Positions 1 through 64,000 of a stretch of 64,000 nucleotides of DNA are shown here, piece by piece. The notes beneath the pieces are model-generated. The model saw only the letters and a program-made list of their open reading frames with translations, was not told the DNA's origin and did no database searches. Each line of letters begins with the position of its first letter. The first letter of the stretch is position 1. The DNA is taken from NCBI RefSeq assembly GCF_004010195.1, contig NC_057718.1, positions 60,444,137-60,508,136 of the forward strand, given 5' to 3'. The position numbers were made by a program, and so were the translations under genes. This stretch comes from Chiloscyllium plagiosum (taxonomy: Eukaryota).

Positions 1-119
1 GAACAGGCAGGGAATGGAAGGATACAGGCTGTGTGATTAGTTTAGAATAGCATCGTGGTTGGCACAGACAGATTGGGCCGAAGGTCCTATTCCTGTGATG
101 TATTGTTCTAGATTCTATG
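1..119 (+). mobile_element. CR1 LINE 3' end (truncated by window edge)
   Basis: GGGCCGAAGG..CCT 3' motif and TTCTAGATTCTATG tail, similar to the other CR1 3' ends in the window. Confidence 0.7.
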
Positions 120-1160
120 AAAGGACCGGTTGCCTCTGAGCACTTGCATTAGTATGAAGACCAATGGATCTTTCTTTCATATCTGTGGACAAAAAGATCA
201 TTTGACAATGAAATACCACAGAATAGTGAAGTTGTATTATTGATTAAGAGCTGGTAAGTCTCACTGTTCTTCTACCTTAGTAATACAATGACATTTTGAG
301 TTTCTTGCCATGGTATTCGTAGATTTAGGACAAAGAGATGAATGAATTTGAGAGAAGAATGCAGAGTACCAATTCAGTTCTTCAAGAGACTCATACAAGA
401 ACAGTGAATCATTGATGAATATCTTTGCAGACAATCGTCCCTGCACTGAAAGATTTGCTGTTAAGACTGTTGAGACTCTGTATAAAAGGATAACATAAGA
501 TGAACTTTATCATTGAATGCTGTCATTTCTGACAGGCTAGGCAAGGTCGAACAATGTTCTTGATAAAAAGCGGAATGCATTCTCATGTTTCGGTATTGCT
601 GAAAGACTTTCTGGTATGTGCAGAGTTTATTGTACTCTGTGATCGTGTATGATATGCAAGAAGATCCCATCAGGCTTGCTCTCATTGTGGATGGTTGAAC
701 GATCATTGTGACTACCTTGTACAATTGAGGATATTGGCACTTCCAATGCATTTTTAGTAGCCACATGCAGTGAATCCTCATTAGCAATTTTTTGTAACAT
801 AATCTTATATTTCTAGGAGTACATAAAGAGTTTTGCTCATCCTGACCTGGAAGAATTTCAGAGGCATCTTTTTTTGCTGCATTAATGGATGAATGCCAGG
901 TACTGTAGAATTTTCATCTTGCAATGTCAAACTGCATCTGTTGGAGTTATCTTCTCTGGTTCATTCGCTGGGTGTGCCTCCTGTCAGTGGCTACTGTCTG
1001 ACTTATTATGCCAGGATCCCCCGATGGATAGATGCCTCCAAGGACTTCAGTGAAAACTGTATAGGCTGACAGTGCATAATGCAGGCATGAGATTGATTTT
1101 GCACGCTGCTGAATAGCAAGATGCCTTGTCTGAGGACTGCTAAGCAGCAAGACAAGCTTC

Positions 1161-1253
1161 TGGATCAGTGGTGCTGGAAGAGCACAGCAATTCAGGCAGC
1201 ATCCGACGAGCAGCAAAATCGACGTTTCGGGCAAAGGTCCTTCATCAGGAATA
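1161..1253 (-). mobile_element. Short PLE family A copy with hammerhead motif
   Basis: Reverse complement reads ATTC-CTGATGA-AGGACCTTTGCCC-GAAACGTC-GATT followed by the family A body; flanked by AAGCTTC repeats. Confidence 0.8.
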
Positions 1254-1434
1254 AAGCTTCCTGTTCATGTGTCTGTGCTAATTGGCATGGCAAGGCAAAA
1301 CCAGGCAAAGCAGGGATGCAGTGAGCAAGCAGGCAGACATTAGGTAAACAAGAACAAAGAGAAAATGTGAGCAGCTCTGATATACAACCTGGTCTAATTC
1401 TTCAGTTGAGTCCTTGTCTCTGAGTGCAACGAGA

Positions 1435-1920
1435 CATAGAGTCATTCAGCATAGAAACCTTGCGTCTATCCAGTCCATATCAATCATGATCCACTAATCC
1501 CACCTGCCTGCGCTCTGTCCATATCCCTCTAAACGTTTCTTATTCATGAATTTATTCAAATGTATTTCAAACGTTGTAACCGTACCTGCATCCACCATTT
1601 TCTCTGGCATGCACAAACCACTCCATGTAAAAACAAAGTCGCCCTTCATGTCTTTTTTAAATCTTTCGCTTCTCACCTTTAAAATATGCTCTCTCGGATT
1701 GAAGTCCCTGGCCATAAGGAAAAGACCCTTGTCATTCACTTTATCCATGTCCCTCATGATTTCATAAACCTCCCAAATGTCACCCTTCAACCTTCTGTGT
1801 TCTGGTTAAAAATGTCCCAGTCTCTCCAGTCCACGTTTGTATTTCAAATCCTCCAGTCCTGGTAACATCCTGGTTTTCTGAACCCTCTCCAGTTTAATAA
1901 TCTCCTTCCCATAACAGAAT
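1435..1920 (-). mobile_element. CR1 LINE 3' fragment
   Basis: ORF 1494-1790 (KGDIWEVYEIMRDMDKV...PEKMVDAGTVTTFEIHLNKFM) resembles the CR1 ORF2 C-terminus seen at 58531-59109. Confidence 0.85.
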
Positions 1921-2269
1921 CCTTGCAGCAACCCTTCAATGCTAATTGCCAGTGTGACCTCCTATGCAAATCTGTGCTTCCAGAGTACCCTACCCATGTA
2001 TTGGAGAAGTGCCACGATGGTCATGAAATGTTGGCATAATGCCAGATTCCAATGTCAGTGGATGAGGTCTAGGTGTGGCTGGGGCCTGTGGATGATGCCT
2101 TAAGATGCTTATTTGGTAGTTTGCAACACACAAGTCCTTCAGAGCAATAGCAAATTGAACTGTCATCCACTGTGAGATCACTTTGCTACACTTCTCATCC
2201 GATGCTGCCACAGTCTTGCCGTAGCCGACAACACTTAGTCCCTTACAAGATTCCATTCTATTGCACTTC

Positions 2270-2430
2270 ATATTGCTGTTTGTCGGGGATTGCTGTGTGT
2301 AAATGGGCTGTTGAATTTCCTACATTACAACAGTGACTATAATTCAAAAGTGTTTAATTGGCTGTAAAGCATTTTAGGACCATGTGCAACCATGAAATGT
2401 GCTATGTAAAAGCAAGTCTGTCTATCTTTC
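2270..2430 (+). mobile_element. Ancient DeuSINE/SacSINE1-like 3' part
   Basis: TTTCCTACATTACAACAGTGACTA..TTCAAAAG..ATTGGCTGTAAAGC motif recalled from Deu-SINE tails; a decayed minus-strand copy lies at about 23025-23140. Confidence 0.6.
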
Positions 2431-2819
2431 TATTCTACTCCCATAATTTAACATGAGCAATAAACTTTGGCCTGAACATTGGAGAGCACACTACCACCCT
2501 TGTTTGATATGGTTACATCCATCAAGAAATTATGATACTATGTGTAATTTCTTTATGGCTTTAATAATTTACAGTTCTATCTTTAAAGTTTTTGTATATC
2601 TAAATGATTATGTCTCTCTGCCCTTCATTTGCTTTAAGAACTTTTTACATTTATTTTACATTTTCTTGGACTGCTTTTGGTGAATCCCTCTAGGATTCAT
2701 ACCTCATATGGTTCCCCTTTCACAAGAAACATTGGGTGAAATGAACCTTTGTTGATATCCTGAAATCACATGAAGGATCTGCCATGGAATTTGGGCTTGT
2801 TAAGTGAGTTTGCAATAAG

Positions 2820-3910
2820 TTAACAGAAGGAATAGAATGTGGAAAATGGGAGGCTCCTCGCTTTGGTTGGTAGAATAGCAAAATAGGTGTTTTGCAAATG
2901 GTGAGAAACTATTAAATATTCAGACAAATTTGCATGTCCTTTTATGTGTAACACTGAAAATCAAAATACAGATAGAGTGCAATTAAGAAGTCAAATTGTA
3001 TTTTGGCCTTTATTACAAGGGTATTTGAATATAAGATTAAGGATTCTTACGGAATTCCTATAGACCTTAGTTACACCATCCCTGGAGAACTGCGGACTGA
3101 TTAGATTTGATTCCCTCCAGTGTGGAAACAAGCCCTTTGGCCCAGCAAGTCCGCACCGACCCTCCAAAGAGTAAGCCACCCAGACCCATTTCCCTCTGAC
3201 TAATGCACCTAACACTGTGGGCAATTTAGTACGGCTAATTCACCTGATCTGCACATCTTTAGACTGTGGGAGGAAACCGGAACACCTGGAGGAAACCCAC
3301 TCCGACACGGGGAGAATATGCAAACTCCACACAGACAGTCACCCAAGGCTGGAATTGAACCTGGGACCCTGGTGCTGTGAGGCAGCAGTGCTAATCACTG
3401 AGTCACCATGCCGCCCTATGGTCTCCTTACTTAAGGAAAGATATATTGCCATGGAGGAAGTGAAATGAAGGTTCGTTGAAGCGGTCCCTGAGATGAGAAA
3501 TCGTCCAATAGGAGTGATTGGCTAAAATATTCTCTGGAGCATTGGACAATGAGGTAGCTTGCTTGAAATGTGTAAGAATCTGGGAGGAAATGGTGGGGGT
3601 AGATCGTGAGAAGCTGGTTCCACAAGTAGGAGGGTCTTGAACTGGTCAGCATAGTCTCAAGATAAGAGGTGAGTTATTTAAGACTGAGCTGAGAGTTGTA
3701 AAATTCTGAACATCTCTAACCAGAGGACTGTGGATGCTCAGATATTGAAGGTATTCAAGGCTGAGATAGAAAGATTTGAACTCCAAGTGAATCAAGGAAA
3801 ATGGCATTCAGATGGAAAAGTAGAATTGAAGTTGAAGACCAATTATGACCTTGTTGAATATCTGGGCATAATTAAGGCCCATATGGCTCAGTCTTGTTCC
3901 TATTTTCTAT
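2820..3910 (+). mobile_element. Old CR1 3' fragment interrupted by an HE1 SINE
   Basis: Decayed ORF2 C-terminal coding sequence on both sides of the SINE, followed by a CR1-type 3' UTR. Confidence 0.7.
3099..3416 (-). mobile_element. HE1-type tRNA-derived SINE
   Basis: tRNA head with A box and GGTTC B box, GTGTGGAGTTTGCA core, CR1-like tail. Confidence 0.85.
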
Positions 3911-4574
3911 GTGGTTATGAAGTGAACAACCTGCAGCTTTTATACACAGCATTATATCTTCTTTTCCATTCAAGTTACTGTTTGTATTTTTGTATAACAT
4001 ACGAGCAGTTTATTTTCTTTGTTAATAAGTTAGCCCAAGTTTTAGATAATGAGGTCTCTTGCAGTGTGCCCTGTTTTAATGCTTCCTTGTGCACTTTTAG
4101 ATTTTGATATTTTGTGCTCACAATTACGCAGGAAATGCAAGTAGATGATGGCAAAATGAATAAATAGGATCAATAGGAACAACAGGACAAACAACATAAA
4201 TAACATTCTAAAGGTGATGTGCTGATGAATACACCTGAACATAAAAGAACACCAATGTGTTTTATTGGTTCTATTGCATTTGCTTTAGGGATGGGCAACA
4301 AGTGCTGACAATAAATCCCCTGAATGATTAAATGGAAGTGCTATTCTTTAATATTCCCCTTTTGCTGTTAGCTGAGATGGAGGCAGTCTACTGATCTTGC
4401 TATCCCACAATATGACACAACCTGGATGGCCACCCACCTTGGTCCTGGGGTACCCCAGCATGCCAAGGTCTGGCTGCCTATCTTTCCTTCAGTTCTTGTT
4501 TCTGAGGGTTGGACCCTTTGGATTGGTAAAAGCTGCAAGGCAAAGTATTGCAGTGGTTTGCTGTTAGCATGACT

Positions 4575-5300
4575 GATATCATAGAGTCCACCACCTTCTC
4601 AGGTGGTTCATTCCACACATGAACCACTCTCTGTGTAAAACAAAATTGCCCCCAAGTCCTTTTCAAATCTTTCTTCTCTCACCTTAACAATATGCCGCCT
4701 AGTCTTGAAATCCCCTATCATGGGAAATGACACCTGTCATTCACCTTATCTGTACCCCTCATGATTTTATAAATATCTATAAGGTCTCCCCCTTAACCTC
4801 CTAAGCTCCAGTGAAAATAAGTCCCAGCCTACTTTAATGTCTCAAACTCCCCATTTCCCATAACTTCCTGGTAAATCTCTTCTGAGCCCTTTCCAGCTTA
4901 ATAATATCCTTCCTATGACAGGGCAACCTGATCAGGGCACATTAGTCCAAAAGAGACCTCATCAATATCCTGTACAACCTCAATGTGACATCTCAACTCA
5001 TATACAGAAAGGCCTGAACATTGATGACAAGTGTGATCTGGACATTCTTCCACTCTTAATATAGTACATGCCATCAGGCACATTGCAAGGATTTACAGGC
5101 TTGTAAGCAACCTGTGTGGCCACTTTGCAAATACACTGTCCATGGCCAACAATTCCTGATGGGGGACTCGAACCTGAAGCTTCTGGCTCAGCTCTAGGAC
5201 CACCTTTTACACAAAAGTCTAAATCACTAACATATGTCAGGAAGTACAAGGGTTCCAACACTGACCCCGAGGAACTCCACTACGAAACAACACCAGTCTG
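4575..5300 (-). mobile_element. CR1 fragments (with a short tRNA-SINE-like piece at about 5040-5200)
   Basis: FTQRVVHVWNEPPEKVV peptide; GVPQGSVLEPL RT motif near 5250-5280. Confidence 0.7.
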
Positions 5301-5982
5301 AAAAATACCCATTAACTGTTACTTATGCTGGAGGACAAAGTAGATTAGTTTATCTGATAATTGCAGATCAGTGTTATGAAGTAGATCATGCTGTGAAAAA
5401 TTTCTTGAGTGTGCATGTTAGGGCAGAATTACAGACACATCGTTCACACTTGAGTTATTGAATTGTCTGTGTAATTCCACTAAAGGTCACATTGTGACGT
5501 ATGTGTGTTAAATTTCCTCTGTGCGACCAAATATAAACCAAAAATTAACTTGTCATGAAGAAATTCTGTCATTTCCAAAATGGAAGAAAGCAGCCAAGGC
5601 ATGTATTTTGACCACATTATTTTATGTACAAATATTCTATTCTCAGTCAATTGACAGATAGAGAAAAGCTCATTCCACCAAAAGCCCTAATTAAAGGCCC
5701 AATGGAAACAATTTCAAGCAAAGATTTTGAGTTAGAATTGGTAAACTCTTGAGGAAATTTGTGCATTCTTGAGCTCACAGTGTGATATTGAGCTGCAAAA
5801 ATTAAACAGCATGTTTTAGTTTTATCTCTGAGCTGCACTGATTTAGTTGATCTTCAAAGCCACAGCAAAAGATTGGTACTGTAATTGACTACAACGTTCC
5901 CAAAATGGAGAAGGTGGAAGCTCAATATTGTTGTCTAAGACCTTTGCTGGATGAAATATCAAATGAGGACAGGATTGAGATC

Positions 5983-6095
5983 TCCAGACAGGCACTCCGA
6001 AAGCTAGTGCTTCCAATTAAACCTTTTGGACTATAACCTGGTGTTGTGTGATTTTTAACTTTGTATACCCTAGTCCACCACCGGCATCTTCAAAT
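5983..6095 (+). mobile_element. Short PLE family B copy (3' half of hammerhead plus tail)
   Basis: CTCCGAAAGCTAGTG...CCGGCATCTTCAAAT; TSD CAGGATTGAGATC at 5970-5982 and 6096-6108. Confidence 0.85.
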
Positions 6096-8003
6096 CAGGA
6101 TTGAGATCCACTATGGTGCTGCCCATTGTATGACAATGGACCCTCATTCCCAACCTGCCTCCCTTGTGAAGTACAGATGTCTGAATGGGATACCAAAAAC
6201 TCATCAACAGGATACCAAAAGACATCATGTTATTGTCCCCACAGCAATGTCGCATTATGAGGAAGGAAAATAATTGAGAGGAATACAGGCTATTGTAGCT
6301 AATGATCCAGCAGTACATTTTTTTTTTGCATTATGGGCAACACAATGTGAATCCATTGTCAATTCTATGGGTCTGACAACTGGCATTGTGCGAAGTGCTG
6401 ATTAGCAATTCAGCAGCAACATACGGCAAATCTAGTCCTAAATTCACAGCAAGAGCCCTGTGAAGTTAATGCCAAATTTACTCTAAGAAAATCCATTTGA
6501 TTTTTAATCCAGCATAATGTTTAGCTGTGATAGGAGTAAAATCTGCAAAGAACACTGAGTAGCTATGCTTTAAGCCTTGATTGACAGCTTTATTCTGGAT
6601 TTTAATCTATTCTGAATTAAATACATTGAATAAATTGTTCAAATTTAGTTTACTTTTCTATTGCATGAAAAGGCAATGTCTATATCCCAATGCAGAATTT
6701 AAATCAACTGCAGAAATGAAATGATTTGAGTAAGTCTCATGTAAACAGTCTGATTTGACTCTGTTCGCATCTGTCCTATTCTGCAAATAATACAAGCATC
6801 AAACTGTAATTTGACGCTGTTCTGTGTGCATTCTGGTGCTGGGAGAAGGTGCTGCACTACAATGTGAAAGCTAAGAGATTGAATTCAATTCAGATCAATA
6901 TAATCAGAATTGAATTTGATCTCCCTTCTCCCATTGTAAAACAACTATTACTCAACAAGAGTCAGAACAGCTTTTAATATTCTACATTCGGTATTCCAGT
7001 CAACAAAGGTGCTCCAAACGCTTTAACAACAGTGCAGAAATGTCTGTTGCAGTCTTCAAATACAGCCGTAATTAACTTTGAAAGAATTAGACAATACAGA
7101 TAATCCTATAATAAACTTCTAATTTACAATTCTTCCTGCATACTTGTAAAATTTCTACTGCAAATATTGCCACCCTCCAGTTTCCTGTTTCATTTTTTTT
7201 TATTTACAATTACCAAGGTGGATGAGGTATTCATGCTGAAGCAGTAGGGGAACCATAATTTATACTTAATGATTAAATGGTTTATAACCAAAGTCTTTGA
7301 ATGTGCAAGTTAACTGTGTAAGCCGCAGAAATGATTTATGTCCCAGACAAATTAAACGAATACTTATCAATGACAAGCAGTACATAAAATACTTAATTTA
7401 GTAACCTGCACATTCTCCTGAACCTTACTTGTTCAAAAGAGAATATGACTAAGCATTTGAAAAAGATCAAACTGGCAACGTATCACATGGTATAATCCTG
7501 TACCTAATAACTACCCCAGGAATATTCCAAATCAACACAAGTTGCCTGGATTCAAAGGAAATCATTGCAAGTATTTTGAGTAACATTACTATATTTATGG
7601 AGTTGGTTGTTGTGATTTGAAGCAAAACATAAGTAAGAATAACAGTTTAGAACTGTAACATTGAGTATTTCTGGATACATGAAATTTTCAGTAGGTGCAG
7701 GAATCAATTAATAAAGCAAAGAAACAACAAACTGGTTCTGTGCTTTGGTATACAATGACAGTGGTAGAGCAGTGAGATTGGAGGGATAGCAATTTGCTGT
7801 GACTGTAATCTGTGCTTTGGACAGATTTTTCTATCGTATTGACAGAGGCTACATCTTTTTGTGTTGCGCTAAGTTGACATAAGATTTAAAAATCTAACCT
7901 ATTAACAGCTAAGAAAGAAGTACACTTGCCAAAGAGTTAAAAACTGACAAGTGCAATAAAGGCGATGGCCTCACTGTTTAACCTCTCACCGTTGATTATT
8001 TTA

Positions 8004-8197
8004 AAAATCACACAACACCAGGTTATAGTCCAACAGGTTTAATTGGAAGCACACTAGCTTTCGGAGCGACAATCACCTGATGAAGGAGCGTCGCTCCGAA
8101 AGCTAGTGTGCTTCCATTTAAACCTGTTGGACTATAATCTGGTGTTGTGTGATTTTTAACTTTGTACACCCCAGTCCAACACCGGCATCTCCGAATC
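8004..8197. mobile_element. PLE family B fold-back (inverted-repeat) insertion
   Basis: Inverted arms of about 70 bp; TSD TTGATTATTTTA at 7992-8003 and 8198-8209. Confidence 0.9.
8074..8108 (+). ncRNA. Minimal type-I hammerhead ribozyme motif (family B)
   Basis: CAC-CUGAUGA-A-GGAGC(GUC)GCUCC-GAA-AGCU-A-GUG: full core, 5-bp stem II, stem I CAC/GUG. Confidence 0.8.
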
Positions 8198-9299
8198 TTG
8201 ATTATTTTAGTTTATTTTGATGCCAGAAAAAAACTTGCTTTGTGAGTGAAGCCATATATTCAAGATTACTCAGCCTCTGATAGTGAATGCTTTGTCTAGT
8301 TTTAATTCTGTGAGTACTCTAATCAAAACACTGTCCAAAAACCTACTCGTTGCTCATTCTGCATTATTTGTTTTCAATGAAGAAGTAACAGTAATGCAGT
8401 AAAAAAGGCTTTTTTGGTGCAAACCATACTTGGAATTTGCATATCTCAAGTGCAATGAAATAGGGGCAATGCAAGTGCATCTAGGTTGGAGGTTCAAGAG
8501 AAGAAATTGAAGCATTAATGCTGTCTCATTTCTTGTGGCCAACCATTGGCTCCAGCTTGAAAGGATCCAGATATGAAAATCAGCTGTAAATATATGCTTG
8601 GCCAAGATGTCCCAAATGGTTGAACAGTCTACAGAATGGACAACTTCATGAGGTATTGAGGACTGTCAGTCCCCTTGCAATCAGAAACAAAGAAGTTAAA
8701 TTAGATGAAAGGAATGGAACGTATGTATCTGACTATAATATGTTATGGTTGCTTTATATTTGATAGTTTTTGTGAACTTGAGTTTGAAGGATTGTGGATA
8801 CCTGTTTCTTTTTTAAATGTGGTCAATAAAGGTGCAGTTGAGGTATTTTTAATAAACTCATAAAAGATAAAAAAAAAGTTGATTTTTAACAAAGCATTTA
8901 AATCAAATATCGAGAAAGCAAAATATTGGGCATATCTGGAGCTGGCTAAGATAAATAAATTTATGTGTGGCTTGTGGAGTAGTGCATGTCGAGAAAGATG
9001 GTGTATTCCTCTTCCATCGTTATCATAACAAATAGAGGATGCATTGGACAAAATATTCGAGAACTCTCTGGATTCTGTAAGGGTTTTGTTGGATTAGAAC
9101 CACATTATGTGATAGCCTGTTCAAGAGGTGATGGAGAAAGAAAGTAAGAAACTATAGTCCAGTTAGCTTTACATCTGTCATTGGGAAAGGCTAGGATCCA
9201 TTCCTAAGGAAGAAAAAGCAGGACATTTATAAAAGCTGAACATAATCAGAGACAACATGGTTTTGTGAAAACGAAAAATGTTGAGAAGATGATTCCACA

Positions 9300-9600
9300 T
9301 TGCAGTAAACTGCTACCTCACAGCGGCAGGGACTTGGGTTTGATTCCACGCTCTGTGACTATCGGTGTAGAATTTACATGATCTTCACATGTTTGCATGG
9401 GCTTCCTCTGGGTGATGTTTCCTTCCACAATCCAAGGATTTGCAGTGTAAGTGGATTGGTCATGGAAAACATGGGATTATGGGGGTAGGGCTAGGGGGTG
9501 GTGGTGAGGGATGTGGGTTCTGGGTATGAACACTCTTTGGGGGTGGGGGGGGATCTGTGTGGAATTGATGTACCGAATGGTCTGCTTACAGACTATATGA
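9300..9600 (+). mobile_element. Decayed HE1-type SINE (preceded by a CR1 RT fragment at about 9100-9290)
   Basis: CTGCTACCTCACAGCGGCAGGGACTTGGGTTTGATTCC head and SINE body. Confidence 0.7.
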
Positions 9601-10311
9601 TGACTTGGCTAAAGGACTGATTGGCCTAGTTCACAAAGATCATGGACTAAATCTACCTTGGCTCCCGAGGACAATTCAAATTGGTCACACATGCTCAGGA
9701 GTCTGCACGTTCACAGTGGATCTGAGCAGAAAACAGCAATGTCATTCATGTACAGAGAGGTTTTGACCTGCAGGCCTCTTCTGCCTGGAATAGTCACCCC
9801 TCTCAGGCTCACATCCTTTGTGACTGCCTTGGCAAAAGCCTCTATACGAACATGCAGACAAAGCAGGAGAGAGTGTGCAGTCCTGCCGAACTCCAGGTCT
9901 GATCAGGGAGCTTCCTGTTGATTGAGGCTGCACGAATGATGTTGGTATAGGGCAGTTGGTCAAATTGTAGATTCCCTCCCAAAAGCCGATTTTGGAGAGC
10001 ATGCCTCTCATGTAGGTTTGTAACATCCTGTCAAAGGCTTACTCCTGGTCCATGATGATGAGGCAAGCATCCATTCCCCCTGTCCTGCATGTAGGCGATC
10101 CAATCACTGAGGCTGTCAGAGATCATCTGCCTGCTACAGGGTAGGTTTAGTCGGGGTGAATCAGCAATCCCAGAGCAGACCTGACCTGGTTGGCTATGAC
10201 CTTAGATCAGACTTTGTAACCTACATTCAGTGAAATTGGTTACAAATTTTTAACTTCCTTCCTATCTTCATTCTGCTTGTAGATGAGGATGATGATACCT
10301 TTCCTCATGGA

Positions 10312-11125
10312 GTTAAAAATCACACAACACCAGATTATAGTCCAGCAGATTTATTTGGAAGCACTAGCTTTCAGAGCACTGCTCCTTCATCAGGTGGTTG
10401 TGGAGTGTAAGATCCTAAGACACAGAATTTATAGAAAAAACATTTACAGTGTGATGTACCTGAAATTATATATTGAAAAAGACCTGGTTTGAATTTGTAC
10501 TTGCAGAATTGCATTGTACTTTGCTCAAAAACTGCATGAATCCATGTAAGATTCTGTAAATCTATTTTCTAGATTAGAATCAGTCTGACCATTGGGGCAC
10601 AGACAGCCTCACGCAGGGCAGCTCACACCTTAAATGCATTTTCTGGGATGACATGACACCAATTGTTAAAGTTCACTTGAGAATGTAACTTTTAAATGTT
10701 CTGCGATCTACATATGAAATAACTGAAACCAACGTCTTCATTCTAAAAGATGAAAGATTTAACAAACAATCCAGGTCTTTTTCAATATATAATTTCAGTT
10801 ACATCACACTGTAAACTTCTTTCTATAAATTCTGTGTCTTAGGATCTTATACTCAACACCTGATGAAGGAGCAGCAGTCTGAAAGCTAGTGCTTCCAAAT
10901 AAACCTGCTGGATTATAACCTGGTGTTGTGTGATTCCTTATTCCTGATGAAGGGTTTTTGCCCGAAACATCGATTTCAAAGCTCATTGGATGCTGCCTGA
11001 ACTGCTGTGCTCTTCCAGCACCACTAATCCAGAATCTGGTTTCCAGCATCTGCAGTCATTGTTTTTACCTACCTGATTCTTAACTTTGTACACCCCAGTC
11101 CAACACTGGCATCTCTAAATCATTG
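10312..11125. mobile_element. PLE family B fold-back insertion within the Tx1 LINE
   Basis: Inverted arms at about 10312-10490 and 10770-11120; TSD CCTCATGGA at 10303-10311 and 11126-11134. Confidence 0.85.
10941..11073 (+). mobile_element. PLE family A copy nested in the family B arm
   Basis: TTC-CTGATGA-AGGGTTTTTGCCC-GAAACATC; flanked by TGATTC(C)TTA duplication. Confidence 0.85.
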
Positions 11126-11865
11126 CCTCATGGAATCGCACATGCTACCTGCCAGAAGTGTACATCATATACCTCCAGTAGGTCCTGACCACTCAAGTCG
11201 CAAAGACGTAAATAATACTTGGCCAGTAAGCCGTTGCTTCCAGGAGGACCATGGTTTGATCATCAAGAGATAGCAGCTGGTCTAGCCTCTCTTGCGTGCT
11301 GTTGTCTGGCCCTCCGTGATAGAAGACAGGAATGATTGGAAGGCTGCCCTGTCTGAGGACTTTGTGCCATACAGTCTGGTATAAAAGGGTTTGCTGATCC
11401 TCAGGATGTCATTCTGCGATGATGTTACTGAGCCTCGTTTTTCCTCAGGCTGCTGAACACAGAGCTCTCCCTGTGCACCTTCTGGAAGAAGAAGCATGAG
11501 CACGTCTCATCCTGCTCCAACTCGGAGGCCTCCGAGGCAGAGGGCGAGGCTTGCTGGCTCCTCACCTCCTGGAGATCCTCTGTGACATCAACCCCCATCG
11601 TCTGCAGCAGATGTAGGTTCTGCATGCTTTTCTGGAGTTTGGTCAGTTTTCCCAATCTCCTCCCTTACCTTCCGAACACCTTTGAGCATAAGGAACCACT
11701 TGATGTTCCCCTTGACTGTTTCCCACCAGTCTGCTTGAGATTCAAAGAAGGCCTTCATGGTTCTCCAACCTGTGTAATCCCTTTTGAGCTCCTCAATGTT
11801 TTGTGGGTTCAACAGTTTCATGTTCAGCTTGCACATTCTCTTGCCAAATCACTGGACATTCTGTA

Positions 11866-11996
11866 GGTGACAGTGAGGACTGCAGATGATGGAGATTAGA
11901 GTTGAGAGTGTGGTGCTGGAAAAACACAGCAGGTCAGACAGCATCTGAGAAACAGGAAAATCAATGTCTCAGGCAAAAGCCCTTCATCAGGAATGA
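11866..11996 (-). mobile_element. PLE family A copy within the Tx1 LINE
   Basis: GAGGACTGCAGATG..GGAAAAACACAGCAGGTCAG..GCCCTTCATCAGGAAT. Confidence 0.8.
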
Positions 11997-12904
11997 ATCA
12001 ATGACAGTCAGCCAGCAGGAGGCAGTTGTCAGAGAAGAACACTGGATTGCCATTGGTGGATCTCAGGGCACAAACAGGAAATCTATCCTTGAGCGGATAG
12101 ACCCGTCTGGCCATGACCAAGTGTATCTACACTGCATTCCATCTGCAAGCATGCTGAAAGTGTCATGCAGCCTGGCAAGGTTATCCATTTCCATCGGGAA
12201 TCTGGACATGGCGTCCGGTTTGCTCTGAGCCCGTCCAGATTGTCCATCCATATCAATGATGCAGTCGGAGTCTCTGGCCAGAATGACCAGCTTGGAAGTC
12301 GCCAGTAGCAGTGGGAGCTACTGTAAGCTGGTCAGCCGCTCATTCTTTACCTCTGGGGCATACATGGTGTCAGGGGAGTGTGTCTGCACATAACATCTAC
12401 TACAAGGACAAGACTGCCATCCACCTACTTAACTTCAGAGATGATAGAGTTGCCTCCTCACAGCAGAATACCCTAGCCAAAGGAACGGCGATCAGTTGCC
12501 TGACTCCTGCCCCGTGCCATGAGAATGTGGTGAGGTTGTTGCATGTCTGACATGAAATTCTGTGGACAGGGTGCAGTGGGGTTGTGGGCACCACATCTTG
12601 AGCATAACCTAAGGTGTTGGTCACTGCTGTCCAAGATAGTTGCCCAGAGGTGCAAATGAGGTGAGTCCGGTACCTGATACCTGGTACGAGCTACCTGCTG
12701 TGACTTTCATGTCAGCACTTGTTGCCATTGAGTTTCTCTCTGTTGTGTGCGAGAATCGGAAACTGAACATAAATGAGGTGAGATATTGCACAAATTACAT
12801 GTAATTGTATGCAAATCAACTTATTGCGGCTCATTAGTGAAATTCTCATCTTGCTGTTCAAATCGCAATTGTAAGAACTGACTTCTTTTTCTCGATGTTG
12901 CGAA

Positions 12905-13240
12905 TGCGACAGGGGATATGCAGAAAGGTTGTTTCCCCTTGTTAGACAGTCTATGACTTGAAGGTTCAAGTTCCAATCAATGGGGCACAAATATAAGACC
13001 AAGATAAAGAGGAATGCCTTTTTTCAGAGGGCTGAGAATCTACGGAATTCTTTACCACAGAGGGATATCAATGCTCAGGGAAGCAGATGTTTTAATCAAT
13101 AAGGGAATCAAGGATGGAGGGGATAAGGCAGGAAAGTGAAGCTGAGATTTTCAGATGAGCCATGATCTCGTTGAATGGTGGAGCAGATTCGATGGGCCAA
13201 TAGAACTATTTCTGCTCCTACATCATGTGGTCTTATGGCT
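12905..13240 (+). mobile_element. Old CR1 3' end
   Basis: GCCATGATCTCGTTGAATGGTGGAGCAG 3' UTR and TCTTATG tail. Confidence 0.75.
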
Positions 13241-16200
13241 TAATACTATTTTTCTGATCTCACCTTATTTTCCCAGCTGACTCACCATTGCCCACATTCT
13301 TCAGATGCGAGGAAAATGTAGCCGAAGAAGTTGCAACCAAACACACACAAAAGATGTAGGAGTGCAAATCTTATACATAATAGCAAGAAAAATAAGAGAC
13401 CAAAAAAAAACACTGTAGACTGTCTTTTTAAAGTTGGGAATCATTAGACTTTTGACCTCGTGGGTCACTTGCTGTCTGACAACCTCCACAAAAGGAGGGT
13501 CAACCACCTCTTAATAGCTTCATGGAAAACCTAACGTTCATATCAAAGTCATGAAGTGGCCTGTCTGAGTATGTGATGGGATCTACACATCACATGATTG
13601 AGTGGGTCAAAGGTTTCATTTGCCTGATGTTGCCAGAGGATGGATTACAGGGGGCTGGCTGCTTTAAAAAAAGATTTCCATCCTACCACAACAAAAATTG
13701 CAGCTACTGCTCAGTTCCCTCTGTTTTAAAATGGTTTACTCAATTCCTTTACAAGATAGCTCAGAATTATTTTCACCCTTTGTTGATTGTACTGTTTCCA
13801 GAGAGAACAGAATGTGGACACTTTTTTTATATGTGAATGGTATTTGTTATAAAAAACTGCATGACCTACCATTGTCAGGCACTTAAGATGTCAAAAACTG
13901 TCTGTCACTTGATGTAATTCAGTGTTTCCAATGATGGATTTCTGTATTACTTAATTTTTGTGAGTTTTGGCTGGACATCAGCCAGGACCTTATATCAAAG
14001 ATACAACTTTTGATGACACACAGCATAAAAGCGTTGTATTTTTCTGATGTGAAGAATATGTTACTTCCTGCATATTTTAATTTTGCACATTATTACTCAT
14101 GATAATGTGCAACATTTGTGTCACATTCTGATGTTATATCAAGCTTATCAGCAATTAAGAAAAAATATGATACTAGTGATATGGAATATTCCAGGGACTG
14201 AAATGGTAAAGATCCTGTTATGTTTCATGTATCAATGTCAGGAAAAGTCAGTTCTGTGCAATTTACTAATTATTGCAAATTATTCTGTTTTGCAGTTGAG
14301 CCACCTTTTCTGATGAAATGTAAGTTCAAGTTATCTTGGGTTTAATTGTAAGAACAATTATTCTGAAAGACATTAGTGCAGTACTAGAGTGTTTGGGTTG
14401 TTTAATTATTTTCCATTGTATTTTCCTGTAATTAGACTGAAATAAACTCCTAATATTTCATTTTAGAATGATGACTTATAAATTCTTAATGTATAAACAT
14501 TCATGTTAAAATAAGTCAAATATATAGAAGCAATAAAGCACAATCTTTTAATATTACTTTGCTTGTGACAGATTCTGCCTTTTTAAATTAAATAATGCAT
14601 TGTACAATAAAAATGTAGAAAACATTTTATTTCCTCACAATTGAATAGTGTTGTTCTCAATTATATGCAAGCAAAGCATCTCAGATCATATGTCGAAGAT
14701 TAAAATGTTGATACAATTATAGACATGTTATAGAACTAATTAAAAAAACTGATATACCTCTGTTTATACAAGGACAATTCAAATTCTTTGTTAAATTTTA
14801 GTATTCTGATACATCAGCTGATGCTAATGCTAGTAATGAATAATGTCTCCCTTAACGACAATCTTGTCATATTATTTTAACTCTGTAGCAGCCCATACAC
14901 ATCTCCCACCACAACATATGTAGCTTGTAAGTCCTATTCAGAGAGCCAGCATGCATTTTAAATTTTCACAGAACTCCATATGTATGAAAGCGATGCTGAT
15001 ATTTGGTTCCATTATTTCTAGTCAATATATCTGATCAAGCTGTGGAACAGGGGTGATAGTTTCATTAGAAACCTAAATCTGAATGTTAGTTTACAGAACT
15101 GAAGTCATTTTAATGACCGCTTTTATTTATGTAGATGTTACTTGCACGATCTTGATTTCTCAGTGCTATAAAGATGTGACTTTGTTCATTTTAAATTTCA
15201 CAAACTATCCTGGGGTTTTCAATAAATTGTATCTGTTTGATGTGCACTCCACGAACAGAATACTGTTCAAAGCATGACGTGTAATGTATTTGATATATAA
15301 GCAAAGAGATCGTCTGAACTGATAAATAAGCTACCTGGAAATGAAATCTTCACTTTAATTTCTAAGGGGACTACAAAACATACAAGTTCCCATGGGCGTG
15401 AAGAAGTGAATTGAATTTTTCCTCTGATTTTTAAGCGCACCAACCATATTTTCTTGTTCAAAAATAAAAAAGAGTAAACAACGGCTTTGATTCATCAAGT
15501 AAAAAAGAAGCGTTACGATTGCACATTGATTGCAATTAATGATATGATTTGTATTTCCTTCAGGTCAAAGTTATTCCACCAGATTGTACACATTTTGTGT
15601 TTCCCAATTAATATATAAAATAATGAATAGCAGGGAGTGATTGCAAGACTGCAATCTCACCAAAGGTTCAATGACATGACAACCTGTGAAATTGAAGTGC
15701 AATTGCTTTTTGAATGTCATCTGAACCTTGAGATATGATTAATGCTTTAGAATATTTCCTTCTATGTTTTTATAGCATATGCTGGGCATTTTTAAATTTA
15801 AATATGTTTATTCATTTTACTGTGACAAACCATGGACTTTTACAATCAGCTCGATGTTAAATCTGTTGCAGGTACAGAATGCAGACCAAGGACTGGATTT
15901 GGTGTATGTGAGGGAGGTTTTGCCTGGTGGCTGGGCAGCTGGTAAGAGCCCTGAAAGATCATCACTTCATGTGTCATTCAGGCATTTTAATTGGACAGCT
16001 GAAAACCTATCCAGTGAGCAAGGTGTCTGGGGTCAGAAGGCAGGATCATTCATAAATGCCAGCTATTCAGAGGCTACTATTGAATGCCAGTACTTCCCAA
16101 GATGGGCATGGACCCAGGACAGTGATGGCAGTGTGGGGGTCAAAGAGGAGAGGTTGGAGGGGTTCATCAGCAAAGGTAGCAAAGTACTTCTCACTTCCTG

Positions 16201-17438
16201 AAACCTGGTTCTATAGCTAAGTGCTGAGTACTTTTGAATGAGGGATTCTGCTTTTGCTCCAATCCAGAAGCATACAAGCAACCCTGAAAAATCACAGAAT
16301 TATTACAACACAGAAGGAGGCCAGTCAGCCCATTGTGTCTGCACAGCCTCTTCAAATCAGAACCTCACTTAATGACATCGTCCTTCCTTCTCCATGCAAG
16401 CTTGCATGTGTTGTGTTTGGTTGTGGTGTTTGCCACATAACAGTTGTCCTATCCACTGCTGGGTGAATCCCAATGGAGGAGGGGATGAGACCAGGAGTGT
16501 GTTTTATTGCCCATTTAAAGATCACAATTGGTAGCAGGGAAGGAAAACCCTCATTAGCCTTTCTGCCATGGACTTTATTGAGGTGAAAGCAGGAAAATAG
16601 TGTAGTACCCATGTGCTGCCCTCTACCCAAGTAAATGGGCACCACCAACAAACTCACCATTAAATTGCACTCTTGGAATTAGGCTTTTGAATAAGGAAAG
16701 ATGGACAAGCCACAGAATTTTGAAATCCACATCTGGCAGTGAACTTGGTCAAGGCATAGGATATTGGGAGGATAAGGAATTGCTGTCATATATAAATTCT
16801 GACTAACATATGGCACCTTAGAAATTGTGAGGCATCAAACAATAAGCAACATTGTTGAAGAATTTTCCTTGAAGGCCTTTTGTTTTTCTCAAGTGCAAAA
16901 GTCCTTTCAGTAGAAATGATAAAAATATGAGCAACATACATTGACAAAAAAGATCCATCAATTTTGCAATTTTTATTTAAGTTCCTAATAGATTTTGGGT
17001 TAAATTGGCAGCTGTATGAGGGCCCTAAGTTCTTAACTGCAGCTCTAAAAACAAAATCTAGTTAATTGCAGGTGAATTGTATGTTCTGCATATATAATAA
17101 GGGAGCTAATTATACCTGTTCAGTTTACACAATGTATACTGCTCTGACAAACAAAGTAAATTTGAGACACAAGATTGAGTGCAGTCATACTTAAATATTA
17201 TAGACATAGAACATAAAGGGCAGAAATAAACCAACTGGTCCAACTGGTTTGTGTTGCTATTTTTTCTGCCATGCATTTATTACATGGAAGTTCTACTAAT
17301 GTTCGAAAATTGGTCTCTATGAATAAATGCAAACACTTAACATATTCATGTGCTATCCTTTTGCTCACTGTTTCAGCAGAAATAGTGTCTCATATAAACA
17401 GGATCTAGCAGTGGATACAAAACTATGGATTGTGACTT

Positions 17439-17772
17439 GGCATGGTGGTTCAGTGGTTAATACTGCTACCTCACAGCACCAGGGACTTGGATTTAATTCT
17501 AGCCTCAGTCAACTGTCTGTGTGGAGTTTGCACATTCTCCTTGTATGTACTCTCCGAATGCTCTGGATGCCTCCTACAGTCGAAAGGTGAGCGGATTTGA
17601 TGGATTGGCCATGCTCAATTGCCCATAATGTCCAAGGATGTGCAGGCTAGGTGGTTTAGACATGGGAAATGCAGGGTTACAGGGAGTGGGTCTGGGTGGG
17701 ATGCTGTTCAGAGAGTCGCTGTGGACTCGATGGGAATAGCCTGCTTCCATACTGTAGGGAGTCTATGATTCA
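17439..17772 (+). mobile_element. HE1-type SINE
   Basis: tRNA head, conserved core, CTGTAGGGA..CTATGATTC tail. Confidence 0.85.
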
Positions 17773-17836
17773 ATGATCCCTGCTGGCATTGCACTGTGGG
17801 CTGTGAGCTGCAGAGCAGCAAAGGCAATAGTTAAGT

Positions 17837-18182
17837 AGAATCATAGAATCCCTACAGTGTGGAAACAGGCCCTTTGGCCCAACAAGTCACACCGACACTC
17901 CGAAGAGTAATCCACCTAGACCCATTCCCCTCCCCTATTATCCTACATTTACTAATGCACCTAACCTACACATCCCTGAACACTATGTGCAATTTAGCAT
18001 GGGCAATTCACCTAACCTGCACATCTTTGGATTGTGGGAGAAAACCAGAGTACCCGGAGGAAACCCACATAGACACAAGGAGAATGTGCAAACTCCACAC
18101 AGACAGGTGCCCGAGACTGGAATCGAACCTGGGTCCCTATCACTGTGAGGCAGCAATGCTAACCACTGAGCCACCATGCTGG
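17837..18182 (-). mobile_element. HE1-type SINE
   Basis: Full-length copy, inverted relative to the 17439-17772 copy. Confidence 0.9.
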
Positions 18183-20089
18183 CCCAATGTTGAGCAGAGA
18201 ACTCTGCCAGGATATGAGATCCAGCACCAAAGTTCCATAGTCTTTGCGTGATTCTGAGCTCCGAGACCCAATCAGTTCAAAAGGGTTGAAGGTAAAACCA
18301 CTGGCTCCTATCTAACAACATTCATCCCTACTTAAGAAGTCAGACTTTGCTTCCCAACAAGCTCGCCCAACTCCTCCTCCACTCCCCCCGTATTTAATTA
18401 ATGTCTGAGTAAGGACAACAGGGGGGTGTAAAAGATTTCTTCTCAAGAGTGGTCCTCTAGGCTGTACAAGGAGAATTTATGTCATTCCTGGTTTGGATCT
18501 AACACCTTTTCTCTTCCTCATTCTCCTCCCGGAACATTTTTTCTCACTCTTAACCTGAATGTTATAAAACAGCCAATATCAGCCTGGTAACAAGAGCTAG
18601 TGAAAAAAGCAAGACCTCGGATTGTGATGGGTGAGTTGGAAAGAAACTGACTCCTGCCTGAAACCTTTAGGAGTTAAAAGCAATCTTCAAGTGTTTATTT
18701 ATTTATGTACATATATGTTTCAACATCAATGAAATTTGTGTATAATGAACACAAGTCACAAATGTTTACAGCCAAATTCTTGGCAAGTTGCTTTTAAATC
18801 ATCTTTGCATACAGTGATCACATGATAGAACGGCTAGCTAGTTGCTTGAAATTAAAGCATGCAATTTTATCTATCCTTGCACAGGGGGTCTTCATTTGTT
18901 ACTCTATATTGTAGAATCAAGAAACACAATACTACAACTGAAGGAACATGATAGCTGAACAATACTCAGTAATCATTTTTATTTTGGTAACTGCTTTGTA
19001 CTGATTTCAAATGTCAACAATGTTGTTTTGTCAGTATCCCTTTAAGGAACATAATATGACAGTTTGCGTTTAAGAGAATGTTTGTGATATTATCATTGTA
19101 TCATTAGCATGTGACATGATGCTATAAAGATCTCGGACTTGGTCTTAACTGGAGAATGACACACTATTGAAAATATGCTGCTCTGTATAACTTAATACTA
19201 GCCCAGTCACTGATGTGCCTCAAGATGCAAATTCTGCTTTTAATAGTCAGCTAGATCTTTCAATATCATGTTATCTATCCCTAATCTGGTATGTCACAAG
19301 AGATAACATAAGTATTGACGCATCCAATAAAATATCTTATTGGAGGGAAAGCTAACATGAATTAATACTGAACTGCTCACTGGCAGCAAGGTATATGGTA
19401 AATTCCAGGATACAACGTAAAGCCAGTATGTCTTCTGAAGAAGCAAATAAAGATCAGAAAAGGTAAGAAGCCTGGGATTTAAAAGATATTTCATATAACA
19501 TATGTCACATATTAAGAGTTAAAATGAAAAAGATATCATCAATGGATTCAACACATTTCCACTGGGTACCCATATACGTATGGACACCTTGGGATGGCTG
19601 CAGCTGGAGAGGAAGAAGTATGATAAAAGCTTCTCTAGAAAGAAAGAAATCAACATCATAAATTTTACAGCATTTAAATAGTAATCACCATGTTTCCTTC
19701 AGGAGAATATTTGCTCCTGGTAGTCCTTGGTGAACCTGGAAGAATAATGGATACTACTTGAGTTTCTTCAGTAAACACAAATACTGGTGCTTTCCCAGCA
19801 TCTATCTTGGGAAATCAGGATATGAAAACAGTGGAAATTATAGTACAGATACCATCAGGCAGACCTGACTTTCTTAATATTTGGTTTTCAATTACTTGTT
19901 GGAACTTCTGCTCATCCCCAAGCCACAGTGCAAAATCTTTTTGGCTGTTCTTTGGGGAGAGACATAAGACTGATCCTTATTTCCATTTTCAGACAGAATT
20001 CAGGCACTAATAAAAGGAAAACTGGAATGCTGGACTAGCCACATGTTCCTACCACTATCTCTATTGCTGTCATCTTTAGTTAATCAAGC

Positions 20090-20930
20090 ATATTGATTAT
20101 GTCGGGACATGGATACAGGTTAAATTAGTGAACAAAAAAACTTGGCAGTTGGAATATAATGTGGAGAAATGAGGTTATGGCAAGAAGAATAGGGGAGCTG
20201 AACATTATTGAAATAGAGAAACATCACAGAAAGCTACAGAAGGAGTTCAAGGTCCTCACCTATGAATCTCAAAAGTCTGGCATCCACATTCAGTAGATAA
20301 CAGAGAAGGCAAATGGAATGTTGGCCTTTACTTCAAAGGCAATGGAATTTAAAGGTAGGGAGGTTCTGTTAAAACAATACAAACCACTAGTGAGGCCATA
20401 GCTAGAATACTGTGAACACTTTTGGTCCCTTATTTTTGGAAAACTATATTGCATTGGAGGTAGTCTGAAGAAACTTAACTAGGCTGGATACAATATATGG
20501 TGGAAGTGTCTTAAGTAAATTGGGACCATATTCACTGCAATTAGAAGAGAAGTGATGACCTTAGTGAAACATACAAGATTATTAGAGAACTTAACAGAAT
20601 CTATGCAGAATGGCTGTTTCTGCTTATGGGAGATTGTACGACCAGAGGCATGGTCTCGATATTAGGGATCACACATTTTTGGACAGAGGTGAGGAGTATT
20701 TTCTTCTGAGGGTAGTGAACCTGTGGGAATTTTTACTGCAGAGGACTATTGATGCTGAGTCATTAATTATAGTCAAGAGATACACAGAATTTTAATCAAA
20801 AAGGGAATTGAGATTTTGGGAATTCAGAGAAAAGGCAAGAAACTGAAGTTGGGACTTATCAGATCAGCCATCTCATTGAATAATGGACAGACTCGAAGGC
20901 CTGCATCTGCTGCTGCATTTATTGGTCTAA
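20090..20930 (+). mobile_element. Old CR1 ORF2 3' fragment
   Basis: Decayed KANGMLAF..LVRP.LEYCEHFW..LRVVNLW coding sequence and 3' UTR. Confidence 0.8.
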
Positions 20931-21253
20931 AAGTCTTATGTTCTTGAACTGGGTGAGCCAGGTGCCAACCGCAAAAAGGAATGTCACTATTAGCCCATGC
21001 AAATCAGAATGCTATGATATCAATAGTACCTCAGTTTTTGGTCGCATTGCAGTTTGTGAAAAATTTACGAAAGATTGTTTATATTATATTCAATTGCCTA
21101 ATGTATTCCTGCTTAAGACGATTGACTGTTGCACTGACAGTTAAGAACTTTTGTAAGTGCTGTGACATTCATTGAATTGAAATAATGAAGTGAGTTTGAT
21201 TTCAATATGATGGCTATTGCAGATTGATGGGCATTGCTTATCAGAAATTATGG

Positions 21254-21387
21254 AGAAAGTGAGGATTGCAGATGCTGGAGATCAGAGCTGAAAATGTGTT
21301 GCTGGAAAAGCGCAGCAGGTCAGATTCTCCTGTTCCTTAGATGCTGCCTGACCTGCTGCGCTTTTCCAGCAACACATTTTCAGCTCA
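21254..21387. mobile_element. PLE family A fold-back insertion (ribozyme core absent)
   Basis: Inverted arms; 15-bp TSD TATCAGAAATTATGG at 21239-21253 and 21388-21402. Confidence 0.9.
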
Positions 21388-22149
21388 TATCAGAAATTAT
21401 GGCCAAGTCTAGCTATCAAAGCTATCTTGTTGTATGAGCTACCAGATAAAATATCCTATGGAGGCAAAAAAGAAGTAGGAGACAAAGGTTTTGGTCAAAG
21501 ACATTGATACTACCAGTGAGGTTCATGGACTTGTGCTAAAAATCACATAAACTGAACAAAATGGGATTCAGAAGGTTGACCATCATCCAGAAGCATGCTA
21601 TGTATTTTGTACAAAGTTGTGCAAGGTTAATGAAATTGTACCAATAAATGTTGCTTTGGAAATGAAAAAAAAAACACTATTGCTACAGCTAAATAAATCA
21701 CAAACTATTAATTATGTAAACATGCTGGATCCACGTGTCTCCCATGGTATTGCTCCCAGCATCCTTGAGATTATTGTTTTGTAATGGTATTATAACATGA
21801 CACACACTGCACATTATTGTACTGCTGAGGCAGATCTGTGTTTAAACCTGTCACTTTATGGCCAAAAAGTCTAGTTGTTGTAATTAAACACAGCCTGAAG
21901 GGTTTCATTGGTCTTTGGTAAGGGGAGTTTTGAATTGACAGATGCTTGTGAGTTTTCAGCTCCAGCTCTGATAACAGCTACACTGAATTTATATTGTGCA
22001 TTCTCTTTTACTATTATATTTTAAAGTGTATTCTTTATATATTCTCAAATTATTGTATATAGCAGCTTTAAATTCCCCAAAATTACTCTGATATATTTTC
22101 ATAGATAGTTGTACCTTTAACAGGAATGGCAGCATCCCCAAGGTTACAG

Positions 22150-22525
22150 ACAGTACACTGATACTGTCACTGGATTATTAATCCAGAGGCTCCAGGCTAA
22201 TGCTCTGGGGACATAGATTTAAATCCCACTGAGGCAGCTGGTGGGATTAGAGTTCAATTAATAAAATCAGGAATTGAAAGCTAATCTTTGTGATGGTAAC
22301 CATGAATCTATCACCAATTCACATATAAACCCACTTGATTCACTAATGTCCTTTAGAAAAAGAGATCTGCCGTTCTGGCATGGCCCCATGTGATTCCAGA
22401 CCCAAAGCAATGAGTTGACTTTTAACTGTTCTCTGAAATAGCCTAGCAACTCAATCAGTTCAAGTCCCATTAGGGATCGACAATTCTGACATTGCCAATG
22501 ACACCCACATCCTATGAAAGAATAA
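22150..22525 (+). mobile_element. tRNA-derived SINE (second family) with LINE-type CCCACATCCCATGAA tail
   Basis: Homologous to 44992-45315; tail shared with LINE ends at about 38580-38700 and 41340-41440. Confidence 0.7.
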
Positions 22526-25500
22526 ACAAAACAAATCTTTGTGAATGTGACACTTTCTCCTTTGCTCTGTCAGATTGGATAATAGTGTATTTCTGTGTAA
22601 ATGCAATCACATATTCCTTCTATTGGATTGATGATACTGGCAGAACTGAAGTATTCAGGATTAACAGTTTATAATATAAGACTGAAGATAAAATAATTTA
22701 AAATGTTAAAATAGCCTATTTTGATCTATTGACTTCTGAAAAAGCAACGGAGGGCAGGTCTGTGATCAACTTTGTTCTATAATTGATCTATGATTTGTAC
22801 TGTTCTTACTAAATTCTTACTATTTGGTCTCTACTGATTTGGACAGAAGTCACTCCCTGATTTGTATCATTTATTTGAAGCAGTACTTGACTGTGATTCT
22901 TACAGATATCTGGCTTTACTTACATAAATATGCCTTCCTTCCTTCGTCATTAATACTGAATTTTGTGAAAATTCAAATTTTTAAGTACTGAAAAATTCCA
23001 ATACGTAATTATATAAAGACCTGAAAAGAAAAACCTATGTTTAGATAGTATCTGTAATGACCTCAGGATGTCCAAAATTGCTTTGCAGCCAAAGAGGTAA
23101 TTTCGCAATGTAGTTACTATTATAATGTAGAAATATGTTTCACACATGTTCGTATGCTTCGCAAGCTTTGTTCATTTGAATACAACAAGAACACAATGTA
23201 TTGCTGATACTAATGGAGAAGATTCATGTGAACTTTTTGCTGATGAACCCTAATCAAGTTTATACATAAGAATTCTTTTTACACTTACATTTGTAAAGCT
23301 TGCACCAATGAGAGTTCTAATCCTTTCTGCAGGAAGTGGCGAAAATAACCTAGATTAAACCCAGCTGGAAAAATAGAAGCTTTTGCAATATGCTGGATTC
23401 AAAGGGTTAATGAAAGATGGTAGCATTATCGGGGACTAACAGTGCACAATAGTAGTCTGGCTCCATCTCCCTTTTAAACTCTGTGACAAAATGTTTTGTC
23501 AGAATGAAAGGGCTGGAACATTGTAAGAAAGCTGAGGTATGTTAAAATTGTTGTATAAATTTGATTTTTTTTGATAATGTGTTAAACAGAATCTATATAG
23601 GTCGCTGGGAAGGGTTATGCTTCCTTTAAATGACTGCCATCTCAGTTGGTAATGTGGTTTGCAATGCACTTTTAAAACACAATGCATGGGAAATGGTTTG
23701 CATATTTGCAGAGTGACTGCTCTGCTTCCCATTACTAGCTATAGTGGCTGTCCATCACAGTCATTACATATGCAGGCTGAGTGAGCCCACAGGGGATTCT
23801 AGTTATTTACGCTCTTTTTCAGGCTTCGAAGCTGTTATAATCATTCCCTGTCAACTTTGTGCTGACACAGAATTACTTCAATTTTTTTATGCACATTTTA
23901 CACCAAAAATACAGGGATTGTCCATCTGCTACATTATGAATCTGTGGGTGAGCTGACCAGCAGTACATTACACAAGCACTGTAGCTGAAAGTGAAAGTGC
24001 AGTTATCCATTCATTTATTGTTTGAAAAAGACATCAGACTTAGGCTCCAGATATAAACTTCTATGGACAAAAATATTTTAAACTGCAACGTGCAGTGCAG
24101 TCAGGTCTTTCATGACGACATCTGCTTTCAGTTAACTGGACATTTTTAAAGCAATTATTCTTCAATGCTTAACTTTGTAACCAGTTCCAATTTTGGCAGG
24201 CTGGGCAGCTAGCATTTTATTCCAGCATGAGGAAAAACTATAATGATGGGTATATTTTACTTTATAGTCTAAAAATTCCACCTGCAGTATAAAGAAATCA
24301 GTATGTTTGTAAAAAGAAATGTGTGTAACCACACCATCATGAAAGATGGGCATTCCTCATCTGGAATTCAATGCTGGAATGTCTGCATTTCTGTCATCTG
24401 TTACTTTCCTTGGAAGGCAATATTCTAAGGACTAGAGTTAGACTGTAAAATGATTCACTTGGTCGAGGCAAAGACAAAAGTTTGTATTGATAAGTTTCTT
24501 GTATATCAAATTAACTTCATAATCCTCGACAGAATATCCCGTAATCAAAAAGCCATAAGTAAATATTGGATCTTATATTTATTAAAATTTGTATTTATTT
24601 TGAGAATTTGAATACTTTTCCTTAGCCAGTGATGCCAATAATGTGACCAGGCACTTTGATGTGGATGAGTTAGTGAATTTGATTTTATGTGGGAACGAAG
24701 TTGACATCAGTCAGTGTGATTATTAATCATCAAAAGCTTCAGCAATTTTAAAATTCAACTGTGCATGCTAATTTTGTCCCCTTGCTTGCTCTGACAAATA
24801 CACTAACTCCTCCTAGACAATACCTCCAATTATGCCAACAGCTCAAAAAACGGAAACAGGCAAAGAAAAATTCAAAATTTGTGGCAATTCTTTGCAACTT
24901 TTAATTTTGTTTGTGGTCAGACTTCCCTTTAAACAGAATAATCCACCCAGAGACTTTATTTGATGACCTATGCACAAACGCACAAACTTGTTTTATCTGA
25001 CACTTAGAATTATTTTAGCCATTTATAGAGCACGTCCCTCACCAATGTAAAGTTTATGTGGTTGCCTCCAATTTTAACCTCACCTTAGAGATAACCATGT
25101 AAAAACAAAATGATCGAACCATTTTTGGAAACAGGATTACCCCTGTGAAGACATTTTAGTTGGTAACTCCAAAATTTAGGTATTAGCAGAAGCAAATTAT
25201 GAATTGCTGCTATCATTTTTATATTCACTCATGGGGCATGGGCATCATTGGCTGGCCAGAAATTTTTATTTCCCATCCATAGTTGCCTTTGAAAAGGTAG
25301 TCATGAGCTTCCTTGTTGAGTGGAGTAGATGTAACTCCCATCATCCTTCAAGACTCTGGGTTTAAAGCTCATATATAGGGTACAATGATATGCTGTTAGT
25401 AGCACTATCCTGGATTAAAGAGGTCTTCAATTGACTTTGTGAACGATGCTGTTTCCAATTTGAAGATGTGCTTCTTTTTTTTAATTTTGCCTTCTTTTCT

Positions 25501-26189
25501 AATCAATCTGTTCCGACCTCTGGAGCAGGTGGGATTTGAACTTGGCCCTCACATTTTGGGGGAATGGATGCTATCACCGCATCATAGGAGGGCCTTTGAG
25601 GTTGTGCTAATGTGCATCCTTGATGGATAGCCAATTGAGGCCAATTAGAATGAAATAATGTGCTTATTAAGGGAAGGAGATGCCACAATTGTTCACAGAA
25701 GTAATGCCCTGATCCAAAATGATCCCTGGTCATCAGAAGGTGTAGCTGCAGGTCATCTTCTTCTGGAACAAATGATCCTCTGGAGCCTGCTAAATATAGT
25801 AGTTTCTTTGAAAAATAAAGTAACATATCAGCATTTTTTTCCTGGGTATCTGGATCCATATCAATACTTCCCACCTTGGTTGACTATTAATCAACTGAAG
25901 TATTTAAATTTTTTAAAATATCTCAAACATACATCATCAGACTGGGACCCAGAACTAACCCAACATCTATTCCCCGAACCTTGGTTAAAAATTCAGCCTG
26001 CTATGTATGAATGAGATCTCCACAGGTATACTAACAATTCTTAATCTCTCAAATGACTGCATAAGTGTAAAACAATGCAATGATATTATGCCATTTTCTG
26101 TGACTTGACCTCTCGAGTATGAAAATTCAAAAAACTTGCTGTGATTACATTATTATTGGCAGTTATACAGTGTGTATGTTGATTACTAA

Positions 26190-26516
26190 GGGTGGCATCG
26201 TGGCTCAGTGGTTAGCACTGCTAACTCACAGCGCCAGAGAGCCAGGCTTGATTCCAGCCTCGGGCAACTGTCTGTATGGAGTTTGCACATTCTCCCCATG
26301 TCTGTGTAGGTTTCCTCCCACAGTCCAAAGAAGTGCAAGTTATGTGGATTTGCCATGATAAATTGCCCATTGTATCCTGAGATGTGTAGGCTAGGTGGAT
26401 TAATCATGAGCAATGCAGAGTTGTAGGGTATTGGGTCTGAGTGGGATGCTCTTTGAAGAATCAGTGCGGACTTGGTGGGCTAAATGGCCTGTTTTCACAC
26501 TGTAGGAATTCTATGA
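26190..26516 (+). mobile_element. HE1-type SINE
   Basis: GGTGGCATCGTGGCTCAGTGGTTAGCACTGC head and CR1-like tail. Confidence 0.85.
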
Positions 26517-26736
26517 CATTTTTTAAAAAGGTATCACCTATTAGTATCCATACTTACACCACAGCAATTGCATTAAAGAAAAAATGCATCAATTTTATAA
26601 TATAGTCCAAAGATACCCAGGAGATATGTCAGGATTGATACATGCTCATAAATTCTAATCATAGTTGTAAACTCCAGGAATGAAAATCTTATGGTTTGTA
26701 ACATTATCTACACATCTTGGTTTGATAATTATAATA

Positions 26737-27510
26737 AAACAAAGGATTGTGAATCTAAAACCAAAGCTGAAAGTACTGGAGAAACTCAACAAGTCTGGTA
26801 AAATCTGTCGAGAGAAAGCAGAGTTAATGTTTTGCGTCCAGTGACCCTTCTTCAGTTCTCACAGAATCCCTACAGTGTGGAAACAGGCCCTTCAGCCCAA
26901 CATGTCCACAGCCCACCCAGACCAGTAGCCCAAATCAGCCCTTCCTGAAGAAGGGCTCACGCCCGAAACGTCGATTCTCCTGCTCCTTGAATGCTGCCTG
27001 ACCGGCTGCGCTTTTCCAGCAACACATTTTCAGCTCACCACCCAGACCTGTTCCCCTGCTCTATTATCCTATATTTACCCCAAGTCGAAAGTGAAGACTG
27101 AAGATGCTGGAGATTAGAGTGGTGCTGGAATGAAGGGTTCCTGCCTGAAATATCGCTTTTCCTGCTCCTCGGATGCTGTCTGACCTACTTTGCATTTCCA
27201 GCACCACTTTAATCTTGACTCCATATTTGCTCCTGACTAGTGCACCTAACCTGCACATCCCTGGACACTAGGGGCAATTTAGCATGGGCAATTCACCTAA
27301 CCTGCACATTTTGGATTCTGGTGGAAACTGGAGCACCCGGAGGAAACCCACGCAGTTACGGGGGGAATGTGCAAACTCCGCACAGACAGTCGCCTGAGGT
27401 TGAAATTGAACCCAGGGTCCTAGTGCTGTGAGTCAGCAGGGCTAACCACTGAGTCTCCGTACTGCCCCTGAATACCTGCTGAGTTTCTCCAGCATTTATA
27501 TTTTTGATTT
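26737..27510. mobile_element. Nested cluster: PLE family D fold-back containing an HE1 SINE (26862-27468, minus), which itself contains two PLE family A insertions (26941-27036 and 27084-27222)
   Basis: Family D arms at about 26740-26858 and 27470-27510; SINE pieces are collinear around the family A copies; CCACCCAGACC duplicated around the first family A copy. Confidence 0.75.
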
Positions 27511-28527
27511 GATTGCCTTATGATCACTTCTAGATCCTGTTATATTGCAAAAGTTGTAACCAACTGTTTTTAGATTCTGTACATTGACTGTTGATGAACA
27601 GGGTATACTTAAAGGTAGTATCAGTGCTTCTTTTTGATTCATGACATTGCTGGACTCTTGCTTCTCATTTTCGTCTCAAAGATTTTTTAAATGAAAATTT
27701 ATTGCTTTTTGTATCTTTCTCGCTCTTAATGCGTTTCTGGAACACAAGCATTTGAACCCACAGGCAAGAGTCAGTGTGACATAACTGACTGACAAACCAT
27801 AGGGAGTGTAGAATTCAGGAATGCCAAAGGTTCAAAAGTACTAAAACTATCATTTTGATGTTAGCTTGCAGGCTCCTGATCTTCTGAACCTACTTGGGAC
27901 AGAAGCAACAGTGAAAATCTCAAGATTTATCAATGTTCATCTTCAAGCCAAAAGTTTCATTAAATGCATGGAATTCAGCACATGACCAGTGCTTCCCCTT
28001 CATTTGAAGTCTAACAATTCCATTCTGAGAGTGAGTGGGAGCCGCAATTCACATATGAATGAAGATTAAAAAAAAGTCTCCTTTGATATAGATTTTCAGT
28101 TTTCTCTAATTGCTTGCATTTTGCTTGCTCATTTGAGACTTGGCCACTGTTGGAGTTTGCTATTTCAAAATCTAAAAAAGATTTGAGTATCTAGATAATT
28201 CCATCGCCATGAGTAAATCAGACTTGAAGGGCTAAATAGCTTACTTCTGCACCTATATCTCCTGGTGTAAGCTCCCTGGTTTTGTCTGCACTCCGTTGAA
28301 AGACAATGCTGAACTACAGAGAGTGTAAGATCTGAATGAGATAGCAGGGTGCAAAGAGGCAAAGAAAGGTAAGGCAGAGATGAGCATCCAAGTAGCAACA
28401 TGTGTGAACACGTGAAGCCCTGAAATATACTCTGTTCTGATGCATGGCACTTGTTCCTGCATACAAAGTTAACTGGCAGCAGCACTGTAGTGTAAGAAAT
28501 CAATGAGTGCCAAAGTACACTATTGAT

Positions 28528-30328
28528 GTTAAAAATCACCAGATTATAGTCCAACAGATTTATTTGGAAGTGCAAGCTTTCGCAGTGCTGCTTCTTCGTC
28601 AGGTAGCTAGTGGGGCAGGATCATAGGACACAGAAGTTATAGTAAAAAGTTCGAAGTGTCATACAACTGATGCGATGTATTGAGCAAATTGCTGGATTGC
28701 TGTTAAGTAGTCAATTAGAATGAGTTGCAGGTTTTGATTCATTAATATGTAAATCCCAGAACTTCTTTCAAGTCACATTCCAGAGATAACCTAAGGTTTT
28801 ATAAAAAAAAGTGACACCTCCGCTCAGACAATGCTGTCTGTCTGAATTCCAACCTCGTGTCGCACTGTTTCTATTTCCAAAGTGGGAATTTAAGAAATGT
28901 CACATGGACTGACTGCTTAAAGATTGTGTGCTTTTTGAACAAAATGGAATGTATCTGCAAATACAACTCTGCAAATGCAAATTCACCCTATAGACTTATA
29001 TATATGTGTGTGTGTATGCATGTGAGGGAGAGACAAATGAGAGTGTGTGTGTGAGTGAGAGAGAGAGAGGCAGAGAGTATGTGAGTGTTTGTGTGTGTGT
29101 TTGTATGTGTACTTGATAGAGTGTGTGCATGAATGTGACAAAGTATATGCCTATGAGAGGATGTGTGTGTGAGTATATGTCTGAAAGAGAGGGTCTGCGT
29201 GCATGTGTGAGTGTGTAAGAGTGTGTGTGTATGCATTCATATCATAGAATCATAGAATCCCTGCTGCATGGAAACAGACCATTTGGCCCAACAAGTCCAC
29301 ACTGACCCTCCTAAGAGTATCCCACCCAGACCCATTCCCCTACCCTATTACTTTACATTTCACTGACTAATGCACTTAACATACAAATCCCTGAACACTT
29401 TGGGCAGTTTTGCATGGCCAATCCACCTAACCTGCACATCTTTGGACTGTGGGAGCAGCACCCTGAGAAAACCCATGCAAACACAGGAAGAATGTGTAAA
29501 CTCAACACAGACAATTGCCTGAGGCTGGAATCAAACCTGAGCCACCATGCATTGTTGCATATCCCGAAGTCTGCTGTGGAGGATGGTTTCCCGAAGATCC
29601 AAGGCTGAATGTCCTTGACTGCTGAAGTGTTCCCTGACTAGGCAGGAACACCCCTGTCTGGCAATTGTTGCATGGTATCCATTCATCTGTTGTTGTAGCA
29701 TCTGCTGGGTCTCACCAATATACCATGCCTCAGGGCAACCTTGCCTGCAGCGTATGAGATAGACAACATTGGCAGTGTCACTCGAGTACCTGCAGTGCAT
29801 GTGGAGTATGGTGTCCCCACGTGCGATAGTAGCATCCATATCGACACTCTGACATGTCTTGCAGTGGCTGCCACAGCAGGGTTGTACGGTGTTGTGGTTG
29901 ATGGTGTCCTGAAGGCTAGGCAGTTTGCTGTGAACAATGATCTGTTAAAGGTTTGGCAATTGTTTAAAGACGAGAAGTGGAGGCATAGGGAAGATCTTGG
30001 TGAGGTGCTCATCATCATCAGTAACATGTTGCAAGCTGCGAAGAACATGGTGTACTTTCTCCGTTCCTGGGAAGTACTGGACAACAAAGGGTACCCTATC
30101 AGTTGTATCCTGTGTCTGCCTTCTGAGGAGGTCATTATGGTTTCTCGCTGTGGCATGTTGGAACTTTAACTATAAATTCTCAGTCCTATGATCCAGCCCA
30201 CTAGCGACCTGACAAAGGAGCAGCGCTCTAAAAACTTGTACTTTAAATAAGCCTGTTGGACTATAACCTGATGTTGTGTGAATTTTAACTTTGTCCACTC
30301 CAGTCCAATACCAGCATCTCCACGTCAT
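28528..30328 (-). mobile_element. PLE family B (Neptune-like) with GIY-YIG endonuclease remnant, fold-back, HE1 SINE inserted at 29240-29550
   Basis: ANVVYLIRCRQGCPEAWYIGETQQ GIY-YIG motif with upstream Cys-rich linker; TG-rich UTR at 29000-29235; short inverted arm at 30168-30328. Confidence 0.85.
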
Positions 30329-30734
30329 CACTACTGGAGTGGTGAACTCAGTGGTGAACTAGTGATTCATAGATAAGCTATGATGGTGTGGTGAGGCTGG
30401 TATGAATGCCAACTTCCATGGATAAAGGATGTGTGTTGGTTGCTGCCAATGATGGTGCTCTGCAGTGTTGAGGAATGCTGGCCAAGATAAAAGCTTGGAG
30501 GAACAAGCAAAAGCTGAAACCACCAAGTACCCACTCAGAGTATCATGTCAGGAATTGTTACCATCTTGTTTCTCTCCAATGCATTGTAAAATAGCAAAAT
30601 GCACATAAGTTAAAACAGAAGGTTCTGTATGGTTGCAACAGAAGATCTCATTTCCCAATAGATCTGACTGGTCATATGTACCCACCAAAGATCAGATATT
30701 CACAAGGTATATCAGGAACTATTGGCCAGAATAG

Positions 30735-31400
30735 CAGAAGAATTGGGAGCAGGACTACGCCATCCAATCCCCTGAGCCTGCTGGCCATTTAATAAAAACA
30801 CAGCTGATGCTCAATTTCAGCTGTATTTTCCTTGACTATATCTCAGTACCTCTTGATTTCCTTCAAGTCTAATTCCTTCAAGGCAAATGGCGTATTGGTC
30901 TTCATTGCAAGAGGATTTGAGTTCAGCAGAAGTGATGCTTTACTGCAGTTATACGGAGCCTTTTGGTCAATCACTGCCTTGAAAATACTCAATTATTATA
31001 CACACCCAGCTCTCTGGTGTAGATTATTCAAGGATTCACAACCTTCTCCATCTGAAATGATTGATCACTTGTCATGAAATTATGCCCTCTCATTGTAGAC
31101 TCTCCAGCCAGAGGGAATCTCCTCTCAACATCGAGCCTTTCAACACCCTTCAGACCACGTCTCATTCTTCTCAACTCCAGAGAATACGAATCTGATCATT
31201 TAGTCTGTCCTCATAGAACAATCCTTTTATTCCCAGGAATCAACCAGTGAACCTTTGTTGCATTCCCTGTAAGACAACAATATCTTTCCTTTGGAATGTA
31301 GAATAAAACTACACAATGCTGCACCAGGTGGGGGCTCATTTAAGTTCTGCACAATTTCCAAAAGTCACCTTTGCTCTTGCACTCCAAACCCATTCCAGAT
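30735..31400 (-). mobile_element. Old CR1 3' fragment
   Basis: Reverse complement of CR1 3' UTR and ORF2 end. Confidence 0.7.
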
Positions 31401-32797
31401 CCCAAACTGAGGGATCAACTTTGTGACTTTGTTTTTCTGGCAGCAAGGACTCATAGCAGAGGCTGAGGAATGATCTGGACATTTCCTTTCCTTTTAGCTG
31501 CTTCCTTTATTTCTGCTTTTGTTTTTAATCCTGCCTTTTGAATACTATGATGGCACAGGACAATAGCGACTTTGCACACTTTTCACTGTACTCCTATACT
31601 CCTGCACTCGAGTAGGAGTCTAAACCTAAAATGTAGTGAGATTAGGTAATAGTAAGACGTTAATGCATGCAATTAGGCCTCTCATCATCGCTTAAGAACT
31701 TCTTGTCCTGCCATTAAAAGAATGTGTGCAAAATTAGATTTTATATTCTTGCTGTTGATTATCTCATTTTTCCAAGCTTACCATATTTTCCCAAATGGTT
31801 GATCTTTCCACATCTCAGTCAGGAGCTGAGAAGACTCCTGTCCATTGTTTCCAAGAAATTTGTGCCATTAATTAAGTGCCTAGCAGGATACCTGTAAGGT
31901 TAAACGTCTACAAAGTACAGTCATCATTTTTTAGATCAGTTTATACGAATCAGATTTCTGCACACAAGTTTTAACTTAACAAAAGGCTAATCTGTTAATT
32001 TGTCAAAATATTCCAGTCTTTGAGAGTTTCTGTAGAAGTTTTCAAACTATCAAAACAGAAGAGAGGTTCAGGTCATCAGAACTGGCAAAATGTTTATAGG
32101 CCATCAGAAAAAAAATGAGTGAAGGACATCAAAAATGGAAATAATCAATTAAATAAGATATTAAAGACTTATAATAGGAGTGACATTGCACTGATATGGA
32201 GTATTCTTAAAGTCTATTGCAGGGAAAGAGGTTGAATCTTTTGCCAATCATGTTAAGCTTTTTTGAAATTGTTTTAAATTTGTTTAGCTTTCTTCTGTAA
32301 TAAACTTGTGTTCTTTTGTTAAAGAACATTGGTTTCCTCAAGGTAATATGTTCACTGACTAACCAAGATGTTAAGATGACAATGTAATTAGTGGAATAGA
32401 AAAAGAAGAATCAGTGCATGTGGTACATTTGGATTTTCAGAAGGTTTTTAATAAGGTTCCACATTGGAGGTTAGTGGGCAAATTTAAAGCATATCAGATA
32501 AGAGGTTATATACTGTCATAGATTGAGAATTAGTTATCAAACAGGTAACAGAGTAAGAGTAACTGGGTCTTTGTCTAAGTAGCAGGCAATGACTAATGTG
32601 GCTTTGCAAGGGCACAAAACTCTACAGAATTGAGATTTCAGAAAAGAGACAGGCAGGTCCAACAAGCATTTGGGAAAGCAAATAGCATATTGGTCTTCAT
32701 TGCAAGAGAATTTGAGTTCAGCAGTAGTAATGCCTTACTGCAGTTATACAGAGCCTTGGTAAATCCAGGCCTGGAGCTTTGCATGCAGTTTTGGTCT

Positions 32798-33013
32798 GAG
32801 TCAAAAAGTGTGGTATTGGAAAAGCACAGCCAGTCAGGCAGCACCTGAGGATCAGGAGAGTCGACATTTTGAGCATAAGCTCTTCATAAGGAATGAGCTT
32901 ATGCTTGAAACATCGATTCTCCTGCTCCTCAGATGCTGCCTGACCGGCTGTACTTTTCCAGCACCACACTTTTTGACTCTGATCTCCAACATCTGCAGTC
33001 CTCACTTTCTCCT
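32798..33013. mobile_element. PLE family A fold-back insertion
   Basis: Inverted arms of about 85 bp; 15-bp TSD ATGCAGTTTTGGTCT at 32783-32797 and 33014-33028. Confidence 0.9.
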
Positions 33014-33354
33014 ATGCAGTTTTGGTCTCCCTCCGTAGGAAAGGTTATATTTGCCATACAAAGTACACATGAGGTTCAACACGCTGATACCAAGGTTGGC
33101 AAGACTGTCCAATGAGGAGAGATTGGTTCAATAGGGTTTGTATTCATGAGAGCTTAGAAGGATGAGAGGGGATCTGATTGAAAGATTGCAAGGCTGATGG
33201 TTTTTCTGGACAGGGAGTCTAGAAACAGGAGCTACAATCTCAGGATGCTGAGTAGCTATTTACAACTGAAATGAAGAAATATTTCTTAACTCATGGGGTA
33301 GTGAACCTGTGTTAAACTCTACCACAGAAGACTGCGGAGGCTAAGTTACTCAAT

Positions 33355-33710
33355 ATAGTCGTAGAGTCGTAGATGTACAGCATGGACACAGACCTTTCGG
33401 TCCAACCTGTCCATGCTGACCAGATATCCCAACCCAATCTAGTCCCACCTGCCAGCACCCGGCCCATATCCCTCCAAACCCTTCCTATTCATATACCCAT
33501 CCAAATGCCTGTTAAATGTTGCAATTGTACCAGCCTCCACCATATCCTCTGGCAGCTCATTCCATACACATACCACCCTTTGCGTGAAAACGTTGCCCCT
33601 TAGGTCTCTTTATATCTTTCTCCTCTTACCTTAAATCTATGCCCTCTAGTTCTGGACTCCCCGACCCCTCATCCTCCGCGCTCCAGAGAAAACAGCCCCA
33701 GCTGTTTAGC
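33355..33710 (-). mobile_element. Young CR1/HER1-like 3' end
   Basis: Closely similar to 58524-58950. Confidence 0.9.
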
Positions 33711-35911
33711 CTTAGATTTTAAAGGGTTATGGGAAGAAATTAGGAATATAGCAATGGGTTGGAAGAACCTTTGCACCATACTAATGCCCGGCAATAACAA
33801 TCTCCAAAAATGAAGAATGTAATCATCACCTCTTGGCATTCAATGGGCATGACCATCATTGATTCCCTCACTATCAACATCCTGGAATTTACCATTGAGC
33901 AGAAACTGAACTGGACTAGCCACATAAACACAATGGCTACATGTACATAAATGCAGTGGTGTGTCAGAGTCTAGAACTCCTGCCGAGACTAACTCATCTC
34001 CTGACTTCTCAATGGCATTCATTCAAATATCAGCAATCATCATGTTGAATGCCTACTCCTGTTCCTAGTTTCTATCTTTCTATGTTTCTAATCATCATGG
34101 TAACTGACTTCAAAACTTAACATTCTGATCTATCAAAGTTGATAGAATGTGGAGCTGGAGCAAACACAACAAGTTAAGCAGCATCAGAAGAGCGGGATTT
34201 GGGATCTGAGTTGTACAGTATTACCATCAGCTGGGATCATACCGCTAATTTCTATCTGAAATAATGTTTTCTTTTGTGTGTTTTATCCATCACTAGTGAG
34301 GCATGCAAGGGGATGAGGAATTCCTAAGATAACTTGATAAATGCCAAAACTACCAGGATCAAATCCACAACTTCATTAGGCAAGTGAATTCTGATTTTCT
34401 GATTACATTCCCATCTGATGTTTGAGGGGACCTCAATGAGCCAATACATTGACACAGGAAGGTTAGAATGGCTGGCCAAAAAAACAAGCTCAAGGTTAAT
34501 TTAGTTCGCATTCTATAAGTCTGAAAGTCACATGGTACAATAAAGTAATTGTTGACTGATCTCTTAGCAATGAATTGTATTAAAAGGTGCACTACAAAGC
34601 CAGCCAAAAGAAGTAGGAAACACCCAAGTTGGATATGTTTACACAACGTAACTAGTGTTTAATCTCTGAAGTTGCTGGACTGTTACGAAAATGTCTTTTA
34701 CCTCATCTTCGTCACCCACCTCTCTTTGTGATGGTCCCCCCCAGCACCCCAGTTATTTTGAATGAAATCCCACTACAGGCAAAGTGCAGGCTGCCAGCCA
34801 CCTTGGTTTTCTGGCACCTGATTGTGGAGGCAGGCAGAACAGCTCATCTGCCTTCCTGAATTGCCTGGTTACAGCAGAGGCAGCCTTCGAATTGGCTTCT
34901 GGAAAATTAGATTGGCGAGCCCACCACTGAAACGTATGGCATCATGGCTAGGAAATGGTCTTGATGTCACTGGGTTCCTAGTACCTATGCCAGAATTCAG
35001 CTCTCTCTGTTTCCTGTCTCAGTGACAAGTTGGTCATTGAAATAATTCCGTAGATTCATTTTATATTTACGCTCCTTCATATGCTGGCCAAGTTTCCAGA
35101 TGAACATTTAAAAACATACGCAGTTCATGCAATGGTTTTCCCCAGTCTGGACCCTCGATCCTCTCAATCGTTCTGACTCACTACTTCTGTTGTCTTTCAA
35201 CTGTTGCAATATTTCTTTTGTACTAATCTCATACTTCTGATTATAGTGACTCCAAGCAGGTGGCATCAGTGCATATTTTATCAAACCTTGGTGACTAACC
35301 CCAGAAATATAAGTGCAGCCCGTTGAATAATGCATCAGGATGTCTGGTCTGAGTGGTATTCTCTAACTCTTCAGTGAGAATTCCTGTTTCCTGAAAGTTA
35401 CTGTGACTTTTTTGCGAAACCGACTTCAAGCAATAAGATTGGATTCCAACTGAGTATGTCAGAGATTGTAAACCAAATCATTAAGCAACATTATCATCTG
35501 TCTATTTGTTGGCTTCAAATGGGTCTTCATGTTAACAAATTAAAATTTATGATTTGGAAGATGGAGGTGATAAATGGTGATGCTAAATGATTTACTCCTA
35601 AAGCCCCAAGTTACTTTCATGTTGTTCTGCCATTTGGATACAACATGGATATGCATAATTACAATGTTGGATATATGACAATCAGATGTGAATTGGTGAC
35701 TACTTATGTTTTTTTTCTGAAGTGTAATTTCATTGCTATTCTTTTTATATCACTGGACGAAAAGTAAAATGATATCAGCAATGACGTGAAACAGATAGTG
35801 AACAGAAGTGGGGTGAAATGTTGGTAAAATGAGTGAAGATGCAATTCAAAAGAGGTTTCACAAAAACATTCTTGGATGCAGATAATTCTTAGTAAAGTAA
35901 TATTCTCAAAG

Positions 35912-36600
35912 GCATAGAGTCATATAGCACCGAAACAAACCCTTTGGTTCAACCAGTCCATGCTGAACATAACCTCAAACTAAACTCGTCCCACTTGCTT
36001 GCTCCTGGCCCATATCCCTCCAAACCTTACCTGATTCATGTACCTATCCAAATGTCTTTTAAATGTTGTAATTATACCCATATCCATCACTTCCTCAGGA
36101 AGTTCATTCCACACATGAACCACCCTCTATGTAAAATATCTGCCTCTGCGATTTTTTTAAATCTCTCTCCTCTCACCTTAAAGATGTGTTCCCTTGTCTT
36201 GAAATTCCCATCTTTGGGAAAAGAAGTTGATATTAACTCTATCTATACTTCACATTATTTTATAAACTTATCTAAGGTCTCCTCTCAGCCTCCTATGCCC
36301 CAGTTATAAATGTCCCAGATTATCCAGTCTTTCTTTACAACTCAAACCTTCCATACTCAGCAACATCCTGGTAAATCTCTTCTAAAGTCTCTCCAGCCTA
36401 AATATATCCTTCCTTTAACTGGGTGACCAGACACAGTATTCCAGAAGAAGCTTCACCAATGTCCTGTACAACCTCAACATGACTTCCCAACTCCTATACT
36501 CAAAGAAGTATGAGCAATGAAGTCAAGCATGCCAAATGCCTTTTTAACCATCCTGCCGATATGAGATGCAAACTTCAAAGAATTATGTATCTGCAACCCT
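35912..36600 (-). mobile_element. CR1 3' fragment
   Basis: Homologous to the other CR1 3' ends; CATAGAGTCATA tail on plus strand. Confidence 0.85.
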
Positions 36601-36869
36601 ACATTCCTCTGCACAATGTAATTGGTCAGTTATTGCAAACAATGCGGTGGCCACTGCACACTGGAAATGCAGGGATGAGTGTTGAAACAAAAATATTAAT
36701 CAAACGAACTGCTCTGTCCTGAATGATGTTGAATTCCTGTGTTTGTTGCAGCAATACCTATTAGATCTTGTATGTGGTTGATAAATGTTAATACACTAGA
36801 AAATGAGCCATCTCATTCCCAAATACCCTGCCTCTTCTATGCTTTTGTTATAATGGTGTTGATTTGACA

Positions 36870-37335
36870 CAAAAATGGGTAAGAAGACAAGTAATGAGGA
36901 TGAAATAAATCTCCAGGAGTATGAATAGGTTATAAATGGATAAAAACTTGCAGATGACATATTATGTGGAAAAGTATGAGATTATACACTTTGGCAGAAA
37001 GAGTAGAAGAACTGGATATTATTTAAATGGGGAAAAACTATATAAAGCTGCAACATGGAAAGATTTAAGGATTCTTGTGCATGATTCACAAAAAGCCAGC
37101 ATTTACATTCACTGGATAATAGGGAAGGTAAATGGTGTGTTGGCCTTTATTTCAAAGAGACTGTCATATAAAATTAGGGAGCCCTTGCTAAAACTGTGCA
37201 AGGCACTTTCAGACCACACTTAGAATACTGTGAACTGTTTTGGTCCCCTTCTCTAAGAGGTGAGGATTATCAGATCAGCCATGATCTCATTGAATGATGA
37301 AGCAGAATCAATGGACTATATGGCTTATTTTTGCT
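36870..37335 (+). mobile_element. Old CR1 3' fragment
   Basis: VEKYEIIHFGRK..YYLNGEKL..GKVNGVLAFI peptide; CR1 3' UTR. Confidence 0.8.
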
Positions 37336-38472
37336 CTTATTTCTTATAGTCTTATCAAAATGGAGAAATGAAGTTCCTGTTCGAAAACAACTTCCAGAAT
37401 ATTGAGAGTAGGTGAATTATTGATAGTGGTGGCATTGAAGCTCACTGGTGCAGTTGGAACTTTTCTTGTTGGAGCAAGACATTGACATTTCTGTGGCCTT
37501 AGCATTATCTACCATTTGTCTGAAAAACGTGGATGTTGCCCAGATCCTTCTGTGGATTGGCTTAATCAAAAGAGTGATGACTGAAGCTGACCACTGGGAA
37601 TCTCTCCTAAAAAGCTCCACTCCCAAACTCATGATGGAGGGTTACCATCATGAAGATGATTAGATTGCCATAAGTGAACTTGATAAATAATCATACTGCT
37701 GTCTCTCTGAATTTCTGCATCTGAAACCTAGTTTATATCTAAGAATATTTAGAAGTCTCTGGCTTTCTGAGGACACAACCTTACAAGCAGTGAATCCACA
37801 ATGCCTTCCTGCTCCCAATAGAAGGAAGGTATTTTGTTATCTTATGCATTCATTCTGTGGACCACAGAAAAAGAGGAACAATTTTATGGCTATCCTTGAA
37901 TGGTCTTGAACATAATCTCATTCTGAAAGGGATTGCAGAGATGGATTCCTTTTGCAAGCCACAGGAAAATACATATTGTGTTCTAATGCATATCTAATAA
38001 GCTGAATAACTACATGATTACAGCCACAATCCAATTTATTTTCAGTTTCTGTCATTACATGTGCACTTAAAAGATGCTTGTAAGAAACAGTTGTTTTTCA
38101 CTCTTAATGCATGATTATATTATAATCTGTGGGATTCTCTCAATAAAACAATGGCACATGAAATAGATATATACCAATAAAAGCATCAACAAAGTTTATT
38201 TTAACAATTCAGTCAAATGACAAGCAAATCAAAGTTCACACAGATGTTCCACCCACCAGGATTGGATATCACACTGACAGCATTTTGGTGAACACAATGT
38301 GAACTAGTTTCTATTCCTTCAGTTTAACTGCCAGTTAATTCTGATGCTCTTCGCTTGAACTTTAATCCAAAATGGAAGTAAAAGGGATTTTATTGGATGG
38401 ATGTTTTCTCAAAAGAAAGAATAATGGATATTTGGAGTGATTGCAAGATAGTAATTCCAATCAAGCATTTTT

Positions 38473-38575
38473 CAACCACCCGATGAAGGAGCAGCACTCT
38501 GAAAGCTAGTGCTTAGTGCTTCCAAATAAAGCTGTTGGACTATAACTTGGTGTTGCGTGATTTTTAACTTTGTCT
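38473..38575 (+). mobile_element. Short PLE family B copy
   Basis: CAC-CCGATGA-AGGAGCAGCACTCT-GAAAGCTA-GTG (decayed ribozyme) plus family B tail. Confidence 0.8.
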
Positions 38576-38994
38576 ACCTCACATGGACTGCAGCAGTTCA
38601 AGAGGCAGGTCACCATCACCTTCTCAAGGATAATTACCTGTGTGCAATAAATACTGGGCTAGCCAGCAACAGCCACATCCCATGCATAAATAAAAACAAA
38701 AAGTATGTTTGCATAATGTAATAAAGCTGTAAAATAAAAGATCACTTTAATAGCTTACTTGAAATCAGAGATTGGACTGCAGCCTTAAAAACATTTTAAC
38801 AAGTGAGATTAATTTCATAACATTACCCAGAGTGTGGAGACAGAAATTGGACTTGTTACCTAAGACATTAAGTTCACTTTTGACATGTCATTTTCATGCA
38901 ATCAAAAGGCAGATGAGGTTCAATATAACTTGTTTTTAAAGTCTCTTGGGAAGTAACTATTGCTGATAAACTAGCATTTATCGCCCATTCCTAA

Positions 38995-39345
38995 TTGTTC
39001 TTACATTGTTTTTCCTCATGTTCCCCAATACCCTCTGCCCTTAACTTTAAATCAATGTCCCCGGCCATTGATCCCTCTTCCAAGGGAAAGTGTTTCTTCC
39101 TGTCTACTCTCTCTGTGCCCCTCATCATTTTATACATCACAATAATGTCTCCCCTCAGTCTCATCTTCTCCAAAGAAAACAATTCCAGTCTATGCAATCT
39201 CCCTTCAAAGGCAAAGCAAATCTGGGTAAATCTCCTCTGCATACTCTTCAGTGCAATATCATTTCTTGTATAATATGGATTCCAGAACTGCACCAATTAC
39301 AATGACTGTGGCCTAGCCAACTTTTTATACAGATCCAGTATAACC
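38995..39345 (-). mobile_element. CR1 3' fragment
   Basis: VQFWNPYY..LELFSLEKMRLRGDII peptide. Confidence 0.85.
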
Positions 39346-39347
39346 TC

Positions 39348-39473
39348 GTTGAAGCAAATTGCTGCAGATGTTTGAATCTGTAATAAAAACAATAAGTGCT
39401 CAAGTTACAGTTAGTCAGACAGCATCCATGGAGAGAAACGTTTTGAGTCGAGGTGAGTCCTCATCAGAGCTGA
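39348..39473 (-). mobile_element. Short PLE family D-like copy
   Basis: Decayed CTGATGA..AAACGTT motif; 17-bp TSD AGATCCAG(T/C)ATAACCTC at 39331-39347 and 39474-39490. Confidence 0.75.
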
Positions 39474-40157
39474 AGATCCAGCATAACCTCAGTGTTCTTA
39501 AACTCTATACTGTGGCTAATGTTGGGTTAAGGTTTGCAATCAGTTATTTTCCTGATCTTTAAGTGGTCTGATTCACTTCCTGACCCCTGGTCCTAGGCAT
39601 TGGGCTTATTTATGGGGATGTGGATGAAGAGGCAGCAGACAGGTGTTTAAGGGCAAACTAACCTCTAGCTTATTTAATGTATGAAAGGTAATTGCAATAC
39701 AAGAAATAGGAATGTGATAAATCAAGGTAATTAGCACAATTAATATACATGAGAACAGGCATACTTTAAATACACTATTAATTTGATTATCACTATTAAA
39801 CACTAATCTTACTAACCCACAGAAAACAACAGGTTTTAATTTTACACTTTTAATCAGAATTCCTACCTGCAGGATCCCAATGAACTGTCACCACCTGCCT
39901 TCCCCTCCCTACTAACCCGATCAGAACTTTGGGGTTGCAGGGTTTATGCTTACCACTCAGAATGCTGTTTTGAAGTGCACATGGCCTGCCATACTGGGAG
40001 CCTGGATGGAGACTTCAGACTGCATAGATTTTTCATTTGGGTTGTATCCGCTGATGGGGTAAAATGTGTATTGGATACATTGGGGAAGTGCTTTACTTTC
40101 TGCTGGTTTGGCAAGCCTGGTTATCACCTCAAGTTGTGCCTGAGGACATGTGCTATT

Positions 40158-40312
40158 AGGAGAAAGTGAGGACTGCAGATGCTGGAAATCAGAGTTGAGA
40201 GGGTGTTGCTGGAAAAGCACAGCAGGTCAGGCAGCATCCAAAAGAGAAAATGCTGGAAAATCTCAGCAGGTCTGGCAGCATCTGTAAGGAGAGAAAAGAG
40301 CTGACGTTTCAG
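40158..40312 (-). mobile_element. Tandem PLE family A and family D 3' fragments
   Basis: GGAGAAAGTGAGGACTGCAGATGCTGG (A) followed directly by GCTGGAAAATCTCAGCAGGTCTGGCAGCATCTG (D). Confidence 0.75.
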
Positions 40313-40420
40313 ATCCACACTGAGGCCAGGAGCCTGAGACCATTCTGAGGCCAGGAGTCTGAGTCCACGCTGAGGCCGAGTCCATGCTGAGGCAGGGAGT
40401 CCGAATCCAGGCTGAGGCCT
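40311..40420. repeat. Short degenerate minisatellite
   Basis: Five units of about 17-25 bp, each containing CCAnnCTGAGGC. Confidence 0.8.
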
Positions 40421-40443
40421 AATTAAAATAAAGATGGTGTAAG

Positions 40444-41021
40444 TGTGCCATTATGGACAGACCAAACCCCCTCGAAAAGTATTAAGTCTAGATCCTCACA
40501 TTTTTGTATTTTAAAGGTAAGTGTAAGGCATTACATTCCAGATGCAATTCGATTGGTCAACTATTTGATTTTAAGCAAAACACCCCGTATGTTTACACAG
40601 CAGTTAAAATACAAAGTAGCAATAAAATAAAAGAATTGGTGTAACTGTAACTATTAATTAACTGTACCAATATAGGAACATCCCATTAACACACCCTTGA
40701 CAAATTCAGTAAAATAGATTGTCTCATATGCAATTCTAGTAGCAGGCGGAGAACCACGGCTTTTTGCTGTAACAGAGAGAGGAATAAGAGCTTTCACATC
40801 CAACTTCAATATCCCATCAACAGCAGAAAGGTAAAACTAAAAATCTTGGTTCTGTGGGAGCTTGACCACACCCATTCAGGCTGTTTCTATTGTTCCAACT
40901 TAAAACAAAAATCAAAGCTTCACAAGCTGTTTACTCTAGTGACTTTGGCAGACTGCTTGACATTGCTGTCTCAACCTTTCTTCATAAAAAGTATATCTCT
41001 TAAGGCCATAGTATAATCACA
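40444..41021. mobile_element. Possible solo LTR
   Basis: About 580 bp with TGTG...CACA termini and imperfect terminal inverted repeat; no clear TSD. Confidence 0.35.
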
Positions 41022-42227
41022 GTGCTCCTCTTGAAGTATGACTAAAAATCACAGACTAATTTCATTCTGAATGATTTCATTCTATCATCGTTTTGAATAT
41101 ATTTTAAAAGAAAATGTTATCCACATTGTTGCATGTCTGTACATTCAGTGACACAATGTTATAATTTTGAATTCCATATGGTTTGCAGTATAGTTCACAA
41201 ATAAATAAACTGATGCTCTAACTGTGAGCCCCAAAGTGATCACTTATTTTATGTGTCCACAGTAATGAAAAAAATAGCAAATTTGGTGCAGGTTTCAACA
41301 GTTCTTATTTTATTAAGGCAGACCCCATGAGCTAAAGCCATTCAAGAAGGCAGTTGATCACTACCTTCTCTGGGGCAATTAGGCTTGGACAATTAAGGTT
41401 GACTTAGCAGTGATGCCAACATCCCTTGAACAAATGTAAAATCAATTCAACAATGAACCTAATGTTACCTGTTTACGTTTTCTTGAATCTGCCATTGTGC
41501 TGTCCTTTCTCAAAGAGATCACCCAAGAAGCCACACAACATGTCATGTTAGTTAATTCCATTATCTGATTAGTATAAATGGCCTTACAAAGACCAGTTTA
41601 CTTTGGAATTGTTAAAATGATTCAGGTAACGTAAAGTATTTACAATTGCAGTTCCCTTACAGATAACATTGAATAACACACCAAATATCAACAATGCTCT
41701 ATTGGTCTCTGTGAGAAACCCAAGATAAATAGACGAAGCAGCTGTATTCAACTGTGCAAGCTGTTTCTCTGGAATTATTGCCAGTGTTCTACAACAGGAA
41801 TTCCAGATTGTAGGGCTGTATTTGATATTCAAAGTAAAGAGTTGGAATGGATATTCGATTGTGATTGGTCCAGAACCTCAGCTGAACATCATCTTCAGTA
41901 GAACTCACAAAGAGTACAAGAAACCCCTTCAGATAAATTTCTCATTTTACCTAAGAAGCAACAAAATTGAAGAAAGATAAATAATATTCCAACTTACGGT
42001 CAAAATAACATTGGCCCATAGATTTTTTTAAAAATGTGTGGGATTATTTTAAAAGGGAAGGTAGAAACATTGATTTTCATATTTAGTTGCTGAGTACTAA
42101 ATCTCCAGTGATTTATTGATGCAGAGGCTGCTGTAGTCAAAAATATGCAAAGTGCATGAAACTGCAGCTTTTTTCTAAGTTTTGGCTTCTGAGATGAAGA
42201 TTCACACAGATGGCAGAGTTCTGAAGA

Positions 42228-42690
42228 AAAAAAGATTTACAAGGATGTTACCAGGGTTGGAGGATTTGAGCTATAGGGAGAGACTAAATAGACAGGAGGA
42301 GCTGTTTTCTCTGGAGCATCGGAGACTGAGGGGTGACCTTATAGAGATATATAAAATCATGAGGATACAGTAAATAGACAAAGTCTTTTCCCTGCATTAG
42401 GGGAGTCCAGAACTATAGGGCATAGATTTAGGATGAAAGGAGAAAAATATAAAAGAGACCTAAGGGGAAGCTTTTTCGCACAGAGAATGGTGCATGTATG
42501 GAATGAGCTGCCAGAGGAAGTGATAGAGGCTGGTATAATTACAGCATTTAAAAGGCATTTGGATGGGTATATGAATAGGAAGGGTTTAAAGGGGTATAGG
42601 CCAAGTGCTGGCAAATAGGACTAGATCGGCATGGACAAGTTAGACCGAAGGGTTTGTTTCCATGCTACACATTTCGAATACTCTATGATT
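42228..42690 (+). mobile_element. CR1 3' end inserted into the ribozyme of a PLE family D copy (42218-42765)
   Basis: KRFTRMLPGLEDLSYRERL peptide; GTTCTGAAGAA on the left and AAAATGTTAAC plus family D body on the right. Confidence 0.8.
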
Positions 42691-42944
42691 CAAAATGTTA
42701 ACTGCTTTTTCTCGACCATTGCTGCCAGATCAGCTGAGTTCCTCCAGTAATTTCTGTTTTTGTTTTGTGATAATAACCTGTTGTCTTCTAAGATTTGGTA
42801 AGGAGATAAGCAGATGTTTCCCTAAGCATCAATGTGACACACATGGAATGTTGTCCATCAAATATCAGACTTAAGGAAATTAATGTATACTGAGTGAAGG
42901 AAAACAGCCAGGAGTCATTAGACATTGTCAATTTTGGGATTAAG

Positions 42945-43180
42945 TAAAAAATCACACAACACCATGTTATAGACCAACAGGTTTATTTGGAAATACTAGC
43001 TTTCAGAGCGCTGTTCCTTCCTCCGGTGACTAGTGAAGCAGGATCATAAGACGTAAAATTTATAGCAAAAGATCAGTGTCATGCAAATGCATAACATTTC
43101 CCCAAAACAGGTTCTGAAGAAGGGTCACTGGACCAGAAACATTAATCTAATTTCTCTCCACAGATGCTGCCAGACCTACA
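42945..43180. mobile_element. PLE family B (minus, 42945-43090) and family D (plus, 43111-43180) fragments
   Basis: GTT-CTGAAGA-AGGGTCACTGGACCA-GAAACATT-AAT decayed hammerhead at 43111-43146. Confidence 0.75.
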
Positions 43181-43511
43181 AACATAATACCGTGACATTA
43201 AAGGATATATGACCCAAAGAAAGAGAGGAATGGGTTACTGTGTATTCTCGGCTACCGTGTATTCAACAACAGCGAGAAAAGAAACAAAGGAGAACAGGGC
43301 TGACAGTATTGATCAAAGGTATTAGTCAAAATATCGTAAGCTCCCTTGAGCGGGAGGGGGAGTATTTAATCATCTGAAATGGTGATGGCTAGGGAGTCGG
43401 CCATCTTCATAACTCTGCCAAATTACGTCAAGGCTGGGAAGGCTCGAATGTCTTTCATGTCTAGTCACCAAATTGAGGCCCTGAAGTGAGTGATTAACAC
43501 ATATGTAAGGG

Positions 43512-43665
43512 CGAAAGTAAGGACTACAGATGCTGGAGATTAGAGTCGAGAGTGTGGTGCTGGAAAAGCACAGCTTTTGGATGATTCCTGATGAAGGGCT
43601 TTTGCTGAAACATTGATTCTCCTGCTCCTCGGATGCTGCCTGACCTTTTCCAGCACCACACTCTC
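43512..43665. mobile_element. PLE family A fold-back insertion
   Basis: 16-bp TSD AACACATATGTAAGGG at 43496-43511 and 43666-43681. Confidence 0.9.
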
Positions 43666-43722
43666 AACACATATGTAAGGGTCTCATTCCATCACCTCCT
43701 TTTAATAACATTAAAATAATGT

Positions 43723-44319
43723 TCAAAGTTTGTGCAAAGATTTGTAGCTCGGGTGCTCGATGTTGTGGTTCTGTTCGCCGAGCTGGAAGTTTTTGTTGCA
43801 AACGTTTCGTCCCCTGGCTAGGCGACATCATCAGTGCTTGGGAGCCTCCTGCGAAGCGCTTCTTTGATGTTTCCTCCGGTGTTTATAGTGGTCTGTCCCT
43901 GCCGCTTCCAGTTGTCAGTTTCAGCTGTCCGCTGTAGTGGTTGGTATATTGGGTCCAGGTCGATGTGTTTGTTGATGGAGTTTGTGGATGAATGCCATGC
44001 CTCTCGGAATTCATGAATTCGACTGGGACAACACTACTATCATAGGGCAAGCCAGACAGAGAACAGCCAGGGAATTCCTAGAGGCATGGCATTCATCCAC
44101 AAACTCCATCAACAAACACATCGACCTGGACCCAATATACCAACCACTACAGCGGACGGCTGAAACTGACAACCGGAAGCGGCAGGGACAGACCACTATA
44201 AACACCGGAGGAAACATCAAAGAAGCGCTTCGCAGGAGGCTCCCAAGCACTGATGATGTCGCCTAGCCAGGGGACGAAACGTTTGCAACAAAAACTTCCA
44301 GCTCGGCAAACAGAACCAC
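43723..44319. mobile_element. PLE family C (Penelope/Poseidon-like) fold-back insertion
   Basis: Near-perfect 253-bp inverted arms (43760-44012 and 44072-44324); HEFDWDNTTII..REFLEAWHS..INKHIDLDPIY endonuclease C-terminus; 16-bp TSD AACATTAAAATAATGT at 43707-43722 and 44320-44335. Confidence 0.9.
44247..44286 (+). ncRNA. Minimal hammerhead ribozyme motif (family C); mirror copy at 43798-43837 on minus strand
   Basis: GCA-CUGAUGA-U-GUCGCCU(AGCC)AGGGGAC-GAA-ACGU-U-UGC. Confidence 0.8.
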
Positions 44320-44991
44320 AACATTAAAATAATGTAGTATCCCGTGTGTGAATTTGCCAAGTCATTTGCTTCATCATGATGCCAATACACGATGAACCAA
44401 CATTTCTCATGCTTGATTGGTGATTACTTCAGCCCTAATGAAAGGGGATGATAATGGATTAATGGGAGTGAGCCAGTGTACTACTTTGTTGTTTTACCGT
44501 GTAAGAAATCTTCAAGTTATTTAAGGCATACCTGGTACTACGTGGGTAGATGGTCTGTTGGATATATTACCTTCATATTGGTTACTGAGCTTCATGTCAT
44601 CTACCTTGCTCTCAACATCAGTTGATACCTTGGCTGTCCATCTCAAGCAGACCTCTTCGCTGCACAATGTTTTGCAGAACACAGCACACCAGTAACATTC
44701 TGGACTTTTGTTGAAAGTGAATGTACGGAAAGATGTCTGGGTACTTGATGTACATTTTCAGCATATCCATGGGTTGCTCTATAACAATTTTTAGTAGGGT
44801 TTAAGGAAAACGTTATAAGAGTATTGAGGTTTAAAATAGCAATATTGGAGTTAAGTTAGCATTATAAATGACTTTCATGTCCAGTCACCAAATTGAGTTA
44901 AGTTAGCATTATGAACAAAATGATCATGATCTGTGAACTTGAGGTAATTCCAGCATACGCTAACAATCAGAGCAAGAGTGTCTTCCACAAA

Positions 44992-45315
44992 GGTGGTGGC
45001 CTAGTTGTATTATCATTAGACTGTTGATTCATTTACCTAGGCAATGTCCTGGGGACCTGGATTTGAATCCCACATGGCAGTTGGTAGAATTTGCATTCAA
45101 TAAAAATCTCAAATTAAGAGTCGAATAACCACAAAACCATTGCAAGGGAGAAACCCATCTAATTCACAAATGTTCTTTAGAGATCAAAACCGTCATTTCT
45201 GGATGGTATGGTATGCATGTGACTTCAGACCCACAGCAATGTGGTTGACAGCTAATCTGTAAGCAACAAATGCTGGTCTGGTCAGTGGACCCTACATTTC
45301 ATGAATGAACAAAAA
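44992..45315 (+). mobile_element. tRNA-derived SINE (same family as 22150-22525)
   Basis: GGTGGTGGCCTAGTTGTA head, TTTGAATCCC B box, shared body. Confidence 0.7.
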
Positions 45316-46189
45316 AGATTGCAGGTATGGTCAGCAGAAGATACGCGCAGGCGCAGAATGTGTGCCTTTTTGACTCAACATCTCATCCATGCAGGCAAGA
45401 ATATAGGCATCAGGCAACCAACATTGTAGCCAATGGCTTGTTAACTTACGTGGTCTAAAACATCAGAGAATACGATTCTTTCAAAAATTGAGTGCACTTC
45501 ACATAAGCTTGATTCTGATTGTTTTTCATGGGTCTCATAGAACAGCCATAAACATAAAGCAACAAAGTGCCATTAGAACAGAACATTTATGGTTTATAGC
45601 TTTCCTCTGTACCTATGAATATCAGCATAATTTTCTTTGGAATTTTTTTTCTTTTCAGAATGTCACATGAATTGCTGTCAAAATTACTTACTGACCTTGC
45701 AGTCCTTCAAAGTGCCATTTGGAAATAATGCTTTCAATAACTGAAAACAATCTCTATTGTATTTCTGGAAGTAAACACAGTTTCATATGTGACTCCAATT
45801 ATAATAAAAAAAAGTTCTATGTTTCACTGACTGTAAAGGTTAGTGGAATTGTTCAAATTAAAATCTTGATGATTATATTATTATTTTCAATACCAAGTTC
45901 TAGATCTCCTTTGTACCCTGTGAATTCTTATTAGAACAAGAATGCTTACACTTTTTAATTCATTCGTGAGATGTGGACATCACTGGCAGGGCCAGAAATC
46001 ATTGCTCAAAAGTAATTGCCCAAATGGGTGGCACATTGACTCAGTGGTTAGCGCTGTTTCCTCATAGAATCAGGGACCCGGGTTCGACTCCAGTCTCGGG
46101 CGACCGTCTGTGTGGAGTTGGCACATTCTTCCTGTGCCTGCCTGGGCTTCCTCCAGGTGCTCCTGTTTCCTCCCACAATCCATAAGATG

Positions 46190-49100
46190 ATATTAATTTC
46201 TGGGTCTGTAGATTGTGCAGGAGCAAAAATGGCCTTTAATAGAGTGATATGCACTTCTGTCAGAGGTGGGAGTTTAAAGAGAGTTTAAGGGTTACTGCAG
46301 ATTATATTTGCCATAAATGCTGTTGGCTGCGAATCTTATCAGATCGAATGGATCAGTTGGAGAGACAGTTAGAAGCAATGAGGAATTTGCAACAGCAACA
46401 GTATGTGATGGATGGCAGTTATAGGAAGGGGGGACAGTCTCAGATACAGTCACATAGATGGGTTAACTCCAGGAAAGGTAAGAGAGGTAGGCAGCTAGTG
46501 CAGGAGTCTTTTGTGGCTATACCCATTTCAAACAGGTATGGTGTTTTGGAAAATGTAGGAGGTGATGGATTCTCAGGGGAATGTAGCACGAACAGCCAAG
46601 TTTCTGGTATTGAGACTGACTCTAATGCAACGAGGAGTATGTTGGGTTCAAAGAGATCAGTTGCGTTAGAGGATGCTCTAGTCCAAGGTACAGACAGACG
46701 TTTCTGTGGCCAGCAGTGAAAAAGCAGAACGATGTGTTGCCTCCCTGGTGCTAGGATCAAGGATGTCTCAGAGAATGTGCGGAATGTTCTTACAGGGGAG
46801 AGGGGCCAGCAAGAGGTCATTGTCCACATTGGACCAACAACATAGGAAGGGAAAAGGTTGAGATTCTGAAGGGAGATTACAGAGAGTTAGGCAGAAATTT
46901 AAAAAGGAGGTCCTCGAGAGTAGTGATATCTGGATTACTCCCAGTGCTACAAGCTAGTGAGGGCAGGAATAGGAGGATAGAGCAGATGAATGTATGACTG
47001 AGGAGCTGATGTATGGAAGAAGGATTCACATTTTTGGATCATTGGAATCTCTTTTGGTAGAAGTGACCTGGACAAGAAGGACGGATTGTAACGAAATTGG
47101 AAGGGGACAAATAGACTGGCAGGGAGATTTGCTAGAGCTGCTCAGGAGGATTTAAACTAGTAAGGTAGTGTGGGGTGGGGGGGGGAGCACGCAGGGAGAT
47201 AGTGAGTAAAGAGATCAGTCTGAGACTGGTACAGTTGAGAAAAGAAGCAAGTCAAACAGTCAGGAAAGGCAAGGACAAAGCAGAGAACAAGGTAGGACTA
47301 ATAAATTAAACTGCATTTATTTCAATGCACGAGGCCTAACAGGGAAGGCAGATGAACTCAGGGCATGGTTAGGAAAATGGGACTGGGATATCATAGCAAT
47401 TACAGAAACATGGCTCAGGGATGGGCAGGACTGGCAGCTTAATGTTCCAGGATACAAATGCTACAGGAAGGATAGAAAGGGAGGCAAGAGAGAAGGGGGT
47501 GGCATTTTTGATAAGGGATAGCAGTACAGCTGTACTGAGGGAGGATATTCTGGAAATACATCCAGGGACGTTATTTGGGTGGAACTGAGAAATAAGAAAG
47601 GGATGATCACCTTATTGGGATTGTATTATAGACCCCTTAATAGTCAGGGGGAAATTGAGAAACAAACTTGTAAGGAGATCTCAGCTATCTGTAAGAATAA
47701 TAGGGTAGTTATGGTCAGGGATTTTAGCTTTCCAAACATAGACCAGGACTGCTATAGCGTTAAAGGTTTAGATGGAAAGGAATCAGTTAACTGTGTACAA
47801 GACAATGTTTTGATTAAGTATGTGGCTGTAACTACTAGAGAAGATTCAAAACTTGACCTATTCTTGGGAAATAAGGCAGGACAGGTGACTGAAGTGTCAG
47901 TGGGGGAGCATTTTGGGGCCAGCGACCATAATTATGTTAGATTTAAAATAATGATGGCAAAAGATAGACCAGATCTAAAAGTTGAAGTTCTAAATTGGAG
48001 AAAAGCCAATATTGACGGTATTAGGCAAGAACTTTCAAAAACTGATTGGAGGCAGATGTTCGCAGGTAAAGGGACGGCTGGAAAATTTGGAAGCCTTCAG
48101 AAATGAGATAACGAGACTTCAGAGAAAGAATATTCCTGTTAGGGTGAAAGGAAAGGCTGGTAGGTATAGGGAATGCTGGATGACTAAAGAAGTTGAGGGT
48201 TTGGTTCAGAAAAAGAAGGAAGTATATGTAAGGTATAGACAGGATAGGTCGAGTGAATACTTAGAAGATTATAAAGGCAGTAGGAGTATACTTAAAAGGG
48301 AAATCAGGAGGGCAAAAAGGGGACATGAGATAGCTTTGGCAAGTAGAATTAAGGAGAATCCAAAGAGTTTTTACAAATACATTAAGAACAAAAGGGTAAC
48401 TAGGGAGCGAATAGGGCCCCTCAAAGATCAGCAAGGCGGCCTTTGTGTGGAGCCGCAGAAAATGGGGAGACACTAAATGAGTATTTTGCATCAGTATTTA
48501 TTGTGGAAAAGGATATAGAAGATATAGACTGTTGGGAAGTAGATGGTGACATCTTGCAAAATGTCCAGATTACAGAGGAGGAAGTGCTGGATGTCTTGAA
48601 ATGGGTAAAGGTGGATAAATCCCCAGGACCTGATCAGGTGTACCCAAGAACTCTGTGGGAAGCTAGGGAAGTGATTGCTGGGCCTCTTGCTGAGATANNN
48701 NNNNNNNNNNNNNNNNNNNNNNNNNNNNNNNNNNNNNNNNNNNNNNNNNNNNNNNNNNNNNNNNNNNNNNNNNNNNNNNNNNNNNNNNNNNNNNNNNNNN
48801 NNNNNNNNNNNNNNNNNNNNNNNNNNNNNNNNNNNNNNNNNNNNNNNNNNNNNNNNNNNNNNNNNNNNNNNNNNNNNNNNNNNNNNNNNNNNNNNNNNNN
48901 NNNNNNNNNNNNNNNNNNNNNNNNNNNNNNNNNNNNNNNNNNNNNNNNNNNNNNNNNNNNNNNNNNNNNNNNNNNNNNNNNNNNNNNNNNNNNNNNNNNN
49001 NNNNNNNNNNNNNNNNNNNNNNNNNNNNNNNNNNNNNNNNNNNNNNNNNNNNNNNNNNNNNNNNNNNNNNNNNNNNNNNNNNNNNNNNNNNNNNNNNNNN

Positions 49101-49751
49101 NNNNNNNNNNNNNNNNNNNNNNNNNNNNNNNNNNNNNNNNNNNNNNNNNNNNNNNNNNNNNNNNNNNNNNNNNNNNNNNNNNNNNNNNNNNNNGTTGGAA
49201 TATTGTGTGCAATTCTGGTCTCTTTCCTATCGGAAAGATGTTGTGAAACTTGAAAGAGTTCAGAAAAGATTTACAAGGGTGTTGCCAGGGTTGGAGGATT
49301 TGAGCTATAGGGAGAGGCTGAACAGGCTGGGGCTGTTTTCCCTTAAGCATCGGAGGCTGAGGGGTGACCTTATAGAGGTTTACAAAATTATGAGCGGCAT
49401 AGATAGGGTAAATAGGCAAACTCTTTTCCCTGGGGTCGGGGAGTCCAGAACTAGAGGGCATAGGTTTAGGGTGAGAGGGAAAAGATATAAAAGAGACCTA
49501 CAGGGCAACATTTTCACACAGAGGGTGGTACGTGTATGAAATGAGCTGCCAGAGGAAGTGGTGGAGACTGGTACAATTGCAACATTTAAGAGGCATTTGG
49601 ATGGGTGTATGAATAGGAAAGGTTTGGAGGGATTTGGGCCGGGTGATGGCAGGTGGGACTAGATTGAGTTGGGATATCTGGTCGGCATGGACAGGTTGGA
49701 CTGAAGGGTCTGTTTCCATGCTGTACATCTCTATGACTTTATGACTCTATG
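46190..49751 (+). mobile_element. Near full-length, inactivated CR1/HER1-like LINE (ORF1 about 46240-47160; ORF2 about 47310-49660)
   Basis: ORF1 with Cys motif, coiled coil and SGNH esterase motifs (CCLPGARIKD, VIVHIGTN); ORF2 endonuclease (NARG, AITETW, YYRP, SDHN) and RT start (KSPGPDQVYP); CTATGACT tail; several stops and frameshifts. Confidence 0.95.
48698..49193. other. Assembly gap (N run)
   Basis: 496 consecutive N. Confidence 1.
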
Positions 49752-49954
49752 TGCCGGTTAGGTGAAAAGGCTAAGTTAAATTGCCCACAGTATTCAGGGA
49801 TGTATAGGTTAGATGCAGTTGTCAGAAATAAATGGGGGTAATAAGGAAGGTGTAAGGGTGAGTTAATCTTTGGAGGATCAGTGTGGTCTTGTTTGGCCTA
49901 ATGGCCTGTTTCCACACTGTACGGATTCTATGAATGCCTTCTCTGCGTTGTTTG

Positions 49955-50085
49955 TGAGTTTTGATAAGATTTGTAGCTCAGGTTGAAGTTCTGGATGTAG
50001 GTTTGGTCACTGAGCTGGAAGGTTCATTTTCAGACATTTTGTCACCATACTAGGTAACATCTTCAGTGAACCTCTAGATGAAGCT
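49955..50085 (-). mobile_element. PLE family C-related short copy
   Basis: AAGATTTGTAGCTC tail shared with family C; decayed CA-CTGAAGA-T-GTTACC..GGTGAC-AAAATGTC-TG ribozyme. Confidence 0.7.
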
Positions 50086-50109
50086 TCCATGAATTCTCCT
50101 TAAGAACTT

Positions 50110-51745
50110 TGTGTTGAGCCACCTTATTAAACTGTTGTGGTTCATGTGGTGTAAGTACGCCCACAGTAGGAAGATCATTCCAGAATTTTCACCCAGCAAC
50201 AGAAAGAAATTGCAACACGCTTACTAGTCAGAATAGTGTGTGATTTGGAAGAAAACTTACAGGTAGTTCTGTTCCCCTGTTGCCACTAGCCTTGTTCTTC
50301 CATGTGGTAGAGGTCACAGTTTGTTGCTGTTAAAAGAGTTTTGTTACTTTCTGCAGTGCATCTTGCATCTTGACACACATTGTGTACCAATGATAGACGG
50401 AATGAATGTTTCTGCAGGTGGATGGATGCCAGGCAAAGAAGTGTCCTGTGCTGGATGCTGTTCAGCTTCTTGAGATTTTTGGAGATGCACCCATATGGAT
50501 GAGTGGAAAGTATTCCATCAAACCTCTGACTTGTGGTTTATAGATTGTGGACAGGCTTTGAGTCAAGTGGTGAGATACTGGCAGCAGAATTCCCATTCGC
50601 TGACCTGCTCTTGCAGGCAGGAATTCATGGCTGGTCCAGTTCAAATTCTAATCAATGGTAGCTTCACGATGTAAATGCTGAGGTACTTATCAAAAGTGGA
50701 TTTTAGTTGCTGTCTTGTGTGAGAGTAGGGCATTTTCTGCCACTTATGTGATGCAAATATATCATTTCCCCTTATCAACCCAAGCCTAGAACTTTCTGCA
50801 TTTGGAAATAGACTACTGCAATATCTGAGGAATCACAAATGGGTGCTGAGCAATGTTCAGCCATCAGTGAACAGCAGCACTTGTGACCTTTATGATGGAA
50901 GGAAAGTCATTGATGAAACAACTGAAGATGCTTGAACTTAAGACATTACCTTGAGGACATCCTACAGAAATGTCCTGGGAGTAGGATGATTGGTTGAAAA
51001 ACAACCATCATCCTATTCCTTTGCATTCTAGCTAGTAATGCTTAACCTCCTATTTTTACTGATTTTCGTTCAACTAGAGTTGCTTGATGCCTCACCAGGG
51101 CAAGTGATGCCTTTATTGTCAAGGGAATCACTGTCACCTCTGGAACTCAGTGGAAGTGTCCATGGGTAGACCACAGTTATGATAATATCTGAAGCCAAGT
51201 GGTACTGGCAGAAGTCAAAATGAGCCTTAGTGAGAAGTCAATTGGTGAAATGTGTCATTTGATAACACTACTAATAAGACTTCCATCAATGTCAGTGATT
51301 GGGAGTAGATTTATGAGGTGGTAAGATTGGTTAGAGTGGATCATTTCCCTTTTTTATGGACAGAACATAGCTGGGCAATCTTCCTTGTTGCTGGATTGAT
51401 GCCAGTTTTGTAGCTGTGCTAGAATAACTTGACAAAGGATAACAACTTATTCTGGAGCACAATTGCATAGCTCTACAGTTGAGAGGTTGTTGAGGCCTTT
51501 CATTTATGTAGCACCCATTATGTTCAGCTGCTTCTTGAATATTGTGCAAAATAAATTGATTATTTCAAGATTGCCCTTTGTGAAACTGGGGACTGTAAAA
51601 GGAAATTCAATGGATCATCCACTTTGTAATTCAGGATGAAGATTATGTACTGGCACTTGGCTCCCCATCACTGGGGATGGAGATGTATGTAAATGCCTCC
51701 ACACCTTCCTAGTAGGTTAAATGTTCACTACAATTCATGACTGGA
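50110..51745 (-). mobile_element. Ancient decayed LINE ORF2 (CR1/L2-like); continues at 52290-52400 and after 55080
   Basis: IYKPQVRGLMEYFPL and PQG..LSSSIFSCFINDFP remnants. Confidence 0.6.
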
Positions 51746-51748
51746 TAT

Positions 51749-52291
51749 AGGCAAAAGTGAATACTGCAAGCTGCTGGAAATCAGAGTCTAGATTAAAGGT
51801 GCTGGAAAAGCACAGCAGGTCAGGCAGCATCCGAGGAGCAGGAAAATCAATGTTTCAGGCTAAAGCCCTTCATCAAGAATGAAGGCAGGGAGCCTCCAGG
51901 CTGGAGAGATAAATGGGAGGGTGGGGTGGGGCTGGAGAAAAGGTAGCAAAGAGTACAATAGGTGGATGGGGGTGGGATTGAAGGTGATAGGTGAGAGAGG
52001 AGCGGAGAGGGAGGAAGGAAGATTGGCAGATAGGACATTCACCCATTGTACTTTTTGCTACCTTTCCCCACCCTCCTCTCTGACCTATCACCTTCTTCCC
52101 CACCCCATCCACCTATTGTACTCTTTACTACCTTCTCCCCAGCTCCACCTCCCCCCTCCCGTTTATCTCTCCACCCTGGAGGCTCCCTGCCTTCATTCCT
52201 GATGAAGGGCATTTGCCTGAAATGTTGATTTTCCTATTCCTCGGATGCTGCCTAACCTGCTGTGCTTTTCCAGCATCATTCTAATCTAGAG
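51749..52291. mobile_element. PLE family A fold-back with purine-rich UTR
   Basis: Diverged inverted arms of about 200-240 bp; 14-bp TSD TCATGACTGGATAT at 51735-51748 and 52292-52305. Confidence 0.9.
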
Positions 52292-52401
52292 TCATGACTG
52301 GATATGTCAGGACTGTGCAGCTTAGATCTGATCCATCAGTTGTAGGATTGCTTACTTCCACTGATAGCAAGTTGAAATTTAGCAAGTACGTAGTCTAGTG
52401 T

Positions 52402-52632
52402 AGTTGAAACTTTATTGCTGGAACAGCACAGCAGGTCAGGCAGCATCCAGGGAACAGGAGATTCGACGTTTCGGGCACAGGCCCTTCTTCAGGCACAGAG
52501 AAGGGCCTGAAGAAGGGCCTGTGCCCGAAACGTCGAATCTCCTGTTCCCTGGATGCTGCCTGACCTGCTGTGCTGTTCCAGCAATAAAGTTTCAACTTTG
52601 ATCTCCAGCATCTGCAGACCTCACTTTCTCCT
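52402..52632. mobile_element. Very young PLE family A fold-back
   Basis: Perfect 93-bp inverted arms (52402-52494 and 52505-52597), 10-nt loop, hammerhead core CUGAAGA-A-GGGC(CUGU)GCCC-GAA-ACGU-C on both strands; TSD CGTAGTCTAGTGT. Confidence 0.95.
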
Positions 52633-52641
52633 CGTAGTCTA

Positions 52642-55078
52642 GTGTACAAAGTTAAAAATCACTCAACACCAGGTTATAGTCAAACAGGTTTAATTGGAAG
52701 CACACTAGCTTTCGGAGCGACGCTCCTTCATCAGGTGATAGTGGAGGGCTCAATCGTAACACAGAATTTATAGCAAAAATTTACAGTGTGATGTAACTGA
52801 AATTATACATTGAAAAATTGATTGTCTGTTAAGCCTTTCATCTGTTAGAATACAGTGATAGTTTCACTTCTTTCATGTGTAAATCACAAAATCTTTTTTT
52901 TAAAAGTTGCATTCTCGGGTTAGCTGTTAACAATGGTGACAGCTAGACAATATGTTGAAGGTGTTGGCCTCCTGTGTTCTCTGTCTATGCCATGATGCTT
53001 AGATTGATTCTAATCTAAAAAGTGAGATAACGGAGTTCTACATAATTTCATGCAGTTTTTGAGCTCAGAGTTCTACATGAATGCATGCAGTTTTTGAGCA
53101 ACGTACAATGTAACCCTGCAAGTACAAATTCACCCCACAAAATATATGTGTGCATGTGGGTCTTTGTCTGTCTATGTGTGTGTGTCTGTCTGGGTTGGGG
53201 GTTGTGAGTGTGAGAAAGTGTATGTGTGTGTGTGTAGTGAGTGCAGAGTGTCTTAAGTCTGTGAGGGGGTGCATGTGTGAGTGTGGGAGTGTGTGTGTCT
53301 GTAAGGGTGTGTGTGGGGTCTGTGTGCGCATCTGTATGTATCTGTGTCCGTGTGTATGTGAGAGTGTGTGTATGTAGGAATATCTGTGTGTGTGTGTAGT
53401 GCAATGGTGATCACTTGTAATGTGACATGAACCCAAGGTCCCAGTTGAGGCCCTCCTTATGGGTACCGAACTTAGCTACCAGCCTCTGCTCAGCCACTTT
53501 TCTCTGCTACCTGTCCTGAAGTCCACCTTGGAGGATGGTCACCCGAAAGTCCGAGGCTGAATGTTCTGGACCACTGAAGTGTTCCCCAACTGGGAGGGAA
53601 CCCCCCCTGTCTGTTGATTGTTGTGCGGTGCCTATTCATCCGTTGCCATAGCCTTTGCTCGGTTTCCCCAATGTACCATGCCTCCGGGCATCCTTGCCTG
53701 CAACGTATAAGATAGACAACGTTGGCTGAGTCACATGATTACCTGCCATGTACAAGGTGGAAGGTGTCCCCACATTTAATGGTGGTATCCATGTCCACAT
53801 TCTGACACGTCTTGCAGCATCTACCATGACAGGGTTGTATGGAGTTGTCCTGAGAGCCGGGCAGCTTGCTACGAACACCGATCTGTTTGAGGTTTGGCAG
53901 TTGTTTAAAGGCAAGTAGTGGATGTGTGGGGAAGGTCTTGGTGAGGTGCTCATCCTCATTGATAATGTGTTGCAGGTCACGAAGAACATGGCGTAATTTT
54001 TCAGCTCCTGGGAAGTACTGAACAACGGATGAATGGGCACCACACAACAATCAACAGACAGGAGGGTTCCCTCCCAGTTGGGGAACACTTCAGTGGTCCA
54101 GGACATTCAGCCTCGGACCTTCGGGTGACCATCCTCCAAGGTGGACTTCGGGACAGGCAGCAGAGAAAAGTGGCCGAGCAGAGGCTGATAGTTAAGTTCC
54201 ATACCCATAGGGAGGGCCTCATCCGGGACCTTGGGTTCATGTCACATTACAGGTGACCACTATTGCACTATGCACACACCCAGATACTCCTACACACACA
54301 CAGATACTTCTACACACACACACACACACACACTCTCACATACACACGGACACACAGACGCGCACACAGACACCCACACATGCCTTTACAGACACACACA
54401 CTCCCACACTCACACATGCACCCCCTCACAGACTTAAGACATTCTGCACTCACTACACACACACACATACACTTTCTCACACTCACAACCCCCAACCCAG
54501 ACAGACACACACACATAGACAGACAAAGACCCACATGCACACATATATTTTGTGGGGTGAATTTGTACTTGCAGGGTTACATTGTACGTTGCTCAAAAAC
54601 TGCATGCATTCATGTAGAACTCTAAGCTCAAAAACTGCATGAAATTATGTAGAACTCCGTTATCTCACTTTTTAGATTAGAATCAATCTAAGCATCATGG
54701 CATAGACAGAGAACATAGGAGGCCAACACCTTCAACATATTGTCTAGCTGTCACCATTGTTAACAGCTAACCCGAGAATGCAACTTTTAAAAAAAAGATT
54801 TTGTGATTTACACATGAAAGAAGTGAAACTATCACTGTATTCTAACAGATGAAAGGCTTAACAGACAATCAATTTTTCAATGTATAATTTCAGTTACATT
54901 GCATTGTACATTTTCGCTATAAATTCTGTGTTACGATTGAGCCCTCCACTATCACTTGATGAAGGAGCGTCGCTCCGAAAGCTAGTGTGCTTCCAATTAA
55001 ACCTGTTGGACTATAACCTGGTGTTGTGTGATTTTTAACTTTGTACACCCCAGTCCAACACCGGCACCTCCAAATTAT
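52642..55078. mobile_element. PLE family B (Neptune-like) 2.4-kb fold-back with GIY-YIG remnant
   Basis: Arms at 52642-53645 and 54023-55048; minus-strand PCHGRCCKTC linker and VVYLIRCRQGCPEAWYIGETEQ; CA-rich UTR; TSD GTAGTCTAGTGT. Confidence 0.95.
52703..52737 (-). ncRNA. Minimal hammerhead ribozyme motif (family B), intact; mirror copy at 54953-54987 has a C3U change
   Basis: Identical to 8074-8108. Confidence 0.8.
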
Positions 55079-55517
55079 GTAGTCTAGTGTTGTTGCTTTA
55101 ATAGGCTGACCCCTCTTTTGGTCACAATGGTTCTTTCTGGTATGTTCCCTTATTGAAGCAAAGTTGGTTGATCAGAAGTATGGTAATTGTGGGATCCAGG
55201 ATTCACTGAATCATCAATTCAGATATTTTCTATGAAAACTGATCAGAGATATTTTAATACACCTGTGGAGCATTTGGGACTTGAACCCAGGCCTCTTGGC
55301 TCAGAGGTAGAGATATGACCACTGTGCCACAAGAATGCCCAAGTCATGAGTTCACAAATTGTACTTGAATATAATTCACCTGCTGTTGGTCCACATTGTC
55401 TCATGGATCCCCTGTTTTGAGCTATATCTATCGTCATCTGCCACAAGCTCAGAACAACAGATATGTCCTTCAGTACGTGTTTGTTTGGATTGAACTGAAA
55501 TCATGTCTCTTCTTGTC

Positions 55518-55646
55518 TGTTGTTGTCATGTGACCTCTGTCATGAGGCAAACACACATTGTATACAAATACCTTAGGCTAACTTCAATACAGGCCTTTTG
55601 TTAAACACATTGTTGTGTGCTACACTTGAAACATGGTGTCAGAAGT
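55518..55646 (+). mobile_element. LTR remnant with tRNA-Leu primer-binding site
   Basis: ..AACA followed directly by TGGTGTCAGAAGT (55634-55646), complementary to the tRNA-Leu 3' end; LTR start is uncertain. Confidence 0.5.
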
Positions 55647-57139
55647 AGAACTGAGGTGAATGTTGCAAAGTTGTAACAGAACACAGCCACTGACAGGGAG
55701 ACCTAGTTATGCACAGAGTTGTGAACAGACACTAAGGAAAACAATGAAACCACCAGATCATGGATGGCAAGCAAATGCCTCTCCTAGTGCATTCAAGATC
55801 TTGCTGCAACAAATTAATTTCTTCTTTTCTGTGCTTTGTTGCTCAAAATTGGCTATTGAAATATGGTTCATTTTTTTATATTCCCATGTTTGGCACCATT
55901 GTCTTTCCAAACTGAACAGTTGCAGGCAATATTTGATGTTCAATATGCACAATTATCAAACATGTGTTAATTAAAACAGAAGATGCAAATCTCTTTATAC
56001 AGACTCAATTGTCTTGTTTCAATGTCTTCAGAATAAAATGGTAATTCTAATGCAGACAATTTTGGTTATTCAGTATTAGTCATCTGGACTTGGCTCAATC
56101 TGTACATAGAGGGTCATAGAAGTCATTTTAGATCAGTATTGTCCTTTTCTGAAACACTTTGAAAAGTCTCAGGTTTAATGGTTGATGATGACTGTTAAAT
56201 TCGGATGGACCATATTAACTATTACCATAACAAACATGGAGGAATACAGATTTATTGGTTGAGAGTAGGAGGTAGCTAATATTGAGCAGGCTATTTCTTT
56301 GCTTATTTTTGACCTGCTTCACTAAATTTTATTGGACTCCTAAACAGTGATATGGACTCCCAAAATCACTGCTTCCCAACTACTTGCCAGTATTCTGACA
56401 CCACTGGTGGGTCGGGACATGCCTAAAGTTAATGATAGAGGCACTTGAGATATTAGTTCTAACCTGTAATTCTGAAAATATTCCTAAAAGGCTGGTGTTT
56501 CACATATCTATAGTATAGCTCTCCCAATTTCAAAGTAAGTCCCATGATCTTAGCATTTTTTTTAATATAATGGACTTCGGAGTATTGACTGTGCTATTGT
56601 TGAATTGTGGTCCATTGAGTTTTATTTTCATTTAGCTGATCTGAAGTGCTTTGATACAAATGAGTAGCTTTTGATTATTTCAGAGGAGACTTAAGATTCA
56701 AGTTATTATTGGTCTGCAATTACATGTGGGCTAGACTGGATAAGAATAGCAGCTTTCCTTCCTTTACGAGTATTTGTAAATCATGGACTTTTATAACAAC
56801 TTGATGGTTTTCTGCTCTCCAGTAAGTAGTTACCTTGCTCAGACATTTTATGGTCATGTGACACTTAGTGGTTGACACTGAGATGTGGCTACTTCCAAAG
56901 GTGCTTCTTTAACAAATCATGATTCTTCAACTTTCAACTGCTGCTAAAGTTCTGAAAATACTTCATTTAGATTCTCCTCTCTATCACCAGTGATAATGGA
57001 TTGTGACCCAAATATTTAGAGGTGTGTTGTGTGGCAGGAGTCAGGAAAACTTCCAGTTCACTGAAGCATCTTGGGATAGACTCACACAAATTTGGAGGAT
57101 GCACGATGGAATCAGGCCATCTGTCCTCTACGTGCAAGT

Positions 57140-57975
57140 TAGAGTCATAGGGCCATAAATTGTATAGCATGGAAACTTACCCTTCGGTCCAACTCGTCCA
57201 TGACAACCAGGTATCCTAAATCAATTTAGTCGCAACTGCCAGCATTTGTCCCATGTCCCTTGAAACCCTTCCTATTCATGTATCCATTCAAATGCCTTTT
57301 AAACATTGTAATTGTACCAGCTTCCACCACTTCCTTGGCAGCTCGTTCCATACACGCACTACCCTCTGTGTCAAAAGATTGCTCCTTAAGTTCCTTTTAC
57401 ATCTTTCCTCTCTCACCTTAAACATATGCTTTCTAGTTCTGGACTCCCTACCATTGGAAAAAGACTTGCCTATTCACCCTATCCATGTCCTTCATGAATT
57501 TATAAATCTCTGTAAAGCCAACCCTCAGCCTCCGACACTCCAGGGAACATAGCCCCAGCTTATTCAGCTTATCTCAATAGTTCAAACCCACAAACCACAG
57601 CAACGTCCTTGCAAATCTTTTCTGCACCCTTTCAAGTTTAACAATATCTTTCCTACAGCAGGGAGAATAGAACTGAACAAAATGTTCCAAAAATGGCCTA
57701 ACCAATGCCTTGAACTGACACAATGTAGCATCCCAATTCCTACACTCAATGCACTGATCAATAAAGGCAAGTGTACGAAATACCTTCTCCACTACCCTGG
57801 CTCCACCTTCAAACCTGCACCCCAATGTCTCTTTGTTTGCGACACTCCCCAGGATCCTACCATTAAGTGTATAGGTCCTGTCCTGATTTGCCTTATTAAA
57901 CTGCAAAACCCTACATTTATCCAAATTAAACCCAATCTGCCATTCCTCAGCCCATTGGCTCAGCTGATCAAGGTG
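57140..57975 (-). mobile_element. CR1 3' fragment
   Basis: DKCRVLQF..YTLNG..LVRPFLEHFVQF peptide and tail. Confidence 0.85.
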
Positions 57976-58523
57976 GCCAGTGGGGCTGCTGAGTGCTGAG
58001 GAAGGGCATTGAAAAGCCCCTGAAATCCTGTCCCAGTTGTTTTTGTGACATATTAGATTCTCTAGACTTTATCCCTCACAGTTCCTCACCCCACACTCTC
58101 CTCATGCCATGACCATACTAGCTCAAGCCAACTCATGCCACTCACACCTTCAAAGGCGCCTTATATCTTCCATGTGAAATTATTGTCAACTGATGCCTAC
58201 TCACCAAGGATCCACTTGGGAGACCACAAAAGCTATGTTGAGATTCAGCAAAAATAACAGTTTTCATATCAGTTACAACCTTTACTATATTAAGAAAGCC
58301 GCACACACATAAGTGAAAGCATATTCAAAACTTTGAAGTTCCCTCAATTATTATTGACCAAATGAAGGGCTCAATCAAATTGTGAATTCAAGATTCTCAT
58401 CTGAGATCTTGGTAGTGTGGAAAACAACCAAGCATTATGAATGGCATAATGAGAACTCGGTGGCTGATGTCACAAGACACTATTATAAATACCAGAACAG
58501 ATATTTTTCAACTTTCACTTACT

Positions 58524-59122
58524 CATAGAGTCATAGAGTCATAGAGATATACAGCATGGAAACAGACCCTTCGGTCCAACCTGTCCATGCCAACCAGATA
58601 TCCCAACCCAATCTAGTCCCACCTGCCAGCACCCGGCCCTCCAAACCCTTCCTATTCATATACCCATCCAAATGCCTCTTAAATGTTGCAATTGTACCAG
58701 CCTCCACCACATCCTCTGGTAGCTCATTCCACATACGTACTACCCTCTGCATGAAAAAGCTGCCCCTTAGGTCTCTTTTATACCTTTCCCCTGTCACCCT
58801 AAACCTATGCCCTCTAGTTCTGGACTCCCCGACCCCAGGGAAAAGACTTTGCCTATTTATCCTATCCATACCCCTCATAATTTTGTAAACCTCTATAAGG
58901 TCACCCCTCAGCCTCCGACGCTCCAGGGAAAACAGCCCCAGCCTGTTCAGCCTCTCCCTGTAGCTCAAATCCTCCAACCCTGGCAACATGCTTTTAAATC
59001 TTTTCTGAACCCTTTCAAGTTTCACAACATCTTTCCGATAGGAAAGAGACCAGAATTGCACACAATATTCCAACAGTGGTCTAACCAATGTCCTGTACAG
59101 CCGCAACATGACCTCCCAACTC
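58524..59122 (-). mobile_element. Young CR1/HER1-like 3' end
   Basis: Open ORF2 C-terminus (LYRTLVRPLLEYCVQFWS...WNELPEDVV) and repeated CTCTATGA tail. Confidence 0.95.
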
Positions 59123-60859
59123 CAGCAGAATATTTTATAACATTAAAGGTCTTCTCAGCTTGAGTTTTTGTCTTACCTTTCTTTGATACAGATGAACTAT
59201 TTATTTTTTACAGGGCTGGGGAGTTAAATAATTTTATATTATGTCAGTTTTAAAACCTTATTGTTCATCAAGAGCATTTATGACTACTCCAAAATTCTGT
59301 CACATGCACATTGCACGTTAAGGTCCTTGCTACACTGAAAGTGAGATCTAATTAAACTTAGTACTCAGTTGAAATGATCCTGTTGAGTTTGGGTTTCTAA
59401 CATGTAGGAGTAAGGCCTTGGCTCCTTTTATCAATAAACTGGAATATGTTGGTAATGGTACAGAAACTTCCAAATTAAGTTCTGCTTTCCACATTTGTAT
59501 TAAAATTTGGACCTGTTTTTGCAGGACATTGATAAATAAACACTATAATGTGAACTGTAAACAAAAAAATTTAAATCTGCTATCAAGAGGGGTACATTGG
59601 GTTCCAAGAGATCAATTGCGTTAGGGGACTCTCTAGTCTGAGGTACGGACAGACGTTTCTGTGGCCAGCAGAGAAAAAGTCAGAATGGTGTGTTACCTCC
59701 TTAGTGCCAGGATCAAGGATGTCTCAGAGAATGCAGAATGTTCTCAAGGAAGAGAGGGATCAGCAGGAGGTCATTGTACACATTGGAACCAATGACATAA
59801 GAAGGGAAAAGGATGAGATTCTGAAGGGAGAATATAGAGAGTTAGGCAGGAACTTAATAAGGAGGTGCTCGAGAGTAGTAACAAGCTGGTGAGTGAAGAA
59901 ATAGGAGGATGGAACAGATGAATGCATGGCTGAGGAGCTGGTGTATGGGGGAAGGATTCACATTTTTGGATGATTGGAATCTCTTCTGGGGTAGAAGTGA
60001 CTTGTACAGGGAGAGATTGCACTTGCATTGGAAGGGGACTCTCGTATACTGGCAGGGAGATTTGCTAGAACTAGTCTGGAGGATTTAAAATGGTAAAGTT
60101 GGGGGGGAGGGAGGAGGGTCCCAGTGAGATAGTGAGGAAAGGTATTAATCTGAGACTGGTACAGTTGAGAACAGAAGCGAGTCAAAAAGTTAGAACAGGC
60201 AGGGACAAAACAGAGAACAAGGGAGAACCGATAAATTAAACTGCACTTATTTCAAAGTAAGAATGCCTAACAGGGAAGGCAGATGAAGTCAGGGCATGAT
60301 TAGGAATGTGGGACTGGGATATCATATCAAATACAGAAACATGGCTCAGGAATGGACAGGACTGGCAGCTCAATGTTCCAGGATACAAATGCTAAAGGAA
60401 GGACAGAAAGGGAGGCAAGAGAGGAGGGGAAGTGGTGTTTTTGATAAGGGATTGCCTTACAGCTGTGCTGAGGGAGGATATTCCCGGAAATACACCCAGG
60501 AAAGTTATTTGGGTGTAACTTAGAAATAAGAAAAGGATGATCACCTTATTGGGATTCTATTACAGACCCCCTAATAGTCAGAGGGAAATTGAGAAATAAG
60601 TTTGTAAGGAGATCTCAGTTATTTATAAGAATAATCGGGTAGCTATGGTCAGGGATTTTAACTTTCCAAACATACACTGGGACTGCCATAGTGTTTAGGG
60701 TTTGGTTGGAGAGGAATTTATTAAATGTTTCTGATTCAGTATGTGGATGTACCTACTAGACAAGGTGCAAAACTTGACCTACTCTTGGGAAATAAGGCAG
60801 GGCAGGTGACTGAGGTATCACTGGGGGAGCACTTTGGGGCCAGTGACCATAATTCTATT

Positions 60860-61245
60860 TTTTTCTCTTCCCCGACACTACTACCTAACCATGATAGTGC
60901 TTATATTTTCCCCAGCACCACTGTTGTTTGTGTGCAGGTGTGAGACACAGTGAAAGACAACAGATGTACAAATCTTTATTCAATTTCCACCACCAGGAAG
61001 CAAGGAAACACCTGAGTGGCCAGTGACAAGCGGTGCCCTTCTCAAAGGGCAATGCTGTGTGATCGAAAAAGTGAAGGGGAGAGCAAGGTTTAAATCAAAA
61101 TAGAGTTGGATGGAGAAAACAAACACTCCACTCCCTGTAGTGCCCACCTCTCCCTGAACAGTTCAAAGGTGTTGGTAGACACTGCATGCTCCTTCTCCAG
61201 GGATACCTGGGCTTGGACGTAGCCGTGGAAGAGGGGCAGGCAATT
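60860..61245 (-). mobile_element. 5'-truncated Tx1-type LINE 3' end inserted in CR1
   Basis: NCLPLFHGYVQAQVSLEKEHAVSTNTFELFRERWALQGVEC..ILI* then UTR and short poly(A); 17-bp TSD with 2 mismatches at 60843-60859 and 61246-61262. Confidence 0.8.
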
Positions 61246-61716
61246 GCGACCATAATTGTATTAGTTTTAAAATAGTGATGGAACAGGATGGACCAGACCT
61301 CAAAGTTGAAATTCTAAACTGGAGGAAGGCTAATTTTGACGATATTTGGCAAGAACGTTCAAAAGCTGATTGGGGGCAGATGTTCACAGGTGAAGGGACG
61401 ACTGAAAAATGGGAAGCCTTCAGAAATGAGATAACGAGAGTCCAGAGACAGTATATTCTTGTTAGGGTGAAAGAATGCTGGCTGACTAGAGAAATTGAGG
61501 GTTTAGTTAAGCAAAAGAAGTAATGTGTTAGGTATAGACAAGATAGATCGGGTGAATCCTTAGAAGAGTATAAAGGCAGTAGGAGTATACTTAAGAGGAA
61601 AATCAGGAAGGCAAAAATGGGACATGAGGTAGCTTTAGCAAATAGAGTTAAGGGTTTTTACAAATACATTAAGGACAAAAGGATAACTAGGGAGAGAAAA
61701 GGGTCCCTCAAAGATC

Positions 61717-61805
61717 CCTGAAGAAGGGCTTATGCCCGAAACGTCGATTCTCCTGTTCCCTGGATGCTGCCTGACCTGCTGCGCTTTTCCAGCAACACAT
61801 TTCCA
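61717..61805 (+). mobile_element. PLE family A short copy with intact hammerhead core, inserted in CR1
   Basis: CTGAAGA-A-GGGCTTATGCCC-GAAACGTC at 61718-61745; TSD TCCCTCAAAGATC at 61704-61716 and 61806-61818. Confidence 0.9.
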
Positions 61806-63614
61806 TCCCTCAAAGATCAGCAAGGCAGCCTTTGTATGGAGCTGCAGGAGATGGGGGAGATAATAAACAAGTATTTTGCATCAGTATTTACTGTGGAAAA
61901 GGACATGGAAGATGTAGAATGCAGGGAAATAGATGGTGACATCTTGAAAAATGTCCATATTACAGAGGAGGAAGTGCTGGATGTCTTGAAACGCATAAAA
62001 GTGGATAAATCCCCAGGACCTGATCAGGTGTACCCTGGAACTCTGTGGGAAGATAGGGAGGTGATTGCTGGGTCCCTGGCTGAGACATTTGTATCATCAA
62101 TAGTTACAGGTGAGGTGCCAGAAGACTGGAGGTTGGCTAACGTGATGCCACTATTTAAGAAAGGTGGTAAGGACAAGCCAGGGAACTATAGAGCAGTGAG
62201 CCTGATGTCGGTGGTGGGCAAGTTGTTGGAGGGAATCCTGAGGGACAGGATGTACATGTATTTGGAAAGGCAAGGACTGATTAGGGTTAGTTAACATGGC
62301 TTTGTGCATCAGAAATCATATCTCACAAACTTGATTGAGTTTTTTTGAAGAAGTAACAAAAAGGACTGATGAGAGCAGAGTGGTGGACGAGATCAATATA
62401 GACTTCAGTAAGGTATTCAACAAGGTTCCCTGTGGGAGACTGGTTAGCAAGGTTAGATCTCACGGAATATAGGAAGAACTAGCCATTTGGATACAAAACT
62501 GGCTCAAAGGTAGAAGACAGAGGGTGGTGGTGAAGTATTGTGTTTGAGACTGGAGGCCTGTGACCAGTGGAATGCCACAAGGATCGGTGCTGGGCCGACT
62601 ACTTTTTGTCCTTTATATAAATGGTTTGGATGTGAGCAAAAAAGGTAAAGTTAGTAAGTTTGCAGATGACACCAACACTTGAGGTGTCACAGACAGTGAA
62701 GAAGGTTCCCTCAGATTACAACAGGATCTTGACCAGATGGGCCAAGGGCTGAGGAGTGGCAGTGGAGTTTAATTTAGATAAATGTGAGGTGCTGCATTTT
62801 GGGAAAGCAAATCTTAGCAGGATTTATACCCTTAATGGTAAGGTCCTAGGGAGTATTGCTGAAGAAAGAGACCTTGGAGTGCTGGTTCATATCTCCTTGA
62901 AAGTGGAGTCGCAGGTAGATAGGATAGCAAAGAAGGCATTTTGCTATGCTTTCCTTTATTGGTCAGAGTATTGAGTACAAGAGTTGGGAGGTCATGTTGC
63001 GGCTATACAGGACATAGATTGGGCTACTTTTGGAATATTGTGTGCAATTCTGGTCTCCTTCCGATTGAAAGGATGTTGTGAAACATGAAAAGGTTCAGAA
63101 AAGATTTACAAGGATGTTGCCAGGGTTGGAGGATTTGAGCTATGAGGAGAGTTGAATAGGCTTGGGCTGTTTTCCCTGGAGCGATGGATTCTTGAGGGGT
63201 GACCTTATAGAGGTTTATAAAAGCAGGAAGGGCATGGATAGGATAAATAGATAAAGGCTTTTTCCCTGGCATCCAGAACTGGAGGGCATAGGTTTAGGGT
63301 GAGAGGGGAAAGATACAAAAAAGAGACCTGAGGGGCAACGTTTTCACACAGAGGGTGGTACTTGTTTGGAATGAGCTGCAAGAGTTAGTGGTGGAGGCTC
63401 ATATAATGGCAACATTTAAAAGACATCTGAATGGTGTATGAATAGGAAGGGTTTGGAGGGATATGGGCTGGGTGCTGGCAGGTGGAACTAGATTGGGTTG
63501 GGATATCTGTTCAGCATGGACGAGTTGGACTGAAGGGTCTGTTTCCATGCTGTACTTATCTATGACTCAATGACTCTATGTGTCAATTTGATTTTTGAAA
63601 ATATATGTACGGTT

Positions 63615-64000
63615 TGACATAGAGAACATAGAACATACAGCTCAGTACAAGCCCTTCAGTCCACGATGCTGTGCCAAACATTTATCTTAATCTCAGGTCA
63701 ATCTAACCTACACACCCTCAATTTACTGCTTTCCATGTGTTTGTCCAACAGTCACTTAAATGCCCCTCATATGTCTGACTCTACTACCACTGCTGGCAGT
63801 GCATTACACGCACCCATCACTCTCTGCATAAAGAAACTACCTCTGATATCTCCCCTATACCTTCCTCCAATCACCTTAAAACTATGACCTCTCATGACAA
63901 TCATTTCTGTCCGAGGGAAAAGTCTCTGGCTATCTACTCTATCAATCCCTCTCATTACCTTTTACACCTCTATCAAATCACCACTCTTCATTCTTCTTTC
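63615..64000 (-). mobile_element. CR1 3' end (different subfamily), runs off the window
   Basis: MRGIDRVDSQRLFPR..FFMQRVMGACNALPAVVVE peptide; ACATAGA tail repeats on plus strand. Confidence 0.9.

Follow-up and report, generated by a model that had tools for sequence, protein, structure and literature searches.

Minimal hammerhead motifs in the pseudo-LTRs of truncated Penelope-like elements of the shark Chiloscyllium plagiosum and their predicted same-family cleavage

Minimal hammerheads (min-HHR) in the pseudo-LTRs (pLTRs) of metazoan Penelope-like elements (PLEs) were described by Cervera and De la Peña (2014; PMC4209133), and since the motif class is already known, the catalogue value of further examples is modest. 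A 64,000-nucleotide stretch of Chiloscyllium plagiosum (contig NC_057718.1, positions 60,444,137 to 60,508,136; in the following 'the window') contains several such motifs and raises the question of which elements carry them, how many families they represent and which of them might cleave one another. Fig. S3 of PMC4209133 comprises 56 motifs with none from chondrichthyans, Craig (2021; PMC8557442) mentions sharks nowhere (0 times), and one chondrichthyan has already been screened for minimal hammerheads in a 2026 preprint (bioRxiv 2026.07.22.740005). Our search found no literature on shark PLE hammerheads, on heterodimers or on PLE transfer between sharks and flatworms; Dfam, Repbase, the whale-shark repeat library, bioRxiv supplements and Lünse 2017 may already list the families. 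High copy number together with young subfamilies, in which RNA starts, reverse transcription (RT) starts and a poly(A) site in use are recorded, makes it possible to test how Penelope elements are copied and what their ribozyme does.

Motifs of the window and the elements that carry them

A first-pass annotation of the window had read hammerhead motifs at eight places, and each of these has the quoted core, stem II, the 4-nt palindrome and the additional base following A9 (8/8); 52703 and 43798 proved to mark the 3' ends of copies on the minus strand with cores beginning at 52734 and 43834. A family-blind descriptor retrieved ten motifs, six of the ten with stem I, and none in 200 dinucleotide shuffles, while another descriptor gave six loci versus a shuffle mean of 0.095; the number of motifs in the window is above chance expectation. 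Decayed ones included, PLE-end remnants of families A to D amount to 36. The proposed Rfam hammerhead search of the window came back empty at the gathering threshold as well as at E up to 10, and at two thresholds Rfam produced only sub-threshold microRNA-like hairpin matches arising from fold-backs: its hammerhead models miss these minimal forms. The features of the window are as follows.

8001-8203: fold-back unit with a 12-bp target-site duplication, its right arm being the family B motif 8074..8108
8074..8108, plus strand: intact family B minimal hammerhead, predicted cut after 8105 (CUA)
10297..11123: fold-back unit of family B whose motifs, 10362-10396 (minus) and 10857-10891 (plus), are both intact
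10938-11060: family A end interrupting the family B fold-back 10297..11123
26763..26860, minus strand: decayed family D end
26942..26976, plus strand: family A motif in a 5'-truncated copy, with 2/4 stem I pairs; its core, its stem II and ACGU are intact
28533..30298: decayed family B fold-back containing a broken RT-thumb/linker/GIY-YIG frame at 29531-29944 (minus)
43111..43150, plus strand: decayed family D motif with a G10.1·A mismatch and ACAU instead of ACGU
43720..44324: family C1 fold-back insertion with a 16-bp target-site duplication; the tail is long in the left arm and short in the right one
43798..43837, minus strand: intact family C1 minimal hammerhead
44009..44266, plus strand: C-terminal end of a family C GIY-YIG endonuclease frame, last codons and stop inside hammerhead core and stem II
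44247..44286, plus strand: intact family C1 minimal hammerhead, predicted cut after 44283 (GUU)
49975..50072, minus strand: decayed end of the older subfamily C3, stem I UCA/UGA; absent from the first-pass annotation
51748..52293: older fold-back of family A, flanked by a 14-bp target-site duplication, with both of its motifs decayed and a 3' UTR rich in pyrimidines
52402..52634: fold-back of the young subfamily A2, cores at 52492 (minus) and 52507 (plus), both 5'-truncated within stem I; shares a target-site duplication with the adjoining family B unit
52642..55078: fold-back of family B in which either arm carries broken frames for linker and GIY-YIG; motifs 52703-52737 (minus, intact) and 54953-54987 (plus, C3U variant)
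52674..52694, minus strand: poly(A) signal of family B, ATTAAA at 52694-52689, with poly(A) added at 52677 (+29 from the predicted cut) and 52674 (+32), and a GU-rich element beyond
61714..61806, plus strand: family A end within a CR1-like LINE, with an intact core and a stem I disrupted by 5' truncation
1158-1254, 5991-6102, 11899-11996, 21247-21390, 27130-27211, 32795-33015, 38473-38577, 39386-39472, 40157-40317, 42935-43030, 43583-43669: further decayed A, B and D ends

The motifs sit in the 3' pLTRs of 5'-truncated PLEs, every family being tied to an RT/GIY-YIG frame. Families B and C possess RT motifs followed by C-terminal GIY-YIG motifs within one frame, the architecture of the Neptune and Penelope/Poseidon EN+ clades (PMC8557442), and their frames match RVT_1 (C, L103, E 2.1e-8; B, L066, E 1.1e-7); the Pfam GIY-YIG profile gave no direct match to the B and C frames and is present on some homologues. 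From families A and D only thumb, linker and endonuclease pieces were found, with a motif 104-313 nt downstream at 22 of 30 A-type GIY-YIG loci and three family D remnants lying 155-267 nt behind an endonuclease of 34-43% identity. Insertions in the window are fold-backs flanked by target-site duplications of 12-16 bp, and inverted 5'-truncated copies with a tail of 30-40 bp occur as in EN+ PLEs (PMC8557442).

Lineages, stem pairing and copy number

Of the four distinct families first proposed, the existence of several lineages stands, but their number is reduced to three, with about ten subfamilies, because A and D have their downstream tail in common and are sister lineages. A Cys-rich linker between RT and endonuclease occurs in A and B and is absent from C, and by the linker definition of PMC8557442 A and D would be sister Neptune-type lineages (D judged by its endonuclease only) and B a second Neptune type. 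In the RT tree, which contains no labelled Neptune reference, B stands apart from C and groups with shark, turtle and amphioxus rows; C appears to be of Poseidon type in a tree that likewise holds no labelled Poseidon reference.

Frame linkage and the stem columns support the view that these PLEs carry minimal type-I hammerheads whose stems show compensatory changes from one subfamily to another. Counted as copies and not as independent events, stem I.3 pairs of family C (n=16) are G-C in eight, U-A in four, C-G in three and G·U in one, those of family B C-G in 40 and U-A in four, and stem II.2 pairs of family D G-C in 16 and A-U in 13. The extra base after A9 and the G10.1-C11.1 pair are present, the pair being G-C, or G·U after CpG decay, and stem III is reduced to the palindrome ACGU or AGCU, with ACAU and AUGU as CpG-decay variants; in core, extra base 9/10.1, G10.1-C11.1 and palindromic 15.2-16.2 the shark motifs resemble the PLE min-HHR of PMC4209133. 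Cleavage triplets GUC, CUA and GUU accompany CUGANGA and GAAA cores and are of the cleavable NUH type, and over the lineages GUC, GUU, CUA and CUU occur. Divergence is lower in core than in tail columns in family B (0.027 vs 0.090) and family D (0.097 vs 0.163); in family A the core has no significant advantage over the tail (p=0.079).

The AUUC arm ascribed to family A was found in none of the three copies quoted for it (0/3): the copy at 26945 has a CUUC arm and two of four stem I pairs, and those at 52507 and 61718 are 5'-truncated and have no complete stem I. At the third position of stem I, 59 of 78 family A copies have a U·U mismatch, and full pairing is confined to subfamily A2 (GAAU). 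In the family D copy at 43114 the G10.1-C11.1 pair is broken and the palindrome reads ACAU.

The high copy number suspected from the window was borne out by exact-pattern counts over the genome, which yielded 62,625 copies of A, 12,186 of B, 11,263 of C and 110 of D, with no match to the reversed pattern of any of the four families. Exact matches thus number at least 86,000, compared with about 9,000 in Xenopus and about 4,000 in the coelacanth obtained by different search methods (PMC4209133), and extrapolation gives about 170,000 intact copies. About 80% of the copies are broken, and the copies in the genome are mostly dead. As with the PLE min-HHR of PMC4209133, one genome holds several families, most copies are single and truncated, and opposite-strand pairs occur.

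Relatives of family C

How family C came into sharks is a question of its own, and horizontal transfer from a trematode lineage into a carpet-shark ancestor, ribozyme included, is a tentative explanation to which we give somewhat less than even weight. Among the best 120 of 511 matches to the C protein the only named vertebrates are carpet sharks, followed by Trichobilharzia (55%), Dicrocoelium and Clonorchis (52% each) and cestodes (42-49%), whereas the closest non-shark matches among these 120, at 59-60% identity, bear no species name on record; identity with trematode elements is 48-55% for six of seven. The relatives of family B, by contrast, extend across shark orders and then to turtles at 46%. 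A clade of shark and trematode sequences receives 99/98 support with soft-coral and pseudoscorpion rows left out, but its node collapses when they are included. Flatworm monophyly is rejected (p=0.030 and 0.043) and trematode monophyly is not (p=0.31), so that transfer in either direction would be compatible with the trees; these contain no named teleost or reptile Poseidon, and ancient paralogy with loss fits as well.

The motif layout of family C is nearly identical to that of Clonorchis, whose protein is 52% identical, and the Clonorchis motif shown in Fig. S3 of PMC4209133 agrees with it in stem I, in the extra U, in ACGU-U and in the 6+6 layout of stem II; the shark motif differs from these rows in its stem II loop, in the internal mismatch of C1 and C2 and in host phylum. 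A metagenome scan for family C relatives returned 273 pattern matches, of which none was confirmed. If true, a fluke origin of C would constitute a parasite-to-vertebrate transfer of a ribozyme-bearing element.

Copy ends, RNA and cleavage

Taken together, we consider it probable that the motifs are minimal type-I folds in the 3' pLTRs of truncated PLEs of three lineages, mostly dead, and that the master elements likely cleave only as same-family dimers, probably with the help of protein, cleavage itself being predicted. Copy ends suggest how such dimers could arise. Short A and B copies begin 0-14 nt before the core: 56 of 188 family A starts fall in the 10 nt before the core versus two of 188 in the next 10 nt, and 24 of 75 family B starts lie at -47 to -28; no start cluster was seen in ten family C copies (0/10). 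Copies starting just before the motif suggest a hammerhead at both mRNA ends. The element mRNA would begin just before one hammerhead and end just after another, so that its two ends would be natural dimer partners, and stem I, exchanged in the dimer, would restrict cleavage to the same family. A full-length element between two direct pLTRs was not recovered, the long candidates being N gaps, and apparent frames of 929-3,474 aa, at first sight giant ORFs, were rejected as assembly gaps; the two-ended mRNA is therefore inferred from pieces.

The 3' ends are bimodal: they fall at two sites, 40-100 nt downstream of the predicted cut. This matches the PLE tail and internal RT start of the Anolis Poseidon element PAc (Frangieh 2024, PMC11167929), where two RT start sites giving the tail and an uncut template were likewise reported. 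Reverse transcription would begin internally, downstream of the 5' ribozyme and mostly on uncut RNA, and its early run-off could account for the mass of short copies. The AC-rich stem-loop of PAc (PMC11167929) is predicted in family C too; unlike in PAc, the family C motif overlaps the ORF stop. In family B the RNA carries its poly(A) 29-32 nt past a motif that is still uncut, and a GU-rich element follows: poly(T)-bearing reads number 337 at +32 and 265 at +29 after the predicted cut, in one sample and possibly from host transcripts ending in B copies. None of 76 genomic family B remnants has an A-run at these sites, and the poly(A) signal (n=56 copies) is AATAAA in 25 and ATTAAA in 17. For PAc we found no mention of a poly(A) site in use downstream of the motif (PMC11167929).

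A more far-reaching and, as a whole, doubtful proposal is that the hammerhead lies in a short terminal redundancy of the mRNA, starting just before stem I and polyadenylated about 30 nt past the cut, whose two ends would form a family-locked double hammerhead. RT would start downstream of the 5' copy and run off the uncut 5' end, yielding hundreds of thousands of short copies, and would reach the ORF either by switching to the repeat at the 3' end or through a circle, much in the manner of an LTR R region; the proposal includes entry of the C lineage with its ribozyme from flukes into carpet sharks.

About equally unlikely is that conservation of the fold chiefly reflects a function in protein binding or as an RNA-end structure, with cleavage infrequent or of no consequence for copying. 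Catalytic mutants of the Anolis element were without effect on insertion and no RNA ends were reported at the cut, although the motif cleaves when protein is present (PMC11167929). No long match (0/87, self-matches included) ends within 5 nt of the cut, only five of 188 family A copies start there, which is no excess, and family B RNA is abundant and uncut. RNA-end mapping likewise revealed no pile-up at the cut; the poly(A)-primed reads used here are blind to cut RNA, so that its absence is weak evidence either way. Against a mainly structural role stand the exact catalytic core, cleavable triplets and palindrome, preserved in lineages of about 25% protein identity.

That the common ACGU palindrome permits active A/C/D heterodimers, as the first-pass annotation had thought conceivable, is most improbable. 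The palindromes of A, C and D are compatible, and in a blind sample four of the five cases in which two intact motifs lie on the same strand within 5 kb of each other are cross-family, but a dimer necessarily exchanges stem I strands, the 5' arm of one copy pairing with the 3' arm of the other, and A/C cleavage is predicted to fail because A and C mispair at the pair flanking the cut in both directions; this pair is also lost in A-on-D, D-on-C and C-on-D. The modelled A1/C1 double hammerhead has -6.1 kcal/mol, about 8 kcal/mol weaker than the mean of the homodimers (-10.5 and -18.7), every modelled double-hammerhead fold, homodimers included, lying above the cofold minimum energy. One-way D-on-A pairing would be the sole remaining cross-family option and is possible in these models, the D 5' arm forming four pairs with the A1/A3 3' arm, two of them wobbles. 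The stem I swap would offer a simple rule why co-resident families would not cut each other.

Non-LTR retrozymes, tandem hammerhead repeats spreading as circular RNA, have type-I hammerheads derived from pLTRs (PMC7229834; bioRxiv 2026.07.22.740005) and are reported from one chondrichthyan (bioRxiv 2026.07.22.740005), and 27 direct neighbours exist within 3.5 kb, but this reading is disfavoured for the window and very improbable, as the shark copies are not tandem but fold-back or joined to PLE frames, no hammerhead-bearing tandem array was found in the window, and 36 intact motifs in 771 kb include just one same-family same-strand pair, 2.8 kb apart. With 82 divergent and 24 convergent pairs beside the 27 direct ones, neighbours are mostly fold-backs rather than tandem dimers.

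Two minor observations concern ends near the motifs. A loose read end at 44284 (five reads, one flank) was taken as one genomic copy, and a further start peak was observed at +18 in family A copies.

Hammerhead families in the window and across the genome

At each position quoted by the first-pass annotation for the four minimal hammerhead families (A to D, in the 3' pseudo-LTRs of truncated Penelope-like elements, PLEs), the hammerhead core, the single extra base past A9, the stem II hairpin and the 4-nt palindrome of the reduced stem III were present. A family-blind descriptor matched the window 10 times, against zero matches in 200 shuffles; stem I was acceptable in six of these motifs (four B, two C) and failed in all four family A motifs, three being 5'-truncated inside the arm and one having 2/4 pairs. 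Profile searches located 36 remnants, intact or decayed, within the window, where hammerhead motifs were undetected by an Rfam search and no hammerhead tandem array was found. The proposed high copy number was borne out by a genome-wide exact-pattern count of 62,625 (A), 12,186 (B), 11,263 (C) and 110 (D), with reversed-pattern controls of zero. Twenty blocks, picked at round positions and totalling 771,172 non-N bases, contained 268 remnants, and motifs were intact in 37 of the 177 motif-spanning ones (36 by descriptor). Extrapolated from these 20 blocks, the genome would hold ~170,000 intact copies and more than 1 million remnants. Family D is old (intact in 1/43), and family C is young, many copies being identical at the protein level.

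About 10 subfamilies are distinguishable across the families. That stems keep pairing while differing between families held for B, C and D, which display two-sided pair changes (B stem I.3; C stem I.3; D stem II.2 and I.2), but not for stem I of family A, where a U·U mismatch occurs in 59/78 copies and the pair is restored in the young A2. The compensatory changes are not independent from copy to copy but go back to a few events in master elements. In a comparison biased by profile selection, the core columns of B and D had diverged less than those of their tails; in A the difference was not significant.

All structural features first noted are already contained in the accessible part of PMC4209133, whose Fig. 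S3, as available, is devoid of chondrichthyans; one was screened according to the accessible part of a 2026 preprint (bioRxiv 2026.07.22.740005). Among the papers listed by literature searches, which did not extend to Dfam, Repbase, Lünse 2017 or a number of supplements, none dealt with shark PLE hammerheads. Hence we regard the families as new members of a known motif class.

Dimers and insertion anatomy

In the double hammerhead the palindrome links A15.1 of one copy with U16.1 of its partner, so that the cut base and 3' arm are supplied by the partner and, given the dimer topology in Fig. 1A of PMC4209133 (as far as accessible), the stem I strands are swapped. Natural copies mispair beside the predicted cleavage site (cut) in A-on-C, C-on-A, A-on-D, D-on-C and C-on-D, and only D-on-A1/A3 forms four pairs, two being wobbles. 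Cleavage by A/C heterodimers, formerly thought conceivable, would be disfavoured by the mispair next to the cut both ways and by a modelled A1/C1 fold of -6.1 kcal/mol vs -10.5 (A1/A1) and -18.7 (C1/C1); B1/B1 reached -17.7. Family separation would be owed to stem I more than to the palindrome. Every modelled dimer fold lies above the cofold minimum, consistent with the low, protein-assisted activity of minimal hammerheads published in the accessible parts of PMC4209133 and PMC11167929.

Of the neighbouring same-family ends <3.5 kb apart (blocks plus window), 82 were divergent, 27 direct and 24 convergent. Seven fold-backs in the window, i.e., inverted pairs of truncated copies, are flanked by target-site duplications of 12-16 bp and hence each represent a single insertion; as the two motifs of a fold-back lie on opposite strands, no cis dimer is possible. 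Just one same-family, same-strand pair <5 kb apart occurred among 36 intact motifs. Locus L056, outside the window numbering, carries two direct family C motifs 1.3 kb from each other, at 1330 and 2667 (-), and an inverted one at 2796 (+); this is the typical partial-tandem PLE layout, and the direct pair is a candidate cis dimer. Within the window were further observed:

52389-52646 and 55079-55090: one target-site duplication, three occurrences, common to A2 and B fold-backs, so that one fold-back inserted exactly at the edge of the other
10938, 43030/43110 and 40241: further nested or abutting PLE ends
53033-53099 and 54591-54657: duplicated 35-bp unit of the family B 3' UTR, beside a degenerate (AC)n tract

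RNA ends, copy starts and tails

One single-cell poly(A) run, of which ~2% was examined, gave 166 reads for family C; an A2/B stretch received 3,516. An RNA-end pile-up at the predicted cut was absent from these reads, which could not reveal cut RNA. Family B reads were strongly one-stranded (depth ~900-1,000 vs ~100 across the motif), and poly(T)-bearing reads numbered 337 at +32 and 265 at +29 nt past the cut. These poly(A) sites lie 12-15 nt past a signal (AATAAA in 25/56, ATTAAA in 17/56 copies) and 5' of a GU-rich element, and an A-run was found there in 0/76 genomic B remnants. The polyadenylated B RNAs are uncut and may be host transcripts. The A2 tail also holds AATAAA (window 52580-52590), at which no poly(A) ends were among the rows listed for the A2/B stretch.

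Copy starts, whose peaks are possibly inflated by incomplete subfamily references, clustered in family A within the 10 nt just upstream of the core (56/188 vs 2 in the adjoining 10 nt) and in family B at -47 to -28 (24/75); family C presented no cluster (0/10), and no excess was seen at the predicted cut. RNA ends and copy starts together suggest a short terminal redundancy, which would put the ribozyme at both ends of the element mRNA.

The 3' ends form two clusters per family, at about +53-66 and +97-98 in A, +55-61 and +90-95 in B, and +40-41 and +76-86 in C. These double clusters are the PLE tail, tied in the accessible part of PMC11167929 to two internal RT starts. The RT template therefore reaches across the cut site in uncut or rejoined form. 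In all four families a predicted stem-loop is closed by the long tail and has the short end in its loop, which in family C is AC-rich like that of the Anolis element.

Host elements, origin of family C and other repeats

The family B motif sits 3' of 480-597 aa frames with RT, Cys-rich linker and GIY-YIG motifs, and that of family C at the end of 420-470 aa RT-endonuclease frames without the linker, overlapping the ORF stop codon. Family A motifs lie downstream of a linker-bearing endonuclease in 22/30 loci; those of D follow a more distant relative of it (three clear cases) and have the downstream tail in common with A. By the definitions in the accessible part of PMC8557442, applied without labelled reference sequences, A, D and B are of Neptune type and C of Penelope/Poseidon type. 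No full-length element was recovered in this assembly, because long candidates proved to be assembly gaps.

Carpet-shark proteins are the closest named relatives (84-91% identity). Relatives of B extend across shark orders (66-91%) and then to turtles, whereas among the best 120 of 511 matches the named vertebrate relatives of C were carpet sharks only, followed by trematodes (48-55% in 6/7 rows, 42% in the remaining one); the matches listed further comprised cestodes (42-49%), a soft coral (46%) and proteins without organism name (up to 60%). The trees omit most rows without organism name and several near-duplicates from a 75-row quick tree. When the coral and pseudoscorpion rows were dropped, a 32-row tree joined shark and trematode elements in a 99/98 clade with cestodes outside; once these rows are included, the node collapses. 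The tests rejected monophyly of flatworms (p 0.030 and 0.043) but not of trematodes (p 0.31). Family C closely matches the Clonorchis motif in Fig. S3 of PMC4209133, as available. Judged from sequence, horizontal transfer would be a plausible origin of C.

Other repeats in the window:

17440-18179 (inverted pair), 26189-26516, 27225-27468, 29245-29539 and 46026-46189: SINE-like repeat, presumably resembling shark HE1
46243-49750, 57140-63608 and others: CR1-like LINE pieces with an endonuclease match (PF14529) that fell short of the cut-off
near 48700-49190: 496-base assembly gap
40315-40419: short tandem array, periods 17, 25 and 42, unrelated to hammerheads
11432-12300, minus strand: fragment that we take to resemble an L1/Tx1-type LINE, interrupted by a family A end
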